The notes under the pieces: model-generated | What the model saw: the letters and a program-made list of their open reading frames with translations, nothing else | What the model was told of the DNA's origin: nothing | Database searches by the model: none | Shown here: one piece after another, positions 1-64,000 of the stretch | How the letters are laid out: every line of letters begins with the position of its first letter | Position numbering within the stretch: position 1 is the stretch's first letter | DNA from: Mustelus asterias | Lineage: Eukaryota | DNA length: 64,000 nt | Reading direction: 5' to 3' | Assembly: GCF_964213995.1 (NCBI RefSeq) | Contig: NW_027590128.1 | Location: 124,001-188,000 of the forward strand | Position numbers and translations under genes: made by a program

Positions 1-469
1 TTAAACATTCCTTTGTTAAAGAATCAGTCATTTAGAATTGTGAAACAGACAGAAATTAAATGTTTCGTTTTTCCTGGGATCCTCCTGTGCCTGGCACCGG
101 TGTCCTGAACAAGGTTATTAACATTCTCTGTGTTAAAGGTTCCTCCTGGTTCTTGCTGTCTGTTGTGTCCTTTGTCACAGTCGGTACCAGGACATTTCTA
201 TTGAAAGGTTGTTAAGAAATTCCAGTGAATTCCAGCCCCTTGTGTAACGTTCCATTTGGTGTGCGTCAGATTCAGAGATGTCCACGTGTGTGTGAAAAGG
301 GTTCTCGGTCAGGGTTTTAACCCTTCTTTCCCCGTTAGTAACAATGAGCCCTGTATTCAATTCTAAAGTATAAAGTCCTCATTAGATATCAATTCTACCT
401 GTTATCTACATTTCACCAACCAGTCTATATTTTCATCACAGGACTGCAGTGGGAGCACCGTCAACATCT

Positions 470-1652
470 TACTAACTTGATTGATTTTATCGAGGAGGTG
501 ACGAAGGTGATCGATGAGGGTAGGGCAGTGGATGTTGTGAACATGGATTTTAGTCAGGCTTTCGACAAGGTCCCTCATGGTCGGCTCATCCAGAAGATTA
601 AGATGCATGGGATTCACGGTGACTTGGCCACTTGGATTCAGAATTGACTTGCCCATAGAAGTCAGAGAGTAGTGATGGAGGGTGTTTTTCTGGCTGGAGG
701 TCCATTCCCAGTGGTGTTCTGCAGGGATCTGTACTGGGACCTGCGCTATTTGTGATATATATAAATGACTTGGATGAAAACGTGGATGGGTGGGTTAGTA
801 AGCTTGCAGACGACACAAAACTAGATGGAGCTGTAGATAATGTAGAAGGTTGTCAAAGGATACAGTGGGATGTAGATCAGCTGCAGATATGAGCGGAGAA
901 ATGGCAGATGGATTTTAATCCGGGCAAGTGTGAGGTGCTGCACTTTGGGAGATCAAATATTAAGGATAAGTATATAGTTAATGTACAGAGGGATCTTGGG
1001 GTTCAAGTCCATAGCTTCCTGAAATTAGCCACACAAATATTTAGTCGGTAAAGAAGGCATATGGCATGCTTGCCTTTATTGAGTACAAGAGTCAGCATGC
1101 CATGTTGCAGCTCTATAAAACTTTGTTTGGGCTGCACTTAGAATATTGTGTTCAATTCTGGTCGCCACATTACAGAAAGGATGCAGAGGCTTTGATGAGG
1201 GTGCAGAAGAGGTTTTTCAGGATGCTGCCTGGATTGGAGGGTGTGAGCGACTGACAAACGAGGGTTGTTTTCTCGATAGCGGCGGAGGGTGAGGGGAGAC
1301 CTGATAGCAGTCTATAAAATGAGAGACACAGAATCTTTTCCCCCAGACTTGATATGTCTAATACCAGGGAGCATGCACTTAAGGTGAGATGGGCAAAGTT
1401 CAAAGGAGATGTGAGAGGTAAGTGTTTTTACACAGAGAGTGGTAGGTGTCTGGAATGCGCAGCTAGGAGTGGTGGTGGAGGTAGATACGATAGGGGCGTT
1501 TAAGGGGGTTTTAAATAAGCACATGAATATGTGAGGAATAGAGGAATATGGACCAAGGGCAGGCAGAAAGGAATAGTTTAATTTGGCATCATGTTCGACA
1601 CAACATGGTGGGCTGAAGGGTCTGTTCCTGTGCTGTGCTGTTCTACGTTCTA
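470..1652 (+). mobile_element. CR1-clade LINE, decayed 3' portion (RT to 3' UTR)
   Basis: Translates to [38 protein letters not shown] and HLEYCVQFWSPHYRKD with stops and frameshifts; ends in a tgttct-type tail. Confidence 0.9.
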
Positions 1653-1736
1653 TTTGTGATCTCCATTGAGAAAAAGGAAACAGAGGCACTGGAGAAGGAG
1701 CAAGAAAGATTCACAAGAATAATCCCAGAACTGTCA

Positions 1737-2117
1737 TCACTTGTGAACTCACTGGTGTTTCACCAAGTTTGCTGACTGAGTGAATCCCTTCCCAGTCAGA
1801 GCAGGTGACCAGCCTCTGCCTGGTGTGACCTCACTGGTGGGACATTAGTTCCCGAGAGCTTTTGAAGCCACGCCCACATTTAAAGGGTCTCTCCTGGGTG
1901 TGATGATGTTGTGTCTGGGCAGGCTGGATAACTGAGTAAATCCTTTAGCACACACCGAGCAGGTGAATGGTTTCTCCCCGGTGTGAACTCACTGGTGTTT
2001 CAGCAGTGTTGATGATATTCTAAACCTCCTTGAACAGTGAGAGCAGCTGAACGGCCTCTCCCCGGTGTGAATGTGCTCGGGGATCATCAGTTCCTGAGAG
2101 CTTCTGAAGCCGGCCTC
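1737..2117 (-). pseudogene. About 5 decayed C2H2 fingers downstream of the ZNF-1 stop
   Basis: Reverse strand shows [12 protein letters not shown] and [12 protein letters not shown] relics with CGA>TGA stops and indels, ending in the family-typical VHK-stop. Confidence 0.8.
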
Positions 2118-3071
2118 TCAGGCAGAGCATTTAAAGAGGCTCTCCTTGGAGTGAGTGGCTTTGTGTTTCAGCAAGCTGGATGAAGTAGTGAATCCCTTCC
2201 CACACACAGAGCAGGGGAATGGTCTTTCCACAGTGTGAACTCGCTGATGTTCCCACAGGTTGGATGGCCTTTTAAACCTCTTTGAGCAGTGAGAGCAGCT
2301 GAACGATCTCTCCTCAGTGTGAATGCGCTGGTGGGACACTAGTTCTCCAGAGCTTTTGAATCCGCTCCCACAGTCAGAGCATTTAAAAGGTCTCTCATTG
2401 GTGTGAGTGAGATTGTGTCTGCGCAGGTGGGATAACAGAGTGAATCCCTTCCCACACACAGAGCAGGTGAACGGTCTCTCCCCGGTGTGAACTCGCTGGT
2501 GTATCCGCAAGTTGTATAATGTTCTAAACCTCTTTGAGCAGTGAGAGCAGCTGAACGGTCTGTCCTCAGTGTGAATGCGCTGGTGGGACACCAGTTCCCC
2601 AGAGCTTTTGAATCCGCTCCCACAGTCAGAGCATTTAAAGGGTCTCTCATTGATATGAGTGACTCGGTGTGTCTTCAGGGTGAATGACTGAGTGAATCCC
2701 TTCCCACACTGAGAGCAGGTGAACGGTCTCTCCCCAGTGTGAACTCGCTGGTGAATCTGCAGGTTGGATGAAGTTCTAAATTTCTTTGTGCAGTGAGAGC
2801 AGCTGAATGGTCTCTCCTCAGTGTGAATGCGCTGGTGGGACATCAGATACTGAGAGCTTTTGAATCCACTCCCACAGTCAGAGCATTTAAATGGTCTCTC
2901 ATTGGTATGAGTGAGATTGTGTTTCTGCAGGCTGGATAACTGAGTGAATCCCTTCCCACACACACAGCAGGTGAATGGTCTCTCCCCAGTGTGACTGCGT
3001 TGATGAGTTTCCAGATCAGATGGGAACCTGAATCTCTTCCCACAGTCCCCACATTTCCACGGTTTCTCCAT
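2118..3071 (-). CDS. ZNF-1: C2H2 zinc-finger protein, 11 fingers, no effector domain seen
   Basis: [17 protein letters not shown]...; ATG at 3071 in CACCATGG context (the track starts at an upstream TTG); TGERP-type linkers. Confidence 0.9.
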
Positions 3072-4363
3072 GGTGCGGGTGTCCTTGTGACTCTCTAGGT
3101 TAAACAATCAGTTAAATCTCACACAGAACACAGGTACAGTCTCTCCCCGCTGTGAATGCTGCGATGTATTTTCAGGCTGTGTAACTGGTTAAAGCTCTTT
3201 CCACACTCAGTGCACTGGAACACTCTCACTCGGGTGTGTGTATCTCAGTGCATTTCTAGTCACAGTGATGTTTACAATCTTTTGAAGCCAAGAGGCCAAA
3301 CAAACATTTCTCCTGCTAGATTCAAAGGCCGATGATATTCAGGTCTCAAGAAATCGAGTCACTCTGTCAGATCTCGATGTGATGTTGGAGATTTCTGTCT
3401 GATTTCTCCTTGTCTAATATCCTGTAAGTCAATTTAGAAAAAAAACATCACAATTCAGAATATGATCGAAATTCAAATCGACATTTCTAGTTTCTATGGA
3501 GCATTCATTAAAGACACAGTCATGGAGCATTAAACTTGCCGAGCAGGGCCTCCCGTATCAGCACACAGGCAGCTGCTTTGTGAGACTGCCAGCAGTACAG
3601 ACAAGTCAGAGATAAGGGTGTCCTCAGAAGTGGGATTCATTGTGAAAGCTCAGGGACGGTTGATAAGATGCAGCAATTCTATGATTCTAATGAACATTCT
3701 TTCCTCTCCCATTCCCCAAAAGCTGTAAATCTCCATCCCACACACTCTCCCTCCATTCTCACTCTGCTGTATCTAATATTCACCCTCCCAATTCTCCTGA
3801 AGGTGCTGATTGAGGCTGATTGACAGATCCATGCTCACTGCTTCCTGTCCAGCACAGAAATCAGAACAAATAGGAGCTGCAGTCAGCATTCGACCCATCG
3901 AGTCTGCTCAACCATTCATTGAGATTATTGGTTGATCTACCTCTGCATTATTTTCCCCACACTGCCCCCATATCCATCGATATCTTCAATATCTAGAAAC
4001 CTATCAATCCCTCTCTTGAAAATTTTTGATGACTGAGGCTCTATAGTCCTCTGGGGTAGAGAATCCAAAACATCACCACATCCTTGAGTGAAGAAATCCT
4101 CATCTGAGCTTTCTCTCCATTTTCCAGCCTGTTCCCAATAATTATTGACTCCCTTGTCATTCAAAAACTGTCTAACTCATCCTTGAATATATTCAATCCC
4201 TCCACTGGTCCCTATGGAAGAGAAATCTAGATACTAACAATTCTCTGAGGGAAGAGATTGTTGGAAATATATAATATAGCTGCAGTCCAAAATTACACAG
4301 CCAGATATAATAAGTGTATTTTATTACAGAGCTATAAATAATATATCGAACCATATAACAACA

Positions 4364-4755
4364 GGGGAGCGGATAGCCTCGCGGTATTATCGCTAGACTA
4401 TTAATCCAGAAACTTAGCTGATGTTCTGGGGGACCCGGTTCGAATCCCACCATGGCAGATGGTGGAATTTGAATTTAAAAACAAAATCTAGAATTAAGAA
4501 TCTACTGATGACCATGAAATCATTGTCGATTGACCAGAAAAACCCATCTGGTTCATTAATGTGCTTTAGGGAAGGAAATCTGCCGTCCTTACCCAGTCTG
4601 GCCTACATGTGACTCCAGAGCCACAGCAATGTGGTTGACTCTCAACCAGCCTCTGAAATGGCCTAGCGAGCCATTCAGTTCAAGGGCAAATAGGGATGGG
4701 CAATAAATGTTGGCCCAGCCGGCAATGCCCGTGTCCCAAGGATGAATAAAAAACA
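4364..4755 (+). mobile_element. tRNA-derived SINE with Deu-like core and L2-type tail (SacSINE1/DeuSINE-like)
   Basis: B-box-like ggttcgaatccc, core gggaaggaaatctgccgtccttacc..ctggcctacatgtgactcc, tail gggatgggcaataaatg..gatgaataaaaaa. Family name from recollection, not a database search. Confidence 0.65.
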
Positions 4756-5437
4756 CCATCAGACACGTCTCTGTCCGATATTAGTTTACTGTCCCCTTTA
4801 ATATATTTCAGAAATTAGATGGGCACATGAAGGAAATAAAGTTGCAGGGGAAAGGGAATATAGAAAGGGAATGGGACTGACTGGATTCTTCTACAGAGAG
4901 TCGGCATGGATTCGAGTTACTGAATGGACTCCTTCTGCGCTGTAATGACTCGATGAGTGGAAATATATAACATAGTTTCAGTGCTACATTACAAAATGAG
5001 AAATAATAATAAATGTACTTTGTTACAGAACCATAAATAATATATCAAATCTACAATGTAACAACACTAAGCATATCTCTGTCCTATATTAATTTATTGT
5101 TCTCTTAAATGTCAGCCATCTCCTGGGGAAACCAGCCCTTGAATTGTGAACATTCGGAAAGGGACCATCCTTTTAGCCAGACAAATCAATGTGTCAAGCT
5201 GAGGGAGCAAAGGATGTCAATGTCTTTAAGTCAGAGAGAGGGGGACCTGAGCCAACCTTTCCAGAGTCTGCAGCCTCCCTGGATTCACTTCCTTTCCCTT
5301 CAGTTGCTGCAAGTCCCCAATTTCCCCCAGAATGAGAAAAGAAATGGAAAGGGGGATAAAAGAATGTGTTTTACTCACAGATGTGGGCGACAGAAGGAAG
5401 TTTGAGTCTGTCTGTACTCAATATTCATTCAGAGAGA

Positions 5438-7022
5438 CCTCTTTTTAGGTCAAACCAAACCAAGTAAACAAACTCAGATTAAATCAGGACAAAGTAAAAG
5501 GGGCAGCTCCCCAAAAAGGAGGGGGAACAGCCCGAACAGAAATCAAAATACAAAGGAAACTTAAAAACATCAAATTAAAATGTGATTATTAGGGTCAATA
5601 ATGCACCCCAACCCCTGCGGTGCCCAGCGGGCGCGGAAGGCGTCAACCTCGCCCGTGGACACCACATGCTCCCTCTCCAGGGACACCTGGCCGCGAACGT
5701 AGCCGCGGTAGAGGGGAAGACAGTCAGGATGGACGGCCCCCTCGATCGCCCGCAGCCTGGACCGGTAAATGGCGCGTTTCGCCAGGCCCAGGAGCAGGTT
5801 CACGAGGAGGTCGCCATCCCGACCCTCCCCTCTCCGCACCGGGTGTCCGTAGATCAGGAGCGTGGGACTGAAGTGCAGACAAAACATCAACAAAAGGTTC
5901 TTTAGGAAAACATAAAGGGAGTGCAGCCTAAGACACTCAACATAGACATGGTCCACGGACTCCACAAGGCCGCAGAAAGGGCAGTCTTCGGAGCCCGTGA
6001 ACCAGTGAATCCTACGGTTGTGCGGAACTGCTGCATGCATCACCCTCCACCCCAGGTCCCCGACGTAATTGGGGGAGATCCCTCCGTAGAGGGACCTCCA
6101 CTGAAGACCTCCACTGCCCGGCAGCAACAAGGCCCGCCAAGATGTATCCGGGCGACAGGCGAGGAGGCAGTAGTGGAGGGTATGCAGCAGCAGCCCGCAC
6201 AGGAAACGCCTCCGCGCGCTAGAAAAAGGCACGGATGACATTTCCGCGAGGCGGCTCAGGCTGTGGGGCACCTCACCCAGGGGAGGGGACTGAGGCTTTG
6301 GGCCAATGCGGAATTCCGCCCGAACAGGGGAACGCTCGGGCGGGATTCCACCGCAAGCATGTGCCGCCTCAAGACCGCGTGCACTTTTGGGGCCGAGCAT
6401 GACCGTCCTAAGGTCTTGGATGGCTTTGGCTTTGGACACCCCCGCGCGCTCAGCACGTCCCCGATTCTGGTCACCCCGGCGTCCACAGCCCTCCTCTCCA
6501 CCAGCCACCTGAAGTTATACGGCTGGAGGAGCGGATTCCTGAGCAGCGGCGCTCGCACGAGAGCCGCTACTCCTGACGGGAGGGAGCTGCGTCGCGAGTC
6601 GACCGTGTTCCAGACAGTGAGGAGGTCCTGGTAAAAGACGGGCAACTCCTGCAGGGTGGTGGAAGCACGCCCCAGTTCGATATGCAGGAGCTGCACGTCA
6701 TAATTGAGGCCGTGCCACTGGCGGAAGAAATACGTCGCCATGGCTCACCACTGTGGAGGGGGCTCAACGTAAAGGTACCTCTGCAGGGCCTGGAGGCGGA
6801 AGGTCGCTATCTGAGTGCGGAGGCACACCAGACCTTGTCCGCCCTCCTCAAGCGGGAGATGCAGAACCGCAGCAGGGACCCAGTGCAGTCGATTGTCCCA
6901 GAAGAACCGCAGGAGGGTTCTCTGGATATTGGCTACAAAGCCAGGGGGAGGGGTCAAAGGGACCAGCCGGTACCACAGCATGGAGGCGAACACCTGGTTT
7001 ATGATGAGAACTCGCGCCCGTG
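5438..7022 (-). mobile_element. Tx1-clade non-LTR retrotransposon, 5'-truncated ORF2 C-terminus plus 3' UTR
   Basis: RARVLIINQVFASMLWYRL, HLPLEEGGQGLVCL and the zinc knuckle CPFCGLVESVDHVYVEC across frameshifted ORFs; GC-rich; 3' end cctaaaaagagg is shared with the copy at 40740-41402. Confidence 0.85.
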
Positions 7023-7357
7023 AATGGTCACAAACACTCACCTCTGAAACAATTTAACTGATTTTAACATTAAAATCTCCTGCTGGAGCCTGCAGCTGGA
7101 CTGATGCGTTGGCATCAGAGAAAAATCTCCCAGTTGAGCAAATCCCCGGGGAGCGGGGGTGATGTCACTGTGCAATTGTAAGTATGCGATGAGATCACAG
7201 ACAGGAACACAGAATACCTGGGTCTGTGCAAACCAGTGATCACCACACATTATGGAGGATGTGAGGCTCCTTGACCAGGTGCATAGGAGATTTATCAAAG
7301 TGGTTCCAGGGATGAGGAATTATAGTTCCAATGTTAGGCTGGATAACTTGGGGTTGT

Positions 7358-8806
7358 TTGTCTCGTCACTGGACGCAGGTGAGGTCCCAGAGGATTGGAG
7401 GATAGCTAATGTGGTCCTGTTATTTAAGAAGGGTAGGAAGGATAACCGGGGTAATTATAGGCCGGTGAGCTTGACGTCCGTGGTGGGGAAGTTGTTGGAG
7501 AAGATTCTTAGAGATAAGATGTATGCGCATTTAGAAAGGAATAAACTCATTAACGATAGTCAGCATGGTTTTGTGAGAGGGAGGTCATGCCTCACTAACC
7601 TGGTGGAGTTTTTTGAAGAAGTGACCAGAATGGTTGACGAGGGAAGGGCCGTGGATGTCGTCTATATGGACTTTAGTAAAGCGTTTGACAAAGTCCCTCA
7701 TGGTAGGCTGGTGAAAAGGGTTGGATCTCATGGGATAAAGGGGGAGGCGGCTAGATGGGTGGAGAACTGGTTTGGTCACAGAAGACAGAGGGTCTTTTTC
7801 CGGCTGGAGGCCTGTGACTAGTGGTGTTCCGCAGGACTCTGTATTGGGACCTCTGCTGTTTGTGATTTATATAAACGATCTGGAAGAAGGTGTAACTGGG
7901 GTGATCAGTAAGTTTGCGGACGACACAAAATTGGCAGGACTTGCAGATAGTGAGGAGCATTGTCAGAAGCTACAGAAGGATATAGATAGGCTGGAAATTT
8001 GGGCAAAGGAATGGCAGATGGAGATCAATCCGATAAATGCAAAGTGATGCATTTTGGTAGAAATAATGTGGGAGGAGCTATACGAGAAATGGCAGAACCA
8101 TAAAGGGTGTAGATACGCAGAGGGACCTGGGTGTGCAAGTCCACAGATCCTTGAAGGTGACGTCACAGGTGGAGAAGGTGGTGAAGAAGGCATATGGCAT
8201 GCTTGCCTTTATAGGACGGGGCATAGAGTATAAAAGTTGGGGTCTGATGTTGCAGATGTATAGAACGTTGGTTCGGCCGCATTTGGAATACTGCGCCCAG
8301 TTCTGGTCGCCACACTACCAGAAGGACGTGGAGGCTTTGGAGAGAGTACAGAGGAGGTTTACCAGGATGTTGCCTGGTATGGAGGGGCTTAGTTATGAGG
8401 AGAGATTGGGTAAACTGGGGTTGTTCTCCCTGGAAAGACAGAGGATGAGGGGAGACTTAATAGAGGTGTACAAAATTATGAAAGGCATAGATAGGGTGAA
8501 CGGTGGTAAGCTTTTCCCCAGGTCGGTGGTGACGTTCACAAGGGGTCATAGGTTCAAGGTGAAGGGGGGGAGGTTTAACACAGATATCAGAAGGACATAT
8601 TTTACACAGAGGGTGGTGGGGGCCTGGAATGCGCTGCCAGGCAAGGTGGTGGAGGCGGACACACTGGGAACGTTTAAGACTTATCTAGATAGCCATATGA
8701 ACGGAGTGGGAATGGAGGGATACAAAAGAATAGTCTAGTTGGACCAGGGAGCAGCACGGGCTTGGAGGGTCGAAGGGCCTGTTCCTGTGCTGTATTGTTC
8801 TTTGTT
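7358..8806 (+). mobile_element. Young CR1 LINE 3' fragment nested in an older CR1 remnant
   Basis: VPEDWRIANVV..NYRPVSLTSVVGK, YMDFSKAFDKVPH, KFADDTK, HLEYCAQFWSPH; older CR1 text resumes on both sides. Confidence 0.92.
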
Positions 8807-8904
8807 GTGCTCCTTAGAGCAAAGTAGATTGATAGAGGTGTACAAGGGTACATGGAGGTGTCAAAGTTTACATGCTCTGTTTACACGTGTACAAGCTCTG
8901 TCTA

Positions 8905-9000
8905 TGGGTCATCCAGTCTCAAAACGTTGGTTCTATTCTCTCTCCACAGATGCTGTCAGATCTGCTGAGATTTTCCAGCATTTACTGTTTTTATTTTCCT
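8905..9000 (+). repeat. Family-2 PLE-type short repeat fragment
   Basis: gggtcatccagtctcaaaacgttgg..gatgctgtcagatctgctgagattttccagcatt; same family as 21240, 32470, 40378, 42722 and 62752. Confidence 0.65.
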
Positions 9001-9139
9001 TTCTTTTTCCTTCTCTGTCACCGCTCTGCCTCATCAATAAGAGATTGGGACTCAGACGGTTGATGCAGTTTGATGGACAAGTTGTCTCCATTCTGAACAC
9101 TGGGGAACAAGCTCCTCCCACTGATTGACAACATTGCCC

Positions 9140-9570
9140 TCTACAAACATGGCGGCCGCACGTGCGCACTGCTGCATATTGCCCCCAATAAAGATGGCGA
9201 ACGTTAACCCGGGACGAACATGAGGAGCAGCAGCCCTGCTCGGTACAAACTGGGTCCGGGAAGTTCTCTTCCGCGGTTTGCGACTTACACAACATGCTTA
9301 CGCAGCGTTTCCACCCACCCGGACGATCCATTGCTCTCTCCGTACCTCCAATCACCTCTAACAGATTTCCGAGCCCAAAACAAAAGCCGTTTCCCATCGC
9401 CATTACTCACACTGCGCATGCTCCAGTCAAAGCTGGCCCCGCCCCTCGGTCGCTCCGATTGGTTGGAGGACCGACCGCTCCATGTCGATCCTCCAGCACT
9501 GTCCCCTCTTCCCATTGGTCCGCGCCGCCGTCAATCAGCCGGGCATTGTGATGGTGATTTGCTGCTTGTC
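9140..9570 (-). promoter_or_regulatory. CpG-rich promoter/first-exon cassette A (probable ZNF-1 promoter)
   Basis: YY1-like AAGATGGCG (~9190), NRF1-like TGCGCATGC (~9413), GC box GGCCCCGCCCC, two ATTGG (CCAAT) boxes; paralogous to 40620-41720. Confidence 0.65.
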
Positions 9571-9640
9571 CAATAATAACAGTAAGAAGTTTAACAACAC
9601 CAGGTTAAAGTCCAACAGGTCTATTTGGTAGCAAACGTCA

Positions 9641-9677
9641 CACAAGCTTTCGGAGCCTCAAGCCCCTTCTTCAGGTG
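9641..9677 (-). ncRNA. Minimal hammerhead ribozyme motif (PLE family 1, inverted pLTR)
   Basis: RC reads CAC CUGAAGA A GGGGC uugag GCUCC GAAA GC UU GUG. Confidence 0.7.
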
Positions 9678-10868
9678 AGTGGGAATTCTGTTCACAAACA
9701 GGGCTTATAAAGACATAGACTCAATTTACAGAATAATGGTTGGAATGCGAATCCTTGCAACTAATCAAGTCTTAAAGGTACAAACAATGTGAGTGGAGAG
9801 CTTCCACTCTAAACACGTTAAAGAAGCCATCCCCTGCGGACAGGCCCTCCGTATACACAGGATCTGCTCGGATGAGGAGGATCGCAACAGACACCTCCAG
9901 ATGCTGAAAGATGCCCTCATAAGAACAGGATATAGCGCTCAACTCATTGATCGACAGTTCCGACGCGCCACAGCGAAAAACCGCACCGACCTCCTCAGAA
10001 GACAAACACGGGACAAGGTGGACAGAGTACCCTTCGTCGTCCAGTACTTCATCGGAGCGGAGAAGCTGCGGCATCTCCTCTGGAGCCTTCAACATGTCAT
10101 TGATGAAGACGAACATCTCGCCAAGGCCATCCCCACACCCCCACTTCTTGCCTTCAAACAACCGCACAACCTCAAACAGACCATTGTCCGCAGCAAACTA
10201 CCCAGCCTTCAGGAGAACAGTGACCACGACACCACACAACCCTGCCACAGCAACCTCTGCAACACGTGCCGGATCATCGACACAGATGCCATCATCTCAC
10301 GTGAGAACACCATCCACCAGGTACACGGTACATACTCTTGCAACTCGGCCAACGTTGTCTACCTGATACGCTGCAGGAAAGTATGTCCCGAGGCATGGGA
10401 CATTGGGGAAACCATGCAGACACTGCGACAACGGATGAATGAACATCGCTCGACAATCACCAGGCAAGACTGTTCTCTTCCTGTTGGGGAGCACTTGAGT
10501 GGTCACGGGCATTCAGCCTCTGATCTTCGGGTAAGCGTTCTCCAAGGCTGCCTTCACGACACATGACAGCGCAGAGTCGCTGAGCAGAAACTGATAGCCA
10601 AGTTCCGCACACGAGGACGGCCTCAACCGGGATATTGGGTTCATGACACACTATCTGTACTCCCCACAGCTTGCCTGGACTTGCAGAGTCTCACTGGCTG
10701 TCCTGTCTGGAGACAATACACATCTCTTTAGCCTGTCTTGATGCTCTCTCCACTCGCATTGTTTGTACCTTTAAGACTTGATTAGCTGTAAGTATTCGCA
10801 TTCCAACCACTATTCTGTAAATTGAGTTTGTGTCTTTATGTGCCCTGTTTGTGAACAGAATTCCCACT

Positions 10869-10905
10869 CACCTGAAGAAGGAGCTTAAGGCTCCGAAAGC
10901 TTGTG
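10869..10905 (+). ncRNA. Minimal hammerhead ribozyme motif (PLE family 1, 3' pLTR)
   Basis: CAC CUGAAGA A GGAGC uuaag GCUCC GAAA GC UU GUG: stem I CAC/GUG, stem II GGAGC/GCUCC, palindromic AAGCUU in place of stem III. Confidence 0.75.
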
Positions 10906-13089
10906 GCTTTTTCTACCAAATAAACCTGTTGGACTTTAACCTGGTGTTGTTAAACTTCTTACTGTGTTTACCCCAGTCCAACGCCGGCATCTCCACATTA
11001 GCAATAACAGAGTCTCAGTGTAACAATGACACACACAGGCTCCAATACAATCAGAGTGGAGATGGGGCACAGAGACAACACAGCAAAGCACTGACTTACT
11101 CTGAGTGTAACAAATACAATGTTTGTTCAAATAATAAGAGTCACGTTGCAGTATGTTAGCGAACACAGCATTGGATCCAATGTAATGGTAATACAGTCAG
11201 TATCTCGTGCACCATAACCAAAGTTTCGGTTTCATTTGATAGTGTGAGTGAGTCATGGTCTATTGATATAATGTATTTAGATTCCGGTGTGTGTTACTCT
11301 GCCACTGTCATTATCAGACAATAGCCTGTCTGTTATTCCAATTCTGCTGTATTCTACAACTGCAGTTTCAGTGTCTCTGAGGTCATTTTAACTGCAGGTA
11401 ATCTGACATTAATGGAGACACGAGGCCCAACAAACATTTGATTATAATAGGAGGACAAAGTGTAAGGGAACAATGATATTTTAAGGTGTCTGTGTTGTGG
11501 TGAGTGTCACTGGGAGGTGAGTGATAAAATACAAGTGGAAACATCATGACAGAGACATGTGACTGACTCGGCCTGACTGAGAGCTGTTATACTCGAGGCG
11601 AGAATAATGAGGACATGGGGAACTCCAGGGATTTCTGATATCTGAGGTGTATCTGTTAGAGGAACTGAAAATAATCAGTTCTTCCTCATGGTTATCTCCA
11701 GTTCTCAAGTTACACAGACACACAGGAAAGAGATCTGACAGCTCATCAAACCCAATATTTTAATCTTCTGTTTGAGACACATTATAATCGAAAAGATCAA
11801 ATATTAAAACCTGAGGAGAGAAACATTCAGAATGTCACAAGGATGAGTGAACTGTCTAATTAATCCCATTCACCATAACTTTGCCAATTTATCCTCTGCA
11901 AGTATTTATCCAATTCCCTTTGAAAGCTACTATCAAACTTGCTTCTAGCACCTGTCAGTTAGTGCATTCCAGATCATATGAAGTTATTGTGTAAAACATT
12001 CTCCTTATCACCCCCTCCAGTTCTGTTGTCAATTAAATTAAATCTCTGTGTCCTCTGCTTACAGACCTTCCTGCACGGAGGAAATCGATTCTCTCCATCG
12101 ACAAACCCTCGTGCTCCTGGGAGATAATTTCTCTCCATTGACACTATCATAAATTATTTGTCATTTTAAACACCTCTATTAAATCTCCCAGCACATTCCC
12201 CAACCTAAGATGGATAACCCATGTTTCTCCTGCCCTGAAGAATTATATGGACTCAAAATGTTAACTCTGAACAGATGCCGCTGGACCTGCCGGGTTTTTC
12301 TGCTTTTCTCCCTGTCATTCCTTCCATAATCAATCAGAAACTCTTCATGATTTTGAACATCTTGATCAAATAGGAACAATCAGAGCCTGAGAGAGATACA
12401 GAGGGAGAGACAGAAAGAAAAATTGAGAGATTTTAAAAAGCAGAAAGATGAGGTGGTCAAAGATAAAAGCTGAGAAACAGAGGAAACAAGCAATACAGAG
12501 AGAATGCTCTGTATGTAAGGGAGCAGGCTATCAGTTCCCAGCTGTGGGGAGCACAGGGAACTCAGTAACTGATCCACAGACACAGCTGGTTATATCTGCG
12601 AATGGAAACTCTGAACAGAAATAACTGGCTCATTTGTAAATGTCACCACAATGTGACCTGTGTGACTCTGCCCTGACTCTGTGGACAGATAAAGGCCGCA
12701 TTGACAGATGTTCTCACCAGATTGTTGTGCCTGGATTTATTTTCTGCTCAGAAGTGAGATGTGCGTTTTTGAACCGGCAGCAGAGAAACAGGAAGTTGTG
12801 ATACCTGAGAATGAAACAACCGGCGTCAGTTTGATGTTATCACCGTGAACAGTCTTCCTGCCTGTGAGGGTGAACTCACTCTGACAGCATCAAGAACAAC
12901 CACACAGATTGCTGCCGCTCTCAGCATTACATTCACCTCCATTCCCATTTTAAACAATAAAGAAAGGAGATTATTTGGATTTTTAACACATTCACTGAAT
13001 TGGGAGATGGACTGAGGGTCATCACTGGGAGAAATGAGGAGGAATTAGAGAACAAATGAGTTTTCCCAAAGAGGGTTATTAGAAAAGAG

Positions 13090-13540
13090 TAGATTTAAAG
13101 TGAGTCAGGGCCTGTCAGAGGAAGTGGGAGAGAGAAACAGAGAGGATTGAATCTCCATCAATTAGATGTTTTCTCAGACAGCGAAGAGAGATGAAGTTTG
13201 TTTGTGCCTTTTCAGAGAGAGGTAACGAGAGAGAGAAAACAATGAATAAGTTTAAGCAGATCTGAAATAGGAAGGTTAAATGAGTGAGTGTTTGAAAGAA
13301 AGATAGAGAGACATTAAGTGATGAACACAGTATCTGAGAGGGAAGAGGTTAAGTGAATGAGAGAGGAGCGAGGTTAGAATGTAAGAGAGATGGAAGGTAA
13401 CGTGTGAGTGAATGCCTGGAGAGAGAGAGAGAGAGAGATGTTCAGTGAGTGTTAGAGAGATGAGAGAGGTTAAGTGATTGAGTTTCTGAAAGAGAGGAGA
13501 TGTTGAGTGAGTGAATGTCTGAAAGAGAGGAGAGCAGGTT
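13090..13540. repeat. Purine-rich degenerate GA/gagt low-complexity tract
   Basis: Repeated agagag and aagtgagtga words; pure (GA)n at ~13419-13438. Confidence 0.6.
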
Positions 13541-14444
13541 CACACCCAGGGGTCACTGAGAATGATCAAAATAAGGAGATCACCCAGAAAACTACCAACA
13601 GGAAACTTCAGCTGAACACATCACTCATTCTTAAATGGTCAGTCAGGGCTCCGATGCTGCTCAGCTTCTCTCTGTTCTGTTTATAATGGTTAAAGGCTGA
13701 TAGGAGTGAGGTTTATTTAATAGGATAGTGTATGGGAAGCACACAACAAAACTGAGAATTCTTGGACACACACTGCAGCTCCTTCTCTATCTGGGAATCA
13801 AATTGTTGTCTCATTGTCCCAGCAGTTAGCAGGGTCCTTTGAACTTCTCCAGCTGCTACTTTAATGCAGACTTCAACCAATTTATTTGAAGCCAGTTTCT
13901 GTTCAATAAACCAGGACTGACACACACACATTAAAATGTTTTACACTTTTTTTCATTCTAAGTCTGGAAACCTAAACCTGCCGTTTCACTCTCAGTCAGG
14001 AATAGATCCCAGTTTTACACCAATCTTTGACAGCACGTTTCCCGCATTCACCGTTGTTCTTCCTGACTCTAAACACAGTTGTAAAGGAGCTTCTGTTCTG
14101 TGTCTGGGAGCTCTGAACCATGGAAAAGAACGACTGGGACACATTTCTTACACACCTCAGGATTCACCCACGCGGGGACTTTGCTGTCAGTGAAAAGTGA
14201 CGAAAAAGACCAAAGTGCTGTGTGACCCTCTCAGCGAGACCCTGAAGGACTGTGTCAAGAATGAAGTTCTGTTCCTACTGTATGATCCTCCCTCAGATTG
14301 CCCTTTCTGAGCTCCAGCCTGGTGACGTTAAACACTCAAATGGAAAAGACAAAAATCTACAACAATGGTTCAATCAAATGTCTATTTCACATTTATTCAG
14401 AATATCAAACCTCAACAGAAGAAAAAAGTCAGAGAGAACATGAT

Positions 14445-15591
14445 TCAGACCTGGATATGATTAACAGCATCAATAAGTGTAGAATCCAAACCTTGCAGTC
14501 GTTTGTGAACTCGCCGGTGTGTTAGCAGGTGGGATGACTGAATAAATCCCTTTCCACAGACATTACAGGTGAATGGCCTCTCCCCAGTGTGAACTCGCTG
14601 GTGTTTCAGAAGATAAGATAAATGAGAAAATCCCTTCCCACAGACAGAGCAGGTAAATGGCCTCTCCCCACTGTGAACTCTCTGATGTGTCAGCAGGTTG
14701 GATGACTGACTGAATCCCTTCCCACACATGGAGCAGGTGAACGGCCTCTCCCCAGTGTGAACTCGCTGGTGATTCAATAGGTTGGATGAACGAGTGAATC
14801 CCTTCCCACACACGGAGCAAGTGAATGGCCTCTCCTCACTGTGAACCTGCTGGTGTGTCAGAAGGTTGTATGAACGGGTGAATCTCTTCCCACATTCAGA
14901 GCAGGTGAACGGTCGATCCCCTGTATGGAGCTGCTGGTGTATCAGAAGGTTGGATGAATTAATGAATCCCTTCCCACAGTCTGAGCAGGTGAAGGGCCTC
15001 TCCCCAGTGTGAATTCTCTGGTGGTTCAATAGGGCAGGTGGACGGCTGAATCCCTTCCCACACACACAGCAGGTGAATGGCCTCTCCCCAGTGTGAGTAT
15101 ATTGGTGCGTCAGCAGATCCTTTTTGTTTTTAAAGCTCTTCGCACAGTGGGAACAATTAAAAAGTTTGTTATCAGAGTGAACAAGTTGATGTGTCTGCAG
15201 GTGGGATGACTGAATGAATCCTTTCCCACACAGAGCAGGTGAATGGTCTCTCCCCAGTGTGAATACGTTGGTGCGTCAGCAGATCTTTTTTGCATTTAAA
15301 ACTCTTCTCACAGTCAGAACATGTAAACATTCTCTCATCTGTGTGAACAAGTTGGTGTGTCACAATGTGGGATGAGCGAGTGAATCCCTTCCCACACACA
15401 GGGCAGGTGAACGGCCTCTCCCCAGTGTGAACCCGTCGGTGAGTCAGAAGGTTGTATGAATGGGTGAATCCCTTCCCACAAACAGAGCAGGTGAACGGTC
15501 TCTCCCCAGTGTGACTGCGCCGATGAACTTCCAGTTGTGATGGGAAACCGAATCCTTTCCCGCACTCCACACATTTCCACGGTTTCTCCAT
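14445..15591 (-). pseudogene. ZNF-2: 13-finger array with one 2-bp frameshift in finger 5 (pseudogene, truncated allele or assembly error)
   Basis: [10 protein letters not shown]..; cccacacagag at ~15225-15235 lacks one CA unit of the usual cccacacacagag; downstream frame is open through 14445. Confidence 0.85.
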
Positions 15592-16159
15592 GGTGCCCTT
15601 GTGTTTCTCCAGGTTGGATGATCAGTTCAAGCCACATCCACACACACAACATACACGTAGTTTCACCCTGCTGTGAACTGTGATGTTTTTTCAGGCTGTG
15701 TAACTGGTTAAAGCTCTTTCCACATTCAGTTCACTGGAACACTCTCACTCGGGTGTGTGTTTGTCTCGATGCTTTTCCGGTCATACTGATGTTTAATTTA
15801 TTTGCCCACAGGCAGAACAGACAAATATTTCTCTTTCTATATTCAAAGACCGATGATATTCAGCTCCGAAGGAACTGAATGACTTTGTCAGATGTGATGT
15901 CCGGTTTGAGTTTTCTGTCTGCCAATCTTTCACTTCCAATATCCTGTAAAAACAGTTTAGAAAAGTCATCACTGTCAGAACACGATACAAACTCTGAACA
16001 GACAATTCTAGTTTCTCTGGAACATTTTTTCCTTTCTTGTTCCCCCAAATCAGTAAATCCCCATCCCACCCACACACTCTCCCTCCTCCCTGGGCTGAAA
16101 TCCAAACCCATCTCACCATTTCTTTCCTCCACTCCCAGTTTTCTCCCTCCCTCTCCTCT

Positions 16160-16805
16160 ATCTGGATTCAGTTCTCCAGCTCCTGTCTGCAGACTGACAA
16201 TAAAACCAATGGGTCTTACTGGGGGTGTTGGGGCCTCCAGCGGGTGTTTGTGAATCCTCCCCGCCCACCTCCCAGGGTTTCCTTCCTTCCCAGAGATCAG
16301 AGTCCTCATTGATTTGAGGCCAAAGTGTAACCTCTTATTTATTGTCCCCCTCCCCCATCCTCTGATGTGAACCATCCTCCAGTGGCTGAGCCAGGATGGG
16401 GCCGTTAACCTGGGCCTGTTCCCGGGAGGGAGGGAGGGAGGGAGAAGCCCCGCAGCTGCAAACCAGGGAGCTGACAATGATTCTGAAGGGTTTGCGGATC
16501 CACAAAGTGTTTCCAAATCCTCCCAGCCACCGCCTAACGCTGACTCCGCTTCTCCGGGACAAACAAGCGCCAAGGACAGCAATGACACTGCGCATGCTCC
16601 ACATCACAATGCCCGGGGACTGATTGACGGCGGCTCCGGACCGATAGGAAGAGGGGGCGGGGCTGGGGGACCGAACGGGAGCGGCTGGTCCTCCAACCAA
16701 TCGGAGTGAATGAGGGGCGGGACTGGAGGACCGAATGGGAGCGGCTGGTCCTCCAACCAATCGGAATGAATGAGGGGCGGGACCTGGAGCATGCGCAGTG
16801 CGGGT
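16160..16805 (-). promoter_or_regulatory. Promoter/first-exon cassette B, copy 1 (ZNF-2)
   Basis: Two NRF1-like GCGCATGC sites (~16590, ~16790), duplicated 60-bp CCAAT plus GGGGCGGG unit; near-identical copies at 50750-51350 and 61515-62080. Confidence 0.7.
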
Positions 16806-16807
16806 GA

Positions 16808-16893
16808 ACCAGATAAACCTGTTGGACTTTAACCTGGTGTTGTTTGACTTGTTGCTGTGTTTACCCCAGTCCAACGCCGGCATCTCCACATCA
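16808..16893 (+). mobile_element. PLE family 1 3'-terminal fragment (tail)
   Basis: ataaacctgttggactttaacctggtg..ccccagtccaacgccggcatctccacatca flanked by tgcgggt repeats; same insertion at 62084-62169. Confidence 0.85.
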
Positions 16894-17334
16894 CTGCGGG
16901 TAGGGTAACGAACTTTGCAGACGACACAAAGATAAGTGGAAAAGTGAATCGTGTGGAGGACGGAGAAGATCTGCAGAGAGATTTGGACAGGCTGAGTGAG
17001 TGGGCGAGGATATGGCAAATGGAGTACAACGTTGAGAAATGCGAGGTTATACACTTTGGAGGAAATAATAACAAATGGGATTACTATCTCAATGGAAACA
17101 AATTAAAACATGCTACCGTGCAAAGGGACCTGGGGGTCCTTGTGCATGAGACGCAAAAGCCCAGTCTGCAGGTACAACAGGTGATCAAGAAGGCAAATGG
17201 GATGTTGGCCTATATTGCGAAGGGGATAGAATATAAATGATGTGGAGATGCCGGCGTTGGACTGGGGTAAACACAGTAAGAAGTTTAACAACACCAGGTT
17301 AAAGTCCAACAGGTTTATTTGGTAGCAAAAGCCA

Positions 17335-17371
17335 CACAAGCTTTCGAGGCTCTGAGCCCCTTCTTCAGGTG
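17335..17371 (-). ncRNA. Minimal hammerhead motif (left palindrome arm)
   Basis: Mirror image of 17430-17466. Confidence 0.7.
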
Positions 17372-17429
17372 AGTGGGAATTCTGTTCACAAACAGAACTT
17401 AAGTTCTGTTTGTGAACAGAATTCCCACT

Positions 17430-17466
17430 CACCTGAAGAAGGGGCTCAGAGCCTCGAAAGCTTGTG
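17430..17466 (+). ncRNA. Minimal hammerhead motif (right palindrome arm)
   Basis: CAC CUGAAGA A GGGGCU cag AGCCUC GAAA GC UU GUG. Confidence 0.72.
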
Positions 17467-18154
17467 TGGCTTTTGCTACCAAATAAACCTGTTGGACTTT
17501 AACCTGGTGTTGTTAAACTTCTTACATAGAATATAAAAGCAGGGATGTCTTGATGCACCTGTACAGGGCATTGGTGAGGCCGCAGCTGGAATACTGTGTG
17601 CAGTATTGGTCCCCTTATATGAGGAAGGATATATTGGCATTGGAGGGAGTGCAGAGAAGGTTCACCAGGTTGATACCGGAGATGAGGGGTTTGGATTATG
17701 AGGAGAGGCTGAGGAGATTGGGTTTGTACTCGTTGGAGTTTAGAAGGATGAGGGGGGATCTTATGGAGACTTATAAGATAATGCGGGGGCTGGATAGGGT
17801 GGAGGCGGAGAGATTCTTTCCACTTAGTAAGGAAGTTAAAACTAGAGGACACAGCCTCAAAATAAAGGGGGGTCGGTTTAAGACAGAGTTGAGGAGGAAC
17901 TTCTTCTCCCAGAGGGTGGTGAATCTCTGGAATTCTCTGCCCACTGAGGTGGTGGAGGCTACCTCGCTGAATATGTTTAAAGCGCGGATGGATGGATTCC
18001 TGATCGGTAAGGGTATTAAGGGTTATGGGGATCAGGCGGGTAAGTGGTACTGATCCACGTCAGATCAGCCATGATCTTATTGAATGGCGGGGCAGGCTCG
18101 AGGGGCTAGATGGCCTACTCCTGCTCCTATTTCTTATGTTCTTATGTTCTTATG

Positions 18155-18418
18155 TAATGGCGACGGACGGCCGGTTTTAGTTTGGAAGCGAGATCAATAC
18201 GAGGTAGAGGGCGGCGTGCGGGGAATGATAAATGTGGCGGGTGGGTCGAGAGGCTTTGTAAACATGTTGTTCAAACCCAAACCCCGGAAATGAACTTCCC
18301 GGTTCCCCCCCTTTGTACCAAATGGAGCGGCAGCTTGTAGTGTTAGACCCGGGCTGACTGCCGCCATTGAGGCTGCATGTGGGAGGCCGGCAGGGATTGT
18401 GATCGGAGAGTGAAGCCC
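18155..18418. promoter_or_regulatory. CpG-rich promoter-like segment
   Basis: ETS-like CCGGAAA and ACTTCCCGG, YY1-like GCCGCCATTG, GC-rich boxes. Confidence 0.5.
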
Positions 18419-18585
18419 TGACGTCACAATGGAATGGGTGAGGGTGTGACGTCACAATGGAATGGGTGAGGGTGTGACGTCACCATGGAATGGGTGAGGG
18501 TGTGACATCACAATGGAATGGGTGAGGGTGTGACGTCACAATGGAATGGGTGAGGGTGTGAGGTCACAATGGAATGGGTGAGGGT
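18419..18585. repeat. 28-bp minisatellite x6 carrying CRE palindromes
   Basis: Unit tgacgtcacaatggaatgggtgagggtg; four units keep a perfect TGACGTCA. Confidence 0.95.
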
Positions 18586-18634
18586 TCCAGATGAGCTGAG
18601 ACTGGGCTGGAGTCTGGCGATGGCACTGACATGT

Positions 18635-18791
18635 GGCCCGGTGGCACAGTGGTTAGTGCAGCTGCCTAACAGCGCCAGGGACCCGGGTTCAATTCCAGCC
18701 TCGGGTCACTGTCTGTGCAGAGTTTCTACATTCTCCCCGTGTCTGTGTGGGTTTCTTCCGGATGTTCCGGTTTTCCTTCCACAGTCCAAAG
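18635..18791 (+). mobile_element. V-SINE/HE1-like tRNA-derived SINE, truncated by a PLE
   Basis: A box tggcacagtgg, B box ggttcaattcc, core ctgtgcagagtttctacattctcccc. Confidence 0.8.
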
Positions 18792-19176
18792 ATGTGCCGG
18801 CGTTGGACTGGGGTAAGCACAGTAAGTAATCTCACAACACCAGGTTAAAATCCAACAGGTTTATTTGGTAGCACAAGCCACAAGCTTTCAGAGCACTGCC
18901 CCTTCATCAGGTGAGTGGGAGTTCTGTTCACAAACAGGGCATATAAAGACACAAACTCAATTTACAAGATAATGGTTGGAATACGAGTCTTTAAACGTAA
19001 TCAAGTCTTAAAGGTACAGACAATGTGAGTGGAGAGAGGGTTAAGCACAGGTTAAAGAGATGTGTATTGTATCCAGCCAGGACAGTTAGTGAGATTTTGC
19101 AAGCCCAGGCAAGTCGTGGGGGTTACAGATAGTGTGACATGAACCCAAGATCCCGGTTGAGGCCGTCCTCATGTGT
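18792..19176 (-). mobile_element. PLE family 1 3' fragment; hammerhead motif at 18879-18913
   Basis: Tail, pLTR and last ORF codons; RC CAC CUGAUGA A GGGGC agu GCUCU GAAA GC UU GUG. Confidence 0.88.
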
Positions 19177-19419
19177 GATTGACAGATCCATGCTCACTGC
19201 TTCTTGCCCTGGATGCAGAGAGCTGAAAATTTCCATGCAGGATGCCAGACAGATAAATGTCTACATTACTGGAGTAAAAATGTGTGGAATATACAGACCG
19301 AATTCACTTCATTTCCTTCAGTTGCTGCAAGTCCCCAACTTCCCCCAGAATGAGAAAAGAAATGGAAAGGGGGAAACATTGATTTCCTCCCAGATGTTGA
19401 ACAGAGGAGGGAGTTTCAC

Positions 19420-19830
19420 TCTGAAGCTCATTGGACAACTTCCGCATTGTGACGTCACAATAGTGTCCTGCCTGAATCAGCCAATAGGAATCACTCTGCT
19501 TCGCGGTGACGTCTCCGGGTTCCAGTTCTCAGGCCCGGGCGCGCGGACCCAGGAGCCCCGCCCCCACCCATTGTTCCCCTCCCCCTACACCTCCTTGAAC
19601 CAAGGTTTCCAGGCAACCGGCTGACGGCTCCAGCAAGAGCGAGAAGCCGCTCAGTGAGCTCTCCCTCCCCCCGGCCCAGGACGACACATGTGCGAGGGAG
19701 AGGGGAAGCTGCGCATGTGCGGGGGAGAACCCACCCTCTGATCTTCATGCTGAGGTGTTGACCAATGGGAAGAGTTGGAGGACCGGAAGGACTCTGGTCT
19801 TCCAGCCAATCAGAGTGTGGGCTTTGTGTG
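19420..19830. promoter_or_regulatory. Probable bidirectional CpG promoter C
   Basis: 16-bp palindrome ATTGTGACGTCACAAT (19446-19461), three CCAAT boxes, GCGCATGTGC, CCGGAAG; flanked by inverted copies of a first-exon-like module. Confidence 0.65.
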
Positions 19831-20039
19831 AATGAAGATTGATCTTCAGACAGACTCAAACTTCCTCCTGTCTCAAACATCTGTGAGTAAAACACTTTCT
19901 CTTCAACCCCCTTTCCATTTCTTTTCTCATTCTGGGGGAAATTGGGGACTTGCAGCAACTGAAGAGAAAGGAAGTGAATCCAGTGAGGGTGCAGACTCTG
20001 GAAAGGTTGGTCCAGGTTTCTCGCTCTCTCGAACCAGAA

Positions 20040-21215
20040 AATGATCCATTTCTGCCCACTGTTTGCTGTTAGCCAATCTTCTATCCACGCCAATATGTTA
20101 TCCCCACAGCATGAACTTTTATTTGCTGCAATAACCTTTGATGTGGCACCTCATCAAATGTCTTCTGGAAATCTGAGTACAGCACATCCACCGGTTTCCC
20201 TTTATCCAATGCCCGATGGGGAATTTTAGAAAATTGAACAACACATCAACGATCTCACTCTGTTAAGACCCGAGAATGAAGCCCAGCAGGACCCGAGGAC
20301 TCATCAGCCCACAGCTCCAACAGTTTGCTGAGGACCACTTCCCTGGGAATTGTGCTTTTTCAGAGTTCATCCCACACTTCTGTTTTCTGATTTCCAGCTG
20401 TTTCTGAGTTTTAACTGTATCCTCTATTGTGAACACCGAGGCAAAATACTTGTTCAATTCATCTCCCAGCTCCTTATTTTTCATTATCAATTCCTGGACT
20501 CACTTTCTATTAGACAGTTAAGAAATGAGGTGGAGCAAGTGACTGAAGTGTCAGTCAGGGAGCACTATTGGGAGCACCAATAGTTTCAAAATAGTTCAGG
20601 AAAAAGGTAGGACAGGTCCACAGGTCAAGGCCCTAAACTGGAGCAGGGCCACTTTTGTGGGCATTAGGCAGGATCGAGCAGATGTCGATTAGGTGAGTTT
20701 GTTTGAAGGGAAAGGAATGACTGGCAAATGGGAGGTTTTAAAAGTGTGATATCAAGAATCCAGGGGCAGTATATTCCTGTTAAGATGAAGGGAAAGAATG
20801 GTAAATTTAAGGATCTCTGGCAGACAAGGGACATTGAGGCTCTGGTCAGGTAAAAGAAGGAAGCATACATTGGGTTTAGGCAATCGGGGACAAGTGAATC
20901 ACTCTGACTATAAAAAGTGTAAGAAAATACTGAGGAGGGAAATCAGGAGGACAAAAAGAGGGTATGATATGGATCTGGCAGGTAAGATTAAAGAAAATTC
21001 CAAGAGGTTCTATAGCTATATTAAGAGTAAGACGGTGGCTAGAGAGAGAATAGATCCCCTTAAAAATCAGTATGGCCATCTGTGTGTGGAGCTACAGGAG
21101 ATGGGTGAGATTTTTAATGAATACTTCTCCTCTGTGTTTACTGCGGAGAGCACCATGGGGGCTAAAGAAATAAGGGAAACAAGTGGTGATGTCTTGGGCA
21201 CACGCTCGTTACTTG
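20040..21215. mobile_element. Two decayed CR1 fragments (minus ~20040-20515, plus ~20515-21215)
   Basis: ELNKYFASVFT on the minus strand; KENSKRFYSYIKSK and EIFNEYFSSVFT on the plus strand. Confidence 0.8.
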
Positions 21216-21237
21216 GGAGGAGGTATCTGCAGCCTTA

Positions 21238-21427
21238 TAAAAGCAAATTACTGCGGATGCTGGCGTCTGAAACCAAGGGAGAAAATGCTGGAAAATCTCA
21301 GCAGGTCTAGCAGCATCTGTAAGGAGAGAAAAGAGCTGATGTTTCTTGACGAAATGACCCTTTGTCAAAGCTCTGAAACATCAGTTCTTTTCTCTCCATC
21401 CAGGTGCTGCCAGACCTGCTGAGAATG
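21238..21427. repeat. Family-2 PLE-type repeat with fold-back structure
   Basis: ctcagcaggtctagcagcatctgtaaggagagaaaagagctgatgtttc is inverted as gaaacatcagttcttttctctccatccaggtgctgccagacctgctgag; duplicated at 62752-62940. Confidence 0.75.
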
Positions 21428-21904
21428 GGGAGAGAGTGTGTGGGATGGAGATTTACAGCTTTTGGGGAATGAGAGAGGAAAGAATGTTCCATAGAAATTG
21501 TTCTGAATTTCTATCCTGTACTGACACTGATGACTTTTGGAAACTCATTTTCAGGATATTGAAAGAGGAATCACAGGCCGAAATCTCAAACGTCATGTCT
21601 CGGCGTGACAGAATCGTGTTCCTTGGGACCTCAATATCATCGGACTTTGAATCCAGAAGGAGAAATGATTGTCCAGTCTGTCGATTTGAAAAGATTTGAA
21701 ATGTCAGTGTGAGTGAAAAAGCATCAACACACTGCCACACTTGAGTGAGAGTGTTCCAATGCACTGACTAAAGAGCTTCAACCAGTTACACAGTCTGAAT
21801 AAATATCACACCATTCACAGCGGTAGAGACTGTAATCTTGTCCTGTGTGTGGACGAAGTTTCAACTGATTGTCCACCCAAGAGTGAGGCAAGGAAACCTG
21901 CACC

Positions 21905-22579
21905 ATGGAGAAACCATGGAAATGTGGGGACTGTGGGAAGGGATACAGAGCCCCATGTCTGCTGGAAGCTCATCGGCGCAGCCACACTGGGGAGAGGCTG
22001 TTCATCTGCCCTGAGTGTGAGAAGGGATTTAATCAGTTCTCCAGCTTACGGACACACCAACGAGTTCACACTGGGGAGAGACCATTCACCTGCTCTCAAT
22101 GTGGGAAGGGATTCATTCAGTCATCCCACCTGCGGACACACCAGCGAGTTCACACTGGGGAGAGGCCATTCACCTGCTCTCAGTGTGGGAAGGGATTCAC
22201 TCAGTTATCCAGCCTGCAGACACACCAGCGAGTTCACACTGGGGAGAGGCCATTCACCTGCTCTCAGTGTGGGAAGGGATTCACTCAGTTATCCAGCCTG
22301 CAGACACACCAGCGAGTTCACACTGGGGAGAGGCCGTTCACCTGCTCTCAGTGTGGGAAGGGATTCACTCGGTTACCCGACCTGCGGACACACCAGCGAG
22401 TTCACACAGGGGAGAAACCATTCACCTGCTCTCAGTGTGGGAAGGGCTTCACTCGGTCATCCACCCTGCGGACACATCAACCAGTCCACACTGGGGAGAG
22501 GCCATTCACCTGCTCTCAGTGTGGGAAGGGTTTCAGCGTTTCATCCCGGCTGCTGAGACACCAGCGAGTTCACGAGTGA
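21905..22579 (+). CDS. ZNF-3: 8-finger C2H2 protein with a highly homogenised array
   Basis: 224 aa = 8x28; CACCATGG start; candidate acceptor tttcag|GATATT at 21554. Confidence 0.92.
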
Positions 22580-22819
22580 TGACAGGGGTTGGATTCTGCT
22601 GTTATTGTTTCTGCTCTCAGTTGCATCCAGGATTGCATTTTGTTCATTCTCACAGTTGGTCAATGGGAAGGGTCAGAGGGTTTCTTTGTGCTGGACTGGC
22701 CGGTCTCAGCCTCCAGTGGGCTGATGCTCTTTGAACCTTTTTGTGAATACCTGGTTTCAAATGTCACAAGGATCACAGAGTGACAGGGTGTTAGGAAGTT
22801 TAGAGATATTGAGTCAGAA

Positions 22820-23875
22820 GAAAACAGAGGTTGGCAGTGCAAAGGTACATTTCTGAATGGAGGGCTGTGACAAGTGACGTTCCTCAGGGATCAGTGCTGG
22901 GACTTTTGCTGTTTGTAATATATATAAATGATTTGGAGGAAAATGTAACTGGTTTGATTGGTAAGTTTGTGGACGACACAAAGGTTGGTGGAATTGCGGA
23001 TAGCGATGGGGACTGGCAGAGGATACAGCAGGATATAGATCAGTTGGAGACTTGGGCAGAGAGATGGCAGATGAAGTTTAATCCGGACAAATGTGAGGTA
23101 ATGCATTTTGGAAGGTCTAATACAGATGGGAAATATACAGTCAATGGAGAACCCTTCAGAGTATTCATAGGCAGAGGGATCTGGGTGTACAGGTGCACAG
23201 GTTATTGAAAGTGGCAATGAGGTGGAGAAGATAATCAAGAAGGCATACGGCATGCTTGCCTTCTTCGGCCGGGGCATTGAGTTTAAAAATTGGTAAGTCA
23301 TGTTGCAGCTTTATAGAACCTTAGTTAGACCGCACTTGGAATCTAGTGTTCATTTCTGGTCACCACACTACCAGAAGGAAGTGGGGGCTTTGGAGAGGGT
23401 ATGGAAAATATTTACCAGGATGTTGCCTGGTAGCATTAGCTATGAGGAGAGGTTGGAGAAACTTGGTTTGTTCTCACTGGAACAACGGAGGTTGAGGGGG
23501 GCGACCTGATAGAAGTCTACAAGATTATGAGGGTCATGGACAGAGTGGATAATCAGACGCTTTTTCCCAGGGTGGAAGAGTCAATTACTAGAGGCATAGG
23601 TTTAAGGTGCGAGGGGCAAGGTTTAAAGGAGATGTACAAGGCAGGTTTTTTACACAGAGCGTGGTGGGTGCCTGGAACCCGTTGCCGGGGAAGGTAGTGG
23701 AAGCAGATACGGCAGTGACTTTTAAGATGTGTCTTGACAAATATATGAATAGCATAGGAACAGAGGGATATGGTCCCCGGAAAGGTAGGGGGTTTTAGTT
23801 CAGACGGGCAGCATGGTTGCTGCAGGCTTGGAGGGCCAAAGGGCTTGTTCCTGTGCTGTAATTTTCTTTGTTCTT
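22820..23875 (+). mobile_element. CR1 LINE 3' fragment
   Basis: VPQGSVLG..YINDL, KFVDDTKVGG, LVRPHLE; ttctttgttct tail. Confidence 0.9.
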
Positions 23876-24643
23876 CATTCTGTTTGGAACATCCCAAATG
23901 CCCATCCAATTTCCTTTTTAATTGTTTATTGTCGCTACTTCCTCCACCCTTGTAGGCAGCGAGTTCCAGGTCATCACCATTCACTGCATCAGAATATTCT
24001 TCCTCACATCTCCACCGCCCCCCCCCCCCCCCGCCCCCCACTCCCCCTCCCTTGCATCTCTGACCCAAAACAAGAAATCTGTGTCCCCCCTCGTCCTTGT
24101 CCCATCAGCTAATGGGAACAGCTTTTCTTTGTCCACCTTATCTAAACCTGTCAGAACCTTGTCCACCTCTATCAAATCTCCCCTCAACCTCCTTTGCTCC
24201 AAGGAAAACAACACCAGCCTGACATTGACAATAAAGAACAAACTAACAGAATATGTTACTGTCTGAAATCAAATGGGAATGTTTAATTTCTGTTTTAAAG
24301 ATATTGTGAATATATTGTCCTGGACAATAAAGGAATTGGAATAACTCACCTTGGGTGTGGTTGAATGGAATATGTCAACTGATATCCACCTGCAGTCTAG
24401 TGAAAGTCTGGAATATGTAGCTGGAACTCCCTTCCTAACAGAACTGTGGGTGTACGTACACCTCAGGCATTGCAGCAGTTCAAGAAGGCACCCTTGGGGT
24501 TGGGGTTGACCATGGCCAAGGCAGCTACATACAGCCACATATTCTGTTATAATTGAAGGACTGCAGATTGAATGTGAGGCATTGTGGGACTGGACTATCT
24601 TGACCATATTCCTGTGACTGCCCGGAAACACGTGTCTATTTTA

Positions 24644-26081
24644 AAGAACAAAGAACAATACAGCACAGGAACAGGCCCTTCGGCCCTCCAAGCCTGCACC
24701 GATCATGTGTTCCTAACGAGACCATCCGTTTGTATCCCTCTATTCCCAGTCTGTTCATATGGTTATCATTAAAATACGTCCCATGCATATCTGTATTGAA
24801 CCTTGCCCCCCCTTACCTTGAACTTGTGACCCCTTCTGTTTGTCGTTTCTGACCTGGGAAAAAGCTTCCAACTGTTCACCCTATCTATGCCCTTCATAAT
24901 TTTATAAACTTCTATTAGGCCGCCCCTCCACCTCTGTTTTTCCAGGGAGAACAACCCTAGTTTACTCAATCTCTCCTCATAGCTAATACCCTCCATACCA
25001 GGCAACATCCTGGTTAACCTTTTCTGCACTCTCTCCAAAGCCTCCACGTCCTTCTGGTAGTGTGGCGACCAGAACTGGACGCAGTATTCCAAATGCGGCC
25101 GAACCAACGTTCTATACATCTGCACCATCAGACCCCAACTTTTATACTCTATGCCCCGTCCAATAAAAGCAAGCATGCCATATGCCTTCTTCACCACCCT
25201 TTCCACCTGTGTTGCCACCTTTAAGGTTCTGTGGACTTGCACATCCAGATCCCTCTGCGTGTCTATACTCCTGATGGTTCTGCCATTTATTGTATAGCTC
25301 CCCCTGCATTAGATCTACTAAAATGCATCACTTCGCATTTATCTGGATTAAGTTCCATCTGCCATTTCTCCGCCCAATTTTCCAGCCTATCTATGTCCTG
25401 CTGTATTCTCTGACAATGTTCATCACAATCCACAACTCCAGCAATCATTGTGTCGTCCGCAAACTTACTAATCAGACTTGCTACATCTTCTTCCAAATCA
25501 TTTATATATATCACAAACAGCAGAGGTCCCAATACAGAGCCCTGCGGAACACCACTAGTCACAGACCTCCAATCAGAAAAAGACCCCTCCGCTGCTACCC
25601 TCTGTCTTCTATGGCCAAACCAGTTCTGTACCCATCTAGCGAGCTCACCTTTGATCCCGTGAGATTTAACCTTTTGCACCAGCCTGCCATGAGGGACCTT
25701 GTCAAATGCTTTACTAAAATCCATGTAGACGACATCCACGGCCCTTCCCTCGTCAGTCATTTTTGTCACCGCCTCAAAAAACTCAACCAAATTTGTGAGG
25801 CATGACCTCCCTCGCACAAAACCATGTTGTCTATTGCTAATGAGATTATTCAGTTCTAAATGTGTACAGATCCTATCTCTAAGAATCTTCTCCAACAATT
25901 TCCCTACCACGGACGTCAAGCTCACTGGCCTATGATTACCCGGGTTATCCTTGCTACCCTTCTTAAATAACGGGACCACATTTGCTATTCTCCAATCCTC
26001 TGGGACCTCACCTGTGTCCAATGAAGAAACAAAGATTTCTGTTAGAGGCCCAGCAATTTCATCTCTTGTCTCTCTCAGTAA
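24644..26081 (-). mobile_element. CR1 LINE 3' fragment flanked by a ~220-bp direct repeat
   Basis: RT ORF 25287-26105 (YMDFSKAFDKVPH, KFADDT); flanks 24421-24643 and 26082-26300 are near-identical. Confidence 0.92.
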
Positions 26082-27619
26082 CTGGAAGTCCCTCCCTAAC
26101 AGCACTGTGGGTGTACGTACACCTCAGGCATTGCAGCAGTTCAAGAAGGCACCCTTGGGGTTGACCATGGCCAAGGCAGCTACATACAGCCACATATTGT
26201 GTTATAATTGAAGAACTGCAGATTGAATGTGAGGCATTGTGGGACTGGACTATCTTGACCATATTCCTGTGACTGCCCGGAAACTCATGTGTCTATTTTA
26301 GTTTAAAATTGAGGATTTCTGGGAATAATGTCTCAGATGGTGGCCAGATTATCAAATTCAGTTCTCTCAAATAATTCATAGACAAAGAAACAAGTATCTC
26401 CAAGAGAAAACTGTCACCTCATTCATCTCATCTCGACTTCCCTTTCACTCAAATCTTCATAAACACCCAAATGTATGGATTCCTTTAAACTACACTTTCA
26501 GGAGTTCTCGAGAATCTTTAGAGTTAAATAAATCATTAAATATTCTCATAATATCTTTTAACAGAAACCAAACATTTCTGTTTGATTCCAGGCATTATCA
26601 ACTTTGTTCTTTCCCTTAAACACCAGGTAATTTCCATTTTAAATGCTTGAAATAGCAACTCACATCAGATATTTATCAATTCCAATCTCAAAAGCAGGCT
26701 TGTTGGCTTTCTGAAAAGTAAAGTCTTTTATTCTCTGCTTTAATTCTCAAAACTGCTGCCTTCACTCGGATTGTTCGTGAGTGAAACCGTCATCACCTGT
26801 TTAAAAAAACCCCATAAACAATCCATCTGGCTCTGGCCAAGATCCCAGTGAGTTAATGTGTCCAATCACAGGTTACATTAAAAAACAAAGGCTGTGTGGA
26901 GATTTATAAAAATCAGCTGTCTGCTGAAAGGGTTAACTTCTCTGTGGAACCGAGAGAGGCGGGGAGTGGGCAGAGGAAACTTGGCAATTGTGTCAATTTA
27001 CATAATTTAAAAAACTTCTCTCATGTTATTTTCTTCAATTTTGTTCAAATTTCATCTCTTTTATCTATCCTTTTTTGAACACCAATTTCAATTTTCAATA
27101 TTTGCTACTTAATCAAAGTTGAAAGAAATACTTTGTGAAATGTGTTGTTAACTGAATCTCAACAATTTTAACTCAAATGTTTTGGAAAGTTGGAACTGGT
27201 TTGCTGCCAAACTGCAGCCTTATCTTTCTGTTTTGGGAGCAAATTGTCCTTCACAATTCTAACCCTGAACAAGTTAATTTCAAACCCAAATACATTCCTT
27301 TCACATTTTAGTACAGTCTGAATTTATTTCAAACAGAAACTCACGGCTGTTCAAATTAGATTAATTTTTATTCCCTTTCCAAACTAATTCTTCGAATCTG
27401 TGATGCCTGCAAACAACGCCCTGCCTCAACAATTATGACTCAAATGTACGGTATTCCTTCAACTGAGCAAACCAACTTGGAGTAAGCGTTGTGGATCATG
27501 ACGGTGCAAAGGTCATGGCTAACCTCACACACCTGCATTCCCTTATCACACAGGAGAGGCAGAGGAGAGGGAGGAGTGCTTTCAGTGATTCTTTTTTTGG
27601 AGAAAACAACTACATCTGC

Positions 27620-28139
27620 TCACTGGTGACTGATTTGTGTCTCAGGTTGTTTGATGTTAGCTAAACATTGGGAGTGGTCTGCTTCAGGGGAGGTGTCACT
27701 TTGTGGCTGAATTACCTTTCTCAAAGTCCCCATGGCATCTTCTAACTCTTCACTTGATCTGATATTTTCTGATTGTAAATCAATATCTTGTTCCAGAGTT
27801 TGGCCGAACAGCAGTAGATTTTTCTGAGCTCCACTCACCCTATCATCTGCCCCCTGTTCCCAATGTAACTGATTGTCCCGGTCAGACGTGCTCTCCTGCC
27901 AGCAATCAGCTCCATTCTGCAGCTTATCCACCAGTTCCCTCAACTCTTTATATTTTGTACTCAGCTGGGAGGCACAGGTTTCCAATGTAACTGTAAATTA
28001 ATTTATTCTGGACTTTTTCCAACTCGCTATTTCCTTTCTGAATCTCTTTAGAAAACCTATCAAGGACCCGCTCGTAATCTCCGTCACATTCTTCTCCACC
28101 TCCCAGGGTATCTTTTATTCCTGATGCCGTTGACTCCAT
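27620..28139 (-). pseudogene. Frameshifted coiled-coil-like ORF relic, possibly retroelement Gag-like
   Basis: ACAATGG start, MESTASGIKD..EIQKGNSELEKVQNKL, frameshift, then KYKELRELVDKLQ..DHSQCLANIKQ; identity not established. Confidence 0.35.
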
Positions 28140-28459
28140 TGTCAAACTGTCAGTCACATTGTAGCAGATGCCAAAGCCATTGTTGTATTTGCTTTTTTGA
28201 GGCAGCAGTGCTAACCACTGTGCCACTGGATGGAATGCTGGCCCAGTGGAGAGATACATAGAAACTAGAAGCAGGAGAAGGCCATTCGGCCCCTTGAGCC
28301 TGTTCCACCACTCATCTTCATCATGGCTGATCATCGAATTCAATTTCCTGATTCCACCCCCCCACCGCCCGCCCGCCTCCCATATCCCTTGATCCCGTTA
28401 GCCCCAAGAGTATATCTCATATCTTCTTGAAATCAGACAATGTTTTGGCCTCAACTATA

Positions 28460-28815
28460 GGGTGACATGGTGGCACAGTGGTTAGCACTGCTGCCTCACA
28501 GCGCCAGGCATTTAATTCCAGCCTTGGGTGAGTGTCTGTGTGGAGTTTGCATGTTCTCCCTGTGTCTGCATGGGCTTCCTCCGGGTGCTCCAGTTTCCAC
28601 CCACAGACCAAAGATGCCCAGGTGCGGTGGATTTGCAATGTTGAATTCCCTCTTAGTATCCCAAGCTGTGTGGGTTAGATAGGTTAGCCATGGAAAATGT
28701 GTGAGATTACAGGGATAGGGCAGGGGAGAGGGCCTGGGTAAGGTGCTCTGTTAGACAGATGGTGCAGACTCGATGGGCCGAATGGTCCCTTCTGCACTGG
28801 AGGGATTCTATGATT
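28460..28815 (+). mobile_element. V-SINE/HE1-like SINE
   Basis: tggcacagtggttagcactgctgcctcacagc head, tgtgtggagtttgcatgttctcccc core, gattctatgattc tail. Confidence 0.88.
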
Positions 28816-29246
28816 CAATGAACACAGGAATGGTCAGAATTATTTCACATGTCCCAAATTTTAAATAACCATTACAATTAAAACTCTCTCATACTCACAT
28901 GTGTGAGTTTGAATCCGGATTAAAATTCCCACATGTTTAGCAAAGTATCCTGGAATCATGTCTCTGGCCAGTAAATGTGGCTCTAGGTTCACAACTTTTG
29001 TGAAAAAAAGCTTTATTAATTACACGTCCTTGATTTAAATCTGTTTGACATGTGAGTATGAGAGAGTTTTAATTGTAATGGTTATTTAAAATTTGGGACA
29101 TGTGAAATAATTCTGACCATTCCTGTGTTCATTGAATCATAGAATCCCTCCAGTGCAGAAGGGACCATTCGGACCATCGAGTCTGCACCATCTCTCTAAC
29201 AGAGCACCTTACCCAGGCCCTCTCCCCTGCCCTATCCCTGTAATCT
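28704..29246. repeat. 199-bp inverted repeat with 145-bp spacer
   Basis: 28704-28902 is the reverse complement of 29048-29246 with two mismatches seen. Confidence 0.92.
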
Positions 29247-29604
29247 GTTTGATTTAAATCACAGACAGAAAACCTGAAAGCTTGAAGCATTCAACCCACA
29301 AATATCATCCATGCACAAGCAGAGAAACTTAGCATGTGCTTTACAACAACGACGACCAAAATTAATTCCTTAAGCGTTCTTGTGGTTCTGTTTCGAAACT
29401 TCCAGAAATGCCTTCAATTAAAGACTCAAGATAAGGTTAATTCCCCAGAAAGATAAACCTTAACAAATGTAGCCCAAAACAATGATAAAACACATCTACA
29501 AACATCCACATAAAACAAATGAAACACACAGGTTCTCACAGCTCGTAAATTTCAAACAATGAATCCTCAGCATTCTCTCTCACAGCTATAGCTTCTTGAA
29601 GCGA

Positions 29605-30541
29605 CAGAGCACTACAAACGTTTCACAATATACATTAATGATTTGGAAGATGGAACTGAAGGCACTGTTGCTAAGTTTGCAGATGATACAAAGATATGTG
29701 GAGGGACAGGTAGTATTGAGGGAGCAGGGGGGCTGCAGAAGGACTTTGATGGGCTCGGAGAGTGGCAAAGTGGCAGATGGAATACAATGTGGAAAAGTGT
29801 GAGATTATGCACTTGGGTAGGAGGAATGGAGTCATCGACTATTTTCTAAATGGGGAAATGCTTCGGCAATCAGAAGCACAAAGGGACTTGGGAGTCATTG
29901 TTCAAGATTCTCTTAAAGTTAACGTGCAGGTTTAGTTGGCAGTTCGGAAGGCAGATGCAATGTTAGCATTCATGTCAAGAGGGTTAGAATACAAGAGTAG
30001 GAATGTACTTCTGAGGCTGTATAAGGCTCTGGTCAGACCCCATTTGGAGTATTGTGAGCAGTTTTGAGCCCCACATCTAAGGAAGGATATGCTGGTCTTG
30101 GAAAGGATCTGGAGGAGCTTCACAAGAATGATCTCTGGAATGAAGAGCTTGTCGTATGAAGAATGGTTGAGGACTCCGGGCCTGCACTCATTGGAGTTTA
30201 GAAGGATGAGGGGAGATCTTATTGAAACTTAGTAGGAAAAAACTAGAACTAGAGGGCACAACCTCAGGCTAAAGGGATGATCCTTTAAAACAGAGATGAG
30301 GAGGAGTTTCTTCAGCCAGAGAGTGGTGAATCTTTGGAACTCTTTGCCGCAGAAGGCTGTGAAGGTCAGTTCGTTGAGTGTCTGTAAGACAGAGATAGAT
30401 AGGTTCTTGATTAATAAGGGGATCAGGGGTTATGGGGAAAAGGCAGGAGAATGGGGATGAGAAAAATATCAGCCATGATTGAATAGCGGAGAAGACTCGA
30501 TGGGTCTGGTGGCCTATTTCTGCTCCTATGTCTTATGGTCT
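29605..30541 (+). mobile_element. CR1 LINE 3' fragment
   Basis: AKFADDTKICG, LYKALVRPHLEYC; tcttatggtct tail. Confidence 0.88.
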
Positions 30542-31339
30542 AAGTTCACAACTCCTTGATTAAAATAAGACACAAGATCCTTCATTCCACTTCATTATAA
30601 CTTAAACTTTTTTTTAGCCAACTTCCAAGGCCTGATTTTATCGGAAACATCAAGTCTTTGTTGATTTAAAATCCCAAACATGTTGCCAGCTGCAAAATCT
30701 TTGTTCTTTATCTGGGGTTGAGGTGACAACACGATAAAATCCTCACAGTTCTTCCAAATTCCTCCAGGCTCCGCTTAAAATTTCCACGTTTCACTGGTTC
30801 CCATAAATCCTCAATCAAAAACTAAAATAGACACATGAGTTTCCAGGTGATTTACAAAGAAATGAACTGTCTGCTGAAAGGGTTAACTTTTCTACAGAAC
30901 CTAAAGGGGTCGGGAGTGAGCAGAAAAAACTTGGCCCACAATTACTTCACTTTACATATGATGGGGGTTTTTCTCGGAGGCTAAGGATTGAGCTGAACCC
31001 AGTTAATACAAAGATTTGCAAAAGACAGTATACTGGTTAAAGGCATTACTTATTGAGAAAGGCAGCTGGGCAGTCCAATTCCTTTCTAAAGTTACAATAC
31101 ATTGGCCATGTAGTTATACTATTTTGAAAGTTCATTTCATCCTCCCACTCTGCCATCCTAACTGGATGCTCCAATCATGTTCATGCACAATATTTACCTT
31201 GGCCAATAACATCCTATCTTCTGGAAGAATGGGAATTCATTGGTCTGTAGAATCTGAAAGTTCCTGCCCACTGTTACTTTGCAACATTCACTTACGTAGG
31301 TCCAGAGGGTTCAAAGGTTGCTTTCTAACTGACTCTCAG

Positions 31340-31655
31340 CACGGGCGACACAGTGGCACAGTGGTTAGCACTGCTGCCTCACAGCGTCAGGGACCCGAGT
31401 TCGATTCCCGGCTTGGGTCACTGTCTGTGTGGAGTTTGCACATTCTCCCCGTGTCTGCGTGGGTTTCCTCTGGGTGCTCAGGTTTTCTCCCACAATCCAA
31501 AGATGTGCCGGTTAAGTGGATTAGACATGCTAAATTGCCCCTTAGTGTCAGGCGGACTAGCTAGGGTAAATGGGGATAGGGCCTGGGTGGGATTCTGGTT
31601 GGTGCAGATTTGATGGGCCAAATGGCCTCCTTCTGCACTGTAGGATTCTGTAACT
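31340..31655 (+). mobile_element. V-SINE/HE1-like SINE
   Basis: A and B boxes (gagttcgattccc), conserved core, CR1-like tail. Confidence 0.88.
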
Positions 31656-32469
31656 CTGTGATAACTTCTATTACAGAGCTTATAGGGTTCAAAAGTTCCT
31701 TTCCACTGTCTGCTGAGCCATCCCTTATCAGTAAAAAATGAATAATTCTATTCATTCTAATGTCTGGGAAGCAAGTATTTTCTATAACTCATACTGATAA
31801 AAACTGTGTTCTGTGGCTTCACCGTTCTGAAAGAATGTGGCCTGTCTCACTCAGCTTTTATCCCATTATGCTTTAGGGCAGTCTGCAGTTTGGCCAAGGT
31901 ATACATTTTAGTACAAAAAGTATATTTAAATCTGAAATACATGTTTAAATTCTCTACCAGTGGTTATATGTGTCTCTATGCAGACAGTACCTTTGTATAA
32001 TATAAATAAGGCACATTGTGGTCCTTATTCTACATTAGTCTAAGTCAGTCCACCCTGTTTCAATAGCCTTTATTAGTTTTTAATCTCAAGGTATTCTGAA
32101 CCCCTCTAACAAAATAACTTTAAAAAATTTAAAGTTTATAATTAGTCTCAAGTAAGCTTACATTAACACTGCAATGAAGTTACTGTAAAAAATCCCCTCT
32201 CTAACAACAAAAGAAACTTGATTTTAAACTTCATCTATGAATTTTTTTGTTATATTCTCAACCTATTTTAATTTGATCAGTTTTTGTTAGGGATGGGTAA
32301 TTTCTGTTCTTTATAAACTGGTTCACTCATTTTGTTAATTCTACATGGGCTCGGAGAATCAGAACCCAGACTCTATCATCCATATCCTTTTTCTCCTTTT
32401 GCCACCACTTTCTCTCTGTTTTGCGGGAGGATCGTGGGGATTCCAATCAGACCGAATCATTTATTATAA

Positions 32470-32620
32470 AAGTAAAACAAAAACAGAAAATGCTGGAAAA
32501 TCCCAGCAGATCTGACAGTATCTGTAGGGAGAGAATCGAGCCAACGTTTCAAGTCTGGAAGACCCTTCATCAGAGCTCCTATGAAGTGTCACCTCGACTC
32601 AAAATGTTGGCTCTATTCTC
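32470..32620. repeat. Family-2 PLE-type repeat, fold-back
   Basis: aaaacagaaaatgctggaaaatcccagcagatctg..gagctc followed by a decayed inverted copy. Confidence 0.7.
32538..32578 (-). ncRNA. Minimal hammerhead motif (family 2)
   Basis: RC GAGCU CUGAUGA A GGGUC uucca GACUU GAAA CG UU GGCUC; palindromic AACGUU in place of stem III. Confidence 0.62.
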
Positions 32621-32982
32621 AAATCGTTTTATCGTTAAGTTTCTTGTTCTTAGTTTCCAAAAGACAGGTAAGAAATCTGTCTGGTGCCCACTCGAGCTCT
32701 GATTTGTCACTGGCCATGCTTGGGTAAGATTATAACCATTAGAATCCACTCTTAGAGGTCCACTTTTCAGTCCAGTGCTACTTGGAGTGTACCGTCACTT
32801 CACCGACTACCGGGTCACAAGACCTTCACAGTTCTTATCACAAATTTATGATAAAATAATGTAAACATGCCTGAAAACGCTTCACTTCTTAGCTACCTAC
32901 CACTGTTTATTGATTAGTCAGCCCCCTTTTTTACAGATTCCAGGATCTCAGCTGCTGAACACCAGCCGGTCCCGCAATAATC

Positions 32983-33303
32983 TCATAGAATCTCGACAGT
33001 GCAGAAGGAGGCCATTCGGCCCATCAAGTTTGCACCAACCACAGTCCCACCAACCCTATCCCCATAATCCCATTCATTTACCCTAGCTAGTCCCCCTGAC
33101 ACTAAGGGGCAATTTAGCATGGCCAATCCATCTAACCTGCACTTCTTTGGACTGTGGGAGGAAACCGGAGCACCTGGAGGAAACCTACACAGACACGGGG
33201 AGAATGTGCAAACTCCACACAGACTGTGACCCAAGCTGGGAATCGAACCCGGGTTCCTTGCGCTGTGAGGCAGCAGTGCTAACCACTGTGCCACGTGCCA
33301 CCC
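32983..33303 (-). mobile_element. V-SINE/HE1-like SINE
   Basis: Full head, core and tail on the minus strand. Confidence 0.88.
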
Positions 33304-34072
33304 CAGTTTAATTCTAACTCATTCTGAGTAAATATTCTCACCAGGTCCTCTGTTGGGGCCCTGCTGAGCAGCTTTAATGGTCCGTGATTGCAGAAACTGA
33401 GCAGTCACAGGAATGTGGTCAAGATAGTCCAGTCCCATAATGCCTCACATTCAATCTGCAGTCCTTCAATTATAACAGAATATGTGGCTGTATGTAGCTG
33501 CCTCGGCCGTGGTCAACCCCAACACTGCCTTCCTGAACTGCTACAATGCCTGAGGTGTAAGTACACCCACAGTGCTGTTAGGGAGGGATTTCCAGCTACA
33601 CATTCCAGACTTTCACTAGACTGTAGGTGGATATCAGATTGATATATTCCATTCAACCACACCCAAGATGAGTTATTCCAATTCCTTTATTGTCCAGGAC
33701 AATATATTCACAATATCTTTAAAACAGAAATTAAACATTCCCATTTGATTTCAGGTATTAACATATTCTGTTAGTTTGTTCTTTATTGTCAATGTCAGGC
33801 TGGGGTTGTTCCCTTGGAGCAAAGGAGGTTGAGGGGAGATTTGATAGAGGTGGACAAGATTCTGACAGGTTTAGATAAGGTGGACAAAGAAAAGCTGTTC
33901 CCATTAGCTGATGGGACAAGGATGAGGGGGACACAGATTTATGGTTTTGGGTCAGAGATGCAGGGGGGTCACCCTTCGACCCTCCCCATTGACCAACTGA
34001 GAGAATGAACAAAATGCAGTCCTGGGTGTAATTGAGAGCAGAAACAATAACAGCAGAATCCAACCTCTGAAA

Positions 34073-34663
34073 TCACTCGTGAACTCGCTGGTGTCTCAAC
34101 AGGTGGGATGACTGAGCGAATCCCTTCCCACACTGAGGGCAGGTGAATGGCCTCTCCCCAGTATGAATGTGCTCATGTGCCCGCAGGTTGGATGAACAAG
34201 CAAATCCCTTCCCACACTGAGAGCAGATGAATGGCCTCTCCCCAGTGTGAACTCGCTGGTGTATCCGCAGGTCAGATGACCGAGTGAATCCCTTCCCACA
34301 CTGAGAGCAGGTGAATGGCTTCTCCCCAGTGTGAACTCGCTGGTGCCTCCGCAGGCTGGATAAATGACTGAATCCCTCCCCACACTGAAAACACGTGAAC
34401 AGCCTCTCCCCAGTGTGAACTCGCTGGTGTGTCAGCAGGTTGAATGACTGAATGAATCCCTTCCCACACTGAGAACACATGAACGGTCTCTCCCCAGTGT
34501 GAACTCGCTGGTGTCTCTGCAGGTTGAATGACTGAGTGAATCCCTCCCCACACTGAGAGCACATGAATGGTCTCTCCCCAGTGTGGTTGCGCCGATGAGC
34601 TTCCAGCTCATTTGGGTATCTGTATCTCTTCCCACAGTCTGCACATTTCCATGGTTTCTCCAT
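34073..34663 (-). CDS. ZNF-4: 7-finger C2H2 protein, inverted paralog of ZNF-3
   Basis: ATG at 34663 in CACCATGG; 196 aa = 7x28; 5' and 3' flanks match ZNF-3. Confidence 0.92.
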
Positions 34664-35759
34664 GGTGCAGGTGTCCTTGCCTCTCTCTTGTGTGGACAAT
34701 CCGTTGAAGCCTCGTCCACACACAGAACACGGGTACAGTCTCTCGCTGCTGTGAATGATGTGATATTTATTCAGGCTGTGTAACTGGTTAAAGCTCTTTA
34801 GTCAGTGCGCTGGAACACTCTCACTCGAGTGTGGCAGTGTGTTGGTGCTTTTCCAGTCACACTGATGTTTGAAATCTTTTCAAATCAACAGACCGGACAA
34901 TCATTTCTCCTTCGAGATTCAAAGTCCGATGATATTGAGCTCCCAAGGAATATGACTCTGTCAGATCTGACATGACGTTTGAGATTTCGGGCTGTGTCTC
35001 TTTCAATGTCCTGTGAAATTAGTTTACAAAAGTCATCAGTGTCAGTACAGGATAGAAAGTCAGAACAGGATTCTATTTAAAAATGAAAGTGGATGGGCAC
35101 TTGAAGGAAATAAACTTTCAGGAGAATGGGGATATAGAGTGGGAATGGGACTGGAATGTTATACAGAGAGTCAGCATGGACTCGAGTTACCAAATGTATT
35201 CCTTCTGTGCTGTAATGACTTTATGACTGGAAATGTATAACATCGCTACAGCATTATATTACAATGCAAGAAATAATAATAAATACAGAAACATAAATAA
35301 TTTATCTAATCTGGGTACCATATAATAACACTAGACATATCTCTGTCCTATATTAATTTACTGTCCCCTTAAATATCAGCCATCTCCTGCCCTTTAATTG
35401 TGAACATTAGGAAAGAGACCATCCTTTTAGACAGAAAGAAGATTAACGTTTCAGGGTGGGCAGAATGAATTACAGGGAATAAAAATGTATCAGATTTTGT
35501 TGGTTAATATAAGCTCAGAAGTGGAAGGGAAATGATCTCCAGTGGAAGAGAAACAGTTCCTGAACATTGTAAGACTAAGCTGGTCACTCAGCAGTGAATA
35601 GAGTTGTGAAGTGGTAAAAACCTCATCAAGACATAGCTTGTGGAAATAATAGTTAAAATACACCCATTATTAGAGGCAGAGGAAGGTAGACAATGGCAGA
35701 GAGCTGATCAGGGAGGGCAGAGGTGAAACAGAGAAATGGATGGTCGTTTAAAAATTCAT

Positions 35760-37013
35760 AAAAAGCATGGTTAGCAAGTTTGCAGACGATACTAAATTAG
35801 GAGGAATCGCTGATAGTGAAGAAGGTTATCAAAAATTACAGGGGGATCTTGATCAGTTGTTCGGTTAGGAAAGTGGGCCAATGATTGGCAAATGGATTTC
35901 AGTACAGATAATACAGAGTACAGAGGCACAACCTCAGGCTATAGGGACGATCCTTTAAAACAGAGATAAGGAGGAATTTCTTCAGCCAGAGAGTGGTGAA
36001 TTTGTGGAACTCTTTGCCGCAGAAGGCTGTGGAGGCCAGGTCATTGACTGTCTTTAAGACAGAGATATATAGGTTCTTGATTAATAAGGAGATCTGGGGT
36101 TATGGGAAAAAGGCAGGAAAATGGGGATGAGAAAAATATCAGCCATGATTGAAGGGCGGAGCAAACTCGATGGGCCGAGTGGCCTATTTCTGCTCCTATC
36201 TCTTATGGTCTTAAGTGTGAGTGTTGCATTTTGGAAAGTCAAACCAGGGTAGGACTTGTACAGTGAATGGTAAGGCACTGGGGAGTGTTGAGGAACAGAG
36301 GAACACAGGAATACAAGTACATAGTTCATTGAAAGTGGCGGCACAGGTAAACAGAGTGGTGAAGAAGGCATTTAGCACACTGGCCTTCATCAGTCAGGGC
36401 ACTGAGTATAGGAGTTGGGACATTATGTTATAGTTGTATAAGTCATTGGTGAGGCTGCACTTGGAGTACTGTGTACAGTTTTTGTAACCCTGTTACAGGA
36501 AAGACATTGATAAACTGGAAAGAGTGCAAAGAAGATTTATGAGGATGTTGCCGGGACTAATGGGCCTGAATGATCGTGTGAGGTTGGATAGGCTAGGGCT
36601 TTATTCCTTTGAATGTAGGAGAATGTGGGGTGACTATATTGAGGTGTATTAAATCATGAGGGGCATAGATAGGATGAACCCACATTGTCTTTTTGCCAGG
36701 GTAAGAGAATTGAAAACTAGAGGGCATGGGTTTAAGATGAGAGGGGAAAGATTAAAAGGAACCTGAGGGGCAACTTCTTCATGCAAAGGGTGGTGTGTAC
36801 ATGGAATGAGCTGCCAGAGAAAATGGTTGAGGCAGGTTCAAACAGCAGGTTTAAACATTTTTAAAAGCATTTGGATAATTACATGAATTGGAAAGGATTA
36901 GAGGGATATGAGCCAAACATGGACAACTGGGACTAGCTGGGAGGGCACCATGGTTGGCATGGATCAGTTGGGCCCAAGGGCCAGTTTCCGTGCTATATTG
37001 CTCTATGACTCTA
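35760..37013 (+). mobile_element. CR1 LINE fragment with a nested CR1 3' end (~35915-36212)
   Basis: SKFADDTKLGG, then an inserted tail, then LHFGKSNQGR..LEYCVQF; ctctatgactctatg tail. Confidence 0.85.
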
Positions 37014-37840
37014 TGTGTTGGCTGCATCAGCATCTATTGCCCATAACTCATTGCCCTTGAACTGAGTGGTTTGCATTGCTGGGGGATGTGGTAATTTCCT
37101 TCTTTAAAGGACATTATTAAATTGGATGGATTTTTACAACAATTGTCATCAATGGACTTCTAAGTCTAGATTTTTACTGAATTCAAATTTCAACATCTGC
37201 CGTTGTGGGATTCGAACCCAGGGTTCACAGTGCATTGACCTGGATCCCTGTATTACTAATCCAATAACACTATCACTGCACCATTGCCTCCCCATCCATG
37301 GTAAAGGAGTCACAATAGCCCGAGATCCATGGAATCAGAGCATGCTCTAAATTTAAATTAATGCTCACTAACACTCACCTCAAAACAATTTCACTGTTTT
37401 CACATTTTAAAATCTGCAGCAGCTGAAAAGATCTCAGAGAGATTGATGTCCGGGAAAAATTTTGCAATCTTCAAATCTTCTCCCTGTAAATGAGGAAAGT
37501 TATAGGTGTAATTCAAGGTTAGAAATTCAAGACAGACAAACATTTCTTTTGGTCTGAGTTTGCTGTGTGTAAATCTTTCCCTTCTAATCCCCTGTAAAAG
37601 GAGTTTCCAAAATCCATCAGCATCTGTCCAGGATAGAGATTCAAAACATTCACTCCTCCTTTAACCTGGCACAGAATTACTTCAGCTGGGACAAAATTGC
37701 AGTGGAGGCAGTTCAGAGAAGATCCAGTTGGTTGATTCCTGAAATGAGGAGTTTTATCTTTCAGGTTGAGCAGCTTGGGCCTCTACTCTTTGGAGTTCAG
37801 AAGACTGAGAAGTAATCTTAATGAAACATCTGGGAATTTA

Positions 37841-38158
37841 AGGGCGGAACAGTGGTTAGCACTGCTGCCTCACAGCACCAGGGTCCCAGGTTCAATTCCG
37901 GCCTTGGGTCACTGTCTGTATGGAGTTTGCACATTCTCCCCATGTCTGCGTGGGTTTCCTCCGGGTGCTCTGGTTTCCTCCCACAGTTCAAAGATGTGTG
38001 GGTTAGGTGGATTGGCTATGCTAAATTGACCCTAGTGTCAGGGGGATTAGCAGGGTAAATGCATGGGGTTGTGGGGCTGGGGCCTGGGTGGGATTGTGGT
38101 CGGTACAGACCTGATGGGCCAAATGGCCTCATTCTGCACTGTAGGGATTCTATGATTC
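37841..38158 (+). mobile_element. V-SINE/HE1-like SINE inside a CR1 remnant
   Basis: Head, core and gattctatgattc tail. Confidence 0.87.
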
Positions 38159-38464
38159 ATATGATATAAGGTGCTTGACAAGGTAGATGCTGAGAGGATG
38201 TTTCCTCTGGTGTGGAAATCAAGTAAAAATAAAGGATCTCAAATTTAAGATGAAGAGAGATCTTTTCTCTCAGCGGGTTGTTGATCTTTGGAACTCTGTC
38301 TTCACCAGTGAGTATTGGAGGCAGGTCATTGAATATATTCAAAGCTGAGGTTTTGATCCACAAGAAAGCCAAGGGTATGGACGGGGTGGGGGTAGCAAAG
38401 TAGACATGATCTTATTGAATGATGCAGCAGGCTCGATGGGCCCAATGACTGGCTCCTGTTCTTG

Positions 38465-38870
38465 GATAGCTGCGCATGCGCCCTGCTACCTATTGTCCCT
38501 CTGAAGATCGAGGTTCTGAACCAACCCCTGAAACCACGCCCATTATGACCCGTCACAGACAGCAGCGCATGCGCCCTCCGTCTCCGCTGAAACAAGATGG
38601 CGGCCGATAACCGGGGCCTGTTCCAGGGATAAAAGCCTGGGAGCTGTAAACTCGGGACCTGCAGGGTCTATTCGGGCCGTGCGGCCTACAGCGGGTGTTT
38701 CGAAGCCATACCTCCCTCCCTATCCCGACTCCCGGCTCCATTTCTCCCACAGCCCAACCGACTCACCCGCAGAAAAATGTGCCAACTCCCGCACTCGCAA
38801 GACTCCGAGCAAAGTGACATTGCGCACGCTCCAGATATAGCACTGCGCCTGCGCAATAGGCTCCTGTGGA
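38465..38870 (-). promoter_or_regulatory. CpG promoter-like cassette D (candidate ZNF-4 promoter)
   Basis: GCGCATGCGC twice (~38472, ~38565), CAAGATGGCGGC (~38593), TGCGCCTGCGCA (~38844). Confidence 0.6.
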
Positions 38871-39404
38871 ATGAATAGGACACTGTCACACCCGCAGGGG
38901 CAGCTGGGAATTAACGGCGTCATTGTCAAAGACGATAATAGAAAATTATCTTGTGCAATTAAGATCAAATAATTTAAAAAAATGTATTCCTCGGAATTTG
39001 TGCACTGCCATTCTCCATTTCTAAAATTGATTTAAACCAGTGCTCTCCTGTGGGAATACCCCGAGTTTTAAAAACTTTTCCCACTGGTTTCTTCCCCTCT
39101 CTGCTCTCCTGAAGGTGCTCATACTGGTTGGGTAAATCCCACAGAGACTGGTTTCTTTCACTTTCTTTCCCCTGATGCTGAATATTCTGTTTTATGGAAT
39201 GATACATCACAGATGGAAACCATTTTGCTCATCCTGCCCAATCGGGCTGTCTTTAAGATCTATCCAATTAATCCCACAGCCTTGCTGGCAGAGTGAGAAC
39301 AATATCTATATACTGCAGCAGTGCAGGAGGTGAATGGAAAATGTTTTCCAGTTGCACACCTCTCAGACACACTCACCCCTAGAAAGATAAATTGGCCTGT
39401 GTAC

Positions 39405-39615
39405 TAAGAACAAAGAAAATTACAGTACAGGAACAGGCCCTTTGGCCCTCCAAGCCTGCACCGACCATGCTGCCCGATTTAAGTAAAACCCCCTACCCTT
39501 CTGGGAACCATATCACTCTATTCCCAAAGTATTCATGTACTTGTCAAGACGCCCCTTAAAAGTCACTACCGTACCTGCTTCCACTACCTCCCCCGAGTTC
39601 CAGGCACCCACCACT
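39405..39615 (-). mobile_element. CR1 3' end abutting a truncated ZNF exon
   Basis: taagaacaaagaaaattacagtacaggaacagg tail on the reverse strand. Confidence 0.8.
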
Positions 39616-39897
39616 CCCCGCTGTGAATGCTGCGATGTATTTTCAGGCTGTGTAACTGGTTAAAGCTCTTTCCACACTCAGTGCACTGGAACACTCTCAC
39701 TCGGGTGTGTGTCTCGGTGCTTTTCCAGTCACACTGAAATTTAAAATCTCCTGAAGCAGACTGAACAGAGAAACATTTCCATTCTGGATTCAAAGGTCGA
39801 TAATATTCAGGTCCCGACGAATTGAGGACTCTGTCAGATATTGATGTGACGTTTGGTTTGAGATTTCTGTCTGTAAATCCTCACCTTCTAATATCCT
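39616..39897 (-). pseudogene. ZNF-5 relic: leader of the finger exon only, array missing
   Basis: [31 protein letters not shown] nearly identical to 3145-3240, then runs directly into CR1. Confidence 0.8.
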
Positions 39898-40619
39898 GTA
39901 AAAGGAATTTACAAAAGTCATCAATGTCAGTACAAGATAGAAATTCAGAACAGACAGTTCAAGTTTCTATGGAACATTCTTTCCTCTCTCATTCCCCAAA
40001 AGCTGTAAATCTCCATCCCACACACTCTCTCTCCATTCTCACTCTGCTGTATCTAATATTCACCCTCCCAATTCTCCTAAAGATGCTAATTGAGGCTGAT
40101 TGACAGATCCATGCTCACTGCTTCCTGTCCTGGACACAGGGAGCTGAAAATCTCCATGCAGGCTGCCAGACAGATGTCTATAATACTGGATAAAAGTGTA
40201 ATATACAGGACATTATTTGAATAGTGACAGAGCAGGGATTTGAGGAAGATTTATACTTGGGTAGGGAGAGCACATGATCTGGAACTCGCTGCCTAAAAGG
40301 ATGGTGGAACAGAAGATGAATGGGAAATACATCTCATGATATAGTGGGATCTGGAAAGCAGAATTTATTTCCCTTTCCAAAAGAGAAAATGCTGGAAAAT
40401 CTCTGCAGGTCTGGCAGCATCTGTGAGGAGAGAAAAGAGCTGACATTGAGGCCGGATGACCCTTTGTCAAAGCTATTTCCCTTTCTTTCCTTCTCTGCCA
40501 CCGCTCTGCCTCATCAATAAGACATTGGGACTCAGAGGGTTGATGCAGTTTGATGGACAAGTTGTCTCCATTCTGAACAATGGGGAACAAGCTCCTCCCA
40601 CTCAATGACAACATTGCCC

Positions 40620-41720
40620 CCTAAAAGGATGACGGCTGCGCATGCGCCTTCTTGCATATTGCCCCCAATAAAGATGGCGGCCGTGAGCGCGGCCCGAACA
40701 TGAGGAGCTGCGGTACCGCTCGGTACAAACTGGGTCCGTTGGAGGTCCCTCTACGGAGGGATCTCCCCCAATTACGTCGGGGACCTGGGGTGGAGGGTGA
40801 TGCATGCAGCAGTTCCGCACAACCGTAGGATTCACTGGTTCACGGGCTCCGAAGACTGCCCTTTCTGCGGCCTTGTGGAGTCCATGGACTATGTCTATGT
40901 TGAGTGTCTTAGGCTGCACTCCCTTTATGTTTTCCTAAAGAGCCTTTTGTTGATGTTTTGTCTGCATTTCAGTCCCACGCTCCTGATCTACGGACACCTG
41001 GTGCGGAGAGGGGAGGGGAGGGATGGCGACCTCCTTGTGAACCTGCTCCTGGGCCTGGCGAAACGCGCCATTTACTGGTCCAGGCTGCGGGCGATCGAGG
41101 GGGCCGTCCATCCTGACTGTCTTCCCCTCTACCGCAGCTACGTTCACGGCCAGGTGTCCCTGGAGAGGGAGCATGCGGTGTCCACGGGCGAGGTTGACGC
41201 TTTCCGCGCCCGCTGGGCACCGCAGGGGTTGGGGTGCATTATTGACCCTAATAATCACATTTTAATTTGATGTTTTTAAGTTTCCTTTGTACTTTGATTT
41301 CTGTTCGGGCTGTTCCCCCTCCTTTTTGGGGAGCTGCCCCTTTTACTTTGTCCTGAATTAATCTGAGTTTGTTTACTTGGTTTGGTTTGACCTAAAAAGA
41401 GGACAAACTGGGTCCGTGAAGCTCTTTACCGAGGTTCACGGCTGACACAACCTGCTTACGCAGCGTTTCCGTCCACCCGCGAGATCCCTCGCCCCCTCCG
41501 TACCGTCAATCACCGCTAACCTATCTCCGAGCCGAAAAAACAGCCCCGTCTCCGTCGCCATTACCCACACTGCGCATGCCCCAGTCAGAGCGGGCCCCGC
41601 CCCTCATTCACTGTGATTGGTTGGAGGACCAGCCTCTCCCACTCGGACCTCCAACCGCGCCCCTTGTCTCCCCATTGGTCCACGCTGCCGTCAATCAGCC
41701 GGGCATTGTGACGGTGACTT
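40620..41720 (-). promoter_or_regulatory. Promoter cassette A, copy 2, split by a Tx1 insertion
   Basis: Colinear with 9140-9570; GCGCATGCGC, AAGATGGCGGC, GC box and ATTGG boxes. Confidence 0.6.
40740..41402 (+). mobile_element. Tx1-clade 3' fragment with 15-bp TSD
   Basis: TSD acaaactgggtccgt at 40725-40739 and 41403-41417; near-identical to the RC of 5438-6100; zinc knuckle CPFCG; no poly(A). Confidence 0.93.
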
Positions 41721-41894
41721 GCTGCTTGTCCAATAATAAGTGACAGAGTCTCAGTGTTACAATGACACACACAGGCTCCAATACAATCAGAGTGGGGATG
41801 GAGCACAGAGACAACACAGCAAAGCACTGACTTCAAAACAGAAAATGCTGCAAAACCTCAGCAAGTCTGACAGCAACTGTGGAGAGAGATTCCA

Positions 41895-42710
41895 TGAAGT
41901 GGAGATGCCGGCGTTCGACTGGGGTAGGCCCAGTAAGAAGTCTCACAACACCAGGTTAAAGTCCAACAGGTTTATTTGGTAGCACAAGCCATAAGCTTTC
42001 GGAGCGCTGCCCCTTCATCAGATGAGTGGGAGTTCTGTTCACAAACAGGGCATATAAAGACACAAACCCAATTTACAAAATAATGGTTGGAATGCAAGTC
42101 TTTACAGGTAATCAAGTCTTAATGGTACAGACAACGTGAGTGGAGACAGCATTAAGCACAGGTTAAAGAGATGTGTATTGTCTCCAGCCAGGACAGAAAG
42201 TGAGATTTTGCAAGTCCAGGCAAGTTGTGGGGGTTACAGATAGTGTGACATGAACCCAAGATCCTGGTTGAGGCCGTCCTCATGTGTGCGGAACTTAGCT
42301 ATCAGTCCCTGCTCAGCGACTCTGCGTTGTTGTGTGTCATGAAGGCCGTCTTGGAGAACGCTTACCCGAAGATCAGAGGCCGAATTCTATGAATGCCTGT
42401 GACTGTTGAAGTGTTCCCCAACAGGAAGAGAACACTCTTGCCTGGTGATTGTCGAGCGCTGTTCATTCATCCGTGGTCGTCTCGTCTGCATAGTCTCCCC
42501 AATGTACCATGCCTCGGGACATCCTTTCCTGCAACGTATCAGGCAGACAACGTTGGCTGAGTTGCAAGTGTATGTACCGTGTACCTGGTGGATGGTGTTC
42601 TCACGTGAGATGATGGCAGCCGTGTTGATGATCCGGCACGTCTTGCAGAGGTTGCTGTGGCAGGGTTGTGTGGTGTCGTGGTCACTGTTCTCCTGAAGGC
42701 TGGGGAGTTT
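41895..42710 (-). mobile_element. PLE family 1 3' fragment (GIY-YIG region plus pLTR); hammerhead motif at 41990-42024
   Basis: CNSANVVCLIRC..WYIGETMQT; RC CAU CUGAUGA A GGGGC agc GCUCC GAAA GC UU AUG; appears nested in a family-2 repeat (41835-41890 and 42722-42768). Confidence 0.9.
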
Positions 42711-42889
42711 GTGAGACTTACAAAGAGATTCTAGCCAACATTTCGAGTCTGAATGACCCTTCGTCATGGATTGGCTTAGTTTACTTACTCTGGATTTAAC
42801 AAACATAGTGTTTATTCCAAATATAAGTCAGGCTGCAGTGTGTCAGTGAACACAGTATTGGATCCAATGTAATGATAGGGCAGACAGTA

Positions 42890-43185
42890 TAGAATCCCTA
42901 CAGTGCAGAAGGAGGTCACTGAGCCTATACCAACAACGATCTCACCCCCAGCCCTATCCCCGTCACCCATGTAGTTATCCTGCTAATCCCCAACACTAAG
43001 GGCCAATTTAGCATGGCCAATCAATCTAATCTGCACATTTTTGGAGTGTGGGAGTAAATAAGAGCACCCGGAGGAAACCCACACAGATACAGGGAGAATG
43101 TGCAGACTCCACACAGTCAGCTGAGGCACGAATTGAACCCGGGTTCCTGGCGCTGTGAGGCAGCAATGCTGACCACTGGGCTGCC
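42890..43185 (-). mobile_element. V-SINE/HE1-like SINE, diverged
   Basis: Head and core on the minus strand. Confidence 0.8.
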
Positions 43186-44729
43186 AGGCTGCCTGTGTTT
43201 TAAGAAATCTCATTAAAATCTGGAACTCAGATGGGGATATGGGTTGGTGTTAGGTGGGAATCAGATTTACAGAATTTCAGAATGGATTCCTGTAATATCA
43301 GCAATCCAATTGCTATATGTTGGTAAGACTGAGGGAAGTATTTAAAGTGGAGACCATCGGTGTGTTTAAAGGTCGTGATGGAATTTATGAATTGAGAAAA
43401 TATGTGAGAGCAAAGAAATCAATCTAGAAAATTGTAGTCACTTCACGTTGTTCCAGGAGAAGTGGCGTCTGGTTGTGGAGATGTCAGGTTTTACACAGCA
43501 CATGGTCATTCTGAATGGAGAATCTCTGAGTTGTACAATTCACATCATTCAGGGGCCAGATTGTCTGCTCAGAAAGAGGAAGGTTTCTGTGACACCAATG
43601 AAAAGCAACACACACACTCACAGACACCCTCACACACAGAGTCTCACACCCTGCAAATTATCTCCTGTCACTTTATTGTTTTTAGTCTTTTTGAAATAAA
43701 TCCTGAATGAACTATAAAATCATACATAAGTACTTGTTGAGATTCCCCTGAAAGACATCTATACTGTTCATTTCACTCCCTGTAGTTGTGATTTCCATAT
43801 TCTCGCCACTCTTTGTGTAGAGAAATTTATCCTGGATTTCCTATTGGGTTTCTTAGTGACTGTTTTATATTGATTGTCTCCAGTTTCCCAGTAACTTCAT
43901 TGCAGTGTTAATCTAAGCCTACTTGTGACGAATAAATAAAAACTTTACTTTTTGCTCTTCCCCTCAAGAGGAAACACTATTTCTGTATCTAAACCCTTTA
44001 TAATTTTGAGGACCTCTGCTCAGGTTACCCCTCAGCCTTCATTTCTCAAGAAAGAAGAACTAGCCTGTCAATCCTTTCCTGATAAAAAAACCACACACGT
44101 TTTGAAAATCATTTATGGGATGTGGGCATTGCTGGCTTGGCCAGCATTTATGGCTAATCCCTGATTGCCCTTGAGAAGGTGGTGGTGAGCTGCCTTCTAC
44201 ATTAAAATCTCATCATTAAAATCTTCTCCACCCTTTCCAGTGCCTGGATATTTTTTTAATAATACGGTGACCAGAATGGTATGCAGTAGTCAGGAAGATT
44301 CTTGATTAAAGAGTCACAGATTTTCCAAAAGTGGTTTGAGCTTATCCATGGTTTTAAATTAGATTATTAGGAAGCAACAATTTAAAAATGATGCATAATA
44401 AACAGGGGAAAAAAAAACAAGACCTATGGCAGGTGAGTAACTGAGGCCCCAGCACTGATCCTGCGTTACCCAAATAGTCACTGCCTGCCAGTTGGAAAAA
44501 GACCCGTTTAATCCTACTCTTTGTCTCCTGTCTGCCAATCAGTTTTCTCCCCATCTCAGTACAACAGCCCCAATCCCATGTGCTTTACTTTTTGTGAAGA
44601 AGTTGCCGAGTTGGCGGACGAGGGGAATCGGGTTCACGTTATCTATCTCAGGGCATAATCATCAACAACTTGTATTTACACAGAGTGTTGTGGGGCTGGA
44701 GGAGGTTACTGCGATACTGAGGAACTTTT

Positions 44730-45075
44730 TAAAATTCATTTTTACGGAATGTAGGCGTCACTTGCTGGGCCAGCATTTCTTTCCCATCCCTAACTGCCCT
44801 CCATTTCAGAGGGCATTTGAGAGTCAACCACATTGCTGGTCTGGAGTCACATGTAGGCCTGACCAAGTAAGGACGGCAGGTTTCCTTTTCTAAAGGACGT
44901 TACTGAATCAAATGGGTTTTTACGACAATTGATTAAAGGTTGAGGTTTGTCATTAGACTTTTAATTGAAGATTTTAATTGAATACAAATTTCACCATCGA
45001 CTGTGGTGGGATTCGAACCTGGGTCCCCAGAGCCTTACCCTGAGTCCAGTGATAATTCCACTGTGCCGCTGCCTC
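44730..45075 (-). mobile_element. DeuSINE-like SINE
   Basis: Reverse-complement match to 4364-4755. Confidence 0.65.
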
Positions 45076-45140
45076 CCCTATTCATCCAATTGTTATTGTT
45101 TATCTCAGGGCGCAGAAACAACAGAATCCAACGTTGCCGG

Positions 45141-46430
45141 TCACACATGAAGTCGTCTATGTTTCAGCAGGCTGTAATACTGATTAAATCCCTTCCCACA
45201 CATGGAGCAGTTGAAAGGTTTTGCCCCAGTGTGAACTCGCTGGTGTCTCTGCAGACGGGATGGATCAGTGAATCCCTTCCCACACAGGGAGCAGTTGAAA
45301 GGTTTTGCCCCAGTGTGAACTCGCTGGTGTCTCTGCAGGCGGGATGGATCAGTGAATCCCTTCCCACACAGGGAGCAGGTGAACGGTTCTGTCGCAGTGT
45401 GAGCTCGCTGGTGTTTCAGCATATAGGATGAATCAGTGAATCCCTTCCCACACACAGAGCAGGTGAACGGCTTCTCCCCGGTGTGAATGCGTTGGTGTCT
45501 CAGCAGGCCAGACGACTGAGCGAATCCCTTTCCACACACAGAGCACAGGAACGGCCTCTCCCCGGTGTGAATGCGTTTGTGTTTCAGCAGATCATCACTT
45601 CTTTTAAAGGTCTTATTGCATTCTGAGCATTGAAAAGGTCTCTTGTCAGAGTGAATGTGTTGGTGTTGATTGCAGTAGGAAAACTGAGCAAATCTTTTGC
45701 CGCAAATGGAGCAGGAGAACGGCTTCTCCCCTGTGTGAATGCGGCGGTGTCTCCGGAGGCTGGATGACTCCGTGAAAGCCTTCCCACACACGGAGCAGCT
45801 GAATGCCTTCTCCCCGGTGTGAATCGGCCGGTGACTTAGCAGATGCTGGAAACAAGTAAATGCTTTCCCACACACAGGGCAAACGTATGGCCTCTCCCCA
45901 GTGTGAGTGCCCTGGTGTCTCAGCAGACTAATCCTTCTTTTGAAGGTCTTCTCACATTTAAAGCATTTAAAATGTCTCTTCTGAAAATGAATCTGTTGGT
46001 GAACGGTGCAGTGGGAGGACTGAGTGAATCTCTTCCCACACTGGGAGCAGCTGAATGGCCTGTCCTTGGTGTGAACTTGTTGGTGCTCAGTGAGATGCAC
46101 TGAGTCGCTGAACGACTCTCCACAGTGAGAGCAGCTGAACGGTCTCTCGTGTGTGTGAAGGAGCTGGTGCTCTGCAAGGCGGGAGGACTGGCTGAACCTC
46201 TTCCCGCAGTGGGAGCAGCTGAACGGTCTCTCGTCAGTGTGAAGGAGCTGGTGTTGGGCCTGTTCCTCAGAGGTTTCAATGCTTTGCCCAGAGTCAGAGC
46301 TTTGAAGAGGCTTCTGAATAATGTGATCGAGTTGGTGAGCCAGCAGGTTGGACGAACACATGAATTTCTTCCCACACACGGAGCAGGTGAATGAACTCTC
46401 ACTGTTGCGAGCTCGCTGTCGTGTCAGCAT
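45141..46430 (-). CDS. ZNF-6: C2H2 protein, 14 intact fingers plus degenerate N-terminal fingers
   Basis: Open frame 45141-46496; first in-frame ATG at 46430 (true start uncertain); candidate acceptor ttttgcag at ~46614-46621. Confidence 0.88.
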   Translation of the reverse strand: MLTRQRARNSESSFTCSVCGKKFMCSSNLLAHQLDHIIQKPLQSSDSGQSIETSEEQAQHQLLHTDERPFSCSHCGKRFSQSSRLAEHQLLHTHERPFSCSHCGESFSDSVHLTEHQQVHTKDRPFSCSQCGKRFTQSSHCTVHQQIHFQKRHFKCFKCEKTFKRRISLLRHQGTHTGERPYVCPVCGKAFTCFQHLLSHRPIHTGEKAFSCSVCGKAFTESSSLRRHRRIHTGEKPFSCSICGKRFAQFSYCNQHQHIHSDKRPFQCSECNKTFKRSDDLLKHKRIHTGERPFLCSVCGKGFAQSSGLLRHQRIHTGEKPFTCSVCGKGFTDSSYMLKHQRAHTATEPFTCSLCGKGFTDPSRLQRHQRVHTGAKPFNCSLCGKGFTDPSRLQRHQRVHTGAKPFNCSMCGKGFNQYYSLLKHRRLHV

Positions 46431-46639
46431 GTTTTCCAGCTGTATCAATCCCTTCCCACAGGAGGAGCAAGGAAACAGATTCTCACCAGTTTCCAACTGA
46501 GATGGTCAATTAAATCCCTTCAGATGTACAAATCTTCAAATCCCAATGAATTGATTGACTCTGTCTGACGTGAGATTTGTTTGTCCAGACTGCAAATCCT
46601 CCTCTTCTATTTCCTGCAAAATAAGTTTACAAAGAATTA

Positions 46640-47075
46640 CGTGGCTGGCACGGCGGCACAGTGGTTAGTACTCCAGCCTCACAGCGCCAGGGACCTGGGT
46701 TCGATTCCGGCCTTGGTTACCTGTCTGTGTGGAGTTTACACAGTAAGGAGTCTAACAACACCAGGTTAAAGTCCAACAGGTTTATTTGGTAGCAAACGCC
46801 ACTAGCTTTCAGAGCGCTGCTGTGTGGAGTTTGCACATTCTCCACTTGTCTGCGTGGGTTTCCTCCGGGTGCTCCAGTTTTCTCCCACAGTCCAAAGATA
46901 TTCAGGTTAGGTGGATTGGCCATGCTAAATTATCCATTTTCTCCCAGGGTGTGTAGGTTGGGGAGATTAGTGGGGTAAATAAGTTGGGTTATGTTGTTGG
47001 GGCCTTGGTGGGATGCTCTGTCAGAGAGTTGACTTGATGGGCCAAATAGCCTCCTTCCGAACTGTGGAATTCTAT
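46640..47075 (+). mobile_element. V-SINE/HE1-like SINE containing a PLE fragment (46738-46819, 13-bp TSD)
   Basis: TSD ctgtgtggagttt at 46725-46737 and 46820-46832. Confidence 0.88.
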
Positions 47076-48042
47076 GAATATATCTATCCTGGACTGACAG
47101 TGATGACTTTTGTAAATTCCCTTTACAGGGTATTGGAAAGGAGGATTTACAGCAAGAAAACACAAACCAAACATCACGTTGAGATCTGACAGTCACTCGG
47201 ATCATTAGGAGCTGATTGTTATTGTCTTTGAACAGGGAAGGAGAATTGTTTGTTCTGTCTGTGACAATACACAAACAGGCCATTCGGTTTATCGAGTCTG
47301 TACTGGAGTTTATCCTCCACATGAGTCTCCTCTCATTCTGATCACCACATCTCAGCTGTTCAGTTCATTTTTCCAATCCCTTTTTTCTCATAGGCTCGTA
47401 TATTTTCCTTTTGAAAGCATCTAAAGTATTTGTGTCAACCACTTCCAGTCGCAGTGAGTTCCAAATTCTAACAACTGTCTGAAGAAAGAAACATCTCCTA
47501 TTTTCCTGTTTGATTTATTTGTTGTCTGTTCATGGTTCCCAGTAATGGAAGAACCAACAAGTGGAAACATTCCATTCACATCTACCTACTTGTCCCATTC
47601 AGAAAGCCCGTATCAGAAGAGACAACATTTTCTCTTGGTTTGAGCTTGTTGTGTGTAAATCCTCCCTTTCTAACCCCCTGTAAAAAAAAAAGTGTTCAAA
47701 ATACATCACGATAGAAAATCCAGGTACAAGTAATTCAGAAAGCTATTATTTGTTATGAGGGGAATGGAGTAAAAGCAGGGAAGTTATGTTTCAGTTGCAC
47801 ACAGTGAGTCTGTATCTGGAGCAATGTGTACATTATCGATTTCCTTATTTAAGGAAAAATATAAATGCATTAGAAGTTCATAGTAGGTTTAGTAGACTAA
47901 TACCTGGAATAGGTGGATTGTCTGATGAGGAGCAGTGAGACAGTCTCTGCTCGAGTTTAGCTTTTGCTCGAGTTTAAAAGAGTAAGAGGCAACTTAATTT
48001 AAACCTTTCACATCCTGAAAAGTCTTGGATGTGGAGAGGTTC

Positions 48043-49475
48043 ATAGAGTCATAGAGGCTTACAGCATGGAAACAGGCCCTTGTCCATGCCGCCCCTTTTT
48101 TTAACCCCGAAGCTAGTCCCAATTGTCCGCATTTGGCCCATATCCCTCTAAACCCTTCTTACCCATGTAACTGTCTAAACGCTTTTCAAAAGACAAAATT
48201 GTACCTGCCTCTACTACTACCTCTGGCAGTTTGTTCAAGACACTCCCCACCCTCTGTATGAAAATATTGCCGCTCTGGACTCTTTTTATCTCTCCCCTTA
48301 AACCTATGAACTCTAGTTTTAGACTCGCCTATCTTTGGGAAAATATATTGACTATCTAGCTGATCTATGCCCCTCATTATTTTATAGACCGCTATAAGAT
48401 CATCCCTATGCCTCCTGCGCTCCAGAAAAAAAAGTCCCAGTCTATCCAGTCTCACCTTATAACCATCAAGTCCCGCTAGCATCCTACTAAATCTTTTCTG
48501 CACTCTTTCTCATTTAATACCATCCTTTCTATAATAGGGTGACCAGAATTGCACACAGTATTCCAAGTGTGGCCTTACCAATGTCTTGTACAACTTCAAC
48601 AAGATGTATCCTGTATTCAATGTTCTGACCAATGAAACCAAGCATGCCGAATGCCTTCTTCACCACTCTGTCCACCTGTGACTCCACTTTCAAGGAGCTA
48701 TGAATCTGTTCCCCTAGATGTCTTTGTTCTATAACTCTCCCCAATGCCCTACCATTAACTGAGTAAGTCCTGCCCTGGTTTGATCTACCAAAATGCATCA
48801 CTTTGCATTTATCTAAATTAAACTCCATCTGGCATTCATCAGCCCACTGGCCCAATTGATCAATATTCCGTTGCAATCAGGGATAATCTTCTTCACTGTC
48901 CACTATGCCACAATCCTGGTGTGTACAAACTTACTAACCGTGCCTCCTAAATTCTCATCCACATCATTCATATAAATGATAAAAAGCAGTGGGTGCAACA
49001 CCAATCCATGAGGCACACCGCTGGTCACAGGCCTCCAGTTTGAAAAACAATCCTCTACAACCATCCTGTCTTCTGTCATGAAGGGGCAGTGCTCTGAAAG
49101 CTTGTGGCTTGTGCTACCAAATAAACCTGTTGGACTTTAACCTGGTGTTGTGCGACTTTTTCTGTCATCAAGCCAATTTTGTACCTATTTGGCTACCTCA
49201 CCCTGGATCCCGTGAGATTTAACCTTATGCAACAACTTACCATGTGGTATCTTGTCAAAGGCCGTGCTAAAGGTCATGCAGAGAAGATCAACTGCACTGC
49301 CCTCATCTACCTTCTTGGTTACTCCTTCAAAAAACTCAATCAATTTTGTGAGATATGATTTTGCACTCCAAAGCCATGCTGTCTCTAAATGCCACTCACA
49401 TGACTGTCTCTAATCAGTCCTTGTGTCTCTAAATGCCTGTAGATCCTGTCTCTCAAAATACCTTCTAAAAACTTG
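48043..49475 (-). mobile_element. CR1 LINE 3' fragment containing a PLE fragment (49080-49159, 9-bp TSD)
   Basis: QMEFNLDKCKVMHFG; TSD ttctgtcat at 49071-49079 and 49160-49168. Confidence 0.88.
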
Positions 49476-49807
49476 TTAGAACTGTTGTTTACTCTTATGG
49501 GAGAATCTTGGGGTCACGATTCATAAAACAGTGCTGCCCATAGAGACAGAGATGAGATGTTTTTCTCTCAGTGGGTCATGACTCTTTGGATCTCCGTTCC
49601 TCAAAAGTGGAAGTAGAGCCTGATTTCAATTCGATATATCTCTTGGGGCTAAAGGGATATTATGGGATGGGGGGTGGGATGAGGGTATTGAATTTGAGGA
49701 TCAGCCATGACTATAATGAATGGCAGGGAATGCTCAAAGAGCTGAATGGTCTACTTCCGCTTCTATGTAAACATGAGGAGCCTGGGGCTGAAGTGTAACG
49801 AAAAGGC

Positions 49808-50210
49808 TATAAGACATAGGAGCAGAATTGGGCCACTCGGCCCATTGAATCTGCTCCACCATTCAATCATGGCTGATATTTTTCTGATCCCCATTCTCCT
49901 ACCTTTTCCCCATAACCCCTGATCTGCTTATTAATCAACAACCTATCTATCTCTATCTTAAAGACACTCAATGACCTGGCCTCCACAGCCTTCTGCGGCA
50001 AAGAGTTCCACAGATTCACCACTCTCTGGCTGAAGAAATTCCTCCTCATCTCTGTTTTAAAGGATCGTCCCTTTAGTCTGAGGTTGTGCCTCTGGTTCTA
50101 GTTTTTCCTACTCGTGGAAACATCCTCTCCACGTCCACTCTGTCCAGGCCTCGCCGTACCCTGTAAGATTCAATAAATTCTTCCTCAGCCTTCTAAACTC
50201 CAACGAGTAC
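49808..50210 (-). mobile_element. CR1 3' end
   Basis: MRRNFFSQRVVNLWNSLP and a tcttatag tail. Confidence 0.85.
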
Positions 50211-50399
50211 AAAAGCCGTGTAACCGCTTCATGTAAGTACACAGGGATTCAACCTCTCACACTGAATGTGTACATGACCCATAAACTTCTCTCGGCTGCA
50301 AACGTCAGGTGCAGCCTGGGAGTGGGTGAAGCTGTTTGAAAATCTGTTGTTCATTGTTGGTATGCATTAGGACCCGATGGGTGCATTAGGACCCGGTGG

Positions 50400-51350
50400 G
50401 AGCAGAAACACAAAGACCCGCCCACTCACGGTTGCGTCACCAAGACACCAACGCGTGCGCTCTGCTCCCCGCTGAATCAAGATGGCGGCCGTTAACCTGA
50501 GCTTCGTCTCGGGACAAAGACCTGAAGCTGCAAACACGGGACCTACGGGCTCATATTCGATGTTTGAGGCCTTCACCAGATATTTAGAAACCTTCTACGT
50601 CCATCCGCCGCTTCCATTGCTCCCTCTATGTTTCTGCATCCTTACCGGCTGCTGATGAGACAGAGGAACTTCTCTCCAGTTGCTGTCACCCACACTGCGA
50701 ACGCCGTTGCTTACTGCGCATGTGCATCTCTCCCATGCAAAGAATAGGGAACTCTTCCTATTGGTCCGGGCCCTCATTCACTCTGATTGGCTGGAGGACC
50801 AGCCGCTCCCGCTCGGTCCTCCAGTCCCGCCCCTCATTCACTCCGGTTGGTTGGGGGACCAGCCCTGCCCCCTCTTCCTATTGGTCCGGAGCTGCCGTCA
50901 ATCAATCCCCGGGCATTGTGATGTGGAGCATGCGCAGTGTCATTGCTGTCCTTGGCGCTTGTTTGTCCCGGAGAAGCGGAGTCAGCGTTAGGCGGTGGCT
51001 GGGAGGATTTGGAAACACTTTGTGGATCCGCAAACCCTTCAGAATCATTGTCAGCTCCCTGGTTTGCAGCTGCGGGGCTTCTCCCTCCCGGGAACAGGCC
51101 CAGGTTAACGGCCCCATCCTGGCTCAGCCACTGGAGGATGGTTCACATCAGAGGATGGGGGAGGGGGACAATAAATAAGAGGTTACACTTTGGCCTCAAA
51201 TCAATGAGGACTCTGATCTCTGGGAAGGAAGGAAACCCTGGGAGGTGGGCGGGGAGGATTCACAAACACCCGCTGGAGGCACCAACACCCCCAATAAGAG
51301 CCATTGGTTTTATTGTCAGATGGCAGACAGCAGCTGGAGAACTGAATCCA
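50400..51350. promoter_or_regulatory. Probable bidirectional promoter: YY1/NRF1 half facing ZNF-6 plus cassette B copy 2 on the plus strand
   Basis: CAAGATGGCGGC (~50478), TGCGCATGTGCA (~50716), ATTGG boxes; 50750-51350 is the RC of cassette B. Confidence 0.65.
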
Positions 51351-51680
51351 TGATATGGAGATGCCGGCGTTGACTGGGGTAAAGACAGTAAGAAGTTTAA
51401 CAACACCAGGTTAAAGTCCAACAGGTTTATTTGGTCGCAAATGCCACTAGCTTTTGGAGCGCTGCCCCTTCGTCAGGTGGAGTGGAGAAATGCTCACAAA
51501 CAGGGCATACAGAGACACAAACTCAATTTACAGAATAATGATTGGAATGCAGTCTTTACAGATAATCAAGTCTTAAAGGTACAAACAATGTGAATGGAGG
51601 GAGCATTAAGCACACGTTAAAGAGATGTGTATTGTCTCCAGACAGGACAGCCAGTGAGATTCTGCAAGTCCAGACAAGCT
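51351..51680 (-). mobile_element. PLE family 1 pLTR; hammerhead motif at 51444-51480 with GAAA>AAAA
   Basis: RC CCAC CUGACGA A GGGGC agc GCUCC AAAA GC UA GUGG. Confidence 0.87.
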
Positions 51681-51870
51681 GTTCGGGTCAATGCGCCTAA
51701 CCAGCACGTCTTTCAGAATGTGGGAGGAAACCGGAGCACCTGGAGGAAACCCACGCAGACACGGGGAGAATGTGCAAACTCCACACAGACAGTGACCCAA
51801 GCTGGGAATCAAATCTGGGTCCCTGGCGCTGTGAAGCAGCAGTGCTAACCACTGTGCTACCGTGCCTCCC
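51681..51870 (-). mobile_element. V-SINE/HE1-like SINE, 5' part
   Basis: Head and core on the minus strand. Confidence 0.8.
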
Positions 51871-52322
51871 AAAACATTAAATCTGTTTCTCTCGCCAGAG
51901 GTGCTGTCAGACGCGCTGTGTTTTTACAGCACTTCCTGTTTGTATTTATGAGTTCAAGAGTCAGGCCAGAAGGAAATTTAAAGACAGTTTGGCCCGGTGG
52001 GCGAATGGAAGAGAGGGAAGGAGCAGAGGCAGCTGATCAGATTGTCTCAATCTTGGTGACAAAGAAGCTCCATGAGCTCCTCACACTTGTTGTTGGAGGT
52101 GAGGATGGAGGAGACGGGAGAGGGGGAAGCCCTTCAAATGGAACTAACATGTTTGAGGTATTAAAAGCATTCATCACACTGTGTTGAACATAAAGCTTGT
52201 GTATTTGAGTTCCACCCAAAATATAAACCTTCCAAGTGGGCTCGGATTTATCAGCAGAAACAGACACCAATGAAAATAGTCAGGACCTTGATGTGATTAA
52301 GAGCAAACTCCAGTCCTTGCAG

Positions 52323-53360
52323 TCACTCGTGAACACGCTGGTGTTTCAGCAGGTGAGGTGACTGAGTGAATCCCTTCCCACACACGGAGCAGGTGAATGG
52401 CCTGTCCCCAGTGTGAATTCGCTGGTGCTTTACCAGGTTGGATGATTGACTGAATCTCTTACCACAATCAGAGCAGGTGAATGGTCTCTCCCCGGTGTGA
52501 ACTCGCTGGTGTCTCTGCAGGGTGGATGAATCAATAAATCCCTTCCCACAACTGGAGCAAGTGAATGGCCTCTCCCCAGTGTGAACTCGCTGGTGTTTCA
52601 ACAAGATGAATGACTGACTGAAGCCCTTCCCACACTCAGAGCAGGTGAACGGCCTCTCTCCGGTGTGACCTCGCTGGTGTTTTAGGAGGTTGAAGGATTG
52701 AGTGAATCTCTTCCCACACTCGGAGCAGATAAATGGCCTCTCCCCATTATGAATTCTCTGGTGTTTCAGCAGGTCGGATGAATCAGTGAATCCCTTTCCA
52801 CACTCAGAGCAGGTGAACGGCCTCTCTCCAGTGTGAACTCGCTGGTGTTTCAGCAGGATAGAAGAGGTAGGGAATCCCTTCCCACAATCAGAGCATCTGA
52901 ATGGTCTCTCTCTAGTGTGAACTCTCTGGTGTGTCAGCAGGATTGATGAGGTAGCGAATCCCTTCCCACACTCATGACAGTTGAATGGCCTCTCCCCAGT
53001 GTGAACCCACTGGTGTTTCAGCAGATGGGATGAACAAATGAATCCCATCCCACACTTGGAGCAGGTGAACGGTCTCTCCCCAGTGTGAACTCGCCGGTGT
53101 GTCAGCAAGATGGATGAGGTAGTGAATCCCTTCCCACACTCAGAGCAGGTGAATGGTCTCTCTCCAGTGTGATTGTGTCGATGAGTTTTCAGTTCAGATG
53201 GAAATCTGAATCTCTTCCCACAGTCTCCACATTTCCATTGTTTCTCCTTGTTGTGACTGCATTTATGTTTCAACAGGCCAGATGATCGGCTAAATGTTCG
53301 TCCACACACAGAACACATGTACAGTTTCTCTCCAGCGTTAACCGTGCTTTTCCCTTCCAT
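52323..53360 (-). CDS. ZNF-7: 12-finger C2H2 protein
   Basis: [22 protein letters not shown]; ATG at 53360; candidate acceptor ttttacag at ~53470-53478. Confidence 0.92.
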
Positions 53361-54029
53361 GTTCAAAACCCAATGATATTCAGATTACAATAATTTAGGC
53401 GATAGCGTCAGATCCTGATGCGACGTTTGGTTTGAGTTTTCTCCCTTCCACTCCTGCACTTCTAATATCCTGTAAAAAAAAAGTCCAAAGTTAAAAATTG
53501 AAGCAAATATTTCTCTTGGTTTGAGTTTACTGTGTGTAAATCCTCCCCTTCTCACCCTCTGGAAAAGGAGACTCCAAAATCCATCAATGTCAGTCCAGGA
53601 TAGAAATTCACAACATTTTGTCACAGGGACAGTGATAACCGTGCCTGTGTCCTGCCCCCGAGAAAGATGACAGCCATTAACCCAAGTCTATCAGTGTTTC
53701 TCCTTCACTATTTCATGTGATGTGGGTTTTATTGCCAAGACCAGCATTTATTTCCTGCCCCTGAGGAGGGCAGTTAGAGACTGAATCGCATGTTGACAAG
53801 TCTATGGAGAGACAGCAGATTCCCATGAATAAACAGGGTGGGTTTTTAAAATTGTTCACAGCTGTAATGGTTACTCCAGTGAAATTATATTCCAGATTTT
53901 CCAGCGTTTTGTGAATTCTATTCAAACCACCCCAGCTCCATGATGGGACTTGAACCTATCCCCAGAACATGAGGCTGTGTCACTGATATTACCACCACCT
54001 CCCCAATTGTAGAGCTGCTGCAATTACCC

Positions 54030-54295
54030 CCCGGGTCGGTGCAAACTCGGGCCCGGGGGGTTCCTTACTCTGGGTTTTGAGGCCTCCTCCACTGGCTGTT
54101 TCTGAAGCCTCTGCACTCACTTCCCCGCCTCCCTGCAGCTCCAGCACCCACACTGCGCATGGGCCAGTCCGAATCCGCACAGCGCATGCTCCACTCAGAA
54201 TCAGGTACTGCGCCTGCGCAAGCGGCTGCTATTGTGACAATACGGCACATTCTCTCTCGCTGCGAATGCTGGGTAAGAGGACCGCCATAGGAAGG
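54030..54295 (-). promoter_or_regulatory. CpG promoter-like segment (candidate ZNF-7 promoter)
   Basis: TGCGCATG, GCGCATGC and TGCGCCTGCGCA NRF1-like sites, CCCCGCCTCC GC box. Confidence 0.55.
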
Positions 54296-54896
54296 AGATA
54301 ATGTTCAACACAAAATTGTGCTTTGTCATCCAATTACGATCAGAACTATAGGGTTAACATATAAAATTATTAAATAAATTGATACATCTACCAATGTGCA
54401 TGGTGGGATTGTTACTGGACGAGTGTTCCAGAGACCCAGGGTCCTTTTAGAGTCTACCCCACTCTGTCATAGGTTGCAGCATGATATAGTTGGGTTGGTC
54501 ACATGGGCAGAACACTGGTAGACTTCGAAATATATCACCATTCCTTCACAGTCGCTGGGTAAAAATCCTGGAATTCCCTCCCGAACCGCATTGTAGGTAA
54601 ACCCACAGCACATATACTGCAGCAATTCAAGAAGGTAGCTCACCACCACCTTCTCAAGGGCAACTCGGGATGGCCAACTAGCGACGCCCATGTCCCACAA
54701 ATGAACAAAAAAAATATGGTATTTAACCTTGATAAGTGCGAAGTGATGCACTTTGGAAGAAGTAACAAGATAAATAAATAATTAAGGAAAGGTAAAATCA
54801 GAGAAGCAGATGGATCTTGGGGTACTTATTCACTTAAGGTAGCAGAGCAGGTGAATGGAATAAGAAGGCATATGAGACACTTGCTTTTATCAATCA

Positions 54897-55445
54897 TGAT
54901 GTGGAGATGCCGGCGTTGGACTGGGGTAAACACAGTAAGAAGTTTAACAACACCAGGTTAAAGTCCAACAGGTTTATTTGGTAGCAAAAGCCACACAAGC
55001 TTTCGGAGCTCTGAGCCCCTTCTTCAGGTGAGTGGGAATTCTGTTCACAAACAGAACTTATAAAGACACACACTCAATTTACATGAATAATGGTTGGAAT
55101 GCGAATACTTACAACTAATCCAGTCTTTAAGAAACAAAACAATGGGAGTGGAGAGAGCATCAAGACAGGCTAAAAAGATGTGTATTGTCTCCAGACAAGA
55201 CAGCCAGTGAAACTCTGCAGGTCCACGCAACTGTGGGAGTTACAAATAGTGTGACATAAACCCAATATCCCGGTTGAGGCCGTCCTTGTGTGTGCGGAAC
55301 TTGGCTATCAGTTTCTGCTCAGCGACTCTGCGCTGTCGTGTGTCGCGAAGGCCGCCTTGGAGAACGCTTACCCGAATATCAGAGGCCGAATGCCCGTGAC
55401 CGCTGAAGTGCTCCCCAACAGGAAGAGAACAGTCTTGCCTGGCAA
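54897..55445 (-). mobile_element. PLE family 1 3' fragment; hammerhead motif at 54994-55030
   Basis: Intact C-terminus RQDCSLPVGEHF..EQKLIAKFRTHKDGLNRD; RC CAC CUGAAGA A GGGGCU cag AGCUCC GAAA GC UU GUG. Confidence 0.9.
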
Positions 55446-55466
55446 GAAACAGATTTAATGTTTTGT

Positions 55467-55757
55467 GAGGCACGGTAGCACAGTGGTTCGCACTGCTGCT
55501 TCACAGCTCCAGGGTCCCAGGTTCGATTCCCGGCTCGGGTCACTGTCTGTGTGGAGTTTGCACATTCTCCCCATGTCTGCGTGGGTTTCCTCTGGGTGCT
55601 CTGGTTTCCTCCCACACTCCAAAGATATGCGGGTTAAGTGGATTGGCCATGCTAAAAATTGTCGGGGGGACTAGCTAGGGGTTATGGAGATAGGTCGTGG
55701 GTGGGATTGTGGTCAGTCCAGACTCGATGGCCTTCTTCTGCACTGTAGAATTCTATG
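55467..55757 (+). mobile_element. V-SINE/HE1-like SINE
   Basis: ggcacggtagcacagtgg head, ggttcgattccc B box. Confidence 0.87.
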
Positions 55758-57142
55758 TTCCTTGAAAAGGTACGAAATCCACTGCATAACTGCAAATAGT
55801 TTTGTTTCCAAAACTCGATGTGAATTCCCACCTGACCCTTCATGTTATTGAGTCAAGGAAACTTTGTTAATTTTTAGAAATGTCCATGAATACTGCAGAG
55901 GCTTCTGCAACTCTTCCGATGTTGTTGTTTGTTAACTCAGATTTTTCATGAAGAGAATTGATCATTTGAAAAGAGCAATAATGCACGTTTTTATGAAAGG
56001 GAATGATATGAGGACTAATTGTATAACTGTTTGAAAATAAGCTAGCACAGACATGATGTGTCTCCTCATGAGCTGTTATTTCACGATTCTATTGTTAGAT
56101 CAATGTCTCTACAACATTCCAAAATATCCAGTCCGAATTCTATCTCTGCAAATCAAGGTCACGAACTACAGCATGACGACACAGTTTGAAATACTCTGCA
56201 GTCCCTTTGAGATGCTGACCGTGACGTGTTCCTGTAGTGTACTGATTAGCATTCACCTCACACTCTGAAAGATCCCCAGCTGAAAGTGAGAGGGGGAAAG
56301 TTTAAAAGAGATGTAAGGGGGAAGTTTTCCAAGAGTGGTAAATTTGTGGAACTTGCTGCCCCACAGCGTGGTGGAGTCTGAATCATTGAATGGTTTCAAG
56401 AAGGAGATAGATATATTTCTGACACAAAAAGGGATGGGAGATATGGGGAACAAGTGGGGGGATCGATTTGAGACCAGGGAGAGATCAGCCATGATCTGAC
56501 TGAATCGTGGAGCAGGCTCCGAGGGCTGAAATTTACCTACTTCTGTTCCTATAAATAAGTTAGAGTTTATTAGTCACAAGTAGGCCAACATTAACAATGC
56601 AGTGAAGTTACTGTGAAAATCCCCTAGTTATTACTGTATCACAGCAGCTCGTTTGCACAACGTGACTGAACCATCACATCAATACTGGGAGTAAATGACT
56701 GGGCTGAGACCTGGCTTGGATAAAATCATGAGGATCACAGAATCTGAGAAATTTACTGCACAGGATGCCATTCAGCCCATCATGTCTGTACCAGGTGAAA
56801 ATGAGCTGTCCAGTTTAGTCCCACTTTCCAGGTATAGGTTGATGGCCCTATAGGACACAGCATGTCAAGTCCATACCTGAATACCTCTTGCATATGAACA
56901 TTTCTGTCTCCACCACTCTTTCAGAGAGTGAGTTTGATTCCCCACCACCCTCTGGGTGAAAACATCTCCACGTTTTTCTAATCCTTCTGCCAATTTCTTT
57001 ACCTCTCTGCCCCTTAGTTCTTGACATCTCTGTTAAGGAACTAGGACCTTCTGAGCCACACTCTCTGGCTAACCAACCCCTAACTAGAATGGTGCTGAGT
57101 ACTCTAGCTGTGATCTAGCTAGTGTTTTTAGTAGTTCCAGGA

Positions 57143-57479
57143 TAGAATCATAGAAACCCTACAGTGCAGAAGGAGGCCATTCGGCCCATTGAGTCTGCAC
57201 CGACCACAATCCCACCCAGGCCCTACCCCCACATATTTACCCGCTAATCCCTCTAACCTACGCATCTCAGGACTCTAAGGGGCAATTTTTAACCTGGCCA
57301 ATCAACCTAACCCGCACATCTTTGGACTGTGGGAGGAAACCGGAGCACCCGGAGGAAACCCACGCAGACACGAGGAGAATGTGCAAACTCCACACAGACA
57401 GTGACCCGAGCCGGGAATCGAACCCGGGACCCTGGAGCTGTGAAGCAGCAGTGCTAACCACTGTGCTACCGTGCCGCCC
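57143..57479 (-). mobile_element. V-SINE/HE1-like SINE, young full-length copy
   Basis: gggcggcacggtagcacagtggttag head with CpGs retained; ttctatgattcta tail. Confidence 0.9.
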
Positions 57480-57839
57480 TCTCACCTTCCATTGATTCAG
57501 TATAATGGAAACTGGGAGTTGCAACCTGTCAGCATTTGAAAGATATTCATAAATGATTGGAGGGTTTCTTACAGTTGGGATCTTTCTCTGTTCTGTCCAC
57601 TCGATGAGTGAGATAAGACTTTCTCCTGTGAATATCCAGCTGGAGTTTGGGCCCTGATGTGTTTCCTTGTTCATCTTGTTGACTCTAAATATTGAATCTT
57701 GTGGTTTCAGACACCAGCTAATCAAACTCCCAACAAAAGATTGTCTTTTAATGATTGTATTAATAGCACTGCAATAATAGAGTATAGTTACCCCATCCAG
57801 AGAACAGGGAGAATGTTGTTTTCTGTGGATCATCTCCTG

Positions 57840-58250
57840 ACAGGAGAGTCTGATGTGGGATCGACATGGACATCCACAGAACTGGCAGTTCATGATGTTG
57901 CTGTTAATGCTCAAGGGGATGGGGGGAGCTCTGCGGCTCCGCTCCACCTCTGGTCTTGCTCTGCCACCGCTCCACTTCTGATCTTCCTCTGGATACCTCG
58001 GATGTTGAGAGTTTGGTGATGATGGTCCTTGAAACTGAACAAAATTTCAGTGCTGCCTCCACATGTGCCGGTCGCCACAGTGTTTTCCCCAGGGAGATGG
58101 TCCGCTGTGCAGAAGTTTGTGAGGATATATTTTACGGGGTCCGTGTGTCATTTGTATTGACCACCTTGATGTTGTTTGCCCTGAGACAGTCTCCCATCGG
58201 GAAACTTGAACACATTGGACTTGGTCTCTTGAAATAAGTCAGGAATATGG
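57840..58250 (-). mobile_element. Possible decayed RTE-clade LINE 3' end
   Basis: Terminal CQFCGCPCRSHIRL resembles the RTE C-terminal zinc motif; heavily decayed. Confidence 0.35.
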
Positions 58251-58876
58251 ATTGTTAATAAACTCCTGTCCTGCTTCTTGTGCTGTCCCCATAATAAGCG
58301 TAGTAAGAAGTCTAACAACACCAGGTTAAAGTCCAACCTGGCCACAGAAAACAACATTCTCCCTGTTCTCTGGATGGGGTAACTATACTCTGTCTGTATT
58401 ATTGCAGTGCTATTAATACAATCAGTAACCTGATGTTGCTACATCTGCAGAGACAAAGTCTCAAACTGGAGGAACAGCTTTGCCACGTATTTTGAGAAAG
58501 GAGGTTCACTGACCCAGCAGCCTGTCTGCGATGCGTGGAGGAGTTGTGTCTTCCTGCTATAAAACTAGTTTCATATTAATGTGAACCTCAAAAGGAATGA
58601 TCCAACCATTGACAACAGGGAGCTTTCTCCGTTCTGCTGAACATTATTTTTATATATCTCAGTAGGAGGGATGTACAGCTCAGGAATTTGAGTAACCAGG
58701 TATTCTGAACTTACCTACCAATCACTTGGGTCATCACATAGAAATTGAGATACATTCATCCAGGTTCATATTCTACACTGCTTTTATTTGCAGGTTAACA
58801 TTCACAGACAACATACAGAACCACCGGTCAGAGCTGATCTCGGCTGGTGTAGTGAGCTTATTGATGGGTTATTAAT

Positions 58877-59140
58877 CATAGAATCATAGAAACCCTACAG
58901 TACAGAAAGAGGCCATTCGGCCCATCGAGTCTGCACCGACCACAATCCCACCCAGGCCCTACTCCCATATCCCGACATATTTTACCCACTAATCCCTCTG
59001 ACCTACGCATCTCAGGACACTAAGGGGCAATTTTAGCATGGCCAATCAACCTAACATCTTTGGACTGTGGGAGGAAACTGGAGCACCCGGAGGAAACCCA
59101 CGCAGACACGAGGAGAATGTGCAAACTCCACACGGACAGA
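58877..59140 (-). mobile_element. V-SINE/HE1-like SINE, 5'-truncated
   Basis: Close match to 57143-57400. Confidence 0.85.
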
Positions 59141-59853
59141 TTAATGTTAATTTACATACAATGAAGATGAGAATCGGGTTAGTTTTTTCCTGCTCCAGGG
59201 TCTGATCCAATAAACAGTCTGCCCCGATTCAGTTACCTTGTGTCAAATACTCAGTTTTGGAAATGGACTATCGGAGTATTTTTAAAATAAATTAACAAAA
59301 AAATCATATTTATAGATTACAATTTGAAAGATTTAATATACACACAGTCTTCGGTATTTGTGCTATCTTATCTAAAAAAGCAAACTCAAAAGATATTCAA
59401 CACGCACACAAAAGGTTATGTTACTATGTGACTACATCACTAAATGAAGGAGTTACTGAGAAAGGAAAAGGATCCCCTGGAAACCAAAAAATAGCCCTTA
59501 AAATCAAAGAGTAGCTTTCCAGAAAATCTCAACAAAAGCATTGAAAAGAAATACTTTGAACCCGACAGATGGATCTTTCAGATACTGAATTGTAGATTTT
59601 GAACCAAGAATCAATTTAGAATTGAAGCAAAAGTTCATAATTTTATTCCAAACAGGTTCCTGTTGGGAGTTCTTCAATTAAGGGGGAAGATCACTGGTGA
59701 TGCTTTTAAAAAGTGACATTGCAGAATATTGAAGTGACATCTCCAGAATATTAAATTCCAGCCAGTTATGGGATTTGTTATCAGCAAAAATAAAATATTG
59801 TCAGACTATCAATGCTGAACAGCAGCAATAACAGCAGAATCCAACCCCTGCAG

Positions 59854-60777
59854 TCACTTATGAACTTGCTGATGTCTCAGGAGCCATTGTGACTGAGTGA
59901 ATCCCTTCCCACACACAGAGCAGTTGAATGGCCTCTTAGTGTCAGTGCATTGGTGAGCCAGCAGGTTGAAAGACTTTGCAAATCCCTTCCCACACACGGA
60001 GCAAGTGAATGGCCTCTCCCCTGTGTGAACTCGCTGGTGAGCAGAGAGGTTGGATGGCCGATTGAATCCCTTCCCACACACGGAGCATGTGAATGGTCTT
60101 TCTGCAGTGTGAGTGCGTCGGTGAGCAGTGAGGTTGGATGACTGCCTGAAATTCTTTCCACAGTCAGTGCAGCTGAATGGCTTCTCTTCAGTGTGAATTT
60201 TCTGGTGTCTCAGCAGGGTGGGTAAAGCTGTGAATCCCTTTCCACACACAAAGCAAGTAAACGGTCTCTCCCCAGTGTGAATTCGCTGGTGTGCAACGAG
60301 GGAGGATGCCTGTCTGAAACTCCGTCCACAGTCAGTGCAGCTGAATGGCTTCTCCTCAATGTGAACTCGCTGGTGTGACAGTAAGTGGGATGACCCAGTG
60401 AATCCCTTCCCACAGTTGGAGCAGGTGAACGGCATCTCCCCAGTATGAACTCGCTGGTGTGACAGCAGGTGGAATGACTGAGTGAATCCCTTCCCACACA
60501 CGGAGCAGATGAATGGTCTCTCCCCGGTGTGAGTGCGTTGGTGCACAGTGAGTGCTGAAGAATGCCTGAACCTCTTCCCACAGGAGGTGCAGGTGAATGG
60601 CTTTTCCTCAGTGTGAATTCTCTGGTGAGACCAAAGGCCAGATGACTGAATGAATCCCTCCCCACAAACAGAACAGGTGAACGGTCTCTCACCAGTGTGA
60701 CTGCGCCGATGGTTTTCCAGCAGGGAAGGGTAACTGAATCCATTCCCACAGTCCCCACATTTCCACGGTTTCTCCAT
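59854..60777 (-). CDS. ZNF-8: C2H2 protein, 10 intact fingers plus 1 degenerate
   Basis: [13 protein letters not shown]; finger 10 lacks the second His (HQCTD). Confidence 0.92.
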   Translation of the reverse strand: MEKPWKCGDCGNGFSYPSLLENHRRSHTGERPFTCSVCGEGFIQSSGLWSHQRIHTEEKPFTCTSCGKRFRHSSALTVHQRTHTGERPFICSVCGKGFTQSFHLLSHQRVHTGEMPFTCSNCGKGFTGSSHLLSHQRVHIEEKPFSCTDCGRSFRQASSLVAHQRIHTGERPFTCFVCGKGFTALPTLLRHQKIHTEEKPFSCTDCGKNFRQSSNLTAHRRTHTAERPFTCSVCGKGFNRPSNLSAHQRVHTGERPFTCSVCGKGFAKSFNLLAHQCTDTKRPFNCSVCGKGFTQSQWLLRHQQVHK

Positions 60778-61335
60778 GATACTGGTGTCCTTATGTTTCT
60801 CCAGGTTAAACGATCAGTTGAAGCCTCATCCACACACAGAACACGTGTACAGTTTCTCCTTGCTGTGAATGGTGTGATGTTTTTTAAGGCTGTGTAACTG
60901 GATAAAGCTCTTTCCACAGTCAACTCACTGAAACACTCTCACTCGGGTGTGCGTGTATCTTGGTGCTTTTTCAGTCGCACTGATGTTTGAAATCTTCTCC
61001 TCCAGACAGAAGACAAACATTTCTCCTTCCACGTTCAAAGTCTGAGGATATTTAAGTCCAAGTGAATCGAGACTCTGTCTGATTTTGATGTGATGTTTCT
61101 TCACCTCACCTGTAAAAGGAGTTTACAAAATTAATCACTGTCAGTCCAGGATAGAAATTTTGAACAGGCAATTCTAATTCTCTGGAAAATTTCTTCCTCT
61201 CTTGTTCCCCAAATCAATAAATTCCTGTCCCACAAACTCTCCCTCCTCCCTGGGCTGAAATCCAAACCCACCTCACCATTTCTTTTCTCCACTCCCAGTT
61301 TGCTCCCTCCCTCTCCTCTGTCTGGGTTCAGTTCT

Positions 61336-61505
61336 GATGTGGAGATGCCGGCGTTGGACTGGGGTGAACACAGTAAGAGTTTTAACAACACCAGGTTAAA
61401 GGCCAACAGGTTTATTTGGTAGCAAACACCTAATGGTAGCGAATGGCGTTTGCTACCAAATAAACCTGTTGGACTTTAACCTGGTGTTGTTAAAACTCTT
61501 ACTGT
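61336..61505. mobile_element. PLE family 1 fold-back insertion, 63-bp arms and 20-bp spacer
   Basis: Arms 61365-61427 and 61448-61510; direct repeat gttcagttct at 61326-61335 and 61506-61515; empty site at ~16165. Confidence 0.9.
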
Positions 61506-61514
61506 GTTCAGTTC

Positions 61515-62081
61515 TCCAGCTGCTGTCTGCAGACTGACAATAAAACCAATGGGTCTTATTGGGGGTGTTGGGGCCTCCAGCGGGTGTTTGTGAATCCTCC
61601 CCGCCCACCTCCCAGGGTTTCCTTCCTTCCCAGAGATCAGAGTCCTCATTGATTTGAGGCCAAAGTGTAACCTCTTATTTATTGTCCCCCTCCCCCATCC
61701 TCTGATGTGAACCATCCTCCAGTGGCTGAGCCAGGATGGGGCCGTTAACCTGGGCCTGTTCCCGGGAGGGAGGGAGGGAGAAGCCCCGCAGCTGCAAACC
61801 AGGGAGCTGACAATGATTCTGAAGGGTTTGCGGATCCACAAAGTGTTTCCAAATCCTCCCAGCCACCGCCTAACGCTGACTCCGCTTCTCCGGGACAAAC
61901 AAGCGCCAAGGACAGCAATGACACTGCGCATGCTCCACATCACAATGCCCGGGGACTGATTGACGGCAGCTCCGGACCAATAGGAAGAAGAGGCGGGGCT
62001 GGAGGACCGAGCGGGAGCGGCTGGTCCTCCAACCAATCGGGGTGAATGAGGGGCGGGACCTGAAGCATGCGCAGTGCGGGT
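61515..62081 (-). promoter_or_regulatory. Promoter/first-exon cassette B, copy 3 (ZNF-8)
   Basis: Near-identical to 16175-16805 but with a single CCAAT/GC-box unit. Confidence 0.7.
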
Positions 62082-62083
62082 GA

Positions 62084-62169
62084 ACCAGATAAACCTGTTG
62101 GACTTTAACCTGGTGTTGTTTGACTTGTTGCTGTGTTTACCCCAGTCCAACGCCGGCATCTCCACATCA
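62084..62169 (+). mobile_element. PLE family 1 tail fragment (duplicated with 16808-16893)
   Basis: Flanked by gtgcgggt repeats. Confidence 0.85.
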
Positions 62170-62217
62170 GTGCGGGTAATGGCAGACGGCCGGTTTTAGT
62201 TTGGAAGCGAGATCAAT

Positions 62218-62745
62218 GAAGGGAAAGGAATGACTGGCAAATGGGAGGTTTTAAAAGTGTGATATCAAGAGTCCAGAGGCAGTATATTCCTGTTAAGATG
62301 CAGGGAAAGAATGGTAAATTTAGGGTTCTCTGGCAGACAAGGGACATTGAGGCTCTGGTCAGGTAAAAGAAGGAAGCAGACATTGGGTTTAGGCAATCGG
62401 GGACAAGTGAATCACTCTGACTATAAAAAGTGTAAGAAAATACTGAAGAGGGAAATCAGGAGGACAAAAAGAGGGTATGATATGGATCTGGCAGGTAAGA
62501 TTAAAGAAAATTCCAAGAGGTTCTGTAGCTATATTAAGAGTAAAAGGGTGGCTAGAGAGAGAATAGATCCCCTTAAAAATCAGTATGGCCATCTGTGTGT
62601 GGAGCCACAGGAGATGGGTGAGATTTTTAATGAATACTTCTCCTCTGTGTTTACTGCGGAGAGCACCATGGGTGCTAAAGAAATAAGGGAAACAAGTGGT
62701 GATGTCTTGGGCACACGCATGTTACTTGGGAGGAGGTATCTGCAG
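62218..62745 (+). mobile_element. CR1 fragment, duplicate of 20706-21230
   Basis: Colinear near-identity. Confidence 0.82.
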
Positions 62746-63423
62746 CCTTATAAAAGCAAATTACTGCGGATGCTGGAATCTGAAACCAAGAGAGAAAATG
62801 CTGGAAAATCTCAGCAGGTCTGGCAGCATCTGTAAGGAGAGAAAAGAGCTGATGTTTCTTGTCTCGATGACCCTTTGTCAAAGCTCTGAAACATCAGTTC
62901 TTTTCTCTCCATACAGATGCTGCCAGACCTGCTGAGAATGGGGAGAGAGTGTGTGGGATGGAGATTTACAGCTTCTGGGGAATGAGAGAGGAAAGAATGT
63001 TCCATAGAAATTGTCTGTTCTGAATTTCTATCCTGTACTGACACTGATGACTTTTGGAAACTCATTTTACAGGATATTGAAAGAGGAATCACAGGCTGAA
63101 ATCTCAAACGTCACGTCTCGATCTGACAGAGTCTTATTCCTTGGGACCTCAATATCATCGGACTTTGAATCCAGAAGGAGAAATGATTGTCCAGTCTGTC
63201 GATTTGAAAAGATTTGAAATGTCAGTGTGAGTGGAAAAGCATCAACACACTGCCACACTCGAGTGAGAGTGTTCCAATGCACTGACTAAAGAGCTTTAAC
63301 CAGTTACACAGTCTGAATAAATATCACACCATTCACAGCGGGTAGAGACTGTAATCTTGTTCTGTGTGTGGACGAAGTTTCAACTAATTGTCCACCCAAG
63401 AGAGAGGTAAGGACACCTGCACC

Positions 63424-64000
63424 ATGGAGAAACCGTGGAAATGTGCAGACTGTGGGAAGAGATACAGAGCCCCATCTCTGCTGGCAGCTCATCGGCGCAG
63501 CCACACTGGGGAGAGACCATTCACCTGCTCTCAGTGTGAGAAGGGATTCATTCAGTTATCCAGCCTGCGGACACACGAGCGAGTTCACACTGGGGAGAGG
63601 CCATTCACCTGCTCTGAATGTGGGAAGGGATTCATGCAGTCATCCCACCTGCAGACACACCAGCGAGTTCACACTGGGGTGAGGCCATTCACTTGCTCTC
63701 AGTGTGGGAAGGGATTCATTCAGTTATCTACCCTGCGGACACACGAGCGAGTTCACACTGGGGAGAGGCCATTCACCTGCTCTCAGTGTGGGGAGGGATT
63801 CACTTGTTCATCCAACCTGCGGACACACGAGCGAGTTCACACTGGGGAGAGGCCGTTCACCTGCTCTCAGTGTGGGGAGGGATTCACTTGTTTATCCACC
63901 CTGCGGACACACCAGCGAGTTCACACTGGGGAAAGGCCCTTCACCTGCTCTCAGTGTGGGAAGGGATTCACTCAGTTATCCAATTTGCGGGCTCACCAGC
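63424..64000 (+). CDS. ZNF-9: C2H2 protein, at least 6 fingers, runs off the window; paralog of ZNF-3
   Basis: CACCATGG at 63424; [32 protein letters not shown]..; open to the window end, hence absent from the ORF track. Confidence 0.88.

What the first reader, a model, noticed from the sequence alone, without database searches (positions are those of the whole stretch)
2118..64000. Cluster of apparently effector-less (KRAB-free) ZNF genes in a retrotransposon-dense shark locus
Seen: nine related ZNF loci in 64 kb. Each visible CDS is essentially all fingers and lies in one exon, with birth (duplication) and death (frameshift, truncation) side by side. Established: tetrapod KRAB-ZNF clusters and cyprinid FiNZ-ZNFs evolve this way against transposons. 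Inference: a chondrichthyan-specific ZNF repertoire that may act without a fused repressor domain, or with an unrecognised one on upstream exons.
Basis: partly seen in the sequence, partly recalled or inferred. Interest (0 to 1): 0.7.

Follow-up and report, generated by a model that had tools for sequence, protein, structure and literature searches.

The report
Shark finger-only zinc-finger gene family
This stretch holds nine copies (seven intact) of a shark zinc-finger gene family with thousands of members whose proteins consist only of DNA-reading fingers with no silencing domain attached, so if they police jumping genes, which is likely but untested, they would have to recruit their partners in some other way.

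Summary
Nine loci confirmed: seven intact ORFs, one frameshifted, one cut off before its start codon. They are not single-exon genes. All share a splice acceptor 109-351 nt before the ATG, but that leader is non-coding: 0 of 67 sampled genes and 0 of 128 close copies have an open frame from acceptor to fingers. The leader is a decayed spacer plus fossil fingers; translation starts just before a distinctive first finger. The family is huge (2,670 exact start-motif matches) and each of the five window genes searched has dozens of copies at 93-100% identity. Zinc-binding residues are under strong purifying selection; positive selection on DNA-contact residues was not shown. RNA-like contigs from four other organisms cover finger exons. 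DNA targets, repression and partners are untested. A side result: an L1/Tx1-like retrotransposon has inserted repeatedly at one nucleotide in this family's first exon (about 42 of 100 listed sites). Shark ZNF counts are already published; the scan noted both the family and the hotspot before on other DNA. Verdict: real, new variant of a known kind.

The parts
2118..3421 (-). Z1 finger exon: acceptor at 3421, ATG 3071, 317-aa ORF with 11 fingers in triplet modules; decayed fingers continue to about 1740
5378..5437 (-). Z1 first-exon remnant (promoter type A) with GTGAGT donor at 5378; 5' part interrupted by the LINE
   Evidence: splicing inferred
5438..7019 (-). 5'-truncated L1/Tx1-like LINE inserted in Z1 exon 1, 60 nt before the donor
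   Evidence: APE+RT of full-length relatives
14445..15943 (-). Z2 finger exon: acceptor 15943, ATG 15591, frameshift near 15240 after 4 fingers, 8 further fingers out of frame
16156..16902 (.). Promoter-like block type B (TGCGCATG, CCAAT and GC boxes), 96-97% identical to 61496-62178
   Evidence: motif names recalled
19700..19883 (+). Z3 promoter (type A) and short non-coding exon 1; donor at 19883
   Evidence: splicing inferred
21555..22579 (+). Z3 finger exon: acceptor 21555, ATG 21905, 224 aa, 8 fingers, intact
34073..35010 (-). Z4 finger exon: acceptor 35010, ATG 34663, 196 aa, 7 fingers, intact
38460..38880 (-). CpG-rich promoter-like block with candidate donor at 38766, possible Z4 first exon
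   Evidence: assignment inferred
39614..39895 (-). Z5 relic: acceptor plus fossil-finger leader only, cut by a LINE fragment before the ATG
40740..41402 (+). Second L1/Tx1-like copy (97.7% to the first), 15-bp target duplication, inside a ZNF promoter-like block
45141..46613 (-). Z6 finger exon: acceptor 46613, ATG 46430, 429 aa, 14 fingers, intact
50430..51355 (.). Two-sided promoter-like block; + side is an orphan type-B copy (91% to Z2's), - side faces Z6
52323..53469 (-). Z7 finger exon (MEGK type): acceptor 53469, in-frame TAA in leader, ATG 53360, 345 aa, 12 fingers
54120..54260 (-). Z7 promoter/candidate exon 1, donor-like GTGAGT at 54120 (altered or deleted in many copies)
59854..61109 (-). 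Z8 finger exon: acceptor 61109, ATG 60777, 307 aa, 10 fingers, intact
61496..62178 (.). Type-B promoter-like block between head-to-head Z8 and Z9, likely bidirectional
63073..64000 (+). Z9 finger exon: acceptor 63073, ATG 63424, 364 aa and 12 fingers when completed beyond the window

Best explanation
These are two-part genes of a family with thousands of copies whose ORFs encode zinc fingers only, and which likely act as a fast-renewed library of DNA readers for repeats and transposons, predicted to recruit silencing partners in trans rather than through a fused domain. Shown: a shared splice acceptor opens the finger exon; the next 110-350 nt are a decayed spacer and up to three fossil fingers full of stops and frameshifts; the ORF starts at an ATG six codons before a family-specific first finger (or 15 codons before it in the MEGK type) and usually ends within three codons of the last finger; copies multiply by segmental duplication and change specificity by gain, loss and shuffling of whole fingers; zinc-binding residues are under purifying selection. 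Inferred: splicing of a short non-coding first exon from a CpG-rich promoter; translation from that ATG; DNA binding; repeats as targets; recruitment through a finger surface, most plausibly the invariant non-contact face of finger 1, or simple steric blocking. Odds: effector-less architecture about 0.9; functional proteins about 0.8; transposon or repeat control as the main job about 0.5.
For: Frame closed from acceptor to fingers in 0 of 67 arrays open, phases 27/21/19; 34 of the 67 came from contiguous blocks not picked by motif; the 13 arrays without a detected acceptor have at most 51 open codons upstream; 0 of 128 close copies open. 215 indel events in the leader of 46 genes against 0 from ATG through finger 1 (genes were picked for having the ORF). 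49 of 55 MEKPW-type ORFs intact; purine at -3 in 52 of 53. 0 of 132 sense-strand upstream frames hit Pfam (132 of 180 frames sent, LINE-internal ones left out). No KRAB match in the genome; SCAN matches exist (146) but none listed on C71 or C96. 2,670 exact start-motif matches, control 0. Structural residues 6 changes in 603 sites against 138 in 994 synonymous, ratio 0.07, p 2e-21; nonsense ratio 0.31 (Z3, Z6, Z7, Z8 families, Z1 dropped because its arrays do not align). Z1 copies 96-99% alike in the leader carry 5-18 fingers in reshuffled order. Heterodontus and Chiloscyllium protein models also start MEKPWKC and carry only finger families. Finger 1 signature in 0 of 115 non-shark proteins held. 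ZNF and retroelement counts correlate across animals (PMC10547256, passages).
Against: No binding, repression or partner data. Contact residues are not shown to be positively selected: ratio 0.45 to synonymous (0.65 to leader rate) in young families; in the Z1 family 2.1 times the pooled synonymous rate but 1.1 within the same codons, p 0.7; cross-family pairs 0.30 against 0.31. Non-contact, non-structural residues change at the leader's rate. Finger 1 varies at -1, +3, +6 like a normal DNA reader, so it is not a dedicated handle. Expression rests on assembled contigs guessed to be RNA from other organisms; intron and promoter were also thinly covered in two runs, and no exon-1 to exon-2 joint was listed. 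The KRAB search had no working control and would miss split exons. 45 of 46 leaders hold upstream ATGs and 12 of 53 an overlapping out-of-frame uORF, so protein output may be low.
Confidence: 0.5

Rival explanations
1. The proteins are real DNA binders but serve chromatin organisation, satellite or promoter binding (as with insect ZAD-ZNFs), not transposon silencing.
For: Contact residues are conserved among young copies; no proof of positive selection; PMC10547256 (passages) notes ZNF families that do not target transposons and calls the primary function open.
Against: Extreme copy number and finger shuffling fit a moving target; chondrichthyan genomes are high in both ZNF and retroelement ORFs.
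Confidence: 0.25
2. Most copies are passengers of an ampliconic region that duplicates 40-100 kb blocks; selection only removes misfolded products, and a few master genes do the work.
For: Each of five window genes has 30-40 listed copies at 93-100% on C71 and unplaced contigs; a 51-kb tandem repeat lies beside the window; non-structural residues drift at the leader's rate; many uORFs.
Against: Strong loss of Cys/His/Phe/Leu changes and fewer nonsense changes even among 1-4% diverged copies; 103 of 128 copies keep a full-length-like ORF (loose criterion).
Confidence: 0.17
3. A short unrecognised effector peptide is spliced in frame through a second acceptor just before the ATG, or in a subset not sampled.
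For: The leader reads as an acidic linker in phase 1 with the fossil fingers, as if an upstream coding exon once existed; one Heterodontus model has this linker open; 7 of 55 genes have a YAG with 4+ T in the short open stretch.
Against: Typical open stretch is 12 codons; no conserved alternative acceptor; candidate first exons are 50-100 nt, with the ATG lost or indels present in some; the only two database proteins with the linker are chimeric-looking models.
Confidence: 0.08

Closest known systems
Tetrapod/sarcopterygian KRAB-ZNF (KZFP) clusters
   Same: Clustered tandem C2H2 genes, all fingers in one terminal exon behind a spacer, birth and death, finger gain and loss, transposon-rich setting.
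   Different: No KRAB exon in frame; leader is non-coding; start codon sits at the first finger; far more copies; TRIM28 route not available or untested.
Cyprinid FiNZ-ZNFs (Wells et al. 2023, PMC10547256)
   Same: Lineage-specific expansion concentrated on one chromosome region (here C71 and unplaced contigs, plus C12, C16, C23, C75 clusters).
   Different: FiNZ is a 28-aa domain on an upstream coding exon; here no upstream exon can join in frame through the shared acceptor. Positive selection and de-repression were shown for FiNZ-ZNFs, not here.
Chondrichthyan ZNF ORF sets counted by Wells et al. (475-3,586 per genome, supplement rows)
   Same: This family is very likely the bulk of those counts.
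   Different: The paper's main text does not mention sharks or their gene structure.
Target-preferring Tx1-clade LINEs (Tx1L, Keno, Tx1-Mar; PMC4494074 passages)
   Same: APE-type LINE recurrently inserted at a multicopy target, with target duplications and serial insertions.
   Different: Target is the first exon of a protein-coding family; only 73 of 1,633 ends (4.5%) sit there, below the 20% rule that paper uses for 'target specific'.

Membership tests
Tandem C2H2 (Kruppel-type) ZNF genes | Arrays of C2H2 fingers with TGE(K/R)P linkers | tested here: met
KRAB-ZNF | KRAB domain encoded upstream and in frame with the fingers | tested here: not met
   frame closed 67 of 67 and 128 of 128; no PF01352 match in genome (no working control); no Pfam hit in 132 upstream frames
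KRAB-ZNF | Fingers in one terminal exon, clustered genes, birth and death | tested here: met
KRAB-ZNF | TRIM28 recruitment and H3K9me3 on targets | not testable with these tools
   presence of TRIM28 in this genome was not searched
FiNZ-ZNF | FiNZ domain on an upstream coding exon | tested here: not met
   no FiNZ profile was available; excluded indirectly by the closed frame
SCAN- or BTB-ZNF | N-terminal SCAN or BTB domain | tested here: not met
   BTB not searched genome-wide
Transposon-controlling ZNF system | Positive selection on DNA-contact residues | tested here: inconclusive
Transposon-controlling ZNF system | Binding to and repression of transposons | not testable with these tools
   no motif prediction or ChIP run
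Expressed gene | Spliced transcript | tested here: inconclusive
   contigs of four RNA-guessed runs cover ORF and leader; one leaves the reference at the acceptor with 55 other letters
Target-specific Tx1-clade LINE | APE endonuclease plus RT of L1/Tx1 type | tested here: met
   the name Tx1 rather than L1 is recalled and from earlier notes, no clade tree built
Target-specific Tx1-clade LINE | More than 20% of copies at one target | tested here: not met
   73 of 1,633 exact ends; genome-wide flank is only VCAA

The most novel reading that the evidence does not exclude
Sharks and rays run a third vertebrate zinc-finger defence system, beside KRAB and FiNZ: thousands of finger-only proteins that shed their N-terminus early in elasmobranch history and dock a co-repressor through the conserved face of finger 1, while an L1/Tx1-like retrotransposon fights back by inserting at one nucleotide in their first exon, borrowing their promoter and silencing them.
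Probability: 0.2. Interest if true: 0.85.

Novelty: new variant of a known kind. Interest (0 to 1): 0.55.

Why it matters
How ZNF expansions work outside KRAB-bearing lineages is an open question (PMC10547256 says so for FiNZ). Sharks have some of the largest ZNF repertoires counted, and this analysis shows the genes have no room for a fused effector, which reduces the question to a few direct tests: what finger 1 binds, what the arrays bind, and whether tethering represses. The insertion hotspot in exon 1 gives a natural set of knock-out alleles and a possible case of a transposon using its host's ZNF genes as landing pads.

Tried and rejected
Single-exon genes or retrocopies: rejected, shared acceptor and upstream donors. 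Stop-codon read-through of the fossil fingers: rejected, frameshifts of all phases. A conserved internal coding exon: none found by strand-biased comparison of 6.4 kb upstream of 67 genes or intron alignment. Pyrimidine count alone did not separate real from alternative acceptors; YAG plus T count did better. Positive selection: my first pairing was biased by choosing pairs on non-contact identity and its first-finger class was filtered on Pro; redone. Z1 family dropped from pooled N/S counts because arrays misalign. No RNA holder on record was listed; only one stretch (Z7) was laid, so splicing of the other genes is open. Spacer profile found two proteins only, both chimeric-looking; first-finger profile search was crowded out by long tetrapod ZNFs. 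No structure or complex prediction was run: no candidate partner. Binding-motif prediction was not run. Paper searches found no description of this gene structure or of the exon-1 hotspot; most subscription papers are outside the library, and supplement files 3-5 of PMC10547256 were not searched and may hold shark annotations.
Full report
Observation. A six-frame scan finds nine finger loci: Z1 to Z9. Seven have intact ORFs, Z2 is frameshifted after four fingers, and Z5 is a relic cut before its start codon. Pfam lists only zinc-finger-type families for the ORFs (best 25 shown per protein). The window is G000:C96:124001-188000 of a 3.68-Gb assembly. The closest proteins come from sharks and a sawfish.

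Gene anatomy. All nine loci share a 3' splice acceptor 109-351 nt before the ATG. I sampled about 860 kb (264 kb around the window, 200 kb of C71, and 40 stretches picked by the start motif) and found 80 arrays, 67 with this acceptor. In none of the 67 is the frame open from acceptor to finger ORF, and the phase is random, 27/21/19. The other 13 arrays belong to the same two types and have at most 51 open codons upstream. Among 128 close copies of five window genes, none is open either. The leader is a short spacer followed by up to three fossil fingers; 46 aligned leaders hold 215 indel events, 153 not multiples of three, against none from the ATG through finger 1 (these genes were chosen for having the ORF). 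The ATG lies six codons before the first Cys in most genes (MEKPWKC) or 15 codons before it (MEGK type, Z7), with a purine at -3 in 52 of 53, and 35 of 53 ORFs stop within three residues of the last finger. Upstream lie CpG-rich blocks with TGCGCATG, CCAAT and GC boxes (factor names NRF1, NF-Y, Sp1 are recalled) of several types; type A ends in a 50-100 nt exon with a conserved GTGAGT donor. None of 132 sense-strand upstream frames, of 180 listed, hits Pfam. A genome search gave no KRAB match (control uninformative) while SCAN gave 146 dispersed matches, none listed on C71 or C96. A Pristiophorus protein model ends at the same position as the leader's first conserved stop, and Heterodontus models start MEKPWKC or MEG/MEA, so the layout is likely old within elasmobranchs.

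Scale and turnover. The exact start motif occurs 2,670 times (control 0), clustered on C12, C16, C23, C71 and beyond (100 places listed). Each of five window genes searched has 30-40 listed copies at 93-100% identity on C71 and unplaced contigs (only 40 candidates scored each). Copies gain and lose whole fingers. Z1 copies, 96-99% alike in the leader, carry 5-18 fingers in reshuffled triplets (17 of 30 loci parsed). Z2 and Z8 share a 97% identical promoter block but only 74% identical exons, which points to recombination between promoter blocks.

Selection. Pooling Z3, Z6, Z7 and Z8 families (Z1 dropped for misalignment): structural residues 6 changes in 603 sites, contact residues 23 in 371, other residues 172 in 1,783, nonsense 7 in 163, synonymous 138 in 994, leader 93 in 974. 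Zinc-binding is strongly preserved (ratio 0.07), contact residues moderately (0.45; 0.65 against the leader, p 0.06), other residues drift at the leader's rate. In the Z1 family contact changes run at 2.1 times the pooled synonymous rate but 1.1 times that of the same codons (p 0.7). So the proteins are maintained, but an arms-race signature is not shown. Finger 1 has a fixed face (Pro +1 in 44 of 46, Ser +2 in 43, Glu +5 in 41, Arg-Arg after the first His in about 40; Trp is part of the selection motif) yet varies at -1, +3 and +6; the signature is in 0 of 115 non-shark proteins held.

Expression. No run on record as RNA was listed. Contigs of four RNA-guessed runs from four other organisms cover Z7's ORF deeply (summed paralogs) and its leader; one contig leaves the reference at the acceptor with 55 other letters, as a spliced transcript would, but no joint to the candidate exon 1 was listed and two runs also cover intron and promoter thinly. 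This is a hint only.

Retrotransposon hotspot. Both L1/Tx1-like copies in the window lie in ZNF first-exon or promoter blocks. Genome-wide there are 1,633 exact 3' ends; 73 abut the same nucleotide, 9 nt before the type-A donor, all listed places in ZNF clusters or unplaced contigs. Of 388 donor sites matching a restricted pattern, 42 of the first 100 listed carry the element's tail (counted by eye), against an expected occupancy of 1.5e-5 per VCAA site, the element's general flank. Different 5' lengths, target duplications, serial insertions and a tree mixing donor-site with dispersed copies (8 changes; 0 of 200 bootstrap trees give one origin, but only 2 of 29 branches are well supported) argue for repeated insertion. 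Three long copies begin with a tRNA-Val-like head (ARAGORN of 3) followed by a copy of the target. I saw this before asking; the scan had noted it on other DNA of this genome.

Mechanism. Shown: finger-only ORFs, non-coding leader, massive duplication, purifying selection. Inferred: splicing, translation, DNA binding, repeat targets, recruitment in trans through a finger surface or steric blocking. I put transposon or repeat control at 0.5, other chromatin roles at 0.25, passenger amplification at 0.17 and a hidden effector at 0.08.

Literature. PMC10547256: passages, section 4 and supplement rows (chondrichthyan counts 475-3,586; files 3-5 not searched). PMC11603059, PMC8455134, PMC4494074, PMC10380595: passages; PMC8455134 notes KRAB-box families missing in cartilaginous fishes. 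PMC13709654: abstract. Seven searches showed no paper on this gene structure or hotspot. Earlier scan notes describe the same family in at least four genomes.

Verdict. Real and better defined than first read: an effector-less variant of the vertebrate poly-ZNF expansion, with function still open. Interest 0.55.

Noticed in passing
window 5438-7019 and 40740-41402; G000 C12, C23, C71, C75 clusters (L257-L306): L1/Tx1-like LINE inserts repeatedly 9 nt before the splice donor of ZNF type-A exon 1 (73 exact cases; about 42 of 100 listed sites); two other tail types sit at the same nucleotide.
   Followed up: yes
L291:2497-2569, L304:7847-7921: Long copies of that LINE start with a tRNA-Val-like head followed by a copy of their own target site including the donor.
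   Followed up: partly
window 16156-16902, 61496-62178, 50763-51355: Promoter block 91-97% identical in front of ZNF exons that are only 74% alike, and one orphan copy; elsewhere Z8-like genes neighbour Z3-like genes, suggesting partner swapping by recombination.
   Followed up: partly
window 16808 and 62084: A short repeat fragment (Penelope-like end, label recalled) sits directly beside the TGCGCATG motif in both type-B promoters.
   Followed up: no
G000:C96 about 197-263 kb (L031-L038): A three-gene block is repeated about 51 kb apart, nearly identical.
   Followed up: no
window 37500-37650, 47080-47260, 53558: Extra copies of the ZNF splice acceptor without fingers; 105 acceptor hits against 80 arrays in the sample.
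   Followed up: partly
window 28704-29246 and 21296-21424, 62809-62937: Long inverted repeats (558 nt at 85%; about 130 nt), possibly MITE-like elements.
   Followed up: no
window 17276-17525: A perfect 250-nt palindrome formed by two head-to-head repeat ends.
   Followed up: no
ZNF exon leaders, e.g. window 21555-21904: Nearly every leader holds upstream ATGs (median 3); 12 of 53 have an out-of-frame uORF overlapping the start, a possible translational brake.
   Followed up: partly
G000 C71 (20.4 Mb) and contigs C85-C2336: A whole small chromosome-scale contig plus many unplaced contigs appear dominated by this family.
   Followed up: partly

Follow-up and report, generated by a model that had tools for sequence, protein, structure and literature searches.

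We consider it likely that the motif at positions 10869..10905 of the window (the whole stretch analysed here, 64,000 nucleotides of Mustelus asterias, positions 124,001 to 188,000 of contig NW_027590128.1) is the minimal hammerhead ribozyme (min-HHR) of a Neptune-type Penelope-like retrotransposon (PLE), situated at the 5′ end of the element transcript and cutting a minority of the germ-line RNAs, probably as a protein-assisted AGCU dimer, with the genomic copies being neutral. With somewhat less confidence, we also favor the view that the genome records this cleavage in vivo, such that the ribozyme would decap its own RNA about 37 nt past the start and both capped and cut ends would have been copied into thousands of insertions. 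If this is true, the 70-nt ribozyme stretch would serve in the rebuilding of the pseudo-LTR (pLTR), either as a counterpart of an LTR's R region or as a circularisation seam. New here is the footprint of insertion ends at the cut; the motif class itself, with its extra A and palindromic helix III, was published in 2014, when min-HHRs were described in the pLTRs of metazoan PLEs, including Xena, Poseidon and Neptune of fishes (Cervera and De la Pena, 2014; PMC4209133). In the literature within reach, neither insertion 5′ ends at an HHR cut nor this PLE family is reported.

All eight minimal hammerhead motifs that an earlier note had listed are present in the window at those positions and on those strands. 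The focal one (10869..10905, forward strand) is of type I, with a predicted cut after 10902, and is made up of CAC (10869-71), CUGAAGA (10872-78), an extra A (10879) and the stem-loop GGAGC/UUAAG/GCUCC (10880-94), followed by GAAA, GC, UU and GUG. A second copy (9641-9677, reverse strand) lies in an inverted pLTR fragment (9579..9800, reverse strand) that belongs to the focal insertion, and two more (17335-17371, reverse; 17430-17466, forward) make up a head-to-head fold-back insertion (17237..17525), for which one long hairpin of -160 kcal/mol is predicted. Two reverse-strand copies show CpG decay: that at 18879..18913 carries C11.1U, a G-U closing pair absent from the earlier list, and that at 51444..51479 indeed has the change from GAAA to AAAA described before, which is G12A and predicted to be dead. 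The copy at 54994..55030 (reverse strand) is of the youngest subfamily, and that at 41990..42024 (reverse strand) has a CAU/AUG stem I. The hammerhead at 32538..32578 (reverse strand), which had been overlooked, belongs to an older, second family in which helix III reads ACGU where the first has AGCU; second-family copies are also seen at 8876-9002, 21280-21392, 40379-40494 and 62783-62905, and are often short fold-backs that Rfam miscalls as miRNA hairpins. At 61335..61508 there is a short fold-back insertion without ribozyme core, the forward arm of which starts at, or a few bases from, the predicted cut, the junction being ambiguous. A strict descriptor (core, with stems II and I no shorter than 4 and 3 bp, respectively) matched eight times in the window, namely seven of the eight noted motifs and one at 32573, and had no match in any of 100 dinucleotide shuffles; 1.6 Mb of evenly spaced genome samples gave 53 matches and five shuffles none. 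An Rfam scan of the window matched no hammerhead family at E ≤ 10. Among the window copies N7 is A, U or C and H17 is U or A, as had been observed, whereas one comparison given for maintained pairing in stem II, GGGGC/GCCUC versus GGGGC/GCUCC, turned out to be a shifted wobble with no two-sided change.

The minimal hammerhead identity and the PLE pLTR context that had been suggested are both borne out, the focal motif lying within the 3′ pLTR (10663..10998, forward strand; AATAAA at 10919-10924, tail of about 36 nt at 10963-10998) of a PLE insertion. The end of the PLE ORF (9799..10654, forward strand) is 5′-truncated and broken, covers the RT thumb, a CxxxxCxxC linker and a GIY-YIG-type endonuclease, and is 95.6% identical to the intact element at locus L145. 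A genome search with the protein of the focal insertion found long open frames, and among 20 fetched loci intact pLTR-ORF-pLTR elements are present at L144 and L145, with same-sense motifs 3,097 nt apart; a similar motif pair is seen at L157. The 893-aa ORF between the two pLTRs of L144 and L145 matches RVT_1 (E=5e-10) and has a DKG motif, while the linker of the L145 ORF, CHSNLCKTC, fits CX2-5CxxC between RT and EN. The pattern VYLI...YIGET at the end of the ORF, recognised by eye, is taken here to be a GIY-YIG-type endonuclease; Pfam matched no GIY-YIG domain in the element ORF and gave no match for the 257-aa fragment of the window, nor did a PDB sequence search with the full ORF. Features of EN+ PLEs are there, namely direct pLTRs, an inverted 5′ pLTR and an optional tail, the latter corresponding to a pair of positions, about 63 and 100-105 nt downstream of the cut, where the insertions have their 3′ ends. 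A CX2-5CxxC linker marks the Neptune and Nematis PLEs (PMC8557442), and on its sequence the element appears to be of Neptune type, the choice of Neptune over Nematis resting on the vertebrate distribution given in the available part of the 2026 preprint. Two other candidates were rejected: the copies represent PLE insertions that are truncated and for the most part single or head-to-head, and not a non-LTR retrozyme with tandem non-coding repeats that each carry an HHR, and an intron around the ribozyme is opposed by a GTAAGT donor that is kept in one subfamily only and by a spliced joint that was never seen. The 55 nt that follow the cut (10906-10962 in the window, including AATAAA) are near-identical in the copies of all subfamilies, more than the ribozyme stems are, and are probably a protein-binding or priming signal. 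By comparison, loop II of the youngest subfamily occurs in about ten sequences, the neighboring pLTR being near-invariant (L050, L056, L057, L060, L102, L143-L161).

The family is as abundant as had been claimed. A profile of the downstream flank alone gave 134 matches in 160 samples of 10 kb from the 3.68-Gb genome; 84 of these extend past the ribozyme and 81 were kept, three having non-homologous upstream sequence. Extrapolation from the samples yields about 190,000 motifs, of which about 140,000 have an intact core. The variation among the 81 copies fits the hammerhead rules: N7 is A in 24, C in 27, U in 29 and G in one, H17 is U in 40, A in 21, C in 19 and G in one, and the stem I pair adjoining the core is C-G (50), U-A (23), U-G (4), C-A (3) or G-G (1), while the extra nucleotide between 9 and 10.1 is A throughout (81/81) and the 10.1-11.1 pair is G-C in 67 and G-U in 14. 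Since the differences in stem I, N7 and H17 lie between subfamilies, they count as few events. The proposed covariation shows between subfamilies and is confined to that level; what covaries is a single pair in stem I, a single pair in helix III (this one between the families) and the 3-8 core pair, each with one or few lineage events. In the second, older family, where ACGU replaces AGCU, 32 matches include the linked cores C3-G8 (14) and U3-A8 (13), and PLE-like protein remnants lie directly upstream of two copies. By contrast, the CAU/AUG stem of the copy at 41990, put forward as a compensatory change, is private to one insertion that was spread by segmental duplication. This exact variant has nine exact copies genome-wide, none of them on the large contigs C1-C26, and all four that were fetched share the flanks of the window copy at 99%; a transposing sub-lineage was accordingly rejected. 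CAU/AUG as such occurs in 11 of the first 100 of 801 matches listed, mostly on backgrounds other than that of 41990.

Indirect but well-controlled evidence of cleavage in vivo comes from where the insertions begin. Their 5′ ends were searched with genome patterns that reject intact copies and place no constraint on the cut region, the first 100 rows listed being counted by hand; the counts exclude leaked near-intact rows, fold-back partners and rows that are not diagnostic of the subfamily. Offsets are counted from the predicted cut (0), with positive values upstream, and scaled figures extrapolate these hand counts from the first 100 rows under an assumed base composition. In the youngest subfamily (first 100 of 3,644 listed), 34 diagnostic rows fall at 0 (18), +1 (6), +2 (6) and +3 (4), whereas uniform ends would place about 6 of the 34 at the cut (P ~1e-5). 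Two clear rows lie at -1 and 21 at -2 among the same first 100, the latter being a second peak of similar size 2 nt downstream, which coincides with the cut of subfamilies that are 2 nt shorter; it looks too large for those alone, and trimmed ends may contribute. When scaled, position 0 has about 2,300 events, compared with about 170 for each position at +8 to +11 and about 160 at +38 to +49, with about 470 at +7, where the palindrome AAGCTT is located, so that insertions starting exactly at the cut are roughly ten times commoner than at most nearby positions. In a second subfamily group (first 100 of 3,635 listed), 37 rows lie between -3 and +4, of which 18 are at 0/+1, seven at -1 and six at +2 (P=0.002), and 15 fold-backs among the listed rows are shaped as they would be had a cDNA with its end at the cut folded back on itself. 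In the old C17 subfamily no clear peak is seen at the cut, as mutated intact copies and stem I microhomology swamp the signal. All 16 listed loci that were fetched are true junctions at the cut or one base before it, with ribozyme sequence absent upstream; target-site duplications are present at several of them, and at three loci the two arms both begin at the cut. Most insertions run through the motif uncut, and in an unselected sample the 5′ end lies exactly at the predicted cut in 4 of 180 anchored matches. The cleavage site predicted earlier (after 10902 in the focal copy) thus gains indirect support, in that the amassing of insertion 5′ ends suggests that the RNA is cut there. As a separate observation, ORF-internal sequence is fused to a pLTR starting at or near the predicted cut at L202:187-360 and L092:9334-9562, as a template jump would give, and a comparable fusion is seen in one contig of sequencing run X1.

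A second pile-up of 5′ ends is found at +35 to +37, just before stem I, with 43 of the first 100 of 3,813 rows listed, some of which were counted as both arms of one fold-back. This pile-up, 35-37 nt upstream of the cut, likely marks the transcription start. A TATA-like box in L145 lies 35 nt before C3 and 29 nt upstream of the A at +37, and in five second-family copies such a box lies 34-36 nt before C3, while one large subfamily group is without it; in the focal copy the box is degenerate and the start would be at about 10866 (10835..10868, forward strand), just before stem I. Among the listed rows at +37, which are mostly fold-backs, a G precedes 10 of 13, and this G would be a base added opposite the cap. 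A pLTR with TATA/Inr-like signals has been described before (PMC3846280), and Drosophila Penelope is TATA-less (PMC2377424).

At the cut, too, a G is seen before seven of the 15 non-inverted junctions listed at 0/+1 for the youngest subfamily and before 3 of 4 junctions of the unselected sample. This excess would be expected if the hammerhead were a conserved structure that rarely or never cleaves, with the pile-up marking a second transcription start or a capped RNA end. In favor of this reading are also the pyrimidine-purine step that several subfamilies have at the cut and the finding that minimal HHRs are little active in vitro (PMC4209133). We nonetheless judge this explanation unlikely, because 37 nt upstream there is a better start candidate, which in two families has TATA-like spacing, the ends match the predicted scissile bond exactly in two subfamily groups that differ in their downstream sequence, and the fold-backs that recur at the cut can be explained without an added base. 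Quite improbable, in our estimate, is that the ends result from stalling of the reverse transcriptase at RNA structure or from template switching driven by microhomology. Many junctions of the family are microhomology fold-backs, such as those at AAGCTT at +7 (the about 470 events given above) and at GGGAATTCCC at +45, and stem I complementarity is seen in the old subfamily; however, stalling at stem II predicts +8, where the count is about background, stalling at helix III predicts +1, where the six rows equal what chance spill-over from 0 would give, and the junctions at 0 carry diverse upstream sequence and clean target-site duplications. Cleavage at the scissile bond in a minority of the RNAs is the reading favored here.

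With respect to how the motif would be cut, helix III is a palindrome in both families (AGCU in family 1, ACGU in family 2) and, as the earlier note had pointed out, is unable to fold within one molecule, monomer closure requiring a forbidden 2-nt loop. That the palindrome is kept across both families is the best argument from sequence for dimers, and dimer dependence would follow from it together with the literature, where small PLE hammerheads that cleave as dimers have been described (Lunse, Weinberg and Breaker, 2017, as cited in PMC6765202); a palindromic, very short stem III is common to those and to the present motif, the dimer cleavage being theirs. The predicted energy of the double hammerhead is -16.3 kcal/mol, versus -34.2 kcal/mol for a dimer with strand-swapped stem II, which is far more stable, and in longer sequence context stem I is missing from the minimum-energy fold. 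The folding energies hence disfavor an unaided double hammerhead, in accordance with the protein-assisted HHR cleavage reported for the Poseidon element PAc of Anolis (PMC11167929).

Taken together, the transcript would start about 37 nt before the cut, just ahead of the hammerhead, and a minority of the element RNAs would be cut and lose a capped leader of about 37 nt. The pairing partner may be the second pLTR 3.1 kb away or another transcript, and the element's own protein may assist, both by analogy with the literature. The reverse transcriptase would start 63-105 nt downstream of the cut, in the tail region, and run off either RNA end, after which the cDNA would fold back, join the target or jump template. 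Cleavage could serve the release from read-through RNA, circularisation or the limiting of the element.

Once inserted, the copies mostly decay neutrally. Substituted sites amount to 17/891 at non-CpG positions of core and palindrome (1.9%) and to 66/2744 in the downstream flank (2.4%; P=0.44), in copies that had been chosen via this same flank, so that the conservation of the core above the pLTR flank that had been anticipated is not seen in the sampled copies. Genome-wide, in one exact 23-base context, the lethal CpG change G12A occurs 5,271 times and the tolerated C11.1U 6,111 times, an excess of 16% that is significant but small and may be explained by sequence context. Of 31 adjacent motif pairs, 22 are head-to-head, five same-sense and four tail-to-tail, and 44 of the 81 sampled copies belong to head-to-head pairs, which by folding prediction would form long hairpins that sequester the motif. 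Neutral decay and head-to-head pairing leave a selected role in host transcripts unsupported, and the notion of a functional copy family cleaving there, which the earlier note had raised, was not upheld. Although the core is intact in 60 of the 81 sampled copies and same-sense neighbors do exist (the 5 of 31 pairs), it is most improbable that the dispersed copies are ribozymes kept functional and acting in host transcripts, given that the core is substituted at the rate of the flank, that G12A is almost as frequent as C11.1U in the context examined and that most adjacent pairs lock the motif in a hairpin. The selection evidence is compatible with an accidental, occasional cleavage of host RNA.

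With the min-HHRs of PMC4209133 the family has in common the type I core, the extra nucleotide at 9/10.1, G10.1-C11.1, the palindromic 15.2-16.2, a short helix I, thousands of dispersed single copies, covarying families, the U3-A8 core variant and the dimer model, whereas helix II is of 5 bp here, unlike there, and the copy number (about 190,000, extrapolated) compares with 4,000-9,000 in coelacanth and Xenopus; in vivo evidence is absent from the available text of that study, while here insertion ends map to the cut. As in PAc of Anolis carolinensis (Frangieh et al., 2024; PMC11167929), the HHR lies in the pLTR, two 3′ ends 30-40 nt apart (the tail) match internal RT starts, and most insertions stem from uncut RNA. 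The PAc ORF begins inside the HHR and the present one about 100 nt after the cut, the two elements being of different clades. According to the accessible part of that report, HHR mutants of PAc transposed normally in vitro and RNA-seq reads ending at the HHR cut were not seen, whereas genomic 5′ ends amass there in Mustelus. The element further resembles the Neptune/Nematis EN+ PLEs (PMC8557442, PMC3846280) in its RT with C-terminal endonuclease, CX2-5CxxC linker, 5′ truncation, inverted 5′ pLTR, one-sided tail, palindromic junctions and TATA/Inr-like pLTR signals. For tandem retrozymes, one chondrichthyan is covered in the accessible part of the 2026 preprint. Because the family is young and very abundant, has intact masters and leaves a footprint at the scissile bond that can be counted, cleavage becomes testable from genomes alone, and the footprint can be compared across species and between live- and dead-core lineages and names the exact RNA ends to be expected.

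Apart from the hammerheads, the window contains an inverted pair of 663 nt (5438-6100 and 40740-41402; 98% identity), which is probably a young mobile element. A 28-bp tandem repeat is present seven times at 18382-18633, mostly with TGACGTCA, which we assume to be a CRE-like word. Arrays of an 84-bp repeat occupy 1899-3122, 14421-15642, 21822-22541, 33995-34798, 45063-46505, 52286-53384, 59817-60813 and 63341-64000; they presumably represent a C2H2 zinc-finger gene cluster, and segmental duplicates of the region lie on several smaller contigs.
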